IMG/VR virus record: IMGVR_UViG_3300045988_178360
Length of the DNA: 53,669 bases
Origin: a virus
Strand: one strand, 5' to 3'
Shown here: positions 1-53,669 of the stretch, piece after piece
Position numbering within the stretch: the first letter of the stretch is position 1
Layout of the letters: each line of letters starts with the position of its first letter
The notes under the pieces: generated by a model
Seen by the model: only the letters and a program-made list of their open reading frames with translations
The model's database searches: none
Told to the model about the DNA's origin: nothing
Program-made: the position numbers and the translations under genes

Positions 1-93
1 CCAGATTTTCAAATTTTCAGAAAATGAAATTTTCCAGTTTTTCAGAAAACCGAAATTTCCAGAATTTCCAGATTTTCAAATTTTCAGAAAATG
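1..93. repeat. Left copy of terminal direct repeat (~90 nt) built from TTTCCAG/TTTTCAG-type short motifs
   Basis: nt 5-93 match nt 53577-53666 almost base for base. Internally it is made of tandem ttttcag/tttccag units. The adjoining unique sequence differs at the two ends. Confidence 0.8.
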
Positions 94-101
94 GAAATTA
101 C

Positions 102-731
102 CTAATCATCAACTAAGTAATTTCCAGACCTCCTAAACCCATATAATGGATAATAAGACCTTACAAAAGACTTAAAATCCACACAATTGAATAAATCATG
201 ATGTTTGAATAAATACTCACAAACATCATCATATCCTTCAACATTTAACTCTTCATCATCAAACAAATCAAAGAAGACATCCAAGACATCAAATACTTCT
301 TCACTATCAATATCATCACCTAACACTGATTTGAGATGCATTTCAACATCCCATTCGGCAATACTGTTAAATTGTTCGAAATCAAAGACACAACTTTCAC
401 CAGTCCCATCACAGAAAATGAAACAAGCTGCTTCCTGATTATTGTCAAGTTTTGCTGACAATTCATTATCAATGTCAACAAAATCAAAATCACACTCTTC
501 ATTTTCAAGACTGTAATCCAAAACATCTACCATCAATGATTCATAAGTATTATGAACCCCTACGAAATCAAAACAATCAAATTCCTCAAGAACAGATGAA
601 ACACCTGCTTCAAGAGTTTTTTCATGGTAACGACCAATTTTACATTCTTCTTTACTCATGCACCAATCCACAGGCACATATCTTGATTCTTTCACATTAT
701 AGACAGTTTTAATAAACATATTTAAACACAT
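102..731 (-). CDS. Extremely acidic protein (209 aa, many D/E and repeated DFD/FDF/VLD motifs); candidate DNA-mimic anti-restriction protein
   Basis: The ORF lies next to the genome end. Its translation is dominated by Asp, Glu and Phe (DFDFVDIDNE, FDVLDVFFDLFDDEE). There is no recognizable enzymatic motif. Confidence 0.5.
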   Translation of the reverse strand: MCLNMFIKTVYNVKESRYVPVDWCMSKEECKIGRYHEKTLEAGVSSVLEEFDCFDFVGVHNTYESLMVDVLDYSLENEECDFDFVDIDNELSAKLDNNQEAACFIFCDGTGESCVFDFEQFNSIAEWDVEMHLKSVLGDDIDSEEVFDVLDVFFDLFDDEELNVEGYDDVCEYLFKHHDLFNCVDFKSFVRSYYPLYGFRRSGNYLVDD

Positions 732-813
732 CCTTTAAACAAAATTTTTGAATTGCAAACTACAACTCGTTACTAATACTATGCACATACTACTATATAA
801 ATGTTTCCCAATA

Positions 814-975
814 AAAAGTCTTTACTTTTGAGCATATAGTTTTGCAAAAGTCTTTACTTTTGAATGTATATTTTTCAAAAAGTCTTTGCTTTTGAGCATA
901 TAGTTTTGCAAAAGTCTTTACTTTTGAATGTATATTTTTCAAAAAGTCTTTGCTTTTGAGCATATACATTTATAC
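814..975. repeat. Five tandem ~32-bp iterons (aaaagtctttRcttttgaRYRtata...), two alternating variants
   Basis: Direct reading shows units at 814, 847, 879, 911 and 943. They sit between two minus-strand genes, upstream of the acidic protein gene. Confidence 0.85.
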
Positions 976-1153
976 AAGTAGCTAAACACGCTAACAACAA
1001 TTCTATAAATTTATTAAGCATAAGACAAATATTAAATATCTACAAAAATATAAAAGTAGATCCTTAAAAAAATCTAACTTAATAACTTAACAACGTACAA
1101 ATATTCAATATATAACAAATATTGAATATATAAACTGCAGTTACTGCAGCTAA

Positions 1154-2053
1154 TTAAATCATATCTAATAAAAAATTACTATAATCTTTTAATTTTAAAA
1201 CATCAAGTTTAATTAAATCTTTTTTACTTAACACCTCCTTTAATATTTTTTTAGTTGATTTATTTTTATGATTAACAAATATAACAGTCCTTTTTTCTTT
1301 TTTATTTTTACAATAACTGCAGTAACTGCAGACACCGCCACAAATAACATAATTATTATCATCATTAATATAATTATAAATGTCTGATTTATTAATAACA
1401 ATACATTTTTTAACATCTAATGACGTTTTAACATCATAACTATAATTTAAAACAATATTTGAGTTATCAATATCTTTTATATTGTCCTTTAATTCAATAT
1501 TATGAGTATATGAATAACTAACTATATCATACTTGTTTTTAAAATAAGTAGCTATCTTATTAGCCTTTTTAAACATATCATAGCTACTAAAATCCCCGCC
1601 CTCATTAAATCTAATAAATTTAATATCAGTATCAGCAGTTTTAATTACTGATTCAATATCAGTTATTATTTTTTCAACTGATAAAGTTTTAAAATTAATT
1701 TCTGCAGCTAGATTATACATACAACTATTAACATATGTGTTACTGCTTTTTTTAGCGTAACAATCTTTTTTTATATTACAGTAGCCTTTTTTACTACAAT
1801 AACAGTTAAGGGCGTGATTAGTATTAATAATAATAGTATCATCCCCTATTTTTTCATTGCCTATTTTAACAGGCATAACCTGTTTATTAACATAGTCTAA
1901 CGCCTTAGATGTAGAACTAAGCCCCTTAAATTCATTAACAATACTTGTTAATTTATCAGTATCATTAATAAATTCATTATTATTATTAATTTTTTCTTTT
2001 AGATCATAAAAATTTTTCATAATTTTCCTCCCCTCAAAAAATTTTATAATCAT
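1154..2053 (-). CDS. Cys-rich hypothetical protein (299 aa) with two Cys clusters (CYCSKKGYCNIKKDCY and CGGVCSYCSYCKN)
   Basis: Long ORF. Two clusters of 4-5 Cys suggest metal binding. Function is unknown. The 3' end lies between two copies of a 15-bp ctgcagtWactgcag palindrome. Confidence 0.45.
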   Translation of the reverse strand: MIIKFFEGRKIMKNFYDLKEKINNNNEFINDTDKLTSIVNEFKGLSSTSKALDYVNKQVMPVKIGNEKIGDDTIIINTNHALNCYCSKKGYCNIKKDCYAKKSSNTYVNSCMYNLAAEINFKTLSVEKIITDIESVIKTADTDIKFIRFNEGGDFSSYDMFKKANKIATYFKNKYDIVSYSYTHNIELKDNIKDIDNSNIVLNYSYDVKTSLDVKKCIVINKSDIYNYINDDNNYVICGGVCSYCSYCKNKKEKRTVIFVNHKNKSTKKILKEVLSKKDLIKLDVLKLKDYSNFLLDMI

Positions 2054-3058
2054 ATTATGTTTATAATACTTAATAAAATAGTACTAGAAACATTTATATA
2101 ATACTAATTATAAAGTAATAGTAACTACTAAGTAGTTATAAAAAAATAAGGACGTGTTAATATATGTATTTAAACAATATGTTATGCCGACAAGAAGTAG
2201 GCATAGCCGCAATAAAAAATTTTATAAATAATAATCAAGATAATATAAATGTTATTTTTGAGGATAACATCATAAAAATTTATAAGTACATCAATATACT
2301 TGACGATACATTTATAAAATGCTTAACAGTACAATGTACTGTTAAGCAATATGATATATTATATGATATGCTAATACATTATTAGCATATCAATTTTTTT
2401 TAAAACACCATGTAACATATATTTAACAACCACCATAATAAAAAAAGGATCCAACCCACCACCAACAATAATATATTATACACAACAACAACAACCACCA
2501 ACAGCAGCAGTAACAAGCAGCAACAGCTGCAGAAAAAAATATACTATATGCATGCATCAGATACAAGCACCGCCCCCCCGTGTTATCATGCTTACTATAA
2601 CTGTTTAATGAATGAATCAGTTAATTAAATGTGTTGTTGTCAAGTCAACTGTTAATTTAATTAGTCAAGTAGTACTGTTTAATTAAAGATAGGTTAAGTT
2701 AATGTATATGATACTGTTATATATAGATAGCACGGTTAAGATAGCTTAAGCTTGACCTGCTTAAGTGGATCAATAACATATAGATACTACCGCAGCAGTA
2801 GAAAAAAATACTATATACTTGTATAGTATATCATATCTTATATCCGACACGCTACAACAAAAAATTAAACCTCATAAAAAACACCTTAAACAAGCATCAA
2901 CGCCATAAAACACCATGATTTATTCAAAAAATCCATAAAAATATTTTATAAGTTTCCTAGGATAATATAAAACCGCTGGGATTGGTCGGTGTGTGGTTTG
3001 TGTGTTTTTTGGGGTGGTTGTGTATTTGTTGTTTTTTATGGTGGGTGGCTCTGCCATA

Positions 3059-3076
3059 CCCCCCCTGTGGGGGGGG
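3059..3076. other. Perfect G:C hairpin, ccccccc-tgt-gggggggg
   Basis: Seven C, a tgt loop and eight G, read directly. A further G9 run lies at 3273-3281. Confidence 0.8.
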
Positions 3077-3370
3077 TGTGGTTGCGGGTTTTTTATTTTC
3101 TTTATCAGCATCTTATACGAAATATTATATATTATTTTTTTATATATAGGGGTATGTGTATTTATAGAACTTATGATAAATATATAGTTCATATAGTTAT
3201 TATTTTTTTTAATGTACATATTTGTACATTGGTACTCTTTTATGTACACTGAGGATAAAATAGTAATTTTTTGGGGGGGGGTGTGGTGTTTGACATTTTT
3301 TTGACGCAAATTGGTGAAAATTGATGTGTGAGCTTCTTTTCTTGTTTAGGGGCTTCTCGTGGGTTTTCGT

Positions 3371-3558
3371 TGTGTCAGTGTTGTGTCGGTTTGTGTCAAA
3401 TATGGTGTGTTTTGTGTCATGTTGTGTCATTTGTGTTGGGTTTTGTGTCAGTTTGTGTTGTGTGTGTCAGTTTTTTGTGTCATGTGTGTCAGGTTTGTAA
3501 TACTACCTTATGGATAAAGTATTACTTTTTGTGTTAAGTTAAGTCAATTATGTGTCAG
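3371..3558 (+). repeat. Ten dispersed direct copies of TGTGTCR (gtgtcag/gtgtcat/gtgtcgg/gtgtcaa)
   Basis: Copies sit at about 3371, 3382, 3392, 3413, 3423, 3444, 3463, 3477, 3485 and 3551, spaced roughly 10-20 nt apart. This is the typical look of arrayed protein-binding sites, as for terminase small subunit or integrase arm sites. Confidence 0.75.
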
Positions 3559-3582
3559 AGTATGGTTCGAATCCATACTGAC
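3554..3582 (+). other. tRNA 3'-half-like minihelix (gtcag-ag-TATGGTTCGAATCCATA-ctgac): candidate att core or packaging signal
   Basis: It contains the canonical T-arm GGTTCGAATCC with a 5-bp stem, enclosed by a second 5-bp stem. No full tRNA can be built from the upstream sequence. Confidence 0.5.
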
Positions 3583-3601
3583 AGTTAGGAATAAAAAAAA
3601 T

Positions 3602-3841
3602 ATGCTAAGGGAGGGTGTAGTAGGAATGAAATCATATAAGAATATTTCAAGAATTGTAACAGTACTATCGTTTATTGCAATATTCATAGTCACTAATAAA
3701 GATTTCTTAATAAGTAGTGTTCCAATTGAACATCAAACATTAGTTCAATTAATAGTATTGGTTGCTGGTTTCTTTGTCACACAGTTCAGTGAAGAGAAAA
3801 GAGTTGTTAGGGCTGAAGAATTAGTTGAGGAAGCTGCATGA
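3602..3841 (+). CDS. Small membrane protein (two predicted hydrophobic helices)
   Basis: ORF with hydrophobic stretches VTVLSFIAIFIV and LIVLVAGFFV. It is the first gene of the plus-strand arm. Confidence 0.4.
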   Translation: MLREGVVGMKSYKNISRIVTVLSFIAIFIVTNKDFLISSVPIEHQTLVQLIVLVAGFFVTQFSEEKRVVRAEELVEEAA

Positions 3842-4086
3842 GTGATAATTGTGTGAATGAAAATCGTATAATTAGACTGGAGGAAAGATTGGATAAAAAA
3901 CATGATGAGATTGATTTTCTTAAAAAAGAATTGATTCAAGATCGTGAGGAGTTAAATGATGTTCTTGTTACTTTAACTCAATTATCCACTACTTTAAATA
4001 CTTTGAAGTGGATTATTGTTGTTTTTATTTCTGCTTTTGGTGGTATTGTGGTGTTTCTTTTCCAGGAATTAGTTAAATTAATTTAA
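3838..4086 (+). CDS. Small coiled-coil protein with C-terminal transmembrane anchor
   Basis: ATGA overlap with the previous ORF. The N-terminal half is charged and heptad-like. The C-terminus is WIIVVFISAFGGIVVFLF. Confidence 0.4.
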   Translation: MSDNCVNENRIIRLEERLDKKHDEIDFLKKELIQDREELNDVLVTLTQLSTTLNTLKWIIVVFISAFGGIVVFLFQELVKLI

Positions 4087-4111
4087 TATATATGGGGGGT
4101 GTTGTTTTTTT

Positions 4112-4570
4112 ATGCCTCGTAAGGATAGAAGGTATAAGCCTCGTAAAAATATGGATGAGGTTCCTGAGATTAATCCTAGGTCTTATAAGTTGAATAAAAC
4201 ACTTACTAAGAAGATGTGTAAGTATATTGAGGAAGGGAATTATATTAGTACGGCTTGTAAGTTGTGTGGGATTGAGCGTCATACTCATTATGATTGGATG
4301 AAGTATGGTAAAAAAGGTATTAATCCGTTTAAGGATTATTATTTGGCTATTGAGGAGGCTAAGGCTAGGGCTGAGGCTTCGATGGTTGATGTTGTGACTA
4401 GTTCTGCTTTGGTTGATGGGAATGTTGGTTCTGCTCAGTGGTGGTTGGCTCGTGTTCATCCTGACCGTTGGGCTAAAAAAGACCGTGTGGAAGCTAAAGT
4501 TGATACAAGTCAGAAGATTGAGATTGTGACTGTTTCACCGGAAAGTAATGATAAAGAAGATGAATCTTAG
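4112..4570 (+). CDS. terS: Terminase small subunit (putative)
   Basis: 152 aa with a basic N-terminus and an HTH-like region. It sits immediately upstream of the large terminase and downstream of the repeat array. Confidence 0.5.
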   Translation: MPRKDRRYKPRKNMDEVPEINPRSYKLNKTLTKKMCKYIEEGNYISTACKLCGIERHTHYDWMKYGKKGINPFKDYYLAIEEAKARAEASMVDVVTSSALVDGNVGSAQWWLARVHPDRWAKKDRVEAKVDTSQKIEIVTVSPESNDKEDES

Positions 4571-4599
4571 TGATTAAGATTTTTGAAGGGGGTGGTATA

Positions 4600-5816
4600 A
4601 TGTCAGCACAATGGAAATTATCAGAAAAACAAGCACAGTATATTGATGATGATTCTAATGAACTTCTTATTGAAGGAAGTGCTGGTTCTTCGGCAAAACT
4701 ATATTTGCTTGTAGTAAAGTGATTTTTTGGGCTATTAATAATCCTAATAGTCGTATTGGTGTTTTTAGGAAGACATTGCCTGCTTTGAAGAAGACTAGTT
4801 GGTTGGAGATTCGGAAGTTACTTGACAGTCATGGTATTGAGTATGAGGAGAATCGTTCGGAAGGAGTTATCATTTTAAGTAATGGTGCCACTATGAGTTT
4901 TAGTGGTTTGGATGACTTGCAAAAGGTTCGTTCTTTGAATTTGGATTATATTTATATTGAACAGGCTGAGGAAATTGACCGTGATACTTATTTGGAGCTT
5001 AAATTAAGGTTGAGGGGTTCTGGTGCTGATGTGACTTATAGGCAGGCTTTATTGGTTGTTCAGCCAAGTGAGCCGTCCCATTGGATTTATGAGTATTTTC
5101 ATAATATGCATTATGGTAAAATAGTTCATTTTAGTTTTCGTGAGAATCCATTTTTGCCTGAAGACCATAAGGAGTATTATGAGAGGTTGAAAGAGATTGA
5201 TTATGATGCTTATCGCCGTTATAGCCTCGGTGAGTGGGGTATGTTGTCCAGTCTTATTTTCAAGAATTGGGATACTGATACTCGTGAAACTTTCAATTAT
5301 TATAGTGTGGGTATTGATTTTGGTTGGGCTGTGCCGTCCGCTGCATTGTTAATTGGTTTCTATGATAATGAACCGTATATTATTGATGAGATTTATGAGA
5401 AAGAGTTGACTACTGAAGAATTATTTGAGTTGATTATAATTATGTTGGCTCGTAATGGTTTGGGGATTAGTGATATTGATTTATGTTTTGGAGATGCTGC
5501 AAGTCCTGACCGTATTATGAATTTAAATGAATGGGGATTGTATACTGAACCATCTGTTAAAGATGTTCAGGCTAAAATAAACACGGCAAAGTTGACTCAA
5601 ATTCATATTAATGAAGATAAATGTCCGAATACACTTAAAGAGATTCAGTCTTATACTTGGAGAAAGAATCGTGATGGAACTATTCTTGATGTTCCTGTTA
5701 AATTGAATGATCATGCTATGGATGCGATGATGTATTGTATTTATGGTATGTTGGGGGCGAATAGTCCGTATAAATGTGATGGTACTGTTGATTTGGATGA
5801 GGTGAGTTTTTATTAG
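4600..5816 (+). CDS. terL: Terminase large subunit, interrupted by a frameshift at about 4687-4695
   Basis: The frame starting at ATG 4600 encodes KLSEKQAQYIDDDSNELLIEGSAGS, the typical TerL N-terminus leading into a P-loop, and then hits a stop at 4720. The GKT codons (4692-4700) are in the other frame, continuous with ORF 4719-5816. That ORF ends with a DHAMDAMMY nuclease-type motif. Confidence 0.6.
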
Positions 5817-5871
5817 TTTTTTAGAGAATTTTAAGGGTAGGTTTACTGCTAAGAATATTGAACCTAATTCT

Positions 5872-7077
5872 ATGTTTAATGTGGGTTTGGATGATGTAAC
5901 TGTTTCAAAGAATGGGGAAATCCCACAGGATTGGATTGAATATTGCCCTCCTAAAGTTAATCCCACTATTAAGAATCGTAGAAAAGCAGCTCACTTCCCA
6001 GTAGTGTATGGTATTATCAATAATTTGATTTTGAAGGCTATTGCTACTTTAACGATTGATGGTACTGATGATGAGGCTGTACAGCATATTCTTGACATGG
6101 ATAAAATATGGAATTTGAAGGGCATGTGTTATGATGGTGCTTGGAAGAATATTGTTGATGGAGAGGCTTTTTATGAAGAAGTTACTGTTAATGGTCATGC
6201 TGATTTGAGGAGTTTGGCTTTTGATGGTGAGAAGTATCTTATTCGTAAGTTATATGATGATAATGCTAATTTATTAGGGTATATGCAGTTGGTTGCTGTT
6301 AATAGTCCGATTCCAAAGAATTGGGATAAATTAGAGTTTTGGGAGTTGTATCAGAATAAGGACATTAAAACAGTTTCTTTTAAAGCGGAGGATATTAGTA
6401 ATCCGATTTTTATTGAGATTGATGGTGTTGGTCAGTCATTAGTTAAGAATGTGATTGATCCGGCTTATGAGATTGAATCGTTGAATCGTATGTTGCCGGC
6501 GATTGTGCATAAGTCTGCTAATGTTATGGTTTTAACTGTTGGTAATGAGCATCGTAAAGAAACATCTATGAGCAAGGTTCGTAAGCAGGAGGTTGCTGAA
6601 GACTTAAGTGATTACCATAAAAAAGGAGTTTTGTTGATTCCGTATGGTATGGAGTTGGATGTTGTTGGAGATAATGTTCTTCCGAAGGTTGAGGATTATA
6701 TTAAAGCTTTGAAAAGTCAAATTTATGAAGGTTTAATCACTCCAGAATCCACTTTCAGTAGTGAGTCTTCTAATCGTAGTACTGCGGAGGTTCAGTTGAC
6801 TTCTGAATCTAATGGTCATGTGTTGCTTATTCAGTTTTTACAAGAGTTCCTTAAAAGATGGTTGGAAAGGGATTTGATTAATCGAGAATTATCATTGATT
6901 GGTAAACCTGAAGGTAGTGTGTGGATTAATTTCCAAACTGGTGACCATAATCTTGATAATAATTATTTGGAAACTGATAATAGTATTGAAACTGAAGAGG
7001 ATACTGTTGAGAATGAATTAGATTCATCTGATGATGATGAGGAGGTAGATGATGGTTCAGGAGATTCAGTCGACTGA
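5872..7077 (+). CDS. Portal protein (putative)
   Basis: 401 aa, directly after terL, with a strongly acidic C-terminal tail (SSDDDEEVDDGSGDSVD) typical of portals. Confidence 0.55.
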   Translation: MFNVGLDDVTVSKNGEIPQDWIEYCPPKVNPTIKNRRKAAHFPVVYGIINNLILKAIATLTIDGTDDEAVQHILDMDKIWNLKGMCYDGAWKNIVDGEAFYEEVTVNGHADLRSLAFDGEKYLIRKLYDDNANLLGYMQLVAVNSPIPKNWDKLEFWELYQNKDIKTVSFKAEDISNPIFIEIDGVGQSLVKNVIDPAYEIESLNRMLPAIVHKSANVMVLTVGNEHRKETSMSKVRKQEVAEDLSDYHKKGVLLIPYGMELDVVGDNVLPKVEDYIKALKSQIYEGLITPESTFSSESSNRSTAEVQLTSESNGHVLLIQFLQEFLKRWLERDLINRELSLIGKPEGSVWINFQTGDHNLDNNYLETDNSIETEEDTVENELDSSDDDEEVDDGSGDSVD

Positions 7078-7780
7078 TGAGTTTTATTTAGATGATTATT
7101 TACCTCTTGATTTCGCTCCGAATGATGCTTATGATTCTGAGGAGCAATTTGTGATATTAATGTGCTTGTTATTGCTAAAAGAGTATTATGAGGAGTATAG
7201 TAAAACACCACTTGAAGATTTAATCAACACCATTGAAAAGGATATGGAAGAGTTAAACACCAAATTATCCACAGAAGGAATGGATTATATTAAACAAGCT
7301 GTGGATAAAACATTTTCTTCCGAATTAGATTCGTATAAGATACCGGAGAACACCATTTCACCAAATTATAATGAATTAGTTATTTTAGCTGGTTTTCAAG
7401 CATTAGTTAATCAGTTAAGAGATGATTTAAAAGCCAAAGCATTATATTATGCGGAGAATTTAGGTAAAACACCATTTGATTTGAAACCGAACTTCAGAAG
7501 AGCAATTAAAAGGATTAATGATGTTGTAGGTACTGGTTTGGTTAATGCAAAGGAGAAATCTCATCGTGAAGTTTCTAAATTTGTTTATGGTGAAAATGCA
7601 TTGTTTTACTGGGTTTGTAAAATGGATGCTAAAACCTGTGCTTGGTGTAGAAGTCAGGCAAGGTCTGAACCACGACCTATTGACGAGTGGGAGTTAGACC
7701 ACCCGTATGGTAGATGTACTTTGAAACCTGTTAAGGAAGATTTTTCAAGTGATTATAAATTATTGGTTGGGATAGTATGA
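7049..7780 (+). CDS. Minor head / head morphogenesis protein (SPP1 gp7 / Mu F-like, putative)
   Basis: The position after portal and the C-terminal CAWCRS...DHPYGRC motif are reminiscent of that family. Assignment is by eye only. Confidence 0.35.
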   Translation: MMVQEIQSTDEFYLDDYLPLDFAPNDAYDSEEQFVILMCLLLLKEYYEEYSKTPLEDLINTIEKDMEELNTKLSTEGMDYIKQAVDKTFSSELDSYKIPENTISPNYNELVILAGFQALVNQLRDDLKAKALYYAENLGKTPFDLKPNFRRAIKRINDVVGTGLVNAKEKSHREVSKFVYGENALFYWVCKMDAKTCAWCRSQARSEPRPIDEWELDHPYGRCTLKPVKEDFSSDYKLLVGIV

Positions 7781-8628
7781 TTACAATTTTCAAAACCGGT
7801 GAAATTAAGTATCCGGAATCTTTGAATAAACCAGTTAAATATGATATTGATTTTTTAAAGAGTATTGCTTCAAGCACAGCATCTGCCAAGATTACTCGTG
7901 AGCATTCTGATGATGTGCTTGGTGTTTTAAGTAATTTTGTTGTTGAAGATGGTTGTTTGAAGGCTGATGAACCTGAAGGTCTTGAGTTGAAAGGTATGGG
8001 TTTTAGTCCAGTTTTTGAATTTGATTTACTGGAGTATGATTCATATTTTAAACCAGTGAATGGTGTTATGACAGAGATTGGGTTTACAAAGACACCAAGA
8101 AGCCAAATTGTATATAATAGTATTGGGGCTTCGAATGGAGATGATAATATGTCTGATGATGCTTTAAGAAGAGTCTTGCAAGAGAAAGAAGACTTGGTTA
8201 AGAAAATGGGAGTTTTAGAGAAGGAAAGAGATTCTTATCAGAAAATGTTGGAAGCAAGAGATGGTGAGATTGAGAAAATTAAAAATTCCTATTCCGATGT
8301 TGACAATAAATTAAAAGAAATCGATGCTTTGAAGGAGAAAGCAGATTTATATGACTCATTACAAGCTTCTCGTAAACAAGAGTTGATTAATGAGCTTGTT
8401 GGTGGAAATAAGGATTTAGCAGAGAAGTATGAGTCTTTTACTTATGACCAATTAACATTCTTGAAAGAGAATAAAGTTCCAACTAATCCTGGTCAAGGAG
8501 TACCATCTGTGGGAGCTACTGGATTGGATATTGAAGGAACACACCCATCATCAAATAATGATGATGAGTATTCTGATGATGAATTTAAAGCAGATTATAA
8601 AGCTTTGTTCGGAGTCGATGTTGAATAA
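7777..8628 (+). CDS. Scaffolding protein (possibly fused to prohead protease region)
   Basis: Long charged coiled-coil segment (EKEDLVKKMGVLEKERDSYQKMLEARDGEIEKIK...) upstream of the capsid gene. Confidence 0.45.
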   Translation: MITIFKTGEIKYPESLNKPVKYDIDFLKSIASSTASAKITREHSDDVLGVLSNFVVEDGCLKADEPEGLELKGMGFSPVFEFDLLEYDSYFKPVNGVMTEIGFTKTPRSQIVYNSIGASNGDDNMSDDALRRVLQEKEDLVKKMGVLEKERDSYQKMLEARDGEIEKIKNSYSDVDNKLKEIDALKEKADLYDSLQASRKQELINELVGGNKDLAEKYESFTYDQLTFLKENKVPTNPGQGVPSVGATGLDIEGTHPSSNNDDEYSDDEFKADYKALFGVDVE

Positions 8629-8667
8629 ACTAAAATTAAATTAAAAATTTTAAAGGAGTTATAGAAT

Positions 8668-9162
8668 ATGGTTAAAATTCAAAACTACGACCCTTATGAA
8701 ACAGATATTAAATTTGATGTTGAAGAAGGAGATGTAACTGTAAAAACTGGTTTTGCAGACTTTGGTAAAGATGATGTACTCTTCTTTTCCAAGGAAATTA
8801 AAAAAGGAGATTATGTGGCTTTAGATATTACCAGTATGACTGTTAAAAAAGCAGCTAAAGCAGATAAAATCATTGGTCAAGTGATTGATGAACCTGCTTT
8901 TAAAGGTGGCAGACCTAAAGAAGACACTACTTCAGGTAATTACACTAGAAGAGTTGCAACTGTAAGGTTATGGGGAGATTATGCTCATTCTGTACAGTTA
9001 AAAGCAGAGAATAAAGCTATTGCAATGGGAGATTCTGTTGCTTATGAAGGAGATAATGTATTCGATAAGGCAACCACTGCAAATACCACTATTGCATTAG
9101 AAACTGCAGAAGCTTTGAAAGCTCCTAAAGTATTGGTTTTATTCGGTTACAGAGGTTTATAA
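8668..9162 (+). CDS. Head protein of unknown role (164 aa)
   Basis: ORF between the scaffold and capsid genes with a strong RBS-like AGGAG upstream. Confidence 0.35.
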   Translation: MVKIQNYDPYETDIKFDVEEGDVTVKTGFADFGKDDVLFFSKEIKKGDYVALDITSMTVKKAAKADKIIGQVIDEPAFKGGRPKEDTTSGNYTRRVATVRLWGDYAHSVQLKAENKAIAMGDSVAYEGDNVFDKATTANTTIALETAEALKAPKVLVLFGYRGL

Positions 9163-9178
9163 GGAGGTTTGATGATAT

Positions 9179-10054
9179 ATGTCTATAATTACATTAAGTG
9201 CTGAAAAAGCATTAAGAAAAGAGTTCATTGAAAGAGCAATTATCACTAAAATGAACCCGCAATTAATTTTTAAGGATTTATTCCCAGTTGTTGATTTAGG
9301 TGGTTCATCCACATTCATGTTCTATCGTGATGATGAATCTGCAGAAGATGACATTCAAAAAGGAGTCATGAGTGAACCATTAGAGATGAGTGAATTAGGT
9401 GCAATGTCTAAGATTAAAGTATCATCTATCAGTAAAGAACTTGGAGATACTTATCAATTTGGTTACAGTATTGAATTCTCTGACAAAATGAAAAGAGAAA
9501 ATGGTTTCATTGATGAGGTAATGAGAGCATACGACAGAGCAGCTTATGGTATGGCAAGGAAAATTAATTTAGATATTTTCAATGCTATTGACACTTTCGC
9601 AGCTGCTGATCCAATTACTTTAAATGATGGGGCTTGGAAAACATCTTCAAAAATCAATGAAGATATTATTGACATGAAAAAATCATTTGAAGGTCAAGTT
9701 GGTTGGGATTATACTTTAACTGATTTATTCACTCCAACTGACAATTACTACGAAGTTCAAAAATTCTACTCCGCATTAGATACTTTTAACCCATCAAATA
9801 CTGAAGGAACTAAATTAACTAATGTTAAAACAGTTATTCCTAAAGGAACTGTTTACGGTATTGATAAGAACATTAAACCATTAACCATTTATAAAAATAT
9901 TGATTCAGACCATTCTACTGTTGAAGGTGGTTTAATCAATGTTAATGTATGGGAAGACCCTAAGTTCCCATTCAAACATCATATTGAGTTATGGGCTGAA
10001 ATGGGTATTGCAAGCAAACATCCAACCGCCATGTTAAAACAAACTGGAGTTTAG
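9179..10054 (+). CDS. Major capsid protein (putative HK97-fold)
   Basis: 291 aa in the canonical position after the scaffold, with a strong AGGAGG RBS. Size fits a capsid protein. Confidence 0.45.
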   Translation: MSIITLSAEKALRKEFIERAIITKMNPQLIFKDLFPVVDLGGSSTFMFYRDDESAEDDIQKGVMSEPLEMSELGAMSKIKVSSISKELGDTYQFGYSIEFSDKMKRENGFIDEVMRAYDRAAYGMARKINLDIFNAIDTFAAADPITLNDGAWKTSSKINEDIIDMKKSFEGQVGWDYTLTDLFTPTDNYYEVQKFYSALDTFNPSNTEGTKLTNVKTVIPKGTVYGIDKNIKPLTIYKNIDSDHSTVEGGLINVNVWEDPKFPFKHHIELWAEMGIASKHPTAMLKQTGV

Positions 10055-10060
10055 GTATTT

Positions 10061-10231
10061 ATGGGTTTGAAATTTAAATACCGTGATTTATGGTACCATG
10101 GTAAATTAGTACCTAAAAGAGTTTATGAGCAGTTAGAAGACTTGCAAAAACAGATTGATGAGTTGAAAACTGCTCAACAAACTAACCAAGACAGTAGTAA
10201 AGAATCTGAACCACAAGAAGGCGGTAGTTAA
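10061..10231 (+). CDS. Small protein (56 aa), paralog of the next ORF
   Basis: Not in the supplied track because it is under 60 aa. It reads MGLKFKYRDLWYHGKLVPKRVYEQLEDLQKQIDELK and shares YEQLEDLQKQI[DE]E with 10232-10501. Confidence 0.4.
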   Translation: MGLKFKYRDLWYHGKLVPKRVYEQLEDLQKQIDELKTAQQTNQDSSKESEPQEGGS

Positions 10232-10501
10232 ATGCCTTTGAAGTTTAGGTTTGTGGAATTGTTCAAAGGAAGATTCCCAATTCCTAAATTTCTTTATGAA
10301 CAATTAGAAGATTTGCAAAAGCAGATTGAGGAACAACACATCGTTAAAGAAGATGTTAAAATAAACAAGACTCAATTAACTAAAGCTTTCGGTAAACCTG
10401 AAGAGTTTAGAGGAATGGGTATTGTTCGCAATCCTGAAGCAGTTTATTTAATTGTTTCAAATGGGAAGAATTTTGAAAAGTTTGAATTTAAAGAAGTTTA
10501 G
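10232..10501 (+). CDS. Small protein (89 aa), tandem paralog of 10061-10231
   Basis: FLYEQLEDLQKQIEEQ motif, with a TAAATG junction to the previous ORF. Confidence 0.45.
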   Translation: MPLKFRFVELFKGRFPIPKFLYEQLEDLQKQIEEQHIVKEDVKINKTQLTKAFGKPEEFRGMGIVRNPEAVYLIVSNGKNFEKFEFKEV

Positions 10502-10513
10502 GGAGGGATTAGT

Positions 10514-11293
10514 GTGTTGAGAATGGAAGAATATTACAAGGTTTTGCATTTTCTTGAGTTTGATGGAGTTGATAGGATTTACCCTTGTGAGAAATATTTT
10601 TTAGATGGTGAGGGGAATAATGTTCCGTATACTGGAGAGTTATTATGGGAAACTAATCGTGAAACTTTTTCAGGGATAGATTATGTTACTGTTTTATTGG
10701 AATCTGATAAGAGTTTCTCAACATCCGACCTTCGATTTGAATTGTCCGAATACTTGCAAGGTTATAGTCCAGTTCTTGTTTTAAATGTGGAAGACCCTGT
10801 AACTATTCCGGAGAACACTCCAACTAAAGTTGTGTTTAAGTTGAAGAAGTCCCAGCAAATGGTGGATTCTTCAAGGAATTTAACTGGGATTAGAAGTTGT
10901 CATTTAGTTGCACCTGAAGAGGATAATTATATTATTCATGAGATTGCGTTTCGTAATGATAATACTATGTATACTCTTGAGCAGTTAGATAGGTTTATTG
11001 AGAATGGTAGGTATTATATTGCTTCAAGATTGCATATTACTGAAGCAGAATTGCCTTTTGAATTAAAAGACCATGTTTATACTGCTGCTGCAGGGTATGC
11101 TTGGTTGAGTGTATGGGAATTTGAAGCAAGAATCATGAATGATGAGCAGAAAAATGCTAAATCTTATGGTAAGTGGTTGTTTGCAGAAGTAGACCAAGCA
11201 ATAGCTGATTATAAAGAAATGAAGGGAATAGCTGATGATGATGAGTTATTCGTAATGGATGATTTAGTTACTTACACTTGGTCTAAATGGTGA
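10514..11293 (+). CDS. Head-tail connector / adaptor candidate (259 aa)
   Basis: Position between the capsid and tail genes only. Confidence 0.3.
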   Translation: MLRMEEYYKVLHFLEFDGVDRIYPCEKYFLDGEGNNVPYTGELLWETNRETFSGIDYVTVLLESDKSFSTSDLRFELSEYLQGYSPVLVLNVEDPVTIPENTPTKVVFKLKKSQQMVDSSRNLTGIRSCHLVAPEEDNYIIHEIAFRNDNTMYTLEQLDRFIENGRYYIASRLHITEAELPFELKDHVYTAAAGYAWLSVWEFEARIMNDEQKNAKSYGKWLFAEVDQAIADYKEMKGIADDDELFVMDDLVTYTWSKW

Positions 11294-11299
11294 TTTGAG

Positions 11300-11752
11300 A
11301 TGAGTGTTTGGGAGCAGATTCTTATTGATTTAAGAAACATTATACAAGACTCTGAAACTTTTCATGATGTTGATGTGTATTATGATGAATCGGAAATGAA
11401 TCCGAATATTTCTTTACCAGCAATATCATTTCGTGTTGGTTTGAAAACAACCATATCATCAAAACCAGAGTGCAGTAGGTATAAAAGAGATTTGGAAATC
11501 AGATTGCATACTAAAACATTGGATAAACGAGAATTACAATCCGAATTATATGATTATGAGGAAGCATTAATCCGCACAATAAATCAGGCGAAATTATCTC
11601 ATAAGATAGGGGATTTTTATGATATAAAAGACACTGGTTCGGGTAAATTAAGTGTTTTAATGTTTAATGCAAGGAAAGAAGCAGGGCAAATGAATGAAAC
11701 ATTCTTTTCAAACTTATTAAAGGTTAATTTTGAGGTAGAGTATGAAATTTAA
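11300..11752 (+). CDS. Head-tail joining / tail completion candidate (150 aa)
   Basis: Position only. Confidence 0.3.
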   Translation: MSVWEQILIDLRNIIQDSETFHDVDVYYDESEMNPNISLPAISFRVGLKTTISSKPECSRYKRDLEIRLHTKTLDKRELQSELYDYEEALIRTINQAKLSHKIGDFYDIKDTGSGKLSVLMFNARKEAGQMNETFFSNLLKVNFEVEYEI

Positions 11753-11954
11753 ATATATTGGTGAAAACAACACCTATTGCTTGGAATTATTAGCATATAA
11801 TATAATGAGCAAAAAAGATAATTTGAAGAAAGGTCAAGTTATAGAAGTTCCAGATGAAAATGCAGTACTTATAAATGCATTAAATGCTTCTGGAGTATTT
11901 GTAAAACTTGATTTCAATAAAAACACCACTAAAAAGAATAAAAAAGGAGAATAA
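11742..11954 (+). CDS. Small structural-module protein (70 aa)
   Basis: Short ORF overlapping its neighbours within the operon. Confidence 0.3.
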   Translation: MKFKYIGENNTYCLELLAYNIMSKKDNLKKGQVIEVPDENAVLINALNASGVFVKLDFNKNTTKKNKKGE

Positions 11955-11959
11955 ATAAT

Positions 11960-13075
11960 ATGGGAGAATTAGCACCATCACTAACTTACCATTATTGGGG
12001 AATGGGATATGATGACTCATCCAAAGGGATGAAAGTACTCACCAGAGGAACAGAATTCGACCATCAAAAAGAAATAACTTTTGAAGATGATGAAGGACAC
12101 ATGGGTACTGGAACTACTAAGATGAGTGCATATCGTGCAACTGCAACTGCAGCCCCATCATGGACAGATAAAACAAGGTATAAAGAAGGTTGGGAGGATA
12201 TATGGTACTTATTATTAGGTTCTGAAGATGCAGTTTCACATAAAGTGAGAAAATCAACTGTAGATGGAGCAACCGGAGTATTTGATTATATCTTCGCACA
12301 AAATGCAACCAATCCACAAGACCCATTATTCTGTACCGTGTTTAATGGTTTTGCAAAAACAACTAAAGATGCATTTGTGTATGAAAACTGTTTACTTAAC
12401 GAGTTTGAATTAACTGGAAGTAATGAGGAAGCTCCAACTTACACCGCAACTTTTGCAAGTAATTATCCGAAGTTTAATCAGCCTAATCCTGCAAGAGTTT
12501 TCCCGAAAAGAACAGTATTCACAAAACCATCTGAAGTAACCTTGTATATTGCCCCTCAAGGAGAGTATACTGCGGAAACTGATTTGGAGCAATATAAATA
12601 TCCTTGTTTCATTGAATGGAGTTTGAATGTTAATAACAATGTTGAAACTCAACCATGTTCAAGTGATGATTTCGGTACTTCAACTAAAGTATTAGGCGAC
12701 CGTGAAGCAGAGTTCAGTGCTACTGTACCATGGACTGAAGCAACCAAATTCCTTGAATATCAATTCATGGGTAATGATAAGAATGCTACAAATGTATCTG
12801 AAGAAAATGATATTAAAACAGTTTGGATTGTTATGAAATCTGCGGAAATATTATCTGCAGAGGGAACTGGAACTGGTAAATATTACACCACCACAATTAA
12901 AATACCTGAAATTGTTTTAACTGCAGGGGACTCTGACCAAGCAGGTGATGAAGCAAAACAAATTGTTTTAGAAGGTAAAATACAAGAGAATGGTACCGAT
13001 AGTTTCATTGAAGCTGAAATCCGTACTGATTTAGCAAACCTCAATGTTGGAGTCGCTCCAACAAGTTCACCATAA
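11960..13075 (+). CDS. Major tail protein candidate (371 aa)
   Basis: It sits immediately upstream of the chaperone pair and tape measure, with a strong RBS. Confidence 0.4.
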   Translation: MGELAPSLTYHYWGMGYDDSSKGMKVLTRGTEFDHQKEITFEDDEGHMGTGTTKMSAYRATATAAPSWTDKTRYKEGWEDIWYLLLGSEDAVSHKVRKSTVDGATGVFDYIFAQNATNPQDPLFCTVFNGFAKTTKDAFVYENCLLNEFELTGSNEEAPTYTATFASNYPKFNQPNPARVFPKRTVFTKPSEVTLYIAPQGEYTAETDLEQYKYPCFIEWSLNVNNNVETQPCSSDDFGTSTKVLGDREAEFSATVPWTEATKFLEYQFMGNDKNATNVSEENDIKTVWIVMKSAEILSAEGTGTGKYYTTTIKIPEIVLTAGDSDQAGDEAKQIVLEGKIQENGTDSFIEAEIRTDLANLNVGVAPTSSP

Positions 13076-13132
13076 AAACATGGTGAATTTTTATATTTTT
13101 TTTAATTAATTTTATAGGATAGTAAGTATATT

Positions 13133-13711
13133 ATGTCATTTAACGCAAGGAAAATAAATTTCTGTGGAAAAGAAAGAAAATTCAAAAGATGTCCGAACAG
13201 AACAATAAAAGATTTCCAAAAAAGAATTGAGAACATACAAGAGGAATTAGAACCATTAACCGATAAAAATCGTGAATTCCAATTTGCTTCTCAAGAAATA
13301 AATGATGAGATAGAAACAATCAATAAACATATTGAATTATTAGAAAAGTTGGATGAACCAACTGATGAAGAAATCAGACAATCTTTAGATTTAAACCAAT
13401 CTAAAGTACAGTTGCAGAAAGAATTGCATAAGTTAATCAATGATAATGAGTTGAGTATGAGGAATGAGAAAGATTTCTTTAAAGATATTGATAAAAAATT
13501 AATGGATACTTATGCGGAATTTGCAACACTTATTTTTGATAAATTTGAGTTCGAAGAGTTTGAAGAAGAAGCAGACTCAACAGACCTTGTTATAGCACCT
13601 CGTTTAAGTGAATTGTACCGTTTATGTACAAGTGGAGCTAAACAAGCAGAAGTGGATAAAGTTTATCGTAAAATTATAAAAGACAATATTGAATCATCAT
13701 TTCAATCCTGA
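13133..13711 (+). CDS. Tail assembly chaperone (G-like)
   Basis: Acidic coiled-coil protein directly upstream of the tape measure. It overlaps the next ORF, which is in a different frame. Confidence 0.5.
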   Translation: MSFNARKINFCGKERKFKRCPNRTIKDFQKRIENIQEELEPLTDKNREFQFASQEINDEIETINKHIELLEKLDEPTDEEIRQSLDLNQSKVQLQKELHKLINDNELSMRNEKDFFKDIDKKLMDTYAEFATLIFDKFEFEEFEEEADSTDLVIAPRLSELYRLCTSGAKQAEVDKVYRKIIKDNIESSFQS

Positions 13712-14015
13712 TGATGATGAGATAACACAAGATAAAAAAGAAGATAGCAAACCTGTATCTCAAATGATAGAGGAAGCTATGTTAGATGAATATTTTTTAC
13801 TTGTAAGAAGAATTCCGGGGATTTCATTATCTCCAAAGGAATACTGGGAGTTGGATACGTTCACTACACAGTATTTGCTTGATTTGGAGAAAGAAATAAT
13901 GAAAGAAGAGGAGAAGTCTTATAAAGGTAAGAAATCTCATAATTATACAGAATTTTCTGATAAAGACAGTCCTGAAATGGTGGATATTGTAATGGAATTA
14001 ACAGAGGATGCATAA
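13689..14015 (+). CDS. Tail assembly chaperone frameshift extension (GT-like)
   Basis: Overlaps the 3' end of 13133-13711 in the +1 frame. The candidate slip site is tca-ttt-c at about 13697-13703. Confidence 0.4.
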   Translation: MNHHFNPDDDEITQDKKEDSKPVSQMIEEAMLDEYFLLVRRIPGISLSPKEYWELDTFTTQYLLDLEKEIMKEEEKSYKGKKSHNYTEFSDKDSPEMVDIVMELTEDA

Positions 14016-14409
14016 AAATATGTTTAGTTTAGATACAACTCCATGGAAACAATGGTTAGAACATACTAAAGAAGCAGTTAAGCAGATGGATATGTTAATG
14101 GAGTCTAAATATGCAGTAACTATAAGAGAGGTTACTACTCCATTAGTTCCATTGAAAACTGGTAAATTAATTGGGAGTTTCATTACAGATTTAAGCAGTA
14201 CTTTCCCAGTTACTGAAATGACTTTTGGATACTCAGCATATGATGAGAAGAGTGGTTTTAATTATGCTGAATATCAGCATGATATTATTAAAACACATCA
14301 ACATCCAATTCAAGGAGTTCAATTTTATCTCCGTAAAGGTATTTATCATGCTCAAGAAACTGTTTTTACAGAGATTGAAGAGGATTATTTAAGCTGTTTT
14401 CACATTTAA
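14008..14409 (+). CDS. Hypothetical tail-module protein (133 aa)
   Basis: ORF between the chaperone and the tape measure. Confidence 0.3.
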   Translation: MHKNMFSLDTTPWKQWLEHTKEAVKQMDMLMESKYAVTIREVTTPLVPLKTGKLIGSFITDLSSTFPVTEMTFGYSAYDEKSGFNYAEYQHDIIKTHQHPIQGVQFYLRKGIYHAQETVFTEIEEDYLSCFHI

Positions 14410-14463
14410 ATGTGGAGGCAGTATTTTTTTTAAACTTTTTTTTAAAGGAGGTTATGGTTTAGT

Positions 14464-17400
14464 ATGGCTAATATGGGAAATGCCGTAACTGCAATGTTAA
14501 AATTAGATGCTACTGATTTTACAAACAATATTAACCGTGCAGTTTCTGCAATAGATAAATTACAAACTAAAGCAAATAGTAATAAATCATTTTCTAAATT
14601 GGCTAACAGTTTAGCTACATTCCGTAGAGAATTAAATAAACTTGAGTCAACCTCTTCTGTTTCAAGTGAAGCTTTAACTAAATTATCATCAAACATTACA
14701 AGAATAGGTAATGCTTTGACTGTGGTTAAGAAGTTTGAAACAGAAGTGCAAATTTTTAGTAAAATGGCAAATAGTGTAGGTCAGTTTACTCGTGCTTTAA
14801 TGAATTTAAACAATACACAAAGGCAAACCAGTTCAATATCAAATCAAACAACCAATAGTATTAGAACTATGGGAACCAGTTTGAATACTGTAAAATCAAG
14901 TACTACTGGATTAACAAGTAGTTTGAATAGTGTGGGAACTGCAGGTAGAACTGCTTCAAGTGGTTTAAACTCAACATCAACAAGTTTAAATTCAATAAGT
15001 AGCTCTGCAAGCAGTGCAGTAAGTAGTTTAAACTCAACTGCAACAACTTTGAATACAATAGGATCTAGAATAAACAGCACATTTACTGGTTTATCTGCAA
15101 AAGCAAATAGTGCAAGCACCAGTATTAAAAATGTAGGTACAAGTACAACAACAGTTTCAAATAGTGTTGGAGGATTGGGTAAATCAGCATCTTCAAGTGC
15201 AACCGGTTTTAATACTTTAAATAATAGTATTAGTAAATCAAGTCAAACTGCAAAAGCAGCTGATGGAAGATATAAAACATTATCCAATACATTATTTAGT
15301 CTTCGTGGGATTACCAGTATGGTTGGAGCAATGTTCGCATTCCAATTAGTGCAAGGATTTATAGACAGTACACAACAAAGTATTCATGCCAAATCTCAAA
15401 TGGAAGCCTATCAGAAAACAATGGGTATGAGTGAACATGCAGTGGATTCTTTTAATAAGAAATTAAATGAAACTGTAAGCACCTATAAAAAAATGAATAA
15501 GTACAGTCTTGGTGAAACTGTTGCAGGATTAGGTATTGAGTTTAACCTTACAGGTAAACAAATGGAAGGCATGATGAAAACTGTTGCAAGATTGCAATCA
15601 GAATATCTTCGTGCAGGTCGTTCTGCAGAGGAAGCAGACTTAGCAGTTAAAGATATTATGCAAGGAGAATTCCTCCGTTTAAGTCGTGAAACTGGTGTTG
15701 GTAAAGAGGATTTGAAAGCTCTTGGTTGGAGTGGAGATACAAAAGATATTGAATCATTGCAAAGAGCATTAGATAAAGTAGCTGAACAAAGAAATTGGGA
15801 TGCTTTTGCTCAACAAGCAACAAGTTTAAGTGATGTTTTAGCAATTCTTAAAAATCGTTTTGGTGAATTCGTAGCTGATTTAACGAGTATTATTACCCCC
15901 GGGATTGTTGGTGCTTTTAACCTTATAAGTGATGTTTTTGGTAGTGTTGAAGGATGGTATAAGAATTCCAGTTTCTTCACTCAAGGAATGACTCAATTTT
16001 TAGGTGTTGCTTCTGCTTTAGCTGTTTTAACTACTGGTTTAATTGCTTTTAAAGGACATATGGGTTTGGCTGAGATTGCTTCCGCAGGTTTTGGTAGGAG
16101 TTTATTAGGTGTTGCTTTAGGTTTTGATAAAACAACTATTGCTTCAACTTCTGCTATGACTATGTTGAAAGCATGGATTGCTGGAACTAATACTGCTATT
16201 GGTAAAGAATTATCTTTTGGTCAGGCGATTGCAAGTAGGATTTTAGGTTTGAATCGTGCAAGTGTAGCTACTAATGGTGTTGTTACTTCATTAATTGGTA
16301 TGTCTAGAGGTATGAAAGTTGCTAAAGATGGGACTCTTTTAGCAAATTCTGCACTTAAAGCTTATAGGTCTGGTACAATTGCTTTTAAGGAAGCGGAAAC
16401 TGCATTGAATGGTATTTTACAAGCTAATGGTGTGCAGTTTAAATTAACTTCAAGTATGATTTCAGCATATGCTGCGAGAATGGATGTTGCGAAGATGAGT
16501 AGTTTGTCTTTTGTACAGAAATTAGCAATGTTAAATCCAAATATTTCAGCTACTCAGGCTTCAACTATGAAAACAAGCCAAGCATTGAAGGCATTTGCAG
16601 GAAGTAGTGCTGCGGCAGGATTGGCAGTAACTGGTGTTTTAATAGTGGCTTTGATTGCATTAGCAGCAGCATTTGCAGCAATTTATGATAAATGTCAGCA
16701 AGCTAAACAAGCAGTTGAGGGTTTTCAAGATGTGGTTGAGAATGGTGATGACTACATAAAAGATGCTAAAAATCGTGAGAAGTACTGGACTGGAGTAATG
16801 AATAGTGCTAAACAACATAAAGCAAATGCTACTAATGCAAGGGATTCTGCAGATGCGGAGAAATATTTAGCCCATGCTACAAACATGGCTAAATCTGCAA
16901 ACATGGATTATCAAGCATCACTTAAAGCAGTTCAACAAGCAAGAAGTTATGACGCTCAACATAAAGCACAGGAACTGAAGATACAAGGGGAAAATACACA
17001 GTTCCTCCAAGAACAATATAAAAAATTAGGTTTAAGTGAAGATGAGGCAGCTTATAAAGCTAATAATTTAGCGAGAAGTGTTGAAGAAGGGAATCGTGTT
17101 ATTAATGAATCTCTTCAAAAACAAGCTTTGTATTTAGACCAACATAACCAATCAATTAGTAATCATATAGACCGTTTAAGAGATGGGGGTGCGAGTACTA
17201 AAGCAACTACTAAATACCTTGATGAGCAAAGTGCGGAAGTATATAAAGTAAGTGAAGCTTGGAAAGCATTTAATCAAGGTGATATGTGGGCAGGTGCTAA
17301 AGCAATGGTTGGTGAATTTAAAATATGGTGGAATGATTTAAATTCATATTTCACGGAGGGAATCCCTTTAGATAAATCTTTTGAGATGATGGGTCAGGAT

Positions 17401-20199
17401 TTATCTAAAACAATTACTGGGGCTTTGGAAGGAGCTATTGATTCGTTTAATGATTTTGATTGGGGTGCTTTAGGTCAAAGTGTTGCTAAAGGGTTGGCAA
17501 GTATTGATTGGATTAATGTGCTTGGAGATTTAGGAGGATTATTAGCTTCTTTACAATTTAACCTTGTTAAGTTGTTAGGGGGTTTTTTAGGGCAAATGCT
17601 TTTAATATTTATGCAATCATTAGGAGGTTTAGGTGGTTGGATAATAGATGCTCTCTTTGGAAGTGGAACTGCTGGTCAAATTACTGACTGGTTCAATAAT
17701 AATATTATTCAACCGTTAAGTGAAGCTTGGAATAATTTCATGGCAGACCCATTAGGTTCTCTTGGAGGAGGAGTAATGGGTGGTCTTAGTTGGTTACTTG
17801 ATGCTTTTTTAAATACTGGAACAGTAGGTGCTTTAACCATGATATGGGAATGGTTAAACTCCAACATTATTTCACCATTACAAGAAGCTTGGAACCAATT
17901 TGCAAGTGACCCCTTAGGATATTTAATTAGCGGTGTTGAATTTGGAATTGGAATGTTGCTTGATGCTTTACTTGGAAATGGAGATACAGATGCTTTAACC
18001 AGCATATGGAACTGGTTAAACAATAGTATTATTCTACCATTACAACAAGCATGGAGTCAATTTGCATCAGACCCACTCGGATACCTTGCAGGAGTAATTA
18101 TTGACATAGGTCAATTCTTAAATAGTTTATTCGGTGATGTATGGACTGGAATAACTAATTGGGTGAATAATAATATTATACAACCAATAAGTCAAGCAAT
18201 ACAAACTGGTTTGGCAAACATACCTATTCTTGGAAGCATTCTTCAAATGTTAGGCTTAATTGATGGAGGAAATCAAACAGCTTCAAATAAAGGTAAAACA
18301 TTAGGAGATAAAATAGGGGATGCATTAAAACAAGCAATTTATAGTATCCCGATTGTTGGAGATATTCTCCGTATTTTAGGGATGATTGATGGGACTTATG
18401 GTACAGCTAACAGTAAAGGTCGTAATGTAGGTAAAAATATTAAAGATGGTGAAAAGTCAGGTCATCAAGGAACTTCGGGTAATGTTGCATCTGAAATGTT
18501 AGATGTTGTTAATGCAGTTGCTAAAGCAGCAGGTCAAGCATATAGTGCTGCAGTAAAAGTAGGGCAAAGTATATGGAATGGTATTAACAGTATACTTCAA
18601 AGGCATTCCCCAGGTTTTATTCATGACCAAGTTAAAGCAGAATTCCAGAATGATTTACCATCTGCTATTCTTGGAGCTACAACTAAGGTTTATGATAATG
18701 CAGCTTTAGTTGGTCAAGCTATGGTTGATGGTGTTACTCCGAGTGTTGATACTTTACAAACTCAAGTTTCTGATGCTTTATCTCAAACATATGATATTCC
18801 TCAACTTGATCCAGCAGTTGCTCAAATGTTGCAGGTTCAAGGTATGGATTCTTCTGCTAATCAAGATGCTTTAGCTCAGTATCAGTCTGATGCTCAATAT
18901 GCGGAGCAGTTGAATTATGATACTAGTATGAATACTATGAATACTTTCAGTACTTTGGGTACTGTTGTTGATGGTGTGTTTAATGGTATGGGTACTAGTA
19001 TGGTTACTGCTTATACTGGTATGAATACTAATCAGCAGACTTTGTTGACTGGTATGACTACTAAGAATCAACAAGCATATAATCAGATGCAAACTCAAAC
19101 TACCACTAGTTTGAATAATATGAGGAATAGTACTCAGAATGTTACTAATCAGATGACTAATGCTTGGGTGCATATGAAGGATAATATTGTTGCTAGTGCT
19201 AATCAGTTGAAAACACAATCAACAAGTCATTTTAATCAGTTAAGTGGTACTATTGGTCGTTTTTACCGTAAATTGCAAAACCCAAGTAGTTGGGGGGCAG
19301 GGGATCCTGATTCAACTCCAAGATACACTAATCGTGGAAGATATAATCGTGGTGTGAAAGCAGTTAACCGTGTTTTCGGTAAAACAAGTGGTAGTGCAGG
19401 CAGTCCAAGTTTAACCTCTAGTTTTGGAAAACATGGAGCAGGAACTCCTCCAACTGGTTTACCTGAATCAATGAAGTTAAATGATTTGCTGAAGATGATG
19501 TGTCCTAATGGTTCTTGTATTGGAACAAATCAAAAAGTTAATGTTAATGAGTTCTTGGCAAGTTTCATGAATGGTGCTTTTGGTACTTGGAGAGATTGGA
19601 GTCCGAAACATTTCAGTAAAATTAAAAACACCACTAATGAGTGGGATGCTAAATCTCCAAGGATTATGGGTTGGATTGATACTAATACTAATTTTAAAGT
19701 TAAAAGATTTTTGAATGGTCAGCCTAATGTTAGTTTTGATGAATTCAAACGTATGGCTGAAGCATTGTTTAGTGCTATTCAATATGATTTTTATATGGAT
19801 AGTAGTAAGTGTGGTAATTGGGTTGCTGCTTTGCAGACTGGTGCTGTGAATTGTTATGATGGTACTAATGCTTTATTGGCTTTGGCTCGTACCTGTGGTT
19901 TTAGTGGTAGTATGGCTCATGGTTCTTGGAATGGTGTTCCTCATGTGTGGGCTGTGATTAATGGTCAGAAAATGGACACTACTGGGTGGCAAAAGAGAAG
20001 AACTTGGACTCCTTCAGCATCTGCAGGTTCACCTTCTGGAAATATGGATATTGGTAATACAACAAACAATTCTATAACTGTTTCTGTCCGTATTGAGGGT
20101 GATGTGTACGGTGTTGATGATTTGGATAGTAAAATACAGAGTGGAGTTAAAAAGGGCATGGCAGAAGCTATGAATACTTCGAATATTATAGGGGTTTAA
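14464..20199 (+). CDS. Tape measure protein (1911 aa) with C-terminal Cys-His-Asp putative pseudomurein-endoisopeptidase/transglutaminase-like domain
   Basis: Very large ORF after the chaperones. It has a Ser/Thr-rich N-terminus, hydrophobic central segments and four ~36-aa tandem repeats (…NNNIIQPLSEAWNNF.ADPLG…). The C-terminus carries KCGNW (19806), HVWAV (19942) and D (19975) in the spacing of Pei/transglutaminase-like proteases. Confidence 0.7.
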   Translation: MANMGNAVTAMLKLDATDFTNNINRAVSAIDKLQTKANSNKSFSKLANSLATFRRELNKLESTSSVSSEALTKLSSNITRIGNALTVVKKFETEVQIFSKMANSVGQFTRALMNLNNTQRQTSSISNQTTNSIRTMGTSLNTVKSSTTGLTSSLNSVGTAGRTASSGLNSTSTSLNSISSSASSAVSSLNSTATTLNTIGSRINSTFTGLSAKANSASTSIKNVGTSTTTVSNSVGGLGKSASSSATGFNTLNNSISKSSQTAKAADGRYKTLSNTLFSLRGITSMVGAMFAFQLVQGFIDSTQQSIHAKSQMEAYQKTMGMSEHAVDSFNKKLNETVSTYKKMNKYSLGETVAGLGIEFNLTGKQMEGMMKTVARLQSEYLRAGRSAEEADLAVKDIMQGEFLRLSRETGVGKEDLKALGWSGDTKDIESLQRALDKVAEQRNWDAFAQQATSLSDVLAILKNRFGEFVADLTSIITPGIVGAFNLISDVFGSVEGWYKNSSFFTQGMTQFLGVASALAVLTTGLIAFKGHMGLAEIASAGFGRSLLGVALGFDKTTIASTSAMTMLKAWIAGTNTAIGKELSFGQAIASRILGLNRASVATNGVVTSLIGMSRGMKVAKDGTLLANSALKAYRSGTIAFKEAETALNGILQANGVQFKLTSSMISAYAARMDVAKMSSLSFVQKLAMLNPNISATQASTMKTSQALKAFAGSSAAAGLAVTGVLIVALIALAAAFAAIYDKCQQAKQAVEGFQDVVENGDDYIKDAKNREKYWTGVMNSAKQHKANATNARDSADAEKYLAHATNMAKSANMDYQASLKAVQQARSYDAQHKAQELKIQGENTQFLQEQYKKLGLSEDEAAYKANNLARSVEEGNRVINESLQKQALYLDQHNQSISNHIDRLRDGGASTKATTKYLDEQSAEVYKVSEAWKAFNQGDMWAGAKAMVGEFKIWWNDLNSYFTEGIPLDKSFEMMGQDLSKTITGALEGAIDSFNDFDWGALGQSVAKGLASIDWINVLGDLGGLLASLQFNLVKLLGGFLGQMLLIFMQSLGGLGGWIIDALFGSGTAGQITDWFNNNIIQPLSEAWNNFMADPLGSLGGGVMGGLSWLLDAFLNTGTVGALTMIWEWLNSNIISPLQEAWNQFASDPLGYLISGVEFGIGMLLDALLGNGDTDALTSIWNWLNNSIILPLQQAWSQFASDPLGYLAGVIIDIGQFLNSLFGDVWTGITNWVNNNIIQPISQAIQTGLANIPILGSILQMLGLIDGGNQTASNKGKTLGDKIGDALKQAIYSIPIVGDILRILGMIDGTYGTANSKGRNVGKNIKDGEKSGHQGTSGNVASEMLDVVNAVAKAAGQAYSAAVKVGQSIWNGINSILQRHSPGFIHDQVKAEFQNDLPSAILGATTKVYDNAALVGQAMVDGVTPSVDTLQTQVSDALSQTYDIPQLDPAVAQMLQVQGMDSSANQDALAQYQSDAQYAEQLNYDTSMNTMNTFSTLGTVVDGVFNGMGTSMVTAYTGMNTNQQTLLTGMTTKNQQAYNQMQTQTTTSLNNMRNSTQNVTNQMTNAWVHMKDNIVASANQLKTQSTSHFNQLSGTIGRFYRKLQNPSSWGAGDPDSTPRYTNRGRYNRGVKAVNRVFGKTSGSAGSPSLTSSFGKHGAGTPPTGLPESMKLNDLLKMMCPNGSCIGTNQKVNVNEFLASFMNGAFGTWRDWSPKHFSKIKNTTNEWDAKSPRIMGWIDTNTNFKVKRFLNGQPNVSFDEFKRMAEALFSAIQYDFYMDSSKCGNWVAALQTGAVNCYDGTNALLALARTCGFSGSMAHGSWNGVPHVWAVINGQKMDTTGWQKRRTWTPSASAGSPSGNMDIGNTTNNSITVSVRIEGDVYGVDDLDSKIQSGVKKGMAEAMNTSNIIGV

Positions 20200-20287
20200 C
20201 AAAACACACATAAATACCCTTTTTACATATATATGAGGCTATCTATTTAAGGTAGTTTCTTCAACTTTTTTTAGGAGGAAAAACAAC

Positions 20288-20761
20288 ATGGTACAACAAA
20301 GTTTCGTATTTGACATGACATTAATCGAAACATTCTGGGACAACTGGAATAAAACAGGATGGTATGGTGCAGACACCATGACACCATCAAAAACAGACTA
20401 TGAAATAATCATAGCAGACACATCAGACACAAATCAATTACATGATATTGATGATGCAATAGAAAATGGACAATTAAAAAACACAGTCAACATTCACACA
20501 GGAAAACTTGCAACAGTCAAATTAGTGTATGGTGGAGAAAGTGGATCATGGGAAAGAACAATCTCATTCCCTGAAGACAGTACAATAGATATTGGTGAGG
20601 ATAATATTTTTGTGAAAGCATTATTCATAAGACACACTACAACTAAAAAAGTTGTGGCTTACTGTATTTTATCAGATAGATTCCCATGCACTAATAAAAT
20701 AATTATTCCTGCAGGGACTATTGGTTGGAGGATTAAAGAAAATGTGAGGTGTGATGCATGA
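20288..20761 (+). CDS. Tail protein (157 aa), paralog of the next ORF (distal tail / baseplate candidate)
   Basis: Shares KALFIRHTTTKKVVAYCIL…IIPAGTIGW with KALFLCSADTGYVIAYSIV…VFPVNGVIW in the next gene. Confidence 0.4.
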   Translation: MVQQSFVFDMTLIETFWDNWNKTGWYGADTMTPSKTDYEIIIADTSDTNQLHDIDDAIENGQLKNTVNIHTGKLATVKLVYGGESGSWERTISFPEDSTIDIGEDNIFVKALFIRHTTTKKVVAYCILSDRFPCTNKIIIPAGTIGWRIKENVRCDA

Positions 20762-21213
20762 GTGATGCTGAATATATTTTTAATTTCAGAAGAGTTGATG
20801 ATTTTTTAGATAATATTAATCGTGAAGGTTATTTTGATACTGAAGATATGGATGGTTTGAATAAGAATTTTCGTTTTATGGTTTCAACTGATTGTCCTGA
20901 TAATATTAATGATTGTCTTGATGAGTTCGGTACTTTGAATAATAAAGTAACTTTGATAGATATTGGGGATAATGGTTTGGTTGCGATTAATTATAATCAT
21001 GGGATTAATGGTAATCGTTATATTAGTATTGCTCAAGGTAGTTTTCAAATTGATGTTGGTGATGGTTTCACTGATTTGAAAGCTTTGTTTTTATGTAGTG
21101 CTGATACTGGGTATGTGATTGCTTATAGTATTGTTCCGAAGACTGTTCGTGTTAAGAATGAGGTTGTGTTCCCAGTTAATGGTGTGATTTGGGATGTGAG
21201 GACTGAAGTATGA
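20758..21213 (+). CDS. Tail protein (151 aa), tandem paralog of 20288-20761
   Basis: As above, with an ATGA overlap. Confidence 0.4.
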   Translation: MSDAEYIFNFRRVDDFLDNINREGYFDTEDMDGLNKNFRFMVSTDCPDNINDCLDEFGTLNNKVTLIDIGDNGLVAINYNHGINGNRYISIAQGSFQIDVGDGFTDLKALFLCSADTGYVIAYSIVPKTVRVKNEVVFPVNGVIWDVRTEV

Positions 21214-24200
21214 AAACAGTTAAATATGCAACCAGTTTTGATGAAGTGGCTCATGGTGGAGTGGATTCTACTACTTGGAAAGATTTGAATAATATTCTTC
21301 AAGATACTGATACTTTTGCAACTGGTTCTTATGTTGATGGTAAAGTTCCACAGCAATTATATGTGTATGGTTTTCATTTGGATTTGAATGAACACCAATA
21401 TATTAAGGATATTACTTTTGAAGTGAAATTATCATGTAATTCTTCTGTTAAAACAACTGCTCCAGTAGGATTTGTGAATTATGGGAGGAGTATTGGGCAT
21501 AATAATTTAGATTTCACTAATACATTTAGAGTGGATAATGATAATCTTGTTAGTGTTTATAAAAATATTTATTCTTATAAAATAACTGAAGTGGATTTAC
21601 TTAGTAAAAATATTAAGAAATCAGAGATTAATTCTAATTTATTTGGTATTATTTTACAATTTCCTCCGAATCAGTTAGATTCATCAGGTTTAATATATTT
21701 GGATTGGGTTAGAGTAACTGTTAATTATGAAACACCTTATTTTGTGTTTGGTTCTGATTTCCCATTTACTTCAAGACAAGTGGATAGTTATAGTGTAGTG
21801 AATAATTTAGGGTATAATACTTCTTGTGGATTGCCATTTACTGCTAAAATCCAAATACAAAATATGTCTGCATCTAATTTGAAAGGTGGGGATAAATTAG
21901 AAGTGGATTTACCTAAAGGATTGCATATTAAAGATGTTGCTTGTACAAGATGTGAATGGGATAATAACACTAATACTTTAACATTGTTAAATCATGGTAA
22001 AAGTGGTGTTTGTTATGCTACATTTACATTCTACGGAAGAACAAGTGGTTATAAGTTAGTTAGATTCCATGGGGAGAATATTGGTTCATGGGATAGATGG
22101 TTATACATAAATAAAAATGCTAATATTGAAGCAGAAGCAGATGAGCAATTGGTTATTTCAACTAATGAATGTCATAAAGGTGCGGAGTCAATAATTACTG
22201 TTGATGGTAAAACTTTTAATAATGATGGTACTGCTGATTTTGAAGTGTTGCTTCCTAATCAAGGACAACCTTATAAGATAGTTGCTAATCTTGACCATTG
22301 CAGTAAAGATGTCACTGTTAAATCAGTTGATGCTCCTAATGGATTAATATCTTTTAATGTTCCTAAAGGAGAGTATGTTGATGTTAGTTTTGATGTTTAT
22401 TTTTATCCTGTGAAAACTGGTGATGCTACAGTTGAAGTAGTAGCTACAGATACTCAAACAACATATTCTTATGATTATTTTGTGGAAGCTCCTTATGATT
22501 ATGTGTTTTCTTTTAACTGTAAAGATACTTATGTTTGTGGAGGTAGATTAGTTTCAACTGTTGAAACTGGAGCTTATATTTTACCTTGTAGAACTGTAGA
22601 GCCTGAAAGTATTGTTAAAGTTAAAAAACCTACTTTATGCGCTAAAAGATTTGATGATATTGATTATATTGGTTGTGTTAAATTAAAACAAACACATTAC
22701 AAACCGAAATCCACTTTTAAAGATACTTTGCTTAATACTTATTATAAGAATAAAAGGTATATGGGTAAAAAAGGAGCTATTGATGAGGATATAAGTTTGA
22801 ATGTGAGATTGCCTCCTGTTGATGTGTCTACAGTTCAAGGTATGATTGAAATGGATAAACCAATTCCTATAAACACTAATCATTTGTGTTTTGAAGGAGA
22901 TGCTCTTAATCATCGTGGTTGGTGTGAAATTTACAAGATTACTACTGATAGAGTAGGTAATAATCCATTATGGTATGATTGTGATATAGATGTAAAATAT
23001 ATTACACATAATATTAATACAAGATTTTTAATCAATAAAGGAAGCAGAGTTTCTGATTATTTCCTCCCAAACCTGCTTAAACCAACTTATAAAAGTGGTT
23101 GTGACTTAAGCGATGCATTTTACTGCAGTTCAACTGGAACTATTGGTTATAATGGGGACAATGTTGATGTAAACCGTAGAAATATTGTAGTGTTAGATGA
23201 AAAGGAATATTTTAAAATAAGGTCACAGGATAAATTATCAATCAAATGTATGGTTGATATGAACTGGGCAAGTACGGTTAATACTGAATCAAGAGATAAT
23301 CATGTTTCAAGAATATTCCGTTTAGTTGATAGTGTTTCAGGTAATACAGTATTTGAATATGAGTATTTTGATTTTACACATGATGGAGAAGAGCATTCTT
23401 GCAGAGTTATTGGAAGAGTATTATATAAAGATGCTTATAAAGTAATTATTAATCGTAAAATCCAATTAGCTAATGATGCTACTGAACCAAATACTGGAAC
23501 TCCTTTATTTGGTTCTGATTTACAATTTAAATTATTGAATGATAAATTAACTGTTGTTGACACTGGTTTCTCTGGTAAAGAATTAATATTGGAAGACATA
23601 GCTCTTGAAAATGGGGATTATTATTTTGAAGTGGAATTAAAAAATAATAATCAAGATCTTGATGCAACTCCAATTATACATTATTTCAATTATCAGTTAA
23701 GTGAATTAACAATAAGTAACGAGTACAGTCCATATTATCAAAACTTACTTGTAAGTCCATTCCCAGTTCCAAACAAGGATATAATTTATACAAGAGAGTC
23801 TGAAGATGGAACTATCTTTTATTTAAATGATGATGGGACAGAATGCAGTTATAATTTAACACCATATTATCAATATCATACTGGAGTTAGTTTAGAGAGT
23901 AAGGAAGGAACACAATTAGTTAATTTAGATAATAGTCATTCAGTAGTTTACATTACTAATGGTTTAATTCGTGTGGGAGTAAATCGTTTAAATGGGAAAC
24001 TCACATTGTACAAGTATGATAGGATAAGTAAACAATATATTTTAACTAATACTTTGCAACTGACTAAGTATGATGATATGAATATTAACAGTTTTACTGA
24101 TGATAAAATAGAATTCCAAATATCAGACACTATTTTAACTGTTTGGAGAGGAAGACCTTTTGTTAGAGTATCTCACCCTACAGAGGATATTAACTTTTTA

Positions 24201-25295
24201 GATGAGTTTACTCGTGTGTATGCAGAGAGAGTGGGTGATTCAGTTAGTGAATATCCTCATAATTATGAATTAGTGGATAATAGTAATTTATTCCCAGTTT
24301 GTATTGGCAGTAAAAGATTGTTAAGGTCTGATTGTATTGGTGTTGATAGTGAGGAGTTTACTCCATCATATACTAATTTAAGTCTTACTTTGTTGAATAC
24401 TGATAATGTGGAAGTTTCTAAATTAGGTATTAGTCAACCTTGTAGGTTTAAGGTTTGGAGTGGTAATCTTGACTTTGCAGAAGTTTGTTTTATTGTTGAT
24501 GGGGAAATGATTCCTGCAACACTATATATGGACACCGGAGCATATAATCCTGGAAGTGAACCTCCTAATTATATTGAATATATTTTTGATGAAATTGGTG
24601 AGCATACTGTTCAGGCAGTTTGGGCTGAAGTTGATGGTTATGATTATGCTTTATCTGAAAAGGTTACGGTTGAAGTGTTTGATGATACTTATAAATTAAC
24701 TCCTTTATTTGATGATTATTTGTATTATGATCAAGGGGGTTGGGATTTCCTCTTGACCAGTGGTGGTAAACCAGTTCCTGCAGGTAAAGTGGTTAATATT
24801 ACTGCTAATGGTTTGGATTATCCTAAAGCTACGAATAGTAATGGTGTTGCTTATTTGGAGAACCATTTGTTGGTTGGTGATTATCTTATTGAAGCTAGTT
24901 TTTGTGAGAAATTGGCTGATGTTAATCCTGATGAGTATGATGTTAATGATATAGATGTTATTACTGCGAAAGCAAGTAAATCTTGTAGTGTTAAAAAAGG
25001 TTGGAGTCAAACAAGTGTGGTTAATAGTGAAGGTGCAGATATTTCGGGAACTACTGTTAAAAAAGGTACTTATGTTATTTGCACTATGACTGATAATTCA
25101 AATAAACCTATGAAGAATGTGGTTATTACTTTAACTGTTAATGGAGTGTCATATACGAGAGTTACGGATAGTAATGGTCAGGCAAGGTTGAATATTAATT
25201 TGTTAAGTAATACATATGATTTGCAGGTTAGTTTTGGTGGAAGTAATTTATATCAACCTTTAGTTAAGAATTTTGAGTTGGTTGTGGTGGATTAA
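21210..25295 (+). CDS. Large tail / baseplate adhesin-like protein (1361 aa) with C-terminal Ig/carboxypeptidase-regulatory-like repeats
   Basis: Huge ORF after the tape measure. C-terminal repeats such as GVAYLENHLLVGDYLIEA and GQARLNINLLSNTYDLQVSF resemble Big-like beta-sandwich modules. Confidence 0.5.
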   Translation: MKTVKYATSFDEVAHGGVDSTTWKDLNNILQDTDTFATGSYVDGKVPQQLYVYGFHLDLNEHQYIKDITFEVKLSCNSSVKTTAPVGFVNYGRSIGHNNLDFTNTFRVDNDNLVSVYKNIYSYKITEVDLLSKNIKKSEINSNLFGIILQFPPNQLDSSGLIYLDWVRVTVNYETPYFVFGSDFPFTSRQVDSYSVVNNLGYNTSCGLPFTAKIQIQNMSASNLKGGDKLEVDLPKGLHIKDVACTRCEWDNNTNTLTLLNHGKSGVCYATFTFYGRTSGYKLVRFHGENIGSWDRWLYINKNANIEAEADEQLVISTNECHKGAESIITVDGKTFNNDGTADFEVLLPNQGQPYKIVANLDHCSKDVTVKSVDAPNGLISFNVPKGEYVDVSFDVYFYPVKTGDATVEVVATDTQTTYSYDYFVEAPYDYVFSFNCKDTYVCGGRLVSTVETGAYILPCRTVEPESIVKVKKPTLCAKRFDDIDYIGCVKLKQTHYKPKSTFKDTLLNTYYKNKRYMGKKGAIDEDISLNVRLPPVDVSTVQGMIEMDKPIPINTNHLCFEGDALNHRGWCEIYKITTDRVGNNPLWYDCDIDVKYITHNINTRFLINKGSRVSDYFLPNLLKPTYKSGCDLSDAFYCSSTGTIGYNGDNVDVNRRNIVVLDEKEYFKIRSQDKLSIKCMVDMNWASTVNTESRDNHVSRIFRLVDSVSGNTVFEYEYFDFTHDGEEHSCRVIGRVLYKDAYKVIINRKIQLANDATEPNTGTPLFGSDLQFKLLNDKLTVVDTGFSGKELILEDIALENGDYYFEVELKNNNQDLDATPIIHYFNYQLSELTISNEYSPYYQNLLVSPFPVPNKDIIYTRESEDGTIFYLNDDGTECSYNLTPYYQYHTGVSLESKEGTQLVNLDNSHSVVYITNGLIRVGVNRLNGKLTLYKYDRISKQYILTNTLQLTKYDDMNINSFTDDKIEFQISDTILTVWRGRPFVRVSHPTEDINFLDEFTRVYAERVGDSVSEYPHNYELVDNSNLFPVCIGSKRLLRSDCIGVDSEEFTPSYTNLSLTLLNTDNVEVSKLGISQPCRFKVWSGNLDFAEVCFIVDGEMIPATLYMDTGAYNPGSEPPNYIEYIFDEIGEHTVQAVWAEVDGYDYALSEKVTVEVFDDTYKLTPLFDDYLYYDQGGWDFLLTSGGKPVPAGKVVNITANGLDYPKATNSNGVAYLENHLLVGDYLIEASFCEKLADVNPDEYDVNDIDVITAKASKSCSVKKGWSQTSVVNSEGADISGTTVKKGTYVICTMTDNSNKPMKNVVITLTVNGVSYTRVTDSNGQARLNINLLSNTYDLQVSFGGSNLYQPLVKNFELVVVD

Positions 25296-25297
25296 AA

Positions 25298-27220
25298 ATG
25301 ATTGTTGGAACTAAATATGATAAAGAATTAAAAGAAAAAGTGTTCTATGTTAGGGAAGTTGATAGTTACACTCATAAAACCACCACTAATTTAACTGTGG
25401 ATTGGGTTGATGGTGTTTTTACTTTAACTGCTGTTGTAAGTAATCTTATTGGTAAAGGTTTTGTTAAGTTTTATCGTGATGGTGTTGAAGTTGGTGAGCA
25501 GTATGTAAGTAAAACTGCTACTTTATTGTTGCAGTCTGAAACTAATACTGGTGTTTTTGTTGCGAAGTTCATGGGTAATAGTGATTGTTTAAAATCACAG
25601 TCAAGTGAAGTTAGTTACAGTTCTTTACCAGTTCCTGAATTTAGTTTAACTGTTGATAAAGATACTGGGGTTGTGGGAGATACTTTAACTTTCACTCCTC
25701 ATTTATCAGAGGGAGTTACTGGTTCAATAGTGTATACAGTTGATGGTGCAGAGTATACAAAGAATATTGGTGAAACATTTACTTATAAGTTCAATAAAAC
25801 AGGTAGTTTTATTATTAGTGCAGTTTATAGTGGTGATGAAACTCATCAAGGAGCTACTGCTTCTGTTTTGGTAACTATTAGTAAAATTAATCTTGTATTT
25901 ACTGGTAGTGCAAGTAGTACGAATGTTTATGTTGGTGAAACTGTTACTATCTCGGGTACTTTGGAAACAAGTACTGGTTCTCCGTTAGGTAATGTTAGAA
26001 TTATTGATGGGGCTGGTCAAGTTCAAGCAATAACTGGAGCTACTGGTGTTTGGAGTTTCACAAGTGTTGAGGATACTGTGGGGACAAGTGGTTGGAGTTT
26101 ATATCCTGATTTGGACTGGGATAAATATAATACTCCGAAAAATGTGGATATTCTAATTACAATAAGGAAGAAGGATACTGTTTTAACTTGTACTGTGGAT
26201 AAAACAAGTGTTACTGTCGGGGAGAATGTATTATGCACATTATATTTGAAAGACAATCAAAACAACCCATTAGCGAATAAAACAGTTTATTGTGGAGATT
26301 GGAGTAAAACTACTAATGATGAAGGTAGAGTAATATTTAATTATGCTAATCCAACAAGTGGGGTTGCTACAAGAGTGTTTAAGTTTGATGGGGATAATTT
26401 GTATAATGGTGCGAGTGTTACTGCAAAATGGACAGTTGTTCCAGCTGAATCACCACAAATCAGTATTAGTGCATCTACTTTGATTGGGGGGGTTGGTGAT
26501 GATTTACCAATCACCTTATCATCTAATCTTAAGAATACTGCTTTAACTGTATTATTGAATGATGCAGAGGTTGCAGATAGTGTTACTACTGATAATACTG
26601 GTAATGCCTCCTTTAATTATACTTGTACTGGTGCGGGGGATGTAAATGTGAAAGTCAAATACTTATCTGGAACGAATGTTTATTATTCAAACATACTTCA
26701 AGTTGAGGATTGTATTAAATATGGTTTTAAAGATTCTGATACTTGGATTAATCCAACTGGACATTCTGCAACTAATACAGTAGTTGATGGAGTATTTACA
26801 AGCACCAGCAACAGTAGTAAAGGAGATAGTATACTTCAATTAGACCTTACTGGGGATTTCATAATCACATATGATGCACAATGGCAAGCATCAACAAGAT
26901 GTGGAATCGGAGCAGAAGACACTACCCGTACACAACATTTCGATAGTGGAACAAACAGTAATGGAGCTAATCAGAAATATGTAAGTTATAATGGTTCTAA
27001 TGAAATAGATACAATTTATAAAAACAGTAATATTGCAGAATATGTTAATTGTAAAATAATTAAACACAATAATACTTTAACTGGTTATATGAATAATACT
27101 GAAGTTGTATCCGTTGATTATGGGTGGATAAGTACGTGTGCGGTTTGGAATTTCCACACCACAATATGGAATAGTGATAAAACATTGAAGATTAAAAACT
27201 TGAAGATTAAACCCCAATAA
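25298..27220 (+). CDS. Tail fiber / receptor-binding protein with Ig-like repeats and C-terminal lectin-like domain (640 aa)
   Basis: Repeated T/S/V-rich beta-strand modules, and a C-terminal ~180 aa region that looks like a concanavalin/GH16-like jelly roll. Confidence 0.45.
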   Translation: MIVGTKYDKELKEKVFYVREVDSYTHKTTTNLTVDWVDGVFTLTAVVSNLIGKGFVKFYRDGVEVGEQYVSKTATLLLQSETNTGVFVAKFMGNSDCLKSQSSEVSYSSLPVPEFSLTVDKDTGVVGDTLTFTPHLSEGVTGSIVYTVDGAEYTKNIGETFTYKFNKTGSFIISAVYSGDETHQGATASVLVTISKINLVFTGSASSTNVYVGETVTISGTLETSTGSPLGNVRIIDGAGQVQAITGATGVWSFTSVEDTVGTSGWSLYPDLDWDKYNTPKNVDILITIRKKDTVLTCTVDKTSVTVGENVLCTLYLKDNQNNPLANKTVYCGDWSKTTNDEGRVIFNYANPTSGVATRVFKFDGDNLYNGASVTAKWTVVPAESPQISISASTLIGGVGDDLPITLSSNLKNTALTVLLNDAEVADSVTTDNTGNASFNYTCTGAGDVNVKVKYLSGTNVYYSNILQVEDCIKYGFKDSDTWINPTGHSATNTVVDGVFTSTSNSSKGDSILQLDLTGDFIITYDAQWQASTRCGIGAEDTTRTQHFDSGTNSNGANQKYVSYNGSNEIDTIYKNSNIAEYVNCKIIKHNNTLTGYMNNTEVVSVDYGWISTCAVWNFHTTIWNSDKTLKIKNLKIKPQ

Positions 27221-27353
27221 AATAAAAAATTTTTTTGATTAATATGTATAATTTAAAATGCGACCAAGAATGTAAACATGATAAAAACGAAGAAGTAGAA
27301 AAATGTTGCTACTACCGCAACAACAAATGCCTATTAAAAGGAAGTGATAAAAA

Positions 27354-28172
27354 ATGAGTAAAGACCACATACCATTCACTGATTACACTATCAATAACAA
27401 TAAAATAGCATGGTGGTTAGTGAAAACCAATAAAAAATTCAACACACGACAAATCTACAACTATTTTAACAGAGTGGCAGATTATGGTACAATCATAAAA
27501 ACCATTAAAGAAAGAAAAGACAATGTACAAGCTGATAGTTTAATATCAGAGTTTGTAGAATGTGCAATATTTGATAATAAAGATTTAAGTTTCCTTCCAA
27601 ATTATGTGACTGGAAGAGATGGAGTTAAATATTACACTAACACTATTGTATCAATGAATAATCGTGTGAGTGCTTATGAAGTTTTACATGGGGAAAGTCC
27701 TAAAATTGTATACATAAATGACTCTCATGGAAATGGGACTACTAATATTTCTGCTGATGCTACATTAGAGAAATGTTATAAGGCTTTTGGAGAATTTTCC
27801 ACTATTGATGGTTTTCTTTCTAAAATACAAGGAAGAGGGTATTCATATTATTTTAATAGTATATATAATACTGATACAACTATTAATAGAATTAAAAACC
27901 GTAAAGGAGCTAACTGTACAGATAGTTCACAATTAACATATAGGGTAGGGAAAGGTTTAGGTTATGATGTTCAATTTATTCATGTTAGATGTAAATCTGG
28001 AACTGGACATGTAAGAGTTAGATTAAAACATCCTAAACATACTGATAATGCATGGATTTATCGTGACCCAGCTGCTGTTTTAAAAGGAAATGGAGTAAGG
28101 TCTAATTGGTGTATGAATGGTACTGTTTTAGCATATAATCCTTCATGGGTTTTCTCTGATTTATACCAATAA
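27354..28172 (+). CDS. Pseudomurein endoisopeptidase-like lysin (Pei family, Cys-His-Asp protease) candidate
   Basis: The C-terminal domain has GANCTDSSQL (Cys, about nt 27915), GHVRV (His, about 28009) and YRDPA (Asp, about 28065) in transglutaminase-like spacing. Its position after the tail fibers is typical of lysis genes. Confidence 0.5.
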   Translation: MSKDHIPFTDYTINNNKIAWWLVKTNKKFNTRQIYNYFNRVADYGTIIKTIKERKDNVQADSLISEFVECAIFDNKDLSFLPNYVTGRDGVKYYTNTIVSMNNRVSAYEVLHGESPKIVYINDSHGNGTTNISADATLEKCYKAFGEFSTIDGFLSKIQGRGYSYYFNSIYNTDTTINRIKNRKGANCTDSSQLTYRVGKGLGYDVQFIHVRCKSGTGHVRVRLKHPKHTDNAWIYRDPAAVLKGNGVRSNWCMNGTVLAYNPSWVFSDLYQ

Positions 28173-28323
28173 ATTAATGTAGATAAGAGAGTATGTTTTA
28201 TGTATGATATACTCTCATCTATCATTTAATTAAAATACTACTTAATTAAACACATACTTACAATCAAATTTATTATTTTAATCATACTTATTTTAAATTA
28301 TATAATGGGAGGTAAAGGTATTC

Positions 28324-28932
28324 GTGAGTACAAAATATATTATCACACTACCCAAAAAAGAAATAACAAAAAACTTCAACACCTCAAGACTCACATTCAC
28401 AATTGGAAAAATGAGGAGTGTGGGAGTATGCATTGTAAAACCAATATTAAAACTATACACAATTAAAAAACAAGAAATAAACACTTACAAAGGCAAACAA
28501 TGGGTTGTTGCAAACACTTATCAAAAATACACTAATACATTCAACATAACTGAAGAAGAACTACATCAAACATCATATATTCAAATCAAATTAGAAATAA
28601 TCGGAATAACAAGCGATTATCCAATCTACTTCAACAACTTAATGCTAAACGAAGGAGATTATACTGATTACCATCAACCAAACGAATCATTAGATGAAAC
28701 CAGCATCTATTTTATAAATAATTTCTTTGTTAATTTATACACTAAAAACGAAGCAAGTTTTCTTGAAATCATAAGACCAAATTATGATAATTTCACAACC
28801 AGAACATTAAAAAGAAGTAAATGCACAATATTAGCACCACACTTACTGAACGAAGATGCAATAGATTCATCAGAAAATTTAAGCTTGGAATATATGAATA
28901 TGAACGAGCAAGTAATTGAAATACTAAGGTGA
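28324..28932 (+). CDS. Hypothetical protein (202 aa, GTG start)
   Basis: ORF between the lysin and the next large tail gene. Confidence 0.3.
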   Translation: MSTKYIITLPKKEITKNFNTSRLTFTIGKMRSVGVCIVKPILKLYTIKKQEINTYKGKQWVVANTYQKYTNTFNITEEELHQTSYIQIKLEIIGITSDYPIYFNNLMLNEGDYTDYHQPNESLDETSIYFINNFFVNLYTKNEASFLEIIRPNYDNFTTRTLKRSKCTILAPHLLNEDAIDSSENLSLEYMNMNEQVIEILR

Positions 28933-28940
28933 AGTAGACA

Positions 28941-31900
28941 ATGGTTAAAAAACATATTACAAGAGATTACTCCGCACATAAAAAAAGTGTAGTCAGACCA
29001 ATGGACGAATACATCAAATTAGAAATATTCAGTTACAATCATATAAATACAGAATTATATAGTGCTTATCAAAACAATCTCGCAATGGAAAATGCAAACA
29101 AGATAACACAATATGCATGGATAGGTTATGAATCAACAGATAAAACAAACAGATTCAACATCAATTACAATTACACAGCAACAAAAAATAATGAATACCG
29201 TATGGACATCATCTACTTAAACAAAGATGATAAAGACATGACAGGGTCTGTTAAAATACAAAAAGATAACAACACAATAAAAGATGAAACAATTGTATTT
29301 GATGGAGAAGTAGATATATTAAAAAGACAAACATTATTCTATGATTTAAAAGAAGGATTATATAATATAACAGTCCGTATGCCCGTAAATACTATTTTTC
29401 TTGGAGCAATAGTAAGAGAAATAAAAACATATACTGGAGATAACATTGACTCTGCAGGAACTAATTTAATGTTCACACAAGCAACAGTATCAAAAACAAG
29501 TGAAACCAAACCTGCTGAAGTAACCTGCACCGTAGGTTATGATAATGATTTTGAATGCAGAGAATCAAGTAGTGGATTTTACATTGATTACCATGATGAA
29601 ATGAACCTCTACACAAAAGATGAAGATGGAAATATAAAACAAATCTTCGGTGGATATGTTTCAAGTATTTTACCTGACAATGACAGAACTAAGCTAACAA
29701 TTACTGGAGCAGACCGTTTAATTGATGGGCAAAACAAATATGTTTTAAATGAAATGTTTCTACTTGGAGGAACAACAAATCATGAAGAATATCTTGGAGA
29801 AGATTATAAAGATTTTCAAAGGTATGGTTCAGCATTAAAATATTTATGTGATTTATTCGAGAACACTTTAAAGAATAATATTAATGAAAATTATCTTGTA
29901 GGTGGAGAATCATATGCAAATGCAGTAACTTGCACTTATGGGGAAGAAGGAAATATTAAAAATGTTAAAAGCAATAATTTATCATTAAACACTAATAAGA
30001 ACTTCATAACAGTTAGAAATAATTCCACAAGTGAAGATATGCAAGTAGTGTACTTATATGATTATAAGGATTTTGTAAGTGATCCAATTGACATTACTGA
30101 TTATCATAATTTCTTTTTCACTTATGGTTTAGGTGACCCGAAAACTGAAACTGATGTTTCATCAAGTACAGAAAGTGGAACTGGTGCTTCAAGTGACAGT
30201 GTAGCAACTAAAGAAACAATTACGGTTAATCATATGCCATCATGTGCTTGTTGTTATGGAACACAATATAAAAGATACACTAAAACATGGAAAAATTACT
30301 GTCCCAATTGTGGTAAAAGTGGAACATTAACTGATAATCCTAAAGGAGTTTATGAAGGAGAAATAACATGTAGTATGAAAAAAGGTGGTTGTGATGCGGA
30401 TTACTGTGGATACTGTGGAGGAGATAAAGCAGCTGGAGCTAAATGTAAAAGAGTTAAATTAACTCCTGCTGATGGTGCAAGTATTACTTCTTCTGCAACT
30501 AAAAGTGAACCTACTTTAACTGTTGAGCAAGTTATGAGTAAAGCAAGAGGATTTCGTTATGGAGGTAATGCTTCAAGTATTAGTATTTCTGATGCACGAA
30601 CATTGGAGAAAAACCTTTTTGCACATGATTATGTAGAGCAGAATAAACAATGTGACTGTTTCGGTATGACTGCTTATTTATTTATTGAATTTATGAGGGC
30701 AGGGTATCGTGTAAGAGCAATTAAATATTATAGTGCAAGTGCTGGAAGTGGTACTCATCGTACAGTGCAAATATGGCAAAATGGAGGATGGGTAGACCCA
30801 TCATATGCAGGTTATGATGGTAGATTCCCACCAATACGAAATAAAAAAGACCTTGTGGAGATTATTGTTTCAGATGGTTTGTCCGCAGATGGAAGTACTG
30901 GAACAGTAACTAAAATAGTGAATGGGTATGATAAAGACAATATTTTTAAAGGATTTTTCCAAATTAGTTATAGGGTAGTTAATGATAATAATGAAACTTT
31001 TGATAGTTATCTTGTACTTGATTTCAGTCAACAAAGTAATCATCAATCAGCATATGGGAATAATGATAAAGGATTTGACCCTATTTGTTTGAATAATAGT
31101 ATTAAACAAGCTACTATTAATTGTAATCAGTATATTAAAGAAGATTGTTATAGTAAAGGTTTCACAGACCATTATGCTACAAACTTGAAAATATATTTAA
31201 GAGAAATTAAATTTAAAAGCTTATCCACTACTGAAAAAGGAACAAATGCCCCATATTATGAGATGAATAATGGTACAATTGACAATGCTTCATGTAAATT
31301 AGATATTTATGCCTGTGGTTTCAATAATGGTACTTTAATCAACCCTACTGATTTGTCAAGTTGTGGTAAAAGCATAAATACTGAAATTGAAGAGTTAATT
31401 AAAGCAAGTGGTTATTTAATAAATATGGAGTATAGTAAACATCGTAAGGATGATGTTATTAATTTTTTAGTTGATAATCAAACTAAAGCAAAATATCTTG
31501 CAGAAGAAGGAGATAATAATAATATTTTATCATGGAGTAGTATAAATTACACTCCAGTTTCCACATTGTTTAATAATAGTATTTATGTGTTTAAAAACCA
31601 AACTAAAGATGGGGCTTTTTATAAATATGTTAACAGTAAAATGAGTGGTAGTGTGTTAAAATATGGTGAACAAACAAGTTTACAAACTACATCTCAAATT
31701 TTATCCGCTAAAGAAGCATATTTCTATAGTAGAGTAAAAAATGATAAGTTTAATTGGAAACCAACTTATACTTATACGATAAGTGTTGTAGGCAGTCCTG
31801 ATTTAGATATTTATGATTTAGTGCAAGTTAAAGCAGATGCACAGAAATTAAATACTGTTAAAAGAGTTCAGTCAATTAAAATATCTTATAGCAACAGTCA

Positions 31901-32066
31901 AATTCCAAGAATCCGTACCGAATTGGGTTTAGGAGAAATGGCTCAAGAATTTCAGTTACAGAAATTGTTAAGAGAGTTAAGAGAAACTGCTAAACAAGAA
32001 TCTACTTTATTTAGTGGTTCTGCAAGTCAAGTTACTGATAAAAATGTATATCAATGGGAGAGATGA
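28941..32066 (+). CDS. Large tail protein (1041 aa) with Cys-rich zinc-ribbon-like region and an internal Cys-His-Asp protease-like domain
   Basis: The Cys-rich stretch reads CACCYGTQYKRYTKTWKNYCPNCGKSG…CDADYCGYCGG. The protease-like domain has QCDCFGMTAYLF (about 30651), GTHRTVQIW (about 30753) and VDPS (about 30795). Confidence 0.5.
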   Translation: MVKKHITRDYSAHKKSVVRPMDEYIKLEIFSYNHINTELYSAYQNNLAMENANKITQYAWIGYESTDKTNRFNINYNYTATKNNEYRMDIIYLNKDDKDMTGSVKIQKDNNTIKDETIVFDGEVDILKRQTLFYDLKEGLYNITVRMPVNTIFLGAIVREIKTYTGDNIDSAGTNLMFTQATVSKTSETKPAEVTCTVGYDNDFECRESSSGFYIDYHDEMNLYTKDEDGNIKQIFGGYVSSILPDNDRTKLTITGADRLIDGQNKYVLNEMFLLGGTTNHEEYLGEDYKDFQRYGSALKYLCDLFENTLKNNINENYLVGGESYANAVTCTYGEEGNIKNVKSNNLSLNTNKNFITVRNNSTSEDMQVVYLYDYKDFVSDPIDITDYHNFFFTYGLGDPKTETDVSSSTESGTGASSDSVATKETITVNHMPSCACCYGTQYKRYTKTWKNYCPNCGKSGTLTDNPKGVYEGEITCSMKKGGCDADYCGYCGGDKAAGAKCKRVKLTPADGASITSSATKSEPTLTVEQVMSKARGFRYGGNASSISISDARTLEKNLFAHDYVEQNKQCDCFGMTAYLFIEFMRAGYRVRAIKYYSASAGSGTHRTVQIWQNGGWVDPSYAGYDGRFPPIRNKKDLVEIIVSDGLSADGSTGTVTKIVNGYDKDNIFKGFFQISYRVVNDNNETFDSYLVLDFSQQSNHQSAYGNNDKGFDPICLNNSIKQATINCNQYIKEDCYSKGFTDHYATNLKIYLREIKFKSLSTTEKGTNAPYYEMNNGTIDNASCKLDIYACGFNNGTLINPTDLSSCGKSINTEIEELIKASGYLINMEYSKHRKDDVINFLVDNQTKAKYLAEEGDNNNILSWSSINYTPVSTLFNNSIYVFKNQTKDGAFYKYVNSKMSGSVLKYGEQTSLQTTSQILSAKEAYFYSRVKNDKFNWKPTYTYTISVVGSPDLDIYDLVQVKADAQKLNTVKRVQSIKISYSNSQIPRIRTELGLGEMAQEFQLQKLLRELRETAKQESTLFSGSASQVTDKNVYQWER

Positions 32067-32072
32067 TTTATT

Positions 32073-34577
32073 ATGCCTAATCAAGGAAGTTATGATTTAA
32101 GACATGATGTTGATAGGTTGCAAAGAAAAGTTGATGTTTTTAAGAATGAATTTGCAGATTCTTTTTTTATTGAAGCGAGTGTGCCTACGATCATTTACAA
32201 GGATGATATTTTCAATCCGAAAAGTATTACTTTTTACAGTTATAAAAATAATAAAGGGAAAATAGAAATATACAAAGGAACATTAAAAGTATTAACAAGT
32301 GTAGATGGGAACACTTACACATTACTCAAAACATCAAATGATACAAATATTACAATAAACCTATCAGATACTACAATTAAATTCTACAAGTGTGAATTAT
32401 ATAATGCGGAAAATCAATTATTAGACAGTCAAACAATACCCTCACTTACAGAAGGAGAAGGGGATTCAAGTCCAATATCCTTATTTTTAGGGAATGAATC
32501 ACAACTCATACCCTGCACAAGTGATGAGAGGGTACAAGACACATTTTCATTTACAATCCCTTTTTATTGTTACAAAGGCACTAAATTATATCCCTGCGAA
32601 TACATTCCATCATCACCAAATCCATTTACTGAATTGGGGTTCTCATATAATCTGGATAAACAATGTTCCAGTACAGATAATGGGCAGATAACAATAACTG
32701 CACCTAAAGACAATTTGCTTGGAGGGGAAACTGGCGGGGTCATCTCTTTAACTTTTAGTGTTGATGGTGAAACAATTAATAAACAATTTAACTGGGCGAA
32801 ATCAATAAAAGGAGAAAATGGTTATTCTGCACCTGACGGGTATATGCATTTTGCATATGCGAATGATGACAAAGGCGAAACAGATTTCAGTACAGAAAAC
32901 AACACTAACAGAAAATATATGGGTGCATATTATGATTATGTGCAAGAAACAAGTCAAGACCCATCAAGATACACTTGGTCATTAATCAAAGGTGAGGACG
33001 GTAAATCACCATCAACTGAAGAAATTGTTGAATCCATTAATGAATCAGGAGTAGATGCTAAAACATTAGATGGTAAATCACCAATAAACTTTTTATCATC
33101 AGTAATACCCACAACATATATTTATCGTGATGAATCAGATAAAACACAGAATTATATAGTTATCTATGAATTAGGAAACATTGTAATTGTCCAATTTTAC
33201 AAATTCAGCGGAAACAGTTCAGACTATGGTAATGATGGTGCATATTATTTCCGATTATTCCCAAATGATGGTAAACATGAAATCCCCGAAAGATTAAGAC
33301 CACCAGTAACAGTCTACACTAATGATTTAAACCAAGGAAACGGAAGCAGTTATGGTAGATTAAAAATAACAAATACTGGAGTTATTGCGAAAGGAAACAG
33401 TACAACAGGACAATACAATAATACTTATGGTACTTTCATTTATACTATTAACTCAAGAACATCAACTGTTTTATCAGAAGCAGAATCTACTGTTAAAGTT
33501 GGGGATTATTTAAGTGTGACTTTAAAAGACTCATCAGATAATTTATTAACAGGTAGAAATGTTGTATTCAACATTAATGGGAAAAATTATTACAGAACAA
33601 CTGATAATTTAGGAATTGCTAAAATAAGTTTAAGATTAGGTCAAGGAGAATATACTATTTTAGGGATGTTTGATGGTGATATGACTTATGCTCCATGTGA
33701 AAAACAATATACTGTTAATGTGGTGAAAACTACTGGTCTAATACAATTCTCTGGAGGCTCTTACCAAAACGATGGGTATACTTTAGAAGGAGATATTTTA
33801 ACAGTACAAGCACTAAACGAACATGGCAATCCACTATCCAATTTTGAATTATTAATTAATGACATAACCTATAGGGCTGATGAGAATGGTGAGGTTAAAT
33901 TAACTGTTAAGGAGAATGGGACATTTGTCTGTAAATTCGCAGAATCCCACAACGACCAAATTAGTAACAGAGCAACCTATTCAAATACTGTGAAGATAAT
34001 AGGTAAAACAACCCCTGTAACCACACACACTCGTGTGCCTTTGTCCTTAAGTGCCGGTGGAACTAATGGTAAATATAAAGGATATAATAATGATTCTTTA
34101 AATGTTGCAAGAGTACAGAAAAGAGAAAATAATAGTAGTGCATCAACTGCAATTACCTGCACACATAACAGTAGCCCAGCAGCATATTTAAGAACTACTC
34201 CTGCACAGATTTATTTCAATGTATTTAAATTCCCAAAACCAAACAAGGCTTGCACACTAACAGCTACTGTATATTGTGGAGAGTTCGGAGGTATAACTGG
34301 AGGACACATGAATTTCCCAAAATTACAGTTAAAAGATGTAATTAACAATATAACTTATGATGAAAAAATCACTCAAGGAAATTTCACATCATCAAACAAG
34401 AACACATATTTACCATTTACTATTACACACACATTCACTCCTGAACAAGCATCTGCAATTGAATCAGACAACCTTGCATTACTTGTTATCCCACAGGAAA
34501 GTTATCTCACAACTACTGCCTCATATAATGTAAGTGAGTTTAGGATAGATTATGTTGAAATGAAAATACAATATTAG
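32073..34577 (+). CDS. Tail fiber / adhesin-like protein (834 aa) with Big-like domains
   Basis: Motifs GKNYYRTTDNLGIAKISLRLGQGEYTI and GEVKLTVKENGTFV are typical of bacterial Ig-like / carboxypeptidase regulatory-like folds. Confidence 0.45.
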   Translation: MPNQGSYDLRHDVDRLQRKVDVFKNEFADSFFIEASVPTIIYKDDIFNPKSITFYSYKNNKGKIEIYKGTLKVLTSVDGNTYTLLKTSNDTNITINLSDTTIKFYKCELYNAENQLLDSQTIPSLTEGEGDSSPISLFLGNESQLIPCTSDERVQDTFSFTIPFYCYKGTKLYPCEYIPSSPNPFTELGFSYNLDKQCSSTDNGQITITAPKDNLLGGETGGVISLTFSVDGETINKQFNWAKSIKGENGYSAPDGYMHFAYANDDKGETDFSTENNTNRKYMGAYYDYVQETSQDPSRYTWSLIKGEDGKSPSTEEIVESINESGVDAKTLDGKSPINFLSSVIPTTYIYRDESDKTQNYIVIYELGNIVIVQFYKFSGNSSDYGNDGAYYFRLFPNDGKHEIPERLRPPVTVYTNDLNQGNGSSYGRLKITNTGVIAKGNSTTGQYNNTYGTFIYTINSRTSTVLSEAESTVKVGDYLSVTLKDSSDNLLTGRNVVFNINGKNYYRTTDNLGIAKISLRLGQGEYTILGMFDGDMTYAPCEKQYTVNVVKTTGLIQFSGGSYQNDGYTLEGDILTVQALNEHGNPLSNFELLINDITYRADENGEVKLTVKENGTFVCKFAESHNDQISNRATYSNTVKIIGKTTPVTTHTRVPLSLSAGGTNGKYKGYNNDSLNVARVQKRENNSSASTAITCTHNSSPAAYLRTTPAQIYFNVFKFPKPNKACTLTATVYCGEFGGITGGHMNFPKLQLKDVINNITYDEKITQGNFTSSNKNTYLPFTITHTFTPEQASAIESDNLALLVIPQESYLTTTASYNVSEFRIDYVEMKIQY

Positions 34578-34778
34578 AAAAAAATATGGGGGAAAACATA
34601 TATATATTACTACATATCATAAATTATGATTAGAGAGTCAAAAGTATATCATAAAAAGGTATACTATTCCTTATGAGTGAATTAAGTGAAAAATTATGAT
34701 ATACTCTGCTGAAAAGTATTACTTTTCAAATGCTCTCTCCCACATAATATAAATTAAATATTAAAGGAGATAATATAT

Positions 34779-35957
34779 ATGTATAAAAAAAGTAGAGTAA
34801 TTGAAAATGCAACTGCAGGATTATCAAAAAGGTCAATCATGACCTATAATTCTGCAGTACACTCTTATGAAAAATTCCACAAAACAAGCATCGAAAAACT
34901 AGTGGAAGAAGCATTAAACGAACAAACAGAAAGAATCCCAGAACACCAATTGTCATTATATGACCGGTTACTAGATTACAGAAACTATCTAATGGAAGGG
35001 AACATAGGAGGAACCATCTCCAAATATTTCCAAATAATCAAAACCATTTACAGAAAAAACAGAGTAACCATACCCTACATCCCCCCATTAAACATAAAAT
35101 CAATTAAACGAAACCCATACATTGGTTTCAATGATATCCTCACAAAAGAGGAGATAAAAAATGCAATAAGCATTGCAAATCCACAAGTCCAAATAAGGAT
35201 GATGACAATGGCAACTGGAGGATACAGTAATGAAGAAACAAAAAACTTCACTAACCGACAGTTTATTGAAGACCTTTACCCATATCATCAAGAAGATGAT
35301 CCGGTTGAAGCATTACATAAATTAAGTAAAATGGATAATGTCATATGGGAAACCAAACTAATAAGGCAGAAAACTAAAAAACCATATTATGGTTTTGTCA
35401 ATCCAGAAACAACTCAAGCAATAGCAAGAGTAAAACTAAAAGAAGATTTTGACTTGGACAAACCATTATTCAAATATGATAAAATCTATTTTGCAAAATT
35501 ATTAAAACAACTTAATGACACTCTCCAGTTAGGAACAGCTGGAGGGTACAGTAAATTATCCGCTCATGCTCTTCGTAGATTCAATGCAACATATCTTAAA
35601 GGATTAGATTTAACTGCAGAAGAGTCAATGAGATTAAGTGATATTGATGAATTACAAGGCAGAGGTAAAACAAATACTCAAGATGCATATATTAAAACAA
35701 ATCCATTAAAACAAAAATTATTGTATGCTAAATACATGAATAATGTATCCTTGTATAATCAGTATACTTATTATATAGGTGAAGATGATATTATAGTTGA
35801 AAGAATAAAAGAGGATACATTAAAAAAAGAGAATAAGAAATTAAAACAAACAATTGCCAACATCACTAATTCTAATGATGGGTTAAAACAATATATTAAG
35901 AATGTTGGAGAAGATAATTTTGAATTACAATTAAATAGATTATTAAGAGAATTGTAA
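34779..35957 (+). CDS. int: Tyrosine recombinase / integrase
   Basis: C-terminal AHALRRFNATYL (HxxR box) and LQGRGKTNTQDAYIKT (nucleophilic Tyr), comparable to XerC/D LLGHSSLSTTQIYTH. Confidence 0.7.
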   Translation: MYKKSRVIENATAGLSKRSIMTYNSAVHSYEKFHKTSIEKLVEEALNEQTERIPEHQLSLYDRLLDYRNYLMEGNIGGTISKYFQIIKTIYRKNRVTIPYIPPLNIKSIKRNPYIGFNDILTKEEIKNAISIANPQVQIRMMTMATGGYSNEETKNFTNRQFIEDLYPYHQEDDPVEALHKLSKMDNVIWETKLIRQKTKKPYYGFVNPETTQAIARVKLKEDFDLDKPLFKYDKIYFAKLLKQLNDTLQLGTAGGYSKLSAHALRRFNATYLKGLDLTAEESMRLSDIDELQGRGKTNTQDAYIKTNPLKQKLLYAKYMNNVSLYNQYTYYIGEDDIIVERIKEDTLKKENKKLKQTIANITNSNDGLKQYIKNVGEDNFELQLNRLLREL

Positions 35958-36350
35958 CTTCTCATCTCTCAATAATTTCTTAACCTTTTTTTTATCCCAA
36001 TCATGCTCTACATATAAATCCCTTGCTTTTTCTGCTTCTTCTAATGAATTATATGCTCCAAACCTTTTTCTTTTAGTTCCTAATCGTTTAACAATAATCC
36101 ATTTCACTTTATTTTTCCTTTTTTCAATTTGAATATGTCGTGGAATATGCTCAAAAGAAGGTAACTCCACACTATAATACTTATTTTCTTTATGGGGTAA
36201 TTCACATAATTTATCAATGTCCCAAGCCACACTTTCTAAAGCATCTCTTTCAAACAAAGCGTCTTCTAATTTATCAAAAGCCCCATAATATTGATTGCCT
36301 TTAATTATTTGATATTTCCCATTCCTTATTTTGTAAATATTATGATACAT
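35943..36350 (-). CDS. DNA-binding protein with two AP2-like repeats
   Basis: YYGAFDKLEDALFERDALESVAWDIDKL and FGAYNSLEEAEKARDLYVEHDWDKKK fit the AP2 pattern G.F.T.EEAA.AYD. Confidence 0.4.
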   Translation of the reverse strand: MYHNIYKIRNGKYQIIKGNQYYGAFDKLEDALFERDALESVAWDIDKLCELPHKENKYYSVELPSFEHIPRHIQIEKRKNKVKWIIVKRLGTKRKRFGAYNSLEEAEKARDLYVEHDWDKKKVKKLLRDEKLQFS

Positions 36351-36526
36351 TTAAAAAAACCCTCCGTTTTTAGTGAAGCATATAAAACCACCAGTCAATT
36401 CCTTGTAATTGTAGGGTATTTGCTATTTGCATTTTCAAATTCAATTCATAATATCCTGCATATATGAGAATTACTACAAAACCAAGAATAAGACCAATAA
36501 CAATTAAATCTCCAATATTCATATTT

Positions 36527-36814
36527 TTAAACACCTCCTAAAGCTACAATAACATTATCTCCAGATACGGTTTCTATATAAAAACCATTTTCTTTACAAT
36601 CATTTATTCTTATTTTATTGAAAGCTTCCTTTGGAGCTATTTCTAAATTTTCTGTAACCCATTTCTCAAAATCCACCAATTCCATTTGTGAAATTGCAGA
36701 TGCAATATTATAATACACCATTATTGGAATTAATTGTGGGTGAATGTTTCTTTCTCGTTCATACAATACTTTGATAAGTATTGCAACTGTTTCAGTACTC
36801 ACATCAATATTCAT
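36527..36814 (-). CDS. Hypothetical protein (95 aa)
   Basis: ORF only. Confidence 0.3.
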   Translation of the reverse strand: MNIDVSTETVAILIKVLYERERNIHPQLIPIMVYYNIASAISQMELVDFEKWVTENLEIAPKEAFNKIRINDCKENGFYIETVSGDNVIVALGGV

Positions 36815-36818
36815 AACA

Positions 36819-37463
36819 TTAACCTTCTCTATTTTTACTATTTTTTAAAGAACGAATTCTACTTATAATACTCATTCTTTCTTCTAAGCTTATAGGTTTC
36901 TGTAGTCTTTTTTGTAAAGTATAGATTTCTTGATTAATACTATTTCCATGTACTGCATATCCATTTTCCAATAAAACATCATCTATAGTAACAGATGTTC
37001 TATCTAAAACATTATGTAAGTGTTTACTGTTTTTATCGAAAATCAATATGCTTCCTTCTTGTATTTCAAAAATCGTTGATGGTAAACATAATATTTCTAT
37101 ACTATTAGTTATTAGATTTTTATGTAATGATTTGACATTTGGAGAATCAAATAACCAACTAACCCAATCAAAGTCATCAGTCTTATTAAATTCCATTACC
37201 ACATAATCTTTGAAAGAAGGTCGCCCCTCAGATACAGTTATACTTTCATCATCATTTAATTTAACAAAGAAACCCTCGTGATTATTAAAATATTCCCCGT
37301 CAAAAATATTATTATTATTCACCTCAAAATCAAAGTAATCTCCATTGTTATCTATTGAATATTCTTCATAATAATTCTGTTTCAATAAAAACTCACATAT
37401 TTCTTCTTCATTTCCAATAACTGGTATCCAACCATCCGGTATTCTACTACATTCAACTATCAT
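36819..37463 (-). CDS. Paralog family member A (214 aa)
   Basis: N-terminus MIVECSRIPDGWIPVIGNEEEICEFLLKQNYYEEYSI is shared with the next two genes. Confidence 0.45.
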   Translation of the reverse strand: MIVECSRIPDGWIPVIGNEEEICEFLLKQNYYEEYSIDNNGDYFDFEVNNNNIFDGEYFNNHEGFFVKLNDDESITVSEGRPSFKDYVVMEFNKTDDFDWVSWLFDSPNVKSLHKNLITNSIEILCLPSTIFEIQEGSILIFDKNSKHLHNVLDRTSVTIDDVLLENGYAVHGNSINQEIYTLQKRLQKPISLEERMSIISRIRSLKNSKNREG

Positions 37464-37861
37464 TATATAACCTCCTTATAACTTACTCCAAATGTTTCAG
37501 TTGTAGTTTTTAAAACCCAATTTTTCCACACCAAACGTGTTACTCTATCTCTTATAAAACTCTCAAAATTTGGAGCAGTAAATATTCTCATCATATCATC
37601 ATTGTTATCAAATGGTACTGCAACATAATTTTTAAAATTATATTTATCCCTTACAGTGCGTATCTCCCCATCTTTTCCACACTTAAAAAAAGTAGTTTCA
37701 TCATTAAAAAATGTTTTATGGGGAACATTAAAAGAAACTGCTTCCTTATTTTTTTCCACATAACATTCACCATAATGGTCTAATAGATGATTTATAATTT
37801 CTTTTTCGTTTCCTTTAACTGGTTTGTAACCTTCTACTCTTTTCTTACATTCTATTATCAT
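37463..37861 (-). CDS. Paralog family member B (132 aa)
   Basis: MIIECKKRVEGYKPVKGNEKEIINHLL, with an ATGA overlap to member A. Confidence 0.45.
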   Translation of the reverse strand: MIIECKKRVEGYKPVKGNEKEIINHLLDHYGECYVEKNKEAVSFNVPHKTFFNDETTFFKCGKDGEIRTVRDKYNFKNYVAVPFDNNDDMMRIFTAPNFESFIRDRVTRLVWKNWVLKTTTETFGVSYKEVI

Positions 37862-37890
37862 CTTAACCCCTCTTTTTTATTCTGTATTCG

Positions 37891-38385
37891 TCATTTAAAC
37901 AAATCTATAATTTTTTTATCTTCATCAATTATAACCAAATCTCCACCTTCTACTTTAAAAGTGTCAGTTTTAGTTTTTAACTCCCATTCATCTCCTTTTG
38001 AAAAAGGGGAATATTTTCTTAATCCTTTGAAATTTTTAGCTTGCAATATTTTAATTACATCCACATTAAAAACATCAAATATCACACCAATACAGTTTTT
38101 AGGTTTTGGTTTACCATACATAATTTTTATTTGTCCATTTTTTTCACATTTAAAAAAAACACCTTCCTCATTATAAAAAGATGTACTCCCCCAATTTTCT
38201 TCTATTTCAAAAGAAAATATTATACATATTCTCCCTTCTACTTCTATTCTGCTTCCCTCTATTGAATAACTCTTATAAAAATTCTGATTCAATAAATGTT
38301 TTATAATTTCTAATTCATTTCCTTTCACTGGTTTATATTCTTTTGCTTTTTTCTCAAGTTTTATTCTCATTATAATTCCACCCAT
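37891..38385 (-). CDS. Paralog family member C (164 aa)
   Basis: RIKLEKKAKEYKPVKGNELEIIKHLLNQNFYKSYSIEGS, the same N-terminal motif. Confidence 0.45.
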   Translation of the reverse strand: MGGIIMRIKLEKKAKEYKPVKGNELEIIKHLLNQNFYKSYSIEGSRIEVEGRICIIFSFEIEENWGSTSFYNEEGVFFKCEKNGQIKIMYGKPKPKNCIGVIFDVFNVDVIKILQAKNFKGLRKYSPFSKGDEWELKTKTDTFKVEGGDLVIIDEDKKIIDLFK

Positions 38386-38618
38386 TCTGGATTAACAATC
38401 CATATTGCTTTTTGCTCGCAGACATCTTCGCATGATTCACAATAAGTACATTTATGAACATATTTCTGAAAAAGGTATCCTTTACGAGGGTCTGCACTGT
38501 TCATTCTGTTTTTAACCATGTTTATGAATTCTTCTGATAATACTTCTGTTTGACATACTTCTACACATTCCATGCAGTTATTACAATCCTTATCAATGTT
38601 TATTACATAGCCAGTCAT
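38370..38618 (-). CDS. 2[4Fe-4S] ferredoxin-like protein (82 aa)
   Basis: Two CxxCxxCxxxC motifs: CNNCMECVEVC and CTYCESCEDVC. Confidence 0.6.
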   Translation of the reverse strand: MTGYVINIDKDCNNCMECVEVCQTEVLSEEFINMVKNRMNSADPRKGYLFQKYVHKCTYCESCEDVCEQKAIWIVNPEWVEL

Positions 38619-38644
38619 ATTTTTTCCACCATTTTATTTTGTAA

Positions 38645-38732
38645 TGTGAGGGTGGGGATTTGAACCCCAGAAAGTCCTATAACTAATAGATTCTAAGTCT
38701 ATCCCTTTTGACCATGACTCAGGCACCCTCAC
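38645..38732 (-). tRNA. tRNA-Leu: tRNA-Leu (anticodon UAG), class II with long variable arm
   Basis: Reverse complement GTGAGGG-TG-…-ATAGA-CTTAGAA-TCTAT-(17-nt variable arm)-TGGGG-TTCAAAT-CCCCA-CCCTCAC-A. The 7-bp acceptor and 5-bp anticodon and T stems all pair. The T-loop is TTCAAAT and the discriminator is A. Confidence 0.7.
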
Positions 38733-38765
38733 CTTTTGAATAATGAGTTTTGTTCTTAAATCATT

Positions 38766-39047
38766 TTAAAACCCATCTTCATTAGATTCCTGTTCCTCTA
38801 TACTTTCAAATTCATCTTCAGCGATAATATAACCCAAACAACCAACTTTTCCATAATAAACTTTGGGTTTATTATTACCAAGTTCTGATATATCTCTACG
38901 GTCTAAAAAATTTCTACAAGCCCAATTACCAGTAAACAATCCTTTAAAAACCACATCATCAATATCCCATTCCTCTTCAATAACAAATTCTTCCCCACCA
39001 ATATTATGATGCTCTATATCTTTTTTAATTATTCTTTTTTTATGCAT
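38766..39047 (-). CDS. Hypothetical protein (93 aa)
   Basis: ORF only. Confidence 0.3.
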   Translation of the reverse strand: MHKKRIIKKDIEHHNIGGEEFVIEEEWDIDDVVFKGLFTGNWACRNFLDRRDISELGNNKPKVYYGKVGCLGYIIAEDEFESIEEQESNEDGF

Positions 39048-39282
39048 ACTTCCCCTTCTTTCTTTTTTTTATTACCAATGTACAATATTTATTGTTGCTG
39101 GGTTTTGTTAAAACAGATTTTACTTCATATTTTTGTATTTTCTCTAAATCAAACAAGTTTATGGCGAATAATGTGGATGTATCTTCTACTGTGACTCCAC
39201 ATTCTACCTCGGTGTCCGGAGATACTTCTTTTAATATTTCGATTAGTCTTCCCGCTTTCATTCTTTCACTCCAGTTATCCAA
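39040..39282 (-). CDS. Hypothetical protein (80 aa)
   Basis: ORF only. Confidence 0.3.
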   Translation of the reverse strand: MDNWSERMKAGRLIEILKEVSPDTEVECGVTVEDTSTLFAINLFDLEKIQKYEVKSVLTKPSNNKYCTLVIKKRKKGKYA

Positions 39283-39998
39283 AAACCATCTTCATTATCT
39301 TCAAGGACAAAACCGTAATCTTCTAACAGTTTTTTACCTCTTTTCATGTCTGTGTCTAAATCAAAACCACAAACAATATCTCCTTTATGTTTACCATCTA
39401 TTATTTCTCCCCATTCTGTCCAATAATCTTTAAAATCATTATTTTCTAATATATTATCAACGATTTCACTTGCTTTTATTGCTTCAGTCCGTGACTTGTG
39501 AGAGTTTGTGAAATATAATTTTAATAAAGATATATTGAACTTATCATTATTTGAATCACCTTCAATATCATTACTATCCTTTTCTTTTTCATTTAAATTA
39601 TAACCTCTTGTTTCCACAGTAAAAGTAATAGTATGTAAACTGTTATCTTTTCGTACATTTGGCACGATACATTCATCTCTTATACATTTCTTACAAGGTG
39701 GAAGTGCCTTGTCTAAATATCTCTTTTTTAATACAGGATTTATTACCCCATCATCAAGAAATAACTCACCATCCATAATAGAGCAAGTTTCATCAATTTT
39801 AATATTAGTAAATCCATGATTTTGTAACTGTGCAGGAAGATATTCTTCAAAAATGATTTCAACTGCCATTCTGCATGGTTCTTCACCTTCATCTAATGAT
39901 GTTTTGTTGGAGTATTTCTCTATACATTCATCAAATGCTTCCTGTACAATAATATTTAGTTGGTAATTATCAAAATAATACTTATGGCTCATTATCAT
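39258..39998 (-). CDS. Hypothetical protein (real start probably internal Met near 39998) sharing a C-terminal domain with 42715-42987
   Basis: The C-terminus GDIVCGFDLD…LLEDYGFVLEDNEDGFWITGVKE is similar to LLVCVFYADED…LLKEGFIIKENKNELWVTGIK. The annotated N-terminus overlaps the upstream gene. Confidence 0.35.
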   Translation of the reverse strand: MIMSHKYYFDNYQLNIIVQEAFDECIEKYSNKTSLDEGEEPCRMAVEIIFEEYLPAQLQNHGFTNIKIDETCSIMDGELFLDDGVINPVLKKRYLDKALPPCKKCIRDECIVPNVRKDNSLHTITFTVETRGYNLNEKEKDSNDIEGDSNNDKFNISLLKLYFTNSHKSRTEAIKASEIVDNILENNDFKDYWTEWGEIIDGKHKGDIVCGFDLDTDMKRGKKLLEDYGFVLEDNEDGFWITGVKE

Positions 39999-40050
39999 AT
40001 AGGTTGGTTCAGTAAATGAATGATATACTTCTATTCTATAAAAATACATT

Positions 40051-40725
40051 CTAAAACAACTCCCAAGGAAAATCTGGTAATTCAAATATAATTTGATATA
40101 AAACAGTATCATCATTCATATCTGGATAACTACTTTTTAATTCCTGTTTCAACAATTCAACATGATGATACCCCTCACGATTAGCATGTCTATAATGTAA
40201 GTTTTTAAATTTCACTTGTTCACTCTTTTTTACTTTTCGATATGCTTTTGAACTCCCATCAGTCGCCACACATTTCACAACATCTCCTTTTTTCAATCCT
40301 TTATCTGATTTTCTTATTGTGGCTCTTTTTTCAGTGGTTTTTAGTAAATCCATGAGTTCTGGTTTAAATCTTAATGTTTTTCTCTGGGAATCATTTATAT
40401 GCCCCACTTTTTGAACCAAATTTGTATTGTTAATTAAACTAATTTTACTATGCAACATTGAAATCTCCCTATCAACACTATAAATTACTTCTTCACAGAC
40501 ATTTTCATTATGAAGTAAAATATTAAGTTCACTGTTTAAGAAACTAATATTCGTTTTCAATGTAGTTCTCCCAGTTCTCTCCCACTTCATCTTATTTATT
40601 GCTTCAGCAAATCGTTCCGGTTCTTTTCTTATACTCCTAAATGTTAAAATAATATCAGCTATAAGAATAACCCCTAATATGATTGAAATAATTATTACTA
40701 AATCAATCATTTTTCCAACCCCCAT
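40051..40725 (-). CDS. Membrane-anchored hypothetical protein (224 aa)
   Basis: N-terminal IDLVIIISIILGVILIADIILTF transmembrane segment. Confidence 0.35.
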   Translation of the reverse strand: MGVGKMIDLVIIISIILGVILIADIILTFRSIRKEPERFAEAINKMKWERTGRTTLKTNISFLNSELNILLHNENVCEEVIYSVDREISMLHSKISLINNTNLVQKVGHINDSQRKTLRFKPELMDLLKTTEKRATIRKSDKGLKKGDVVKCVATDGSSKAYRKVKKSEQVKFKNLHYRHANREGYHHVELLKQELKSSYPDMNDDTVLYQIIFELPDFPWELF

Positions 40726-41216
40726 CTACTGCAAACAACACCGGTATCACCATAATATTTTCCATCATACGGCTGTTTACAAGGACTACTTAATGTTTCA
40801 AAAACAATCTGACACAAACAATCACCAAAATTCAACTGAAAAGGCTTATCACTACAATTAAACAACTCCAAAGTAATATTGCCCCTAAAACAAGGGTCAA
40901 TATAACCAGCAGTCACATGAACCATCACACCCAACCTACCAATACTAGACCTTCCCTCAACACGAGCAACAAGATCCTCTGGAATGTTTACATATTCTAC
41001 TGTTGAACCTAATATGAATTCTCCAGGTTGCAATACATACATACTTTTTTCATCTAAATAGAATGTTTTACCATCAATATTTTTAAGTACTTTATCTAAC
41101 TGTAAATCAACACTTGCAGGTTGAACTCGATTCTGTAAACAAGCTAATAGGTTATCATTATACGGAAATAACTCTTCCCATCTTTCAAGGATATCTTTAT
41201 CGCTTAAAACACTCAT
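40707..41216 (-). CDS. dcd: dCTP deaminase (Dcd/dUTPase fold; possibly bifunctional)
   Basis: Motifs PASVDLQL and GYIDPCFRGNITLEL match the dCTP deaminase family signature G.IDPG[YF]RG. Confidence 0.6.
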   Translation of the reverse strand: MSVLSDKDILERWEELFPYNDNLLACLQNRVQPASVDLQLDKVLKNIDGKTFYLDEKSMYVLQPGEFILGSTVEYVNIPEDLVARVEGRSSIGRLGVMVHVTAGYIDPCFRGNITLELFNCSDKPFQLNFGDCLCQIVFETLSSPCKQPYDGKYYGDTGVVCSRWGLEK

Positions 41217-41235
41217 AGTACCCTCCTCTCAATAG

Positions 41236-41442
41236 TTATTTTGCCTTTCCTAAAAAAGTAATTAATGACGTTAACACTATCGAAAATAAGATTACGAAAC
41301 TCCACCAAACAACACCAGTTAAACCTAAAATTGTTGCAAGATAAGTTCCTAATATAATCGTACAAATTAACGGTAAACACACAATAAATACTAACAATAC
41401 AGTTATTGCTCCTCCACCTAATATACTCCACCAATCAGTCAT
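41236..41442 (-). CDS. Small hydrophobic membrane protein (68 aa, 2-3 TM)
   Basis: Composition only. Confidence 0.35.
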   Translation of the reverse strand: MTDWWSILGGGAITVLLVFIVCLPLICTIILGTYLATILGLTGVVWWSFVILFSIVLTSLITFLGKAK

Positions 41443-41915
41443 AATACTATCTCCTTAATTTTCTCAACAGTTTCATCTAAATCATCATTCTCAATAATTA
41501 AATCAAAACACCAGTCAGGCAATATTTGATAATCCCTATGTTTACGGTCACATCCCCTATCAGAAACAATTTTCACAATATAAATATCCGCACCTCTCGG
41601 CAACCAATAATTTATAGAATCAAGCACACCTAAATCATCAACAACATAAACATTAATCATCTCTTCAAGAAATTGACCTGAATTTGTGAAATATAACTCC
41701 CCACCAAAAACTGTTGAAGCTATAATACCTCCCATTAAAAAGAAATCCCAAGCATCTTCTTTATCAATATAAAAATGGTCATCATCTTCTTCATTTCGTG
41801 GTTGTCTTGTTGAAATACTCATCACTTCATGAAACGGATGATCTTCACATAATTTCTTTGAGATGGTTGTTTTACCCACTCCACTTTCACCAGTTAATAA
41901 TATTATTTTCATCAT
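41439..41915 (-). CDS. P-loop nucleoside/nucleotide kinase-like protein
   Basis: Walker A LLTGESGVGKTT near the N-terminus, 158 aa. Confidence 0.45.
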   Translation of the reverse strand: MMKIILLTGESGVGKTTISKKLCEDHPFHEVMSISTRQPRNEEDDDHFYIDKEDAWDFFLMGGIIASTVFGGELYFTNSGQFLEEMINVYVVDDLGVLDSINYWLPRGADIYIVKIVSDRGCDRKHRDYQILPDWCFDLIIENDDLDETVEKIKEIVL

Positions 41916-42145
41916 AATTTCTGCACCTTTTCAAGTAATTGTTTAGCAACTAAATCATCTTCTTCAAATATTTTATCATAATTCATAAATTTACCTAATT
42001 TAACTGCTCTTCCACCAACACCTTCAATCCGTAATTTAATAACAGAATCATCATTTAATTTTAAAGTAACCCATTTCCCAAGCAATGATTCTCTTTTTTG
42101 TAAGAATAATTCCTGTAATTTTTCTGGTGATTCACACATATTCAT
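41912..42145 (-). CDS. Hypothetical protein (77 aa)
   Basis: ORF only. Confidence 0.3.
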   Translation of the reverse strand: MNMCESPEKLQELFLQKRESLLGKWVTLKLNDDSVIKLRIEGVGGRAVKLGKFMNYDKIFEEDDLVAKQLLEKVQKL

Positions 42146-42315
42146 CCCTCAATTTGTTTTAATCTTACTTTTAATTCTTGTCTTAATTCAATTATTTTGT
42201 CTGTTGTGCTTCTGATTTGCTCTCCAGACATTAAATTTTTACTATGATATAATTTATCTTCTAAATAAGAGATTTGAGTTTGAATAACTCTAATCTCTTC
42301 GTTTAACTGATTCAT
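42142..42315 (-). CDS. Small coiled-coil protein (57 aa) linked by ATGA overlaps to both neighbours
   Basis: Not in the supplied track. It reads MNQLNEEIRVIQTQISYLEDKLYHSKNLMSGEQIRSTTDKIIELRQELKVRLKQIEG. Confidence 0.3.
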   Translation of the reverse strand: MNQLNEEIRVIQTQISYLEDKLYHSKNLMSGEQIRSTTDKIIELRQELKVRLKQIEG

Positions 42316-42743
42316 TTTCCTTCTACCTTCTTTTTTAAGAATGGCATTATCTCTTCAACATCAAAAACATACTTTGCATATCCGGAGCAAGCATCTAACT
42401 TATAGATATCCTTATACAAGCTCCCTAGGTATGTTGCAACGATTATATTCATTGTTCTTAATTTTAAATCAGAACCATACTGGGTATTGACTTCATCAAG
42501 TAACTCTATAATCTCATTCCTACTATACATAGTATGTTCTTCATGTAATTCTCTCATGTCTGCTCTAATGCTTTTCGCACATAATATTGCAAACATTACT
42601 TGACGTATTGAAGCTATACTATCTTCATCAATATTTGTAATTTCATCTTCCAGAGTATATCTCATAATTTCTAATGCCTTAATATGTTTATCAAGAATAA
42701 ACATAACATTTTCTTTATTTAATTCCGGTAACCCACAATTCAT
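42312..42743 (-). CDS. Hypothetical protein (143 aa)
   Basis: ORF only. Confidence 0.3.
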   Translation of the reverse strand: MNCGLPELNKENVMFILDKHIKALEIMRYTLEDEITNIDEDSIASIRQVMFAILCAKSIRADMRELHEEHTMYSRNEIIELLDEVNTQYGSDLKLRTMNIIVATYLGSLYKDIYKLDACSGYAKYVFDVEEIMPFLKKKVEGK

Positions 42744-42987
42744 TCTTATTCTCCTTTATAATAAAACCTTCTTTTAAGAGTAATCCTTCTGCTAACCACA
42801 TATCTTCATCTGCGTAAAAAACACATACTAATAAACCGTTCTTATATTCTTTATCCACATATGCTGATTTCACATTATATTCTTTCAGTAATTGTTCCGC
42901 ATTCCATATTGCACTTTCAAGATTGTCAAAATCTCCAGTATGGAATTGTTTTATAATTGTTTTCAATGTTTCTGAATATTTGTTCAT
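42715..42987 (-). CDS. Small protein sharing a C-terminal domain with 39258-39998
   Basis: See 39258-39998. Confidence 0.35.
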   Translation of the reverse strand: MNKYSETLKTIIKQFHTGDFDNLESAIWNAEQLLKEYNVKSAYVDKEYKNGLLVCVFYADEDMWLAEGLLLKEGFIIKENKNELWVTGIK

Positions 42988-43247
42988 GAACCATTACTCC
43001 TTCTTCGTACAAGATTATAATTATTATAATAGTAATCAATTAGTAATTTCAAGTCATAAGCACTTGTTTTAACTGATTCCATATGTGCAGTTGTTTCCAT
43101 TTGCTCTATATATTCACTTAATATTGCTGAAATTGCATCACTACGATTAATATCATAACCTTTTTCAAGAAATAAACTTAACCAATCATCAAATTCTTTT
43201 AACAAATCCTCTGATATTCGAAGATTTATTCCTTTTTTATCCTTCAA
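42984..43247 (-). CDS. Hypothetical protein (87 aa)
   Basis: ORF only. Confidence 0.3.
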   Translation of the reverse strand: MKDKKGINLRISEDLLKEFDDWLSLFLEKGYDINRSDAISAILSEYIEQMETTAHMESVKTSAYDLKLLIDYYYNNYNLVRRRSNGS

Positions 43248-43461
43248 TTACTTCAACTCCATGAATAAACTGATATTCAATATATAATGTATGTATTTCC
43301 CCATCATCTAATTTTGAAGATAAAGTCATACAAGTATTATTACACTCTATCATAATAGAATTATCATACAAGTACTCTGCACCATTAAACACAAGTTTTA
43401 ACTTATGATTTGGGGATAATTTAAATCTGCTTACTGCTAATGCTACTGTTTCTGCTTTCAT
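43237..43461 (-). CDS. Hypothetical protein (74 aa)
   Basis: ORF only. Confidence 0.3.
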   Translation of the reverse strand: MKAETVALAVSRFKLSPNHKLKLVFNGAEYLYDNSIMIECNNTCMTLSSKLDDGEIHTLYIEYQFIHGVEVIEG

Positions 43462-43464
43462 TAT

Positions 43465-43944
43465 TTATGACCTTCCTTTCTGTTTAGGAGATTTTTTCAA
43501 AGTATACCCATTTTCGTGCATGAGCCTATGTAAACCTTTAATTGTGTCACTTTTCAAATCTTTGAACATGAAACTTCCATGTCTTTTATAAACCTTACTA
43601 TAACCCATTTTTGATGGGGTAGTACTATATTCATAAATCTCTAAATCTTCTTGAATATCGCATAATTTGTTTTTATCCCAATCATATTTTTTTAATTCTT
43701 TCACAATTGATTGTGCTTCTTCTAAAGTTTGATACTGCCCATAATTAACATCATTTTTTTTCACAATATACACTCTTCTTTTAAGATAAACATAATCCTT
43801 ATTCCTATTATGAGCAGTTTTTCCTTTGCGTTTTTCTAATAATTTAAAAGCAGTTTCTAAATCCAAATTATGCTTTAAAAAAATATTGTGAAGAGAGTCA
43901 TCAGACTCTCTTATTTCTAAGCTTAATTCTTCTGCAGAAATCAT
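43465..43944 (-). CDS. AP2-like DNA-binding protein (159 aa)
   Basis: YGQYQTLEEAQSIVKELKKYDWDKNK matches the AP2-like signature seen in 35943-36350. Confidence 0.35.
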   Translation of the reverse strand: MISAEELSLEIRESDDSLHNIFLKHNLDLETAFKLLEKRKGKTAHNRNKDYVYLKRRVYIVKKNDVNYGQYQTLEEAQSIVKELKKYDWDKNKLCDIQEDLEIYEYSTTPSKMGYSKVYKRHGSFMFKDLKSDTIKGLHRLMHENGYTLKKSPKQKGRS

Positions 43945-44669
43945 AATCCCACCAATTTTTTAGCTTTACTATAATCAGTTTTATAGATGTGTGCAGAACT
44001 GGAATAATAATAAATTCCATCAAAAACAATATTTGCATTGACTGGATCTCTACGATTTAATTCTTCAACAAGTAACATACCAATATAAGTGATGAAATAC
44101 ATATTACTATAGTATGCTCCGAAAATATCGTTGCTTCTGAAGAAGCAATGTATAGTTAATTTCCTATCTCTTACAATTGCTTGTAACACTTGTAAGCATG
44201 GAATATCTTCTTCGGAGCAGTCATGTTTAGGGTCAAGAGTAACTGCAACACTACGATTTGACCCTAAATCATCTATTAATTTTTCAACCATGGTTTCAAA
44301 TTGATTGACTCCAAAGTATTCTTTAATACGATTAGGGTAAGTATATTTAAACCCACCAACATCACTACTGTTAAAACTTTTAACATAATATGATAAAGAC
44401 TGACCATTAATTGGACATCCATCTATATCAAACTCTCCTTTCTCAATATCATCTATTAATTCTCCAGAGGTTATTAATTCATATTTTGCTTTATGAGAAT
44501 AACCTAATGGATTATCAATTCTTATTATGTTCCCTAAATTTTCAAGGATTTCTTTACCATCTTTAAAAGTCCAGTGTCCATTTTGGATTATTCTTTTAAC
44601 AAACTCTTTATATGATTCATTTATGCTGCACATTGTCTGCAAACTCCTTAATTGCATGAGCAGAATCAC
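43941..44669 (-). CDS. Thymidylate synthase (ThyA)-family protein: thymidylate synthase or pyrimidine hydroxymethylase
   Basis: EDIPCLQVLQAIVRDRKLTIHCFFRSNDIFGAYYSNMYFITYIGMLLV aligns by eye with ThyA [47 protein letters not shown]. The catalytic Cys is conserved. At 242 aa it is the short archaeal/phage type. Confidence 0.5.
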   Translation of the reverse strand: MILLMQLRSLQTMCSINESYKEFVKRIIQNGHWTFKDGKEILENLGNIIRIDNPLGYSHKAKYELITSGELIDDIEKGEFDIDGCPINGQSLSYYVKSFNSSDVGGFKYTYPNRIKEYFGVNQFETMVEKLIDDLGSNRSVAVTLDPKHDCSEEDIPCLQVLQAIVRDRKLTIHCFFRSNDIFGAYYSNMYFITYIGMLLVEELNRRDPVNANIVFDGIYYYSSSAHIYKTDYSKAKKLVGL

Positions 44670-45093
44670 TTATAAAAGCATCATACTCAATCACTATATC
44701 AAAATTATCATCACAATACATACTGCCAGTTCTACAAGAGCAAACATCCGGTTTTGCAATTCTAACAGTAATAATTGAATCTTCAGGACAATTATTCAAT
44801 AATTGTGTTAAACCATCATCATCAAGAATCAACACATTAAAACCAGTTTCACTCATCATTTCTTTGAAATATACATATATTTCATCATGAACATATGTAG
44901 ATACTAAAGGAACATTTTCTCCCATTAACACTCTCATTTTATCTGCTTTCACATAAGGAGTATTCCAAATACGACTATGCTCCTCATCAGTAGTATACGG
45001 TTCAATATACTCAAAACCATCATAAACACTTAATGCCTGAGCCAACACATCTTTACCAGTGTGTTCACCACCATTTATCACTAAAAATTTCAT
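44617..45093 (-). CDS. dNMP kinase-like P-loop protein (T4 gp1-like GKD motif)
   Basis: MKFLVINGGEHTGKDVLAQ resembles T4 Dnk LIFLSGVKRSGKDT. It overlaps the ThyA-like gene. Confidence 0.4.
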   Translation of the reverse strand: MKFLVINGGEHTGKDVLAQALSVYDGFEYIEPYTTDEEHSRIWNTPYVKADKMRVLMGENVPLVSTYVHDEIYVYFKEMMSETGFNVLILDDDGLTQLLNNCPEDSIITVRIAKPDVCSCRTGSMYCDDNFDIVIEYDAFISDSAHAIKEFADNVQHK

Positions 45094-45283
45094 TTAATTC
45101 CTCCCAACTTAATAATTTATCAAAAGCAACATGTAAGAAGACACCAACATCTTCCAACCTGTCCTCTTTATATTCTTCTTTTTTTTCTTCCTCTTCTTTT
45201 TCCTCTGCAATCATATACAAAATCTGAGGGTCATGTCGGTCAGGGTCAAGATACCCAACTCCATGATCACTATAACCAATCAT
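45065..45283 (-). CDS. Small acidic protein (72 aa, EEKEEEEKKEE)
   Basis: ORF with strongly charged composition. Confidence 0.3.
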   Translation of the reverse strand: MIGYSDHGVGYLDPDRHDPQILYMIAEEKEEEEKKEEYKEDRLEDVGVFLHVAFDKLLSWEELNEIFSDKWW

Positions 45284-45285
45284 TT

Positions 45286-46005
45286 TTACTGCTCCAGTAT
45301 TGGTGCTATTAAAGTAGTTAGTTCAACATCATTATTCTCAAATTTAAATATTGCTGGATAGTCATTGTCAAATTTGAGTTTAACTTCATTTGAAATGTCT
45401 GGGAAGTTTATAACATCTTTAAAATTATTTATATTATATGTTGCTCTCCCATCATTATTTGTTTCTCCTAACTCTGCACATTCAACCGCTCCTTTATAAT
45501 CATTTAATCCATAGAATTTTAAATCATTATCCTCGCTTGTTAAAATTACCACTGGACTTGCCATTAAATCCAAATCTTTTAAGGAATCAAGCAAAAAATC
45601 TAAATTAACAGTTGATTCTATGTTTAAATCAAAGGAGGGTAATTCTCGAAAAGTATCATATTCATCAAGTAAACTGATAGTGAAATTCCTCCTCCGATCC
45701 CCATTAATAATAATATGCAGTTCATATGAGTCCACATCAAATATTATGCTTTCTCCATGCTTTACTGTTTTTAAAATTTTAAACAAATCACTTGGAACTA
45801 TTCTAATAGCTTCATTGTCTGCTACTTCAAATAATTCAAAGTAACTTCTTTTAAAAAACACTTCAAACATTGTAGTCATGGATTTGGAAGCAACTTGACA
45901 TTTTAAACCATCTTCAGAAGCAATGAATGTTATTTCATCAGCAACATTACTAACTCCTTTTAAAAAATTAGTTAAAGCTGAAAATTCATATAATGAAAAC
46001 TTCAT
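45286..46005 (-). CDS. PCNA-like sliding clamp candidate (239 aa)
   Basis: Length and the two-domain pattern fit PCNA: N-terminal ALTNFLKGVSNVADEITFIASEDGLKCQ resembles PCNA [28 protein letters not shown], with an LIAP-containing C-terminus. Acidic pI. Confidence 0.4.
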   Translation of the reverse strand: MKFSLYEFSALTNFLKGVSNVADEITFIASEDGLKCQVASKSMTTMFEVFFKRSYFELFEVADNEAIRIVPSDLFKILKTVKHGESIIFDVDSYELHIIINGDRRRNFTISLLDEYDTFRELPSFDLNIESTVNLDFLLDSLKDLDLMASPVVILTSEDNDLKFYGLNDYKGAVECAELGETNNDGRATYNINNFKDVINFPDISNEVKLKFDNDYPAIFKFENNDVELTTLIAPILEQ

Positions 46006-46727
46006 TATTTCACCTCATCCAAATAATAATTTTTACTATTGATTGAACCATTATTTGTGACTTCTAATCTTTGAAATCCACATAAACTCATGTCTTTACC
46101 TTGATTATGTGCATAACTATTCTCATAATTTAGGAAATGTCCAGTAAAACAATAATACCTTCTTTTACCACCATTATAATCACGAATATATTTACTACTA
46201 AATTCGCTAAAATGATTATGCCCCATCATACACAAATCTGCATGAATACTACTCATATCCTGTATAAAACCTCTCATTGCTAATTGGGGACTTTTACTGA
46301 ATCGAGTACCATGCTTTCCATAAACAATTAAATCTTTACCATTGATTTCTAATTTATCAAAGAAATCATTACTTGTATACTCTGCACTCAATCTTTCAGC
46401 TATAATTTTAGTCGCATCAAGATTAAAATCTTTCTTTGTTCTTCTTTCATGATTTCCAGTTGCACAAAACCGAACATACTTTTTGTGTGGTCTGAATAAA
46501 TCAATAACTTGTTGCACAGAATCCTCTGTACTCATAGAGCTGTCAAATGCACCAATTCGTGAAGAAGGATTGTCAATCAAATCACCTAACAAGTAAATGC
46601 ATTTGTTTTTACTTGTTTCTCTGAATGTTTTATCCCAAAATTTGAAAAATTCATTATTGAATTTCTCATGACCTAAATGAAGGTCACTGACTGGGAATAT
46701 GTAAAATTTACCTTTAGCCACACTCAC
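46005..46727 (-). CDS. Calcineurin-like metallophosphoesterase (Mre11/SbcD-type or Ser/Thr phosphatase)
   Basis: Motifs DLHLGH, GDLID, GNHE and GHNH appear in the canonical order. Confidence 0.6.
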   Translation of the reverse strand: MSVAKGKFYIFPVSDLHLGHEKFNNEFFKFWDKTFRETSKNKCIYLLGDLIDNPSSRIGAFDSSMSTEDSVQQVIDLFRPHKKYVRFCATGNHERRTKKDFNLDATKIIAERLSAEYTSNDFFDKLEINGKDLIVYGKHGTRFSKSPQLAMRGFIQDMSSIHADLCMMGHNHFSEFSSKYIRDYNGGKRRYYCFTGHFLNYENSYAHNQGKDMSLCGFQRLEVTNNGSINSKNYYLDEVK

Positions 46728-47080
46728 TTTCCCCTAAACAACAATTTACCTAACCAGTTTAACTCAAACTTGTCTTTCCAATCTTCTAATAACCTAACAC
46801 GATTATGTAGTTCAGTTACTTCTTCTTGTATTGTTTGTCTTTTATCTTCAAACACTACTTCATCATCTTCAAAACGATTGATGAAGTTCCTAATAGTTGA
46901 AGTACTTACTTTTGTGGAGTGAAAATTCTCCGCTTCATAAATTTCCTGTGGAGAATACCCTAAAGCATGACATTGAATAATTCTTTCTGCTTCACGCCTT
47001 GTTAACCAGTATCGCTTCCCTTTATTATTCTCGTTCTTAAAACATTCCTCTTCTTCGTTCCAAATCAATTTCATCTTCAA
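46724..47080 (-). CDS. Putative HTH regulator (118 aa)
   Basis: WLTRREAERIIQCHALGYSPQEIYEAE resembles an HTH. Confidence 0.3.
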   Translation of the reverse strand: MKMKLIWNEEEECFKNENNKGKRYWLTRREAERIIQCHALGYSPQEIYEAENFHSTKVSTSTIRNFINRFEDDEVVFEDKRQTIQEEVTELHNRVRLLEDWKDKFELNWLGKLLFRGK

Positions 47081-47198
47081 TAGCCTCTTTAATTATTGCT
47101 GGAGAGATAGGTTCACAGAAACCACCAATACTCTTGATTATCTCCCCATCATTCAATATCCACCATTTCCCATTAATATACTCCACTTCATAAACCAT

Positions 47199-47861
47199 CT
47201 AACCAATTTCTCCAATTATTTTATCAGCAGTTTTCGAACCAATACCATTGATTCCCACCAAATCCTCTTTAGTAACCTCCAATAAATCTCTTAAACTTTC
47301 TAATCGCAAATGCTCCTTAATAAGAATTGCTTTCTTCGTACTAATAGTATCAATACAACATAAGAATGTTCCCACACTATCACTCATTTTACAAACTGGT
47401 TTTTCGATAGGTTCATGCTTATCTTTTGCTAAAATATTCTTTGCAAGATAAGTCATAATAGTGAATGCTTGATTCTTATTTTCAACCATTATTACTTTAT
47501 CATGCTCCAACAATGTTGCTAAAGCACCTAACAAGTTTTTCATAGTAAACTCCTTTAAAGAAGTTTTTTTCCTAATAAAATACTGGTTTTTTAAGTGCTG
47601 ATACACATTACCGACAATGATAATATAACTGAATGGATATTGCCTCATTCTTTGAGTTTGTTTGAAAATCCTCCTGTCCATGATACTGGACACAAAATCA
47701 GAAGGTGTTTTCCATTCAAAGACCAATTTATCGTTGAATAAGTAATCTCCAACTGGCAGTCTTGTTTGTTTTGTCTGCACATCATTCTCATTAAAGAACT
47801 TCATTGCTGATTCAATTCTTTTACTGTCTTCACGATCATCTATTTTACAGCAGAAGTTCAT
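47199..47861 (-). CDS. ERCC4/XPF-Hef-Mus81 family nuclease with C-terminal HhH
   Basis: VGDY…VFEWKTPSDFVSSIMDRRIFKQ matches the ERCC4 ERKx3D…GR…Q motif. The C-terminal GINGIGSKTADKI is a helix-hairpin-helix. Confidence 0.55.
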   Translation of the reverse strand: MNFCCKIDDREDSKRIESAMKFFNENDVQTKQTRLPVGDYLFNDKLVFEWKTPSDFVSSIMDRRIFKQTQRMRQYPFSYIIIVGNVYQHLKNQYFIRKKTSLKEFTMKNLLGALATLLEHDKVIMVENKNQAFTIMTYLAKNILAKDKHEPIEKPVCKMSDSVGTFLCCIDTISTKKAILIKEHLRLESLRDLLEVTKEDLVGINGIGSKTADKIIGEIG

Positions 47862-48859
47862 ATTATCCTCCCATTTTCATCGAATTCTACAAGCCCTTTC
47901 TTCTTCAAAGTCCATATATTTCCTTTTTCTCCACAGGCACTGCAACTAAACCATTCTTTAGTTATTAATAAACTTGGTTTGTTGTCATTATGCCATGGGC
48001 ATTTCATATAACCATATCCTCGGTCATATACTTTAATTTCTTCTCCAGTTACCTGTGGCAGGACTTCTCGTAAGTCATTTGCTTGAATTGGGTCTGATAA
48101 CCCATCTATTTTTAACTTTTTAATTCTCCTTTTTTTATTTAGTTCAACTATTTCGCACTTACTATGTGCATATCTTAATGCTCTATGTTGCTTTTCAGTA
48201 GGTTCTTGCATTTCCTTAAAAGAACCTTCAATTATTCTACAAGTTTTATGTGAACTTGGATGTTTACTGCCAATTAAACGAATATTTCCAGTCAAGCCTG
48301 CATTAGTATTCACATCATCCAATGTAGATAATTCAAGATGTGACTCTTGCAAACTTGTTGAAAATATCAGACAATGAACAAACTCTGAAAAAAATTTATT
48401 CCAATCATTAATTCCTCTTTGCTCATCTTCAGCATTAGCAAACAATACTGGACTTATTTGAATGTAAAGATGATATCCTTTATTCCCAGACTCAACAATA
48501 ACACAATTATGCCCTTCCAAGGTTAATTTATTCTTTAGCCTTTCAACATCCTGAAAAGCAACAGCAATATCTTCAGAATCAAAATCAAGAATAATACATT
48601 CCACCATCCTATTTTTGGGATATTTTGTAATGTAAATATCCGAATTATCATCTTGATTTTGCAATGTTTTCTCAAATATTTTGCTGTTCCAATTTTTTCG
48701 TTGTTCAGCATAATCCTTATCACGATGTCTAATCGTGATTGTATGTTGCTTGTCTTTGAATAATTGACTATAATTCATCTGCAACACCATCCAAATAAGG
48801 TAAATCATTAACAATAGGTTCAACAGTTTCAAATAATGATTTTTTAGAAGCAGTATCAT
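47858..48859 (-). CDS. Primase-polymerase (PrimPol, archaeo-eukaryotic primase superfamily) with C-terminal zinc finger
   Basis: Motif I ILDFDSED, motif II SGNKGYHLYI, and a C-terminal CPWHND…CSACGEKG zinc motif. Confidence 0.6.
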   Translation of the reverse strand: MILLLKNHYLKLLNLLLMIYLIWMVLQMNYSQLFKDKQHTITIRHRDKDYAEQRKNWNSKIFEKTLQNQDDNSDIYITKYPKNRMVECIILDFDSEDIAVAFQDVERLKNKLTLEGHNCVIVESGNKGYHLYIQISPVLFANAEDEQRGINDWNKFFSEFVHCLIFSTSLQESHLELSTLDDVNTNAGLTGNIRLIGSKHPSSHKTCRIIEGSFKEMQEPTEKQHRALRYAHSKCEIVELNKKRRIKKLKIDGLSDPIQANDLREVLPQVTGEEIKVYDRGYGYMKCPWHNDNKPSLLITKEWFSCSACGEKGNIWTLKKKGLVEFDENGRII

Positions 48860-50645
48860 TTTTAAGGAAATCTAATAATTCATCAGAATTATCCGGATAT
48901 GTAACTGTAAACAATTTAACTGCTTTATCTAAAGCAGATTGTTTAAATTCTGGTATAACCTCCTCAACTGGTTTATCCATACCAGTATTCAAAGCATACA
49001 CATTCATATTCCCATGAGTAGATTTCCCCACTTTTACAAGAATCCCTTCATTATACAATGCTTGTAAACGATTACTTGCTTGTTTAGCACCACTTTTACG
49101 GAACCATTGCTTATTCCTATGCTTTTTCTTCAAAGATTCAACACTAAAAAGATAATCCTTCAAAAAAGCATCATCTTCATCAATCTTTGAATTATAAGCG
49201 AAGTTATCGTAGTCTTTTGAATCAGCATCTAAAGAATCAAGTATCCATTCTCTCACATCTGCATCAAAATCCTCTTTACTTAAAGTAGGTTGTTGAACTA
49301 TCTCATATGATTCAATCAAGCCATTTGCAAATTTTATTTCATCTGGCAAAAGATTTGATGAGCTGAATATGTTTAAAGCATTGATATTATCCTGTTTACT
49401 TGCAATCACAATCGGTGTTTGTTTCTTTGCAAATTGACTGTCAACATATATCTCATGAGACAACTCAAAAGGATGATGCAAACAAGTTACAATCTTCAAG
49501 ATAGCTTCATACTCCTGAATCTTCCTTGTGAAATCATCATGATTCTTCAAATGCTCCTCAATAGTGAACATATAAGGATTAAAAAAATCCATATCTTCCA
49601 CATTATAATTATAGGTAAATCCTTGAACACTTCGTGTAATATGTTTTATCAGGTTCAAAGAAGTGTAAAATTTACCTTTTGCTTCATGCACACTATTATA
49701 AATCATTAATTTCTCAGAGTCTAAAATTTGAGGTGTTAAAATAATTGACCTTGACTTTTCCTGATCATTAATTAACTCCTCATTTGCAGTTGTATATGAC
49801 AAGCAAGGATTTCCAGTTACGAACTGGTCTTCTTCTTCCATGCTGTCTTTATCAACAATACCTCTTTTCTTATACCCATCAGTCGTTAACTCCTTTAAGG
49901 TATCTCTCATTTCTATAGTATTGTTATTGTCAAAATCTCCACCTAAATCCCCCATAAAAAAGATGTGTCCACTTAAATCTTTTCCATTATATTTTCTGAA
50001 GAAATAAGCAACACTATCCACTCCTTTATGGACTCTTTCCTCAGGTATCATTGATAATGCATTTTCTAACATGAATGATTTTCCAGAAGCTTGATTTCCA
50101 ACTGCAATCACATTTGTTGCTTTTATACCAGTATAAGTTTGAAAATATCCAAAAAAAGCATTAATAATCTCCCTTGGATTCCCCACACCTAAACAATGGC
50201 TTGTTGCAACAATCAATTCTAAAGGAGTCATATTATACTCTGCACAGTAAGCATTAAAGGATGCTTCAAGAGTATCATATTTCTCCTGAATCTCTTTCTC
50301 CTTTTTCTGCTCTTCCTGAAAATCTTGTTGAGCAGTACTCTCCATATTAGCTTCCAATTCATTTTTTAACTGGATTAAATGTTTTCCTGCTCTGTCTTCA
50401 AGAATTGCAGAGTTCACATAACTTACATCACCCAACTCATCAATTAATTCTTTTTTTGCTTGTTGAGTTGCGTATTTTTTCAAATACTGATGTAACTCAC
50501 CCCCACCTACTTCTGTAGGTGAGGATTTACTATGAGCAACAATAGACACTCCATCATCGGTTTTTTCCTCATACCGATATGGTTTATCTTTTTTTTCAGT
50601 AGATACACATCTTAACTGCATATCCGCAATTGTCACCCATGTCAT
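48768..50645 (-). CDS. P-loop NTPase, putative replicative helicase / primase-associated protein (D5/P4-like)
   Basis: Walker A VGNQASGKSFML and Walker B-like IFFMGDLGGDFD. It lies directly upstream of PrimPol and overlaps it. Confidence 0.45.
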   Translation of the reverse strand: MTWVTIADMQLRCVSTEKKDKPYRYEEKTDDGVSIVAHSKSSPTEVGGGELHQYLKKYATQQAKKELIDELGDVSYVNSAILEDRAGKHLIQLKNELEANMESTAQQDFQEEQKKEKEIQEKYDTLEASFNAYCAEYNMTPLELIVATSHCLGVGNPREIINAFFGYFQTYTGIKATNVIAVGNQASGKSFMLENALSMIPEERVHKGVDSVAYFFRKYNGKDLSGHIFFMGDLGGDFDNNNTIEMRDTLKELTTDGYKKRGIVDKDSMEEEDQFVTGNPCLSYTTANEELINDQEKSRSIILTPQILDSEKLMIYNSVHEAKGKFYTSLNLIKHITRSVQGFTYNYNVEDMDFFNPYMFTIEEHLKNHDDFTRKIQEYEAILKIVTCLHHPFELSHEIYVDSQFAKKQTPIVIASKQDNINALNIFSSSNLLPDEIKFANGLIESYEIVQQPTLSKEDFDADVREWILDSLDADSKDYDNFAYNSKIDEDDAFLKDYLFSVESLKKKHRNKQWFRKSGAKQASNRLQALYNEGILVKVGKSTHGNMNVYALNTGMDKPVEEVIPEFKQSALDKAVKLFTVTYPDNSDELLDFLKNDTASKKSLFETVEPIVNDLPYLDGVADEL

Positions 50646-50647
50646 TT

Positions 50648-51256
50648 TTATTCAACCGCTTCAGGTGCTTCTCCGTTCTCACAAACCATAAAACTATATG
50701 GTTTGATTCCATCCATCTTTCCAGAATTACCATATTTCGCGGTAAACTCCAATCCTTCAAGATAATACTTCATTTCTGAAGCAGTTAAATTAATCCATTT
50801 TTTATCAGGAACTTCCACTCCATGAGTTTCCAATCCACATTTAATTAATGGATAAGCACTGCTTAAAGGACTGAAACCTAATAATGTTTCATCTCCGAGT
50901 TTACCTTCTTTTTTAACATTCTTCGCATTAAAAAAGAAAGTGACACATTCATTTGTAGCATCTAACTCTTCAGTTACAGGTATTTCAGCATCTGCAGATG
51001 CATTATACTCTGTTTTAACTTTATCGTTTTCATCAATAACTCTTCCCAAACATTTTTCCATGTCAAGAATGGTTATTTTGACGACAATCCCTAATTTGCC
51101 TGGGCTTCTGCCTTTGTAGGGTTTCCCTACTTTTTCCACACCTGCAGGAACTCCTTCTTCTTTGTACCAGTTCCTAATACTTGACAAGAACAATTTACTT
51201 GTTATTTTATCGGGAGTAAATGATTTATTCTCATCCCCTCCAGTAAATTCCACCAT
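50648..51256 (-). CDS. Hypothetical protein (202 aa)
   Basis: ORF only. Confidence 0.3.
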   Translation of the reverse strand: MVEFTGGDENKSFTPDKITSKLFLSSIRNWYKEEGVPAGVEKVGKPYKGRSPGKLGIVVKITILDMEKCLGRVIDENDKVKTEYNASADAEIPVTEELDATNECVTFFFNAKNVKKEGKLGDETLLGFSPLSSAYPLIKCGLETHGVEVPDKKWINLTASEMKYYLEGLEFTAKYGNSGKMDGIKPYSFMVCENGEAPEAVE

Positions 51257-51385
51257 TTTTTCCGCTCCTTTTATACTATTTAATAAAAAAATAAGGTTTT
51301 AAAAAAAATCAAACTCTTTTAAAACCTCTTGAAACTGAGTAATGAAAAACTCATTCATCAAAATTTATACTACTTTTTTAATAAT

Positions 51386-51709
51386 TTATATATAGAACAC
51401 AAAATCAAGTTCATTATTGAAATTAACCAATATTTCAAACTTAATTTCATATTCCTCAAAAATCGCACTGCTAAAACAAGTAATCTTCTTCATACCAGTT
51501 TTAACAAGTACTTGTGTTCCCCTTTTATCTACTTTAACAGAAATAGGAGTCACACCGAATTCATCCTTGAAAAGCTCATCGAACTTTTCACCAATCCACT
51601 TTACATTGCCATGCATTGCTTCACAGTTCTCATCGTAAAGTTTATTGAGTTCTTTACAATTTTCCCTGTAAATATGCACTGTTTCCTTATTAAAAACAAT
51701 ATCCGCCAT
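51386..51709 (-). CDS. Hypothetical protein (107 aa)
   Basis: Balanced composition. Preferred over the overlapping low-complexity plus-strand ORF. Confidence 0.35.
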   Translation of the reverse strand: MADIVFNKETVHIYRENCKELNKLYDENCEAMHGNVKWIGEKFDELFKDEFGVTPISVKVDKRGTQVLVKTGMKKITCFSSAIFEEYEIKFEILVNFNNELDFVFYI

Positions 51710-52704
51710 TTCACATCACCTGATGCAAAAGAAGATAGCTGTCGCTAACATAAAAACAGTTAACATAAAATAGATGACTCCAGAATAGTTTATCCTAAAA
51801 TTAAAACTATCCTTTTGAGGATAAAGACCATGTTTATTGTCCACCCTCCAAAAATCTGCTAAAGCAGTTAAAAAACCACTCATACCTTTACACTCTCCTT
51901 TTTAGTCAGAGAATGTGCATTTAAATTAGCTTTAGCTTCCGCTAACAGTAATTTAAACAATTTTTTATCTTGCTCTGATATAACATAACCTGAAATAGGT
52001 GTTACAGAGCCTTGTTTTAAATAATACCTTCTTACCACCTTCCAATTCTAATATACACAAAAAAACAAGTTATATGAAAGCTTCCACACAATCATACAAA
52101 TTTTTCCTATGTACACATACATATTTATCAAAACAAGTATATAAACTTTACCCCAATAGATAATTATATATACAAAAAATGAATAAATTATAACTTGCAC
52201 ATAATTTTCTGCTTTTTTTATACAAAAATATAAAGCTACCGTTCAAAAAAAAATTATTGTGCCTTGAGTTTAAAGATCATGTTTTTGTGAGTACTGTATC
52301 TTCCACAACAGGTTTGAAAGCAGAAACATGACTAAACTCATGTACACTAAAACACTAACAAAACCATAAAAAACATATCATCTATAATTTCCAATAAAAC
52401 ACCCTCAATTAAAACAATACTTGCAAGTGCAAGTACTCATTTAATCAACCATTCTTTTAATTAAAACACTTACTTCAAACACACCTTCCCACACAATGAC
52501 AAAATATAAATACTAACAAAACACAAAAAAAGATAATATGTGCAGAGTACCGCACATGTGATTAATAAATACATAGTTTAATCACGTCCTTTAAAAAAAT
52601 TTTTGGTGAAGTAGCTTTTGTGAAAAATGTTTTATACTTTTCTACATCTGTAATTTTACATTTTTCACCTACTTCGTTTTTTATTTTTCATAAATATAAC
52701 CTTG

Positions 52705-52956
52705 TTATTTTTTCAGAAACAACCTTGTTAAAATTGTTTCAATAGTTTCACCTTCTGTAATAGCATATTCCTTAATAAAAGAAACTGCTTCAGGTGAAAT
52801 AACCACATTTCGCCTGAACTGACCTTTTTCAAAATCAGAAACAGGAAAAGCCTTGAGAAGGCGGATAATGCACTTCTCAAAACTTTCATTTTCACGTTTT
52901 TGGGAGCTGATATAATGATACAACTCCATATTCACTTTAATAGGCATATAGCACAC
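52705..52956 (-). CDS. Possible ribbon-helix-helix-type regulator (83 aa)
   Basis: N-terminal IKVNMELYHYIS beta-strand then helix pattern. First genes of the minus-strand arm. Confidence 0.3.
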   Translation of the reverse strand: MCYMPIKVNMELYHYISSQKRENESFEKCIIRLLKAFPVSDFEKGQFRRNVVISPEAVSFIKEYAITEGETIETILTRLFLKK

Positions 52957-53199
52957 CTATTCATACTCAAATTTTGATAAATCATCAATTAAATCATCAA
53001 TGATTTTTTCAAAATCTGCATCAGGAGAAATATCCCATAATTCCAAATCTCTCCCATTTTTAATCCACAAATGGGATTGATTTACAGTTGCAACAAAAGC
53101 ATCCCATTCTTTAGGACAGGTATCTTTAAAGAATAAAGCTACTTTCCTACTTTTAACATCAAATGATGTATCAAATTTAATTCCTTTATACTCAAACAT
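52957..53199 (-). CDS. Hypothetical protein (80 aa)
   Basis: ORF only. Confidence 0.3.
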   Translation of the reverse strand: MFEYKGIKFDTSFDVKSRKVALFFKDTCPKEWDAFVATVNQSHLWIKNGRDLELWDISPDADFEKIIDDLIDDLSKFEYE

Positions 53200-53205
53200 A
53201 TTTAA

Positions 53206-53487
53206 TCACTCCTTTTTAATTTTTAAACCGTCATGGATTTCCAATACTTCTCCTGAAGCCATGCCTTCAGTTAATTCCAATAAATCTAACTGTTTTGTTT
53301 CTTCAATGAACTCTGCAAAGAATTCATTGTACTCCTCATCTTGAAAACTCCAACTTGACTGCTGAAGCACCCCAGTAGGTTCACCATTATCCCCCACCCA
53401 TTTCAACTCCCCATCATCATAGACCCAGAATTGAATATAAGATTCTTTATCATCTTCATTTTTTATCAAAGTATATAATTCACACAT
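53206..53487 (-). CDS. Hypothetical acidic protein (93 aa)
   Basis: ORF only. Confidence 0.3.
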   Translation of the reverse strand: MCELYTLIKNEDDKESYIQFWVYDDGELKWVGDNGEPTGVLQQSSWSFQDEEYNEFFAEFIEETKQLDLLELTEGMASGEVLEIHDGLKIKKE

Positions 53488-53576
53488 AAATAATCACTCC
53501 TTAATAACAATTTTTCATATTTCAAATATATATAATTTTCCAGAAATTCATGATCCAAAAATTTCCAGTTTTTCAG

Positions 53577-53669
53577 AATTTTCAAATTTTCAGAAAATGA
53601 AATTTTCCAGTTTTTCAGAAAACCGAAATTTCCAGAATTTCCAGATTTTCAAATTTTCAGAAAATGAAA
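53577..53669. repeat. Right copy of terminal direct repeat (or circular-contig overlap)
   Basis: Same sequence as 1-93, seen by direct comparison of the window ends. Confidence 0.8.

Follow-up and report, generated by a model that had tools for sequence, protein, structure and literature searches.

The 53,669-nt IMG/VR record IMGVR_UViG_3300045988_178360 (the window, meaning the whole stretch of DNA analysed) raised the question of whether it is the entire genome of a temperate tailed virus of a pseudomurein-walled methanogen, and whether that virus is undescribed, both of which the preliminary description had proposed. The window (GC = 31.7%) is very probably a complete, circularly closed genome of ~53.57 kb from a siphovirus-type member of Caudoviricetes with a long, non-contractile tail. 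This virus would infect gut Methanobrevibacter and belong to the lineage catalogued as Caudoviricetes sp. vir249.

The gene content was arranged in the two arms described previously. Packaging, head, tail and Pei genes, large fibre-like proteins and the integrase lay on the + strand at ~3.6-36 kb, and replication, nucleotide-metabolism and accessory genes on the - strand at 36-53.5 kb (Table 1). The PrimPol, PCNA-like and Hef-like proteins named earlier were all recovered by profile searches, and the Prim-Pol carried the invariant DxD and H motifs, with PDB profile matches to Prim-Pol, LigD-Pol and PriS. The acidic 209-aa protein, which had no match in Pfam, PHROG or PADLOC, belongs to a 1.16-kb cassette (53221-53669 plus 1-712) absent from vir249, and the 32-nt array lay in an AT-rich segment also lacking a vir249 match. 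Upstream of the late operon, nine TGTGTCA motifs on one strand were followed by a hairpin with the canonical tRNA T-loop sequence GGTTCGAATCC (3552-3586). Within IMG/VR, this cluster was found in no other clade, and it may be a pac site or a regulatory site.

Table 1. Features of the window, with strand and basis of assignment.
Feature	Coordinates	Strand	Basis or remark
Left terminal-overlap copy	1..96	.	within TTTYCAG(A/T) octamer array
Very acidic 209-aa protein, pI 4.05	102..731	-	
Tandem array, 32-nt period, 64-nt super-period, 4.8 copies	813..966	.	
299-aa Cys-rich protein, Pfam GP88 family	1154..2053	-	9.2e-10, above cutoff; no vir249 match
TGTGTCA cluster and hairpin	3371..3586	+	directly upstream of late operon
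Small terminase subunit	4112..4570	+	weak Sf6_terminase and HTH matches; vir249 ortholog annotation
Large terminase (Terminase_3/PBSX type)	4600..5816	+	two frames, 2-nt insertion in Walker A
Portal protein	5872..7077	+	weak Portal_Mu match; vir249 annotation
Head morphogenesis, prohead protease and scaffold genes	7049..9162	+	vir249 annotation; weak Phage_scaffold match
Major capsid protein (MCP), HK97-type	9179..10054	+	Pfam Phage_capsid_4, 31.1 bits (cutoff 27); vir249 annotation
Major tail protein	11960..13075	+	vir249 annotation, phrog_290
Tail assembly chaperone region, overlapping ORFs	13133..14409	+	vir249 annotation
Tape measure protein, 1911 aa	14464..20199	+	C-terminal transglutaminase/Pei-like Cys-His-Asp core
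Distal tail/baseplate-type proteins	20288..27220	+	includes 1361-aa and 640-aa proteins, Ig-like domains
Pseudomurein endoisopeptidase Pei (Peptidase_C71)	27354..28172	+	invariant C188, H219, D238
1041-aa tail protein	28941..32066	+	Cys-rich segment aa ~435-505; candidate third Cys-His-Asp core
Fibre or receptor-binding-type protein, 834 aa	32073..34577	+	87.5% nt identity to vir249
Intergenic, upstream of integrase gene; candidate attP	34578..34778	.	analogy with integrated relative
Divergent tyrosine recombinase (integrase)	34779..35957	+	family invariants K198, H263, R266, Y304
Three paralogous small genes	36819..38385	-	two with dN/dS > 1 vs vir249
82-aa 2x[4Fe-4S] ferredoxin	38370..38618	-	Fer4 2.4e-9; Fer4_9 above cutoff
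tRNA-Leu (anticodon TAG)	38645..38732	-	inside 1.9-kb segment without vir249 match
ASCH protein, dCTP deaminase, P-loop (guanylate-kinase-like) kinase, methanogen-type thymidylate synthase	40051..44669	-	
Archaeal-type PCNA sliding clamp	45286..46005	-	Pfam PCNA_N; NCBIfam archaeal sliding clamp 3.6e-26
Calcineurin-like (Mre11-type) phosphoesterase	46005..46727	-	homolog in Methanobrevibacter provirus L021
ERCC4 nuclease with HhH2, short XPF/Hef-type	47199..47861	-	7.6e-16
AEP Prim-Pol fused to C-terminal DnaG-type CHC2 zinc finger	47858..48859	-	motifs, profiles
625-aa P-loop NTPase (DUF5906), putative replicative helicase	48768..50645	-	
Right terminal-overlap copy	53574..53669	.	92/96 identical to 1-96, 89 nt exact

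In the late arm, the distal tail proteins matched Big_3_5 (7.7e-14) as well as CarboxypepD_reg and Big domains, while the major tail protein had no match in the Pfam search. Three Pei-like domains had been proposed, and one of them stood, scoring 33.5 bits for Pfam Peptidase_C71 (cutoff 22). The core of the tape measure protein (C1797, H1829, D1840; ~nt 19741-20013) was sub-threshold (Transglut_core E 0.0048; hhalign E 0.0077), and the candidate core of the 1041-aa tail protein (aa 560-625, nt 30618-30815) was recognised by motif order alone (hhalign E 0.22, AlphaFold pLDDT 35). The 834-aa fibre gene was the most divergent of these genes shared with vir249.

The closest GenBank record was that of vir249 (BK063678.1 = NC_133254.1 in RefSeq), annotated as circular, from human gut, with a host in Methanobacteriales; names of the 'virNNN' form fit the Medvedeva et al. 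2023 compendium that PMC11375127 cites. In megablast against vir249, bases 1-25000 aligned at 96.9% identity with 90% covered, and bases 25001-50000 at 94.9% with 93% covered. Local blastn put the identity at ~95.7%, the aligned fraction at 0.90 for the window and 0.945 for vir249, and the intergenomic similarity at ~88.3%. The two genomes are collinear throughout, with the same gene order, Pei, integrase and replication genes, and every structural and replication gene that they share is under purifying selection, with dN/dS values of 0.03-0.3. In length, the window exceeds vir249 by 2.4 kb. The segments without a vir249 match (1-712, 818-2387, 38630-40499, 52255-52683 and 53221-53669) include the acidic protein together with a 93-aa ORF and the TTTYCAG array, the GP88-family protein with the 32-nt repeats, and the tRNA-Leu along with three ORFs. 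Like the fibre gene, those for dCTP deaminase (86%) and ferredoxin (79%) have diverged markedly more than the rest.

The identical ~90-nt direct repeats reported at the ends were confirmed as an exact 89-nt repeat (5-93 = 53578-53666) within a 96-nt register, and they are not due to chance. They might have been an internal tandem-repeat artefact of an incomplete linear fragment, since the ends lie in the repetitive TTTYCAG array, where a 67-nt duplication allows two overlap registers and explains a further exact 29-nt suffix-prefix match. However, two independent IMG/VR contigs (L003 and L005) span the junction collinearly and carry the repeat just once, and the flanks of both window ends are contiguous in circular vir249, which refutes the artefact and leaves it with practically no probability. 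These contigs and the collinear vir249 therefore indicate a closed genome, circularly permuted or circular, of ~53,573 bp, and the claim of an entire tailed-virus genome is supported. The claim that the virus is probably undescribed is largely refuted, as near-identity to a described virus is essentially what the vir249 match amounts to. A new methanogen virus is very unlikely, although ~10% of the window has no vir249 counterpart, vir249 itself is unclassified below class and known solely from assembly, and the MCP search of GenBank viruses returned no match besides vir249. The alignment passes the vOTU criterion (95% ANI over 85% aligned fraction), so that the two are one vOTU, and vir249 is annotated and in RefSeq. 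Identical or near-identical sequences are also public (one ENA contig matches at 100% over 21,179 nt, and several IMG/VR UViGs and the ENA contig are 96-100% identical). Each of the protein clusters runs to hundreds of sequences, and the lineage is frequent in metagenomes. Whether it would be called the 'same virus' depends on the criterion, as ~88% is below the ICTV species line of 95% intergenomic similarity.

Two further alternatives concern how this closed genome of the vir249 lineage is propagated. The large terminase (Pfam Terminase_3 6.2e-20) is interrupted by an insertion at 4690-4691, so that ORF1 covers 4600-4722 and the downstream frame is open to 5816; normal packaging therefore needs recoding or another rescue. 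A packaging-defective lineage, persisting as a replicon or with a co-infecting helper carrying the intact allele, is unlikely, even though the same 2-nt insertion is common to the window, vir249 and six IMG/VR contigs, the downstream frame has no in-frame start codon upstream of the Walker A lysine, GTG 4719 lacks a Shine-Dalgarno sequence, and close relatives carry the intact allele. Against such a defect, the downstream frame showed 22 synonymous versus 6 non-synonymous polymorphic codons in the seven insertion genomes, compared with 4:25 and 1:28 in the other two frames. Its dN/dS against vir249 was 0.07, the head and tail genes were all constrained too, and the lineage is frequent; the downstream frame is under purifying selection, and recoding across the insertion is possible. 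As for the recombinase, its AlphaFold model (pLDDT 85) predicts a tyrosine-recombinase fold, with XerA, XerH, IntI, Cre and lambda Int as best Foldseek matches. It is improbable, but less so than a packaging defect, that this enzyme is an Xer-like resolvase of multimers of a circular episome or of replication intermediates, in a lytic or plasmid-like carrier-state virus that does not integrate. Archaeal XerA and XerH are the best structural matches, and searches of Pfam, PHROGs and NCBIfam did not identify the catalytic domain as that of a phage integrase. Every retrieved copy was free, genome-length or shorter, and without host flank: the three identical-integrase contigs were all 50-200 kb (the one inspected was 53.6 kb and wholly viral), and contigs with a 96% integrase had viral DNA on both sides or ended. 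Nor did an MCP scan of 185,579 species-representative genomes find a match, and no integrated copy of this virus was found among the genomes scanned and the contigs retrieved. However, a full-length, 40%-identical relative lies where provirus meets host in a complete Methanobrevibacter chromosome: it is flanked by host genes (TatD, SepF, ZPR1, adhesin) and, on the opposite side, by homologs of early genes of the window. This is the signature of an integrated element, and the window's integrase gene sits at the late/early module boundary, as is usual for phage integrases. By analogy with this relative in another Methanobrevibacter species, we infer that the virus is temperate; the recombinase fold and the integrated relative favour that earlier claim, and the free state of all retrieved copies does not.

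The host is supported as a pseudomurein-walled methanogen, in line with the preliminary description, by the Pei, PCNA, thymidylate synthase, integrase relatives and the vir249 host label, and it is most likely a gut Methanobrevibacter of the M. smithii group. Pei matches were exclusively to methanogen viruses, the thymidylate synthase was of methanogen type (thy_syn_methano 2.1e-40), and five of the six genomic integrase relatives were in Methanobrevibacter assemblies. The sixth was on a 3.4-kb contig in a Lachnospiraceae MAG bin, whose sequence matches a viral metagenome contig. The nearest large terminase relatives outside the lineage in the phage collection were of bacterial phages at ~30-34% identity, which shows no more than that this gene is not host-diagnostic.

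In the proposed life cycle, the tape measure's C-terminal transglutaminase-like domain would probably cut pseudomurein at entry. The early leftward operon would then supply the Prim-Pol/zinc-finger primase, helicase-like P-loop NTPase, archaeal PCNA, Mre11-like and XPF-like nucleases and dNTP-pool enzymes; as no DNA polymerase gene was found in the window, the host polymerase is presumably recruited via the viral clamp. DNA would be packaged by the PBSX/Terminase_3-type terminase into a virion that has an HK97-type capsid and whose tail is set by the 1911-aa tape measure. Headful packaging from concatemers, suggested by the terminase family, would account for the circular closure of the assemblies. 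Release would depend on Pei, a member of the endoisopeptidase family with that predicted activity. The tyrosine recombinase would give the potential for integration, with attP probably just upstream of its gene.

The large terminase belongs to the same family as the PBSX/Terminase_3 enzymes of Firmicutes and Thermotogae phages such as Thermoanaerobacterium phage THSA-485A (34% identity), but each of those is encoded by one ORF in which the GSxGxGKT P-loop is intact, whereas the P-loop codons of the window are broken by the +2 insertion. A Pei with the Cys-His-Asp triad is also found in psiM2/psiM100 and PhiF1, the Methanothermobacter viruses from which PeiP and PeiW come, with 30% identity to the PhiF1 Pei; these have thermophilic hosts, and the searches run gave no other similarity. 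The Methanobrevibacter sp. DSM 116169 element (NZ_CP166990.1, L021), which carries the integrated integrase relative, has the same module order, the integrase being followed on the opposite strand by homologs of three window proteins: the 135-aa basic protein, the Metallophos nuclease and the ERCC4 nuclease. It differs in being integrated beside host genes, in protein similarity of only 37-42%, and in its structural genes, which show no match within the 10 kb that could be compared on that side. MSTV1 (Methanobrevibacter smithii tailed virus 1, placed in the proposed family 'Usuviridae'; PMC11375127) resembles the window in its Methanobrevibacter host setting in the human gut, its temperate siphovirus-type organisation and the Ig-like domains on its virion proteins. 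Its PeiW-like Peptidase_C71 endolysin is 69.5% identical in amino acids, with 78% nucleotide identity over a 214-nt stretch. However, nothing else matches at the nucleotide level, the MCPs have no detectable similarity, and MSTV1 is smaller (38.8 kb versus 53.6 kb). MSTV1 represents a different family-level lineage, with the lysin as the one module in common.

The window was 53,669 bp long with a GC content of 31.7%, and its two ends carried the same sequence. The preliminary description had reported identical direct repeats of ~90 nt, and the alignment agreed: bases 5-93 and 53578-53666 matched exactly over 89 nt, and 92 of the 96 positions were identical in the wider register of 1-96 and 53574-53669. 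A further exact match of 29 nt between the suffix and the prefix of the window arises because the ends fall within arrayed TTTYCAG(A/T) octamers that include a 67-nt duplication. About ten of these octamers lie at the genome junction (53537-53669 and 1-127), upstream of the leftward early genes. Two IMG/VR contigs (L003 and L005) crossed the junction, with 52727-53669 continuing directly into 2-16269 and the repeat present once. The flanks of both window ends also adjoin each other in the circular genome of Caudoviricetes sp. vir249 (BK063678.1 = NC_133254.1), the closest GenBank record. Because the repeat is single in L003 and L005 and the flanks are contiguous in vir249, the end repeat marks closure; a chance match or a tandem-repeat artefact was ruled out by the same two contigs and by the collinearity of vir249. 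The window is thus an entire virus genome, as had been proposed, and closure with one repeat copy gives a unit genome of ~53,573 bp.

Coding strand and GC skew divided the genome into two arms. The packaging-head-tail-lysis-integrase arm expected from the first reading lay on the + strand (~3.6-36 kb), and the replication and accessory arm lay on the - strand (36-53.5 kb). The portal was assigned from weak Pfam support (E 0.0035) together with the annotation of the vir249 ortholog, and the vir249 ortholog of the major capsid protein (MCP) carries the annotation HK97-like fold. With an HK97-fold MCP, a large terminase and a portal, the window belongs to the Caudoviricetes. No DNA polymerase gene was detected in the window. 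The thymidylate synthase was of the methanogen type (TIGR03283, 2.1e-40), and its cluster with the dCTP deaminase and the P-loop nucleotide kinase may remodel the dNTP pool or serve DNA modification. The ferredoxin, which is "hypothetical" in vir249, could be an auxiliary electron carrier in the methanogen host. A PADLOC search with 10 accessory proteins of the window gave zero matches.

Features of the window, with coordinates, strand or arm, and supporting match
Feature	Coordinates	Strand or arm	Support or remark
Small terminase (TerS)	4112-4570	+	
Large terminase (TerL), Terminase_3/PBSX type	4600-5816	+	Pfam 6.2e-20
TerL ORF1	4600-4722	+	starts at ATG 4600
TerL downstream ORF	4719-5816	+	GTG start
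Portal, head morphogenesis, protease and scaffold genes		+ arm	
MCP, HK97-type	9179-10054	+	Pfam Phage_capsid_4, 31.1 bits (cutoff 27)
Major tail protein and chaperones		+ arm	
Tape measure protein, 1911 aa		+ arm	
Large distal tail proteins with Ig-like domains		+ arm	
Pseudomurein endoisopeptidase (Pei)	27354-28172	+	Peptidase_C71, 33.5 bits (over cutoff 22)
Two more large proteins, 1041 aa and 834 aa		+ arm	
Recombinase, 392 aa		+ arm	
Paralogous gene trio	36819-38385	-	
Ferredoxin, 2x[4Fe-4S], 82 aa	38370-38618	-	Pfam Fer4 2.4e-9
tRNA-Leu(TAG)	38645-38732	-	
ASCH protein		- arm	
dCTP deaminase, P-loop kinase and methanogen-type thymidylate synthase, clustered	40707-44669	-	
Archaeal PCNA		- arm	3.6e-26
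Metallophos nuclease		- arm	
ERCC4+HhH nuclease		- arm	
Primase candidate, 333 aa	47858-48859	- arm	
DUF5906 P-loop protein, 625 aa		- arm	

The preliminary description had counted three Pei-like Cys-His-Asp domains. One of these, the product of the Pei gene, stood to the curated standard, and the other two fell below it. The triad of the Pei product (C188, H219, D238) was invariant in six methanogen-virus Pei sequences. The C-terminus of the tape measure protein, which reads ...VNCYDGTNALLALARTCGF...PHVWAVINGQKMDTTGW..., scored 17.6 bits against Transglut_core, under the cutoff of 23 (E 0.0048), and aligned to the Pei profile by hhalign at E 0.0077 with the Cys and His in register. This candidate is probably a wall-degrading domain carried by the virion. 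The third candidate, in the 1041-aa protein (28941-32066), reads ...QCDCFGMTAYLFIEFMRAGYRVRAIKYY...GTHRTVQIWQNGGWVDPS... and follows the C...H...D order at aa 571/573, 606 and 619 by motif order alone. It had no Pfam match, an hhalign E of 0.22, two partial matches in the homolog search and an unusable AlphaFold model (pLDDT 35). The same tail protein contains a Cys-rich segment at 30240-30455 (aa ~435-505; CACC...CPNC...C...C...CGYC...C), which resembles zinc-ribbon modules and is common to one metagenomic protein (P0341).

The Pei product matched methanogen viruses only: Methanobrevibacter smithii tailed virus 1 (MSTV1, 69.5%), vir323 (40%), vir080 (partial) and PhiF1 (30%). An alignment-based scan of representative genomes for the integrase family found six loci, five of them in Methanobrevibacter assemblies. 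The sixth lay on a 3.4-kb contig in a Lachnospiraceae MAG bin, and its sequence matched a viral metagenome contig. The biological reading was right, in that the window is a complete virus of a pseudomurein-walled methanogen. Taken together, the Pei matches, the integrase loci and the human-gut source point to Methanobrevibacter as the probable host, and within it the M. smithii group is the likeliest. The GC content of the window (31.7%) fits M. smithii, whose genome has a GC content of ~31%. In catalogue work, most human-gut archaeal Caudoviricetes were linked to this host through CRISPR spacers (PMC9800368). Viruses of gut methanogens bear on methane output and on the ecology of the gut, yet cultured examples are very few, so accurate assignment of host and life style for prevalent lineages is useful.

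All three archaeal replication proteins named in the preliminary description were recovered. The PCNA-like protein was an archaeal PCNA. The Hef-like protein was a short XPF-type nuclease (ERCC4 7.6e-16, HHH_5 8.2e-6): Hef and XPF share an ERCC4 nuclease domain and HhH2, full Hef adds a helicase domain, and the window protein has 220 aa without a helicase domain. The primase candidate was assessed as an AEP by motif I (DxD), motif II (xxH), motif III and likeness to solved AEPs. In an alignment of 32 homologs, D64 and D66 (DxD), H102 and H172 were invariant and a CHC2 zinc finger was present. Its profile matched solved AEPs (7nqd/7nqf at 1.7e-5, LigD PolDom at 0.015-0.02 and PriS at 0.011), and the C-terminal zinc finger matched DnaG zinc-binding domains at 2e-9. 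The identification as a PrimPol was borne out by these invariant motifs and profile matches.

Directly upstream of the late operon, on the + strand, nine TGTGTCA motifs occurred on one strand within 187 nt (3371-3557). The cluster ended in a hairpin (3552-3586) with the canonical tRNA T-loop sequence GGTTCGAATCC and an acceptor-like stem; in IMG/VR, the exact 24-mer of the hairpin was found only in this clade. The whole element (3371-3586) may be a pac or regulatory site. The surrounding ~1.2 kb (2390-3600) contained no credible ORF: ORFs called mechanically had dN/dS of at least 1, and vir249 annotates no gene there. G-runs, C-runs and several short tandem repeats were also present in this region. 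In the Rfam search tRNA was the sole match at the gathering threshold, and the single match in 2.4-3.6 kb was far under its gathering score.

The catalytic domain of the recombinase was not recognised in sequence searches of Pfam, PHROGs, NCBIfam and PDB, and fold prediction was needed. Among 63 homologs, K198, H263 and R266 (H263-x-x-R266), R295 and Y304 were invariant and R140 was nearly invariant; the first catalytic Arg was assigned by position only. The AlphaFold model had a pLDDT of 85, and the top 32 Foldseek matches in PDB were all tyrosine recombinases at probability 0.9-1.0, among them XerA, XerH, IntI, Brujita Int, Cre and lambda Int, each at ~1.0. The predicted fold and the catalytic residues (R, K, HxxR, H/W, Y) identify the protein as a tyrosine recombinase. 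The main rival to a temperate life style is a Xer-like, non-integrating role for this recombinase, and XerA and XerH stand among its structural matches. The integrase family also includes a relative, 40% identical, in the complete chromosome of Methanobrevibacter sp. DSM 116169 (locus L021, NZ_CP166990.1, 557142-578332). Host genes for TatD, SepF, ZPR1 and an adhesin lie immediately upstream of that integrase, and downstream lie homologs of three window proteins, the 135-aa basic protein, the Metallophos nuclease and the ERCC4 nuclease. This gene order shows L021 to be an integrated element that is bordered by its integrase gene. By likeness to L021, attP of the window virus would lie within 34578-34778. 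L021 abuts the adhesin-like gene and could be used to pin down the att sites of integrases of this family.

No integrated copy of the window virus itself was found, which is weak evidence because the genome search took one genome per species. An MCP scan for proviruses in 185,579 species-representative genomes gave no relative, and exact-sequence look-ups of the integrase and its 96% cluster representative returned viral contexts only. Two other candidates for integration sites were rejected. Three contigs stop 157-194 nt upstream of the integrase gene, beside the hypervariable fibre gene; viral sequence aligned right to their ends, which are therefore taken to be breakpoints of strain variation rather than att junctions. 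The T-loop-like hairpin (3552-3586) was rejected as the primary attP carrying a tRNA 3' end because in L021 the DNA immediately upstream of the integrase gene belongs to the host. The temperate life style of the earlier description is therefore a well-supported inference, which rests on the recombinase fold and on the integrated relative.

The TerL gene was split between two frames. The Terminase_3 match in the GTG-initiated ORF of 365 codons started at profile position 32, and the N-terminus was encoded in a different frame. In ORF1, GGGGGTGG precedes ATG 4600 and the translation is MSAQWKLSEKQAQYIDDDSNELLIEGSAGSSAKLYLLVVK followed by a stop, while the -1 frame reads ...FFGKTIFACSKVIFWAINNP... 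A set of 38 distant TerL relatives had one continuous frame, ...GSAGSGKTIFAC..., and TerL was also continuous in OBHX01000380.1 and OLVS01000839.1, at 99% protein and ~96.4% nucleotide identity to the window. Six IMG/VR contigs, which come from three IMG metagenome datasets, shared the sequence GCTGGTTCTTCGGCAAAAC with the window and vir249; the co-circulating intact allele was GCAGGGTCTGGTAAAAC. The two alleles differed by a 2-nt insertion (4690-4691) and three flanking synonymous changes, all within 12 nt, and the insertion falls inside the Walker A (P-loop) codons.

The downstream frame of TerL is still constrained and under purifying selection. In the seven insertion-bearing genomes compared, it contained 22 synonymous and 6 non-synonymous polymorphic codons, compared with ratios of 4:25 and 1:28 for the remaining two frames, and dN/dS against vir249 was 0.07. 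Ordinary initiation misses the Walker A lysine: in this frame no start codon precedes GKT, and GTG 4719 lacks a Shine-Dalgarno sequence. Two candidate -1 slip sites were present: A_AAA_C, followed by the rare 0-frame codon CTA (3.2% of Leu codons in viral genes), and U_UCU_UCG, in which TCG is likewise rare (1.5% of Ser codons). The P-loop would gain one residue from a slip at either site. RNA structure 3' of the shift site did not differ from shuffled sequences (z -0.67). Our tentative reading, to which we give somewhat less than an even chance, is that the vir249 lineage, including the window, expresses TerL by conserved recoding, most simply by -1 ribosomal frameshifting at the rare-codon sites, an event that would fall within the Walker A codons. 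Possible alternatives are that TerL works as a two-piece enzyme or that the lineage depends on genomes carrying the intact allele. The tRNA-Leu(TAG) encoded by the virus reads CTA, the codon directly after the A_AAA candidate site.

If TerL is indeed recoded, an archaeal virus would be controlling its packaging ATPase at the level of translation or making a structural variant of it. A literature search, matched by terms only, found no description of a frameshifted TerL of this kind. With a conserved out-of-frame Walker A beside a natural intact allele, the polymorphism provides a tangible example in which the possible use of recoding by an archaeal virus can be tested, and it is the single feature of the window that deserves an experiment.

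The virus had been called probably undescribed. This claim failed, since RefSeq already contains the lineage and public data hold it in abundance: vir249 (51,140 bp, circular, human gut, host Methanobacteriales) is catalogued and annotated. Megablast against GenBank phage records matched vir249 with 96.9% identity across 90% of bases 1-25000 and 94.9% across 93% of bases 25001-50000. Whole-genome blastn gave ~95.7% identity, with aligned fractions of 0.90 (window) and 0.945 (vir249). The two genomes are the same vOTU (MIUViG: ANI of 95% or more, aligned fraction of 85% or more). Their VIRIDIC-like similarity of ~88.3% is below the ICTV species value of at least 95% over the full genome length and well over the usual genus value of 70%, and they are not the same ICTV species. 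This makes the window either a strain of vir249 or a sister species. The virNNN names come from the compendium of Medvedeva et al. (2023), as far as its citation in the MSTV1 paper (PMC11375127) indicates; the literature searched gave no mention of the vir249 accessions. An ENA contig (ERZ27229815:k119_184485, 53,629 bp) was 100% identical across the 21,179 nt retrieved, and five IMG/VR UViGs were 96-98% identical to the window. The 90%-identity clusters held 457 member sequences for the integrase and 777 for the DUF5906 protein, and one carrier contig came from a pig gut metagenome.

Taken as a genome, the window contributes little to a lineage that is in RefSeq, abundant in public gut metagenomes and similarly annotated in its modules. 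It supplies a second closed and complete genome for a lineage of Methanobrevibacter viruses that vir249 alone represents in GenBank. An MCP tblastn search of the GenBank phage set found no relative beyond the lineage, vir249 being the sole match, and the Pei module was the only thing in common with MSTV1, of the proposed family "Usuviridae". With no outside relative of the MCP and only Pei shared with MSTV1, the lineage is distinct from "Usuviridae", whose structural module (MCP and others) the window does not share.

Differences from vir249 were concentrated in a few places. vir249 had no match to a 1.16-kb cassette (53221-53669 and 1-712) in which a 93-aa ORF and a very acidic 209-aa protein (pI 4.05) flank the TTTYCAG array, edged by similar AAACATATTTAA(T/A)CAC gene-start sequences. 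It also had no match to 818-2387 (tandem repeats of 32 nt and a Cys-rich protein of the GP88 family), 17421-17685 within the tape measure gene, 38630-40499 (1.9 kb; tRNA-Leu and three ORFs) or 52255-52683. The repeats at 813-966 (32-nt period, 64-nt super-period, 98% matches, 4.8 copies) lie in an AT-rich region (26% GC) beside the GP88-family gene and look like iterons. Common structural and replication genes had dN/dS of 0.03-0.3 against vir249. The 834-aa fibre-like gene was the most divergent (87.5%), the dCTP deaminase was only 86% identical and the ferredoxin 79%. The paralogs of the trio, which had no match in Pfam or PADLOC, were 28-36% identical mutually, and two of the three had dN/dS of 1.3 and 2.1, values suggestive of diversifying selection on a role in host interaction or counter-defence. 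The comparison of the window with vir249 thus marks flexible cassettes, a putatively diversifying paralog trio and a fast-diverging fibre gene.

Follow-up and report, generated by a model that had tools for sequence, protein, structure and literature searches.

The pac site of phage P1 consists of four plus three TGATCA/G hexamers around the cut, the P4 ori and crr carry TGTTCACC iterons bound by the winged-helix domain of the alpha protein, and in the SaPI origin an AT-rich region is flanked by two iteron sets. For the tailed viruses of methanogens, we know of no pac site, origin or late-gene switch with a sequence-level definition. At the SPP1 pac site, sets of direct repeats span the promoters and the start of the small terminase gene terS, and the ring of TerS helix-turn-helix (HTH) domains selects ~100 bp of bent DNA, with the HTH domains of the SPP1 and SF6 proteins displaying little sequence specificity (PMC4737164). 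Understanding of archaeal tailed-virus assembly rests almost wholly on comparative genomics (MSTV1 paper, PMC11375127).

The DNA analysed here (the window, the whole stretch of 53,669 nucleotides in IMG/VR record IMGVR_UViG_3300045988_178360) is a circular genome of ~53.6 kb from a temperate tailed virus of Methanobrevibacter, with a gut methanogen as host and 94-96% identity to vir249. Comparison with related contigs (denoted by L numbers) indicates that positions 2386-3625, referred to below as the hub, are a conserved non-coding control region in which a leftward early/replication arm meets a rightward late (packaging) arm, bearing out what the first-pass annotation had proposed from this sequence by itself. 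An early/late intergenic region with iteron-like repeats is, in kind, ordinary phage anatomy. All the features listed in that annotation were recovered where it had placed them, each exceeding chance. The hub has no conserved ORF, close relatives differ in it by indels of 1, 2, 20 and 42 nt, and its program-listed ORFs yielded zero family matches. A coding origin of the repeat array, as a GTG-initiated ORF (3359-3517) for a Cys/Val-rich peptide, was considered and rejected: close relatives carry 20-nt and 42-nt indels there and the repeat sites lie in different frames. The features of the hub and of the integration site are as follows.

2386-2580, no strand: left boundary block TTTTTTTTAAAACACCATGTAACATATATTTAAC, then AC-rich, indel-rich repeats of CAA/CAG/CCA type (2440-2535) and a C7 run (2573-2579)
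2599-2760, plus strand: nearly invariant central block, with WACTGTTWA at 2599, 2647 and 2673, ACTGTTAT at 2713 and GTTAA/TTAAG repeats
2808-2831, no strand: palindromic segment ATACTATATAC-TT-GTATAGTATAT, preceded by an A7 run
2953-2974, no strand: conserved box TTTCCTAGGATAATATAAAACC at the exact skew switch
2976-3100, plus strand: GT-rich stretch with T6G4 (3005-3014) and the C7-TGT-G8 hairpin
3100-3262, plus strand: AT-rich block with TATA-like TTTATATA (3139-3146) and a T8 run (3203-3210)
3175-3196, plus strand: family-wide conserved block GATAAATATATAGTTCATATAG, consensus ACATATATAAATATCAAGTATA
3211-3230, plus strand: TGTACA palindrome AATGTACA-N4-TGTACATT, with a third copy at 3242-3249
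3273-3281, plus strand: G9 run, G7-G9 in close relatives and G8 in L139 and L128
3283-3369, plus strand: conserved leader blocks TTGAC-N7-TTGACGC, GGTGAAAATTG and (G)TTTTCG
3370-3491, plus strand: main array of 9 exact TGTGTCR and 3 degenerate sites (~3403, 3433, 3454), one per helical turn
3495-3505 (degenerate) and 3517-3527 (exact), no strand: two AAGTAWTACTT copies, centres ~22 bp apart, followed by T5
3551-3585, plus strand: minihelix including the tenth TGTGTCA (3551-3557)
3609-3616, plus strand: ribosome-binding site (RBS) GGAGGGTG, preceding the first late gene
3626, plus strand: start codon of the first late gene, encoding a 71-aa membrane protein
34665-34678, plus strand: true attP core TATTCCTTATGAGT, 14 bp, identical to the host site and ~31 kb from the hub
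34714-34724, plus strand: further exact AAGTATTACTT between the attP core and the integrase gene, also in vir249

The late operon opens with the gene for the 71-aa membrane protein, followed by an XhlA-like gene, terS (4112-4570) and the large terminase gene terL. TerS hits phrog_4102 (E = 2e-26); its Pfam hits, to a transposase-type HTH domain (HTH_Tnp_IS630) and Sf6_terminase, are weak and below threshold. TerL is of the Terminase_6N/Terminase_3 type. The replication set comprises a 625-aa SF3-type (DUF5906-type) NTPase with a Walker A motif, a separate primase with a CHC2 zinc finger, PCNA and nucleases; the NTPase has a winged-helix-like C-terminus with the conserved segment L..E.I.V.VGK......N.Y.LN.

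Ten TGTGTCR sites cluster at 3371-3557, all on the plus strand, as originally described. The motif occurs 13 times in the 53.7 kb genome, close to the shuffle mean (10.8). The best period of the nine sites at 3371-3485 is 10.4 bp (R(10.5) = 0.87), a regularity equalled by 3 of 5000 random placements, and T-tracts recur in the array every ~21 bp. The ~12 repeats all lie on one face of the DNA helix, and the array is a real, non-random element at the DNA level. Among 33 close, near-identical hubs, its length is 104, 106, 127/128 or 169 bp, copies being gained and lost in steps of ~21 or 42 bp that keep the phase. Arrays of the same or a substituted motif were found in L139, L147, L151, L152, L132, L154, L155, L134, L149, L156, L138 and L148, including relatives with just 36-50% TerS identity in which the array is likewise upstream of the terS operon; no comparable array was found in PhiF3 (33% TerS identity). 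The period is ~10.4 bp in L139 and L152 and the spacing is 21 bp in L156. A frequent layout among relatives consists of 6+6 sites at exactly 21 bp flanking an AT-rich spacer: L147 shows it with a gap of 63 bp, L151 has 6+5 sites and a 73-bp gap, and in L147, L151 and L149 blocks at 20-21 bp surround an AT-rich spacer of 40-65 bp, across which the phase is maintained. An IMG/VR scan for three spaced TGTGTCA copies returned, among the matches listed, mostly unrelated tandem repeats.

In every lineage examined (at least 15), the array is located 60-620 nt upstream of the terS/terL operon in the same orientation, while its left-hand neighbours differ or are inverted between lineages. In L147, L149, L151 and L156 it reaches ~25 nt from the start codon, which leaves no room for a downstream promoter, so that the array sits in the operon leader. 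As judged from the contigs compared, the order and orientation of array, leader and late operon are kept family-wide and the repeat motif is swapped from lineage to lineage. The (G)TTTTCG element immediately 5' of the array is common to all lineages.

These properties suggest that proteins for DNA packaging or replication are probably loaded at the core of the hub. Both a pac site and an origin had been proposed at the outset, together with an attP, and the first two remain the best candidates; the attP has to be abandoned (see below). On our analysis, the array is most likely a pac site or TerS loading platform acting at the DNA level, a tentative choice that ranks ahead of origin iterons, which in turn rank ahead of an operator array. 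A ring of HTH-bearing small terminase subunits would bind a repeat at every turn of the helix, or at every second turn, and bend or wrap ~125-300 bp of intrinsically curved DNA, and the TerS-array complex would place TerL where it makes the initial cut of a headful series. Since the platform is in the leader of its own operon, bound TerS would at the same time hold down late transcription, as it does at the pac site of SPP1. The location of the array in or just upstream of the terminase operon in at least 15 lineages is that expected of a pac site, as is repeated or bent DNA fit for a TerS ring, with 10.4-10.5 or 21 bp phasing kept across blocks. Headful packaging is plausible for this virus, given its circular assemblies with scattered starts and the type of its TerL.

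Covariation between the TerS recognition helix and the repeat motif is not clean. Helix and motif are both identical between the window genome and L139, and L138 combines three helix changes with a new motif (GAGTACA); near-identical helices, however, accompany three motifs, namely L156 (NYNTFLSYMRKG/CCCCAGTTGA), L152 (NYNTFLQYMQRG/GTGTCA) and L132 (NYNTFMDYMHKG/TGTATCA), and TGTGTCA is common to the window genome (helix ERHTHYDWMKYG) and L147 (helix NYSTYTGAMSRG). A sharply conserved 7-mer is not predicted by the TerS-ring model, since the SPP1/SF6 HTH is barely sequence-specific. A ring of fixed geometry would not easily accommodate sites that recur every turn in certain lineages and every second turn in others. 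An origin would be suited just as well by the 6+6 arrangement with its AT-rich spacer, and two small genes separate the array from terS.

Alternatively, the array might constitute replication-origin iterons, a possible but doubtful interpretation according to which NTPase monomers would bind the repeats through their winged-helix-like C-terminal domain, form a complex over both blocks and open either the AT-rich spacer or the 3100-3262 block, whereupon primase and PCNA would act. In L147, L151 and L149, the paired blocks of direct repeats at a spacing of 20-21 bp, six in one and five or six in the other, with the AT-rich spacer between them, resemble the origins of iteron plasmids, lambda, P4 and SaPIs, and the virus encodes the SF3-type NTPase, the separate primase, PCNA and nucleases. 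Direct repeats at integral turns are accompanied by an AT-rich element, which in the window genome is a block 110 nt to the left. The composition of the hub also fits. The cumulative GC skew reaches its minimum at 2957 and the keto skew at 2974; the plus strand is AC-rich at 2401-2600 and 2851-2950 and GT-rich at 2951-3500. The first-pass annotation had read this AC-to-GT change as a flip spread over 2560-2980 and as a replication signature: the change is real, but the switch is sharp, at ~2960, and on the present data the skew is inseparable from gene orientation, with which it is confounded. The skew minimum and the mirror-image AC/GT composition persist in L139, whose left-hand genes are on the plus strand. 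The box at the switch has counterparts, judged by eye, in L139, L128, L138, L152, L154 and L147. Left of it, the WACTGTTWA-type motif of the central block is over-represented across the genome (22 observed versus 5.9 expected), and relatives carry phased ACTGTT arrays, such as seven copies of TAACTGTTAT 10 bp apart in L150. In L139, the position equivalent to 2808-2831 is occupied by another palindrome, which follows an A8 run.

Against an origin, the NTPase gene is 7-8 kb from the array, which always adjoins the packaging operon, and arrays nearer the replication genes are available (32 bp x 4.8 at 813-966; TTTCCAG/TTTTCAG at 53558-95). Despite their common TGTGTCA, the window genome and L208 differ in the C-terminal helix of the NTPase, a comparison drawn from the four or five genomes that have both NTPase and array, most pairs being lost to contig breaks in the tandem repeats of the hub. 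TGTGTCA is, moreover, unlike the archaeal mini-ORB core TTCC...GAA (PMC1904270). A more specific version would make the hub the first origin defined by sequence in any archaeal tailed virus, with each of two six-iteron blocks, separated by the AT-rich spacer, loading one NTPase hexamer; it strikes us as rather improbable. In that version, the same nucleoprotein complex, lying in the packaging-operon leader, would link replication to late transcription and packaging, and motif swaps would define replication or incompatibility groups of co-circulating gut methanogen viruses. The contig ends clustered 1.4-1.8 kb upstream of terS were also considered as genome termini and rejected, being assembly breaks in AC-rich tandem repeats (L150, L152, L154); distant relatives have long repeats of this kind, with 13, 16 and 18-bp units, at the equivalent of 2386-2580, and their contigs break there.

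Between the switch and the array, the homopolymer runs reported initially are all present (C7 at 3059-3065, TGT at 3066-3068, G8 at 3069-3076 and G9 at 3273-3281), and four of the five runs of at least 7 G or C bases in the genome fall within 2573-3281. The C7-TGT-G8 hairpin proved longer than described, with a stem of 13 bp (3053-3065 / 3070-3082; -27.7 kcal/mol, z = -4.4; 0/200 shuffles fold equally well). It is not a fixed element, as the run lengths and the spacer differ even between relatives that are 94% identical. The equivalent of the G9 run is missing from L147 and L132, and a TTTTTTGGGGGAGG-type box is present in distant relatives. The 3100-3262 block is a putative late promoter region with an operator.

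The position of the array between the TATA-like block and the first late gene, extending up to the start codon in several lineages, raises the question of whether it might be an operator or roadblock for late transcription. A DNA-binding protein of virus or host would coat one face of the leader by cooperative polymerisation, keeping the late operon off in a lysogenic or carrier state or turning it on late in infection, with the AAGTAWTACTT and TGTACA palindromes as additional operators. Tandem direct repeats serve as ribbon-helix-helix operators in plasmid R1 parC/ParR, pSM19035 omega and SSV1 F55. Each array unit contains a T4-T7 tract on the sense strand and, because such T-tracts are archaeal termination signals, read-through of the array would need control. 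The window genome and vir249 both carry an identical AAGTATTACTT in the interval from attP to the integrase gene, which is likewise consistent with regulation. However, twelve phased sites over 125-300 bp far exceed what repression needs, and a candidate gene for the regulator was not identified. We regard this role for the array as unlikely.

The AAGTAWTACTT sites themselves may be explained separately from the array. What had been described as a hairpin with nested stems (GTAATACT..AGTATTAC) is in fact two copies of this palindromic site. The pair is inverted in the window genome, L138 and L148 and direct in L132, L150 and L154, and this dependence on lineage favours a DNA site over a hairpin. 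Exact copies are at 3517 and 34714, and also within genes at 30479 and 32222; in vir249 the site occurs both in the hub and upstream of the integrase gene. Its presence on the promoter side at two places, conserved in relatives, marks it as a putative shared operator. In combination with a TerS platform, these palindromes would be operators of a separate dimeric regulator, common to the integrase promoter.

The array had also been said to end in a tRNA T-arm-like minihelix. The minihelix instead belongs to a ~110-nt stretch that is absent from more distant relatives sharing the array: it is missing from L139, L128, L138 and L132 and was found solely in the clade of the window genome. It comprises stems of 5 and 6 bp (3553-3557/3579-3583 and 3560-3565/3573-3578) with a 2-nt bulge and the loop TTCGAAT (3566-3572), and folds at -11.9 kcal/mol (z = -2.1). 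The T-loop-like GGTTCGAATCC occurs once in the genome (3564-3574), with ~0.2 matches expected from shuffles at up to one mismatch. The 3' arm CTGACA is the array motif inverted, making the outer stem one forward and one inverted repeat copy. In 32 of the 33 close hubs the minihelix is exact, the remaining one having a loop T changed to C, and no covariation was found among these 33. Neither ARAGORN nor Rfam (gathering threshold; E up to 5 on 2300-3700) detected a tRNA at the minihelix. The sole tRNA detected, a tRNA-Leu (38645-38732), has nothing in common with it except the T-loop consensus. The minihelix thus appears to be a clade-specific inverted pair of repeat copies and not a tRNA relic.

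The array could in principle act otherwise, as a partition centromere of an episome, in the positioning of archaeal histones or as an RNA element, all of which we consider highly unlikely. Most assemblies are free circles of ~53.6 kb, which would accord with partition, but no ParA/ParM-type gene was found among the viral proteins scanned. T-tracts alternating with GTGTC every 10.5 bp are reminiscent of histone positioning signals; the sharp, lineage-specific motif favours a sequence-specific binder. As RNA, the repeats would form a GU-rich leader with repeated UGUGUCA, and RNase P or tRNase Z would cut the minihelix, whose 11 bp and 7-nt T-loop-like loop are 45 nt 5' of the RBS, to mature the late mRNA. 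Phasing at 10.5/21 bp and copy steps of 21 bp are, on the contrary, properties of DNA, the minihelix is missing from most lineages, with its 2-nt bulge, a z of only -2.1 and no covariation, and Rfam returned zero matches for the array RNA.

An attP at the hub, with the GGTTCGAATCC minihelix as core and the TGTGTCR sites as arm-type integrase sites, has next to no probability, as virus-host junction contigs place the core (34665-34678) 100 nt 5' of the integrase gene (34779-35957), whose product we take to be a tyrosine-type integrase following the vir249 annotation. In L214, the host-left sequence is followed by the core and then by window position 34679 onward; the host attB, read in L275, L280 and L282, is an intergenic spacer between two methyltransferase genes and not a tRNA. 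In the provirus contig L286, host-left sequence is followed by 51683..53651, 2..972 and 2305..11570, leaving the hub and the minihelix internal and intact. The minihelix 20-mer GGTTCGAATCCATACTGACA, from the segment that the first-pass annotation proposed to seek at a host tRNA 3' end, had 0 exact matches in 185,579 species genomes. In favour of the hub are the T-loop-like 11-mer, unique in the genome, and a virus-host junction inside the hub in one contig, L218 (2825-2830). The viral end of that junction is the hexamer AGTATA. The junction has only 6 bp in common with the host, and its likeliest explanation is a deletion running from attR to a pseudo-site. We had considered the junctions at 2830 (A) and 51683 (B) as the ends of a 109% headful inserted by end joining, by which one packaging end would have fallen in the hub, and rejected this, since L214 gave a canonical attP; A and B are then both explained by simple deletions with attR and attL as their anchors. 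Between L286 and L218, the R segments show just 92-97% identity. No provirus emerged from an integrase scan of species-representative genomes, an exact integrase look-up returned only a free 53.6 kb contig, and the three junction sequences had no match in IMG/VR.

The attP/attB pair provides the integration site of this virus group and a PCR assay for lysogeny. The hub is a compact, family-wide and readily synthesised test target of 125-300 bp of phased repeats, in which natural motif variants serve as built-in specificity swaps, and the host is the dominant human gut methanogen.

Compared with known systems, the virus resembles elements with lambda-type attP or tRNA targeting in being temperate with a tyrosine-type integrase, but differs from them in its attP at 34665-34678, its intergenic attB and a minihelix without a genome match. 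Archaeal ORB origins likewise combine repeats with an AT-rich element, and the G-runs near the repeats recall ORB G-strings; the hub, however, lacks the TTCC...GAA core (PMC1904270), its repeats are direct rather than inverted about the AT-rich element, and Orc1/Cdc6 is absent among the viral proteins scanned. With P4, SaPI and lambda origins the family shares direct repeats at ~two turns in two blocks with an AT-rich spacer, along with an SF3-like NTPase and a primase, but its array is away from the initiator gene and tied to the packaging operon in all lineages, and the clade of the window genome has one-turn spacing without a central spacer. Unlike the SPP1/SF6 and P1 pac sites, the array has ~12 sites, more and more regular, belongs to a virus of an archaeal host and is separated from terS by two small membrane-protein genes. 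Yet the pac sites of SPP1/SF6 (pacL-pacC-pacR, box a/b/c) and P1 are likewise short direct-repeat sets that head the terminase operon and overlap its promoter or leader. As in pac sites, the repeats form two blocks about a central segment, in bent or phased DNA fit for a TerS HTH ring (PMC4737164).

The gap between the two gene arms (2386-3625) is a real, conserved control region, and the TGTGTCR array within it is a phased, putative protein-binding platform located in the packaging-operon leader. The genome carrying it shares 95-97% identity with Caudoviricetes sp. vir249 (BK063678; circular, 51,140 bp, human gut source, host Methanobacteriales) across 2388-17420, 17687-37467 and 40500-51550, and the vir249 counterpart of the gap (1090-2572) carries no annotation. 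The ends of the window share an exact 29-nt overlap, with ~96 nt redundant relative to other assemblies, indicative of a single closed genome of ~53.6 kb, organized as follows:

Genes and hub features of the window
35943-53487 and 102-2053, leftward: early and replication genes
38645-38732, minus strand: viral tRNA-Leu with anticodon TAG, within the early-gene arm
3626 up to the integrase gene (34779-35957), rightward: late genes
3059-3076: C7-TGT-G8 hairpin
3273-3281: G9 run
3371-3557, all on the plus strand: ten TGTGTCR sites (main block 3370-3491)
3551-3585: minihelix, with GGTTCGAATCC at 3564-3574

The hairpin, G-run, repeats and GGTTCGAATCC lie where the first-pass annotation had placed them. 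The hairpin extends to 13 bp and folds better than all 200 shuffles. The strand-skew switch, called less clear-cut over 2560-2980 in that annotation, is sharp, with the minima of cumulative GC and keto skew at 2957 and 2974, respectively. Across the window TGTGTCR occurs 13 times, near the shuffle level; the signal is thus the clustering of ten sites within 187 nt on a single strand. The spacing of the nine main-block sites is best fitted by a 10.4-bp period, and equal phasing at 10.5 bp was reached in only 3 of 5000 random placements. WACTGTTWA is in excess throughout the genome (22 copies versus 5.9 expected, a count reached in none of 100 shuffles), mostly on the coding strand of late genes, so that its hub copies (2599-2681) represent only a mild local excess.

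Indels of 1, 2, 20 and 42 nt among close relatives mark the hub as non-coding; its mechanically called ORFs matched no family, and Rfam yielded no match in the hub even with E-values up to 5. The sole other weak Rfam match, a chance one to a miRNA, was a perfect palindrome, TTAACAGTACA-A-TGTACTGTTAA, at 2323-2345 within the 73-aa ORF (2164-2385) directly left of the hub. Among 33 close hubs (92-100% identity to the window), the array is only 104, 106, 127/128 or 169 bp long, copies being gained or lost in steps of about two helical turns. The C- and G-runs differ in length and the AC-rich stretch at 2440-2535 is rich in indels; the hub centre (2580-2980) and the minihelix are nearly unchanged, the sole change in the minihelix loop being TTCGAAT to TTCGAAC in one genome.

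Following TerS homologues down to 36-50% identity, we compared AT-rich relatives (contigs L128, L132, L134, L138, L139, L147-L152 and L154-L156), all of which share one order of elements:

Order of hub elements, left to right
1, AC-rich tandem repeats
2, box of GATCCC..AGAAA type
3, T-run, then G-run
4, ACTGTT array
5, AT-rich block with consensus ACATATATAAATATCAAGTATA, then T-run
6, conserved leader ending in TTTTCG
7, phased array, frequently in two blocks
8, first late gene

Array motif by lineage
TGTGTCA: window, L139, L147, L151, L152
TGTATCA: L132, L154, L155
TTGCAAG: L134, L149
CCCCAGTTGA: L156
GAGTACA: L138
TGTGCCA: L148

In L147, L149, L151 and L156 the array comes within ~25 nt of the start codon, which places it within the operon leader. 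L147 carries 6+6 ATTTTGTGTCAC units at an exact 21-bp spacing around a 63-bp gap, L151 has 6+5 units with a 73-bp gap, and L149 has 6+5 units at 20-bp spacing. Helical phasing, its continuity over the spacer and copy-number steps of 21 bp are what one expects of DNA as read by a protein, not of an RNA; other DNA or RNA roles for the array seem quite improbable. An operator array for late transcription, the third-ranked reading of this leader element, is unlikely.

At the hub left edge, the distant relatives carry a long AC-rich tandem repeat with units of 13, 16, 18 or 5-10 bp (L150 1-140, L152 1-350, L154 1-140, L148 1390-1570). Genome-length contigs ending here only mimic genome termini, their ends falling inside this repeat. 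Several relatives have GIY-YIG endonuclease or DNA methyltransferase genes inserted next to terS, either on its upstream side or in the terS-terL interval (L128 4237-4536; L139 3106-4212 and 4657-5391; L132 1895-2572); the window has no such insert there. Its terL frame is broken (4602-4722/4719-5816) by a 2-nt (TC) insertion that falls in the codons for Walker A: in frame 0, ..IEGSAGSSAKLYLLVVK runs into a stop, and GKTIFACSKVIFWAINNP continues in another frame, while L138 and L139 have IEGSAGSGKTLFACSK in a single frame. The break recurs in vir249, in L128 and in 10 or more independent ~53.6 kb assemblies, which makes a sequencing error unlikely and points to possible recoding (frameshift or slippage) or a split TerL.

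The proposal that the hub is an attP with a tRNA-derived core at the minihelix is contradicted by several results. No copy of the minihelix 20-mer turned up among 185,579 species genomes; the minihelix fits no tRNA model and has nothing in common with the viral tRNA-Leu except the T-loop consensus. Its outer stem consists of the tenth TGTGTCA and an inverted CTGACA. L128, L132 and L138 lack the minihelix, as does L139 despite a TGTGTCA array like that of the window; in L138, the corresponding position holds four inverted copies of the repeat. As to the "nested stems", the pair GTAATACT...AGTATTAC forms an inverted repeat in the window, L138 and L148 and a direct repeat in L132, L150 and L154, so the sequence is conserved and the hairpin is not. 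The motif is itself palindromic (AAGTAWTACTT), and window and vir249 alike carry an exact match to it in the interval separating attP from the integrase gene; a candidate dimeric regulator may act on the integrase promoter as well as on the late leader.

Contigs joining the virus to Methanobrevibacter chromosome came from scanning metagenomes for the viral NTPase and from exact-protein look-ups. The uninfected site (...ATATATATTCCTTATGAGTATAAAAGTTGG...) is a 218-nt spacer flanked by two methyltransferase genes, one MTS-type and one SPOUT, and situated upstream of the operon for ribosomal protein uL3. In L214, host-left sequence is fused to window 34679 onward. The 14 bp before that point, TATTCCTTATGAGT (34665-34678), are identical to the host attB (L275 3854-3867, L280 and L282) and precede the integrase gene by 100 nt; they are the attP core, and it is thus extremely improbable that the hub serves as attP. 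At the same host site, the viral junction is at 51683 (51683-51690; 8-bp identity, inside an ORF) in L286, which retains the entire hub unbroken, minihelix included, and at 2825-2830 (6-bp identity, inside a hub palindrome) in L218; L214 jumps after 34679 to ~39067, lacking the integrase gene through ~39 kb. These three contigs appear to be deletion derivatives of a provirus at one attB. Junction identity to the att core region is only 6-8 bp, and the L286 and L218 junctions may reflect deletions from attL or attR to a pseudo-site, by which L286 would have lost the integrase and replication genes and L218 the late genes. In the 80-kb contig L296 (~7540-7712), host cas2-cas1 and the following sequence abut viral DNA (window ~53510) at the edge of the TTTCCAG repeat array; this join could be integration, a chimera or something else.

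Anatomy and conservation are what is shown for the array; binding, cutting and initiation there are all inferred. TerS resembles an HTH transposase domain and Sf6_terminase only weakly, in Pfam matches below threshold, and its recognition helix does not cleanly track the array motif. The 625-aa NTPase is conserved family-wide at 35-49% identity with a winged-helix-like C-terminus; in the few genomes recovered with both NTPase and array, this segment also differs between carriers of TGTGTCA. Origin iterons, the second-ranked reading, are suggested by the 6+6 layout flanking an AT-rich spacer and are possible, though rather doubtful. Other repeat arrays lie closer to the replication genes. One, at 813-966 upstream of a 209-aa early gene, has 4.8 tandem copies of a 32-bp unit (2.4 copies of a 64-bp unit, 98% identical; AAAAAGTCTTTACTTTTGAGCATATAGTTTTC), is partly kept in vir249 and is another iteron-like origin candidate. 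The other (53558-95, that is, 53558-53669 and 1-95), between two leftward early genes, has dense TTTCCAG/TTTTCAG(AA) units with 8- and 25-bp periods; the assembly end overlap falls within it, and vir249 lacks the segment. Beyond pac, origin, operator, other nucleic-acid roles and attP, the residual probability goes to further functions.

The array motif of the window is unlike mini-ORB. Our tentative first choice is pac function with TerS loading, predicted from the invariant linkage of the array to the terS operon and the precedent of SPP1, in which pac repeats cover the promoters and the beginning of terS (PMC4737164), an arrangement resembling the array in the terS-operon leader of the window family.
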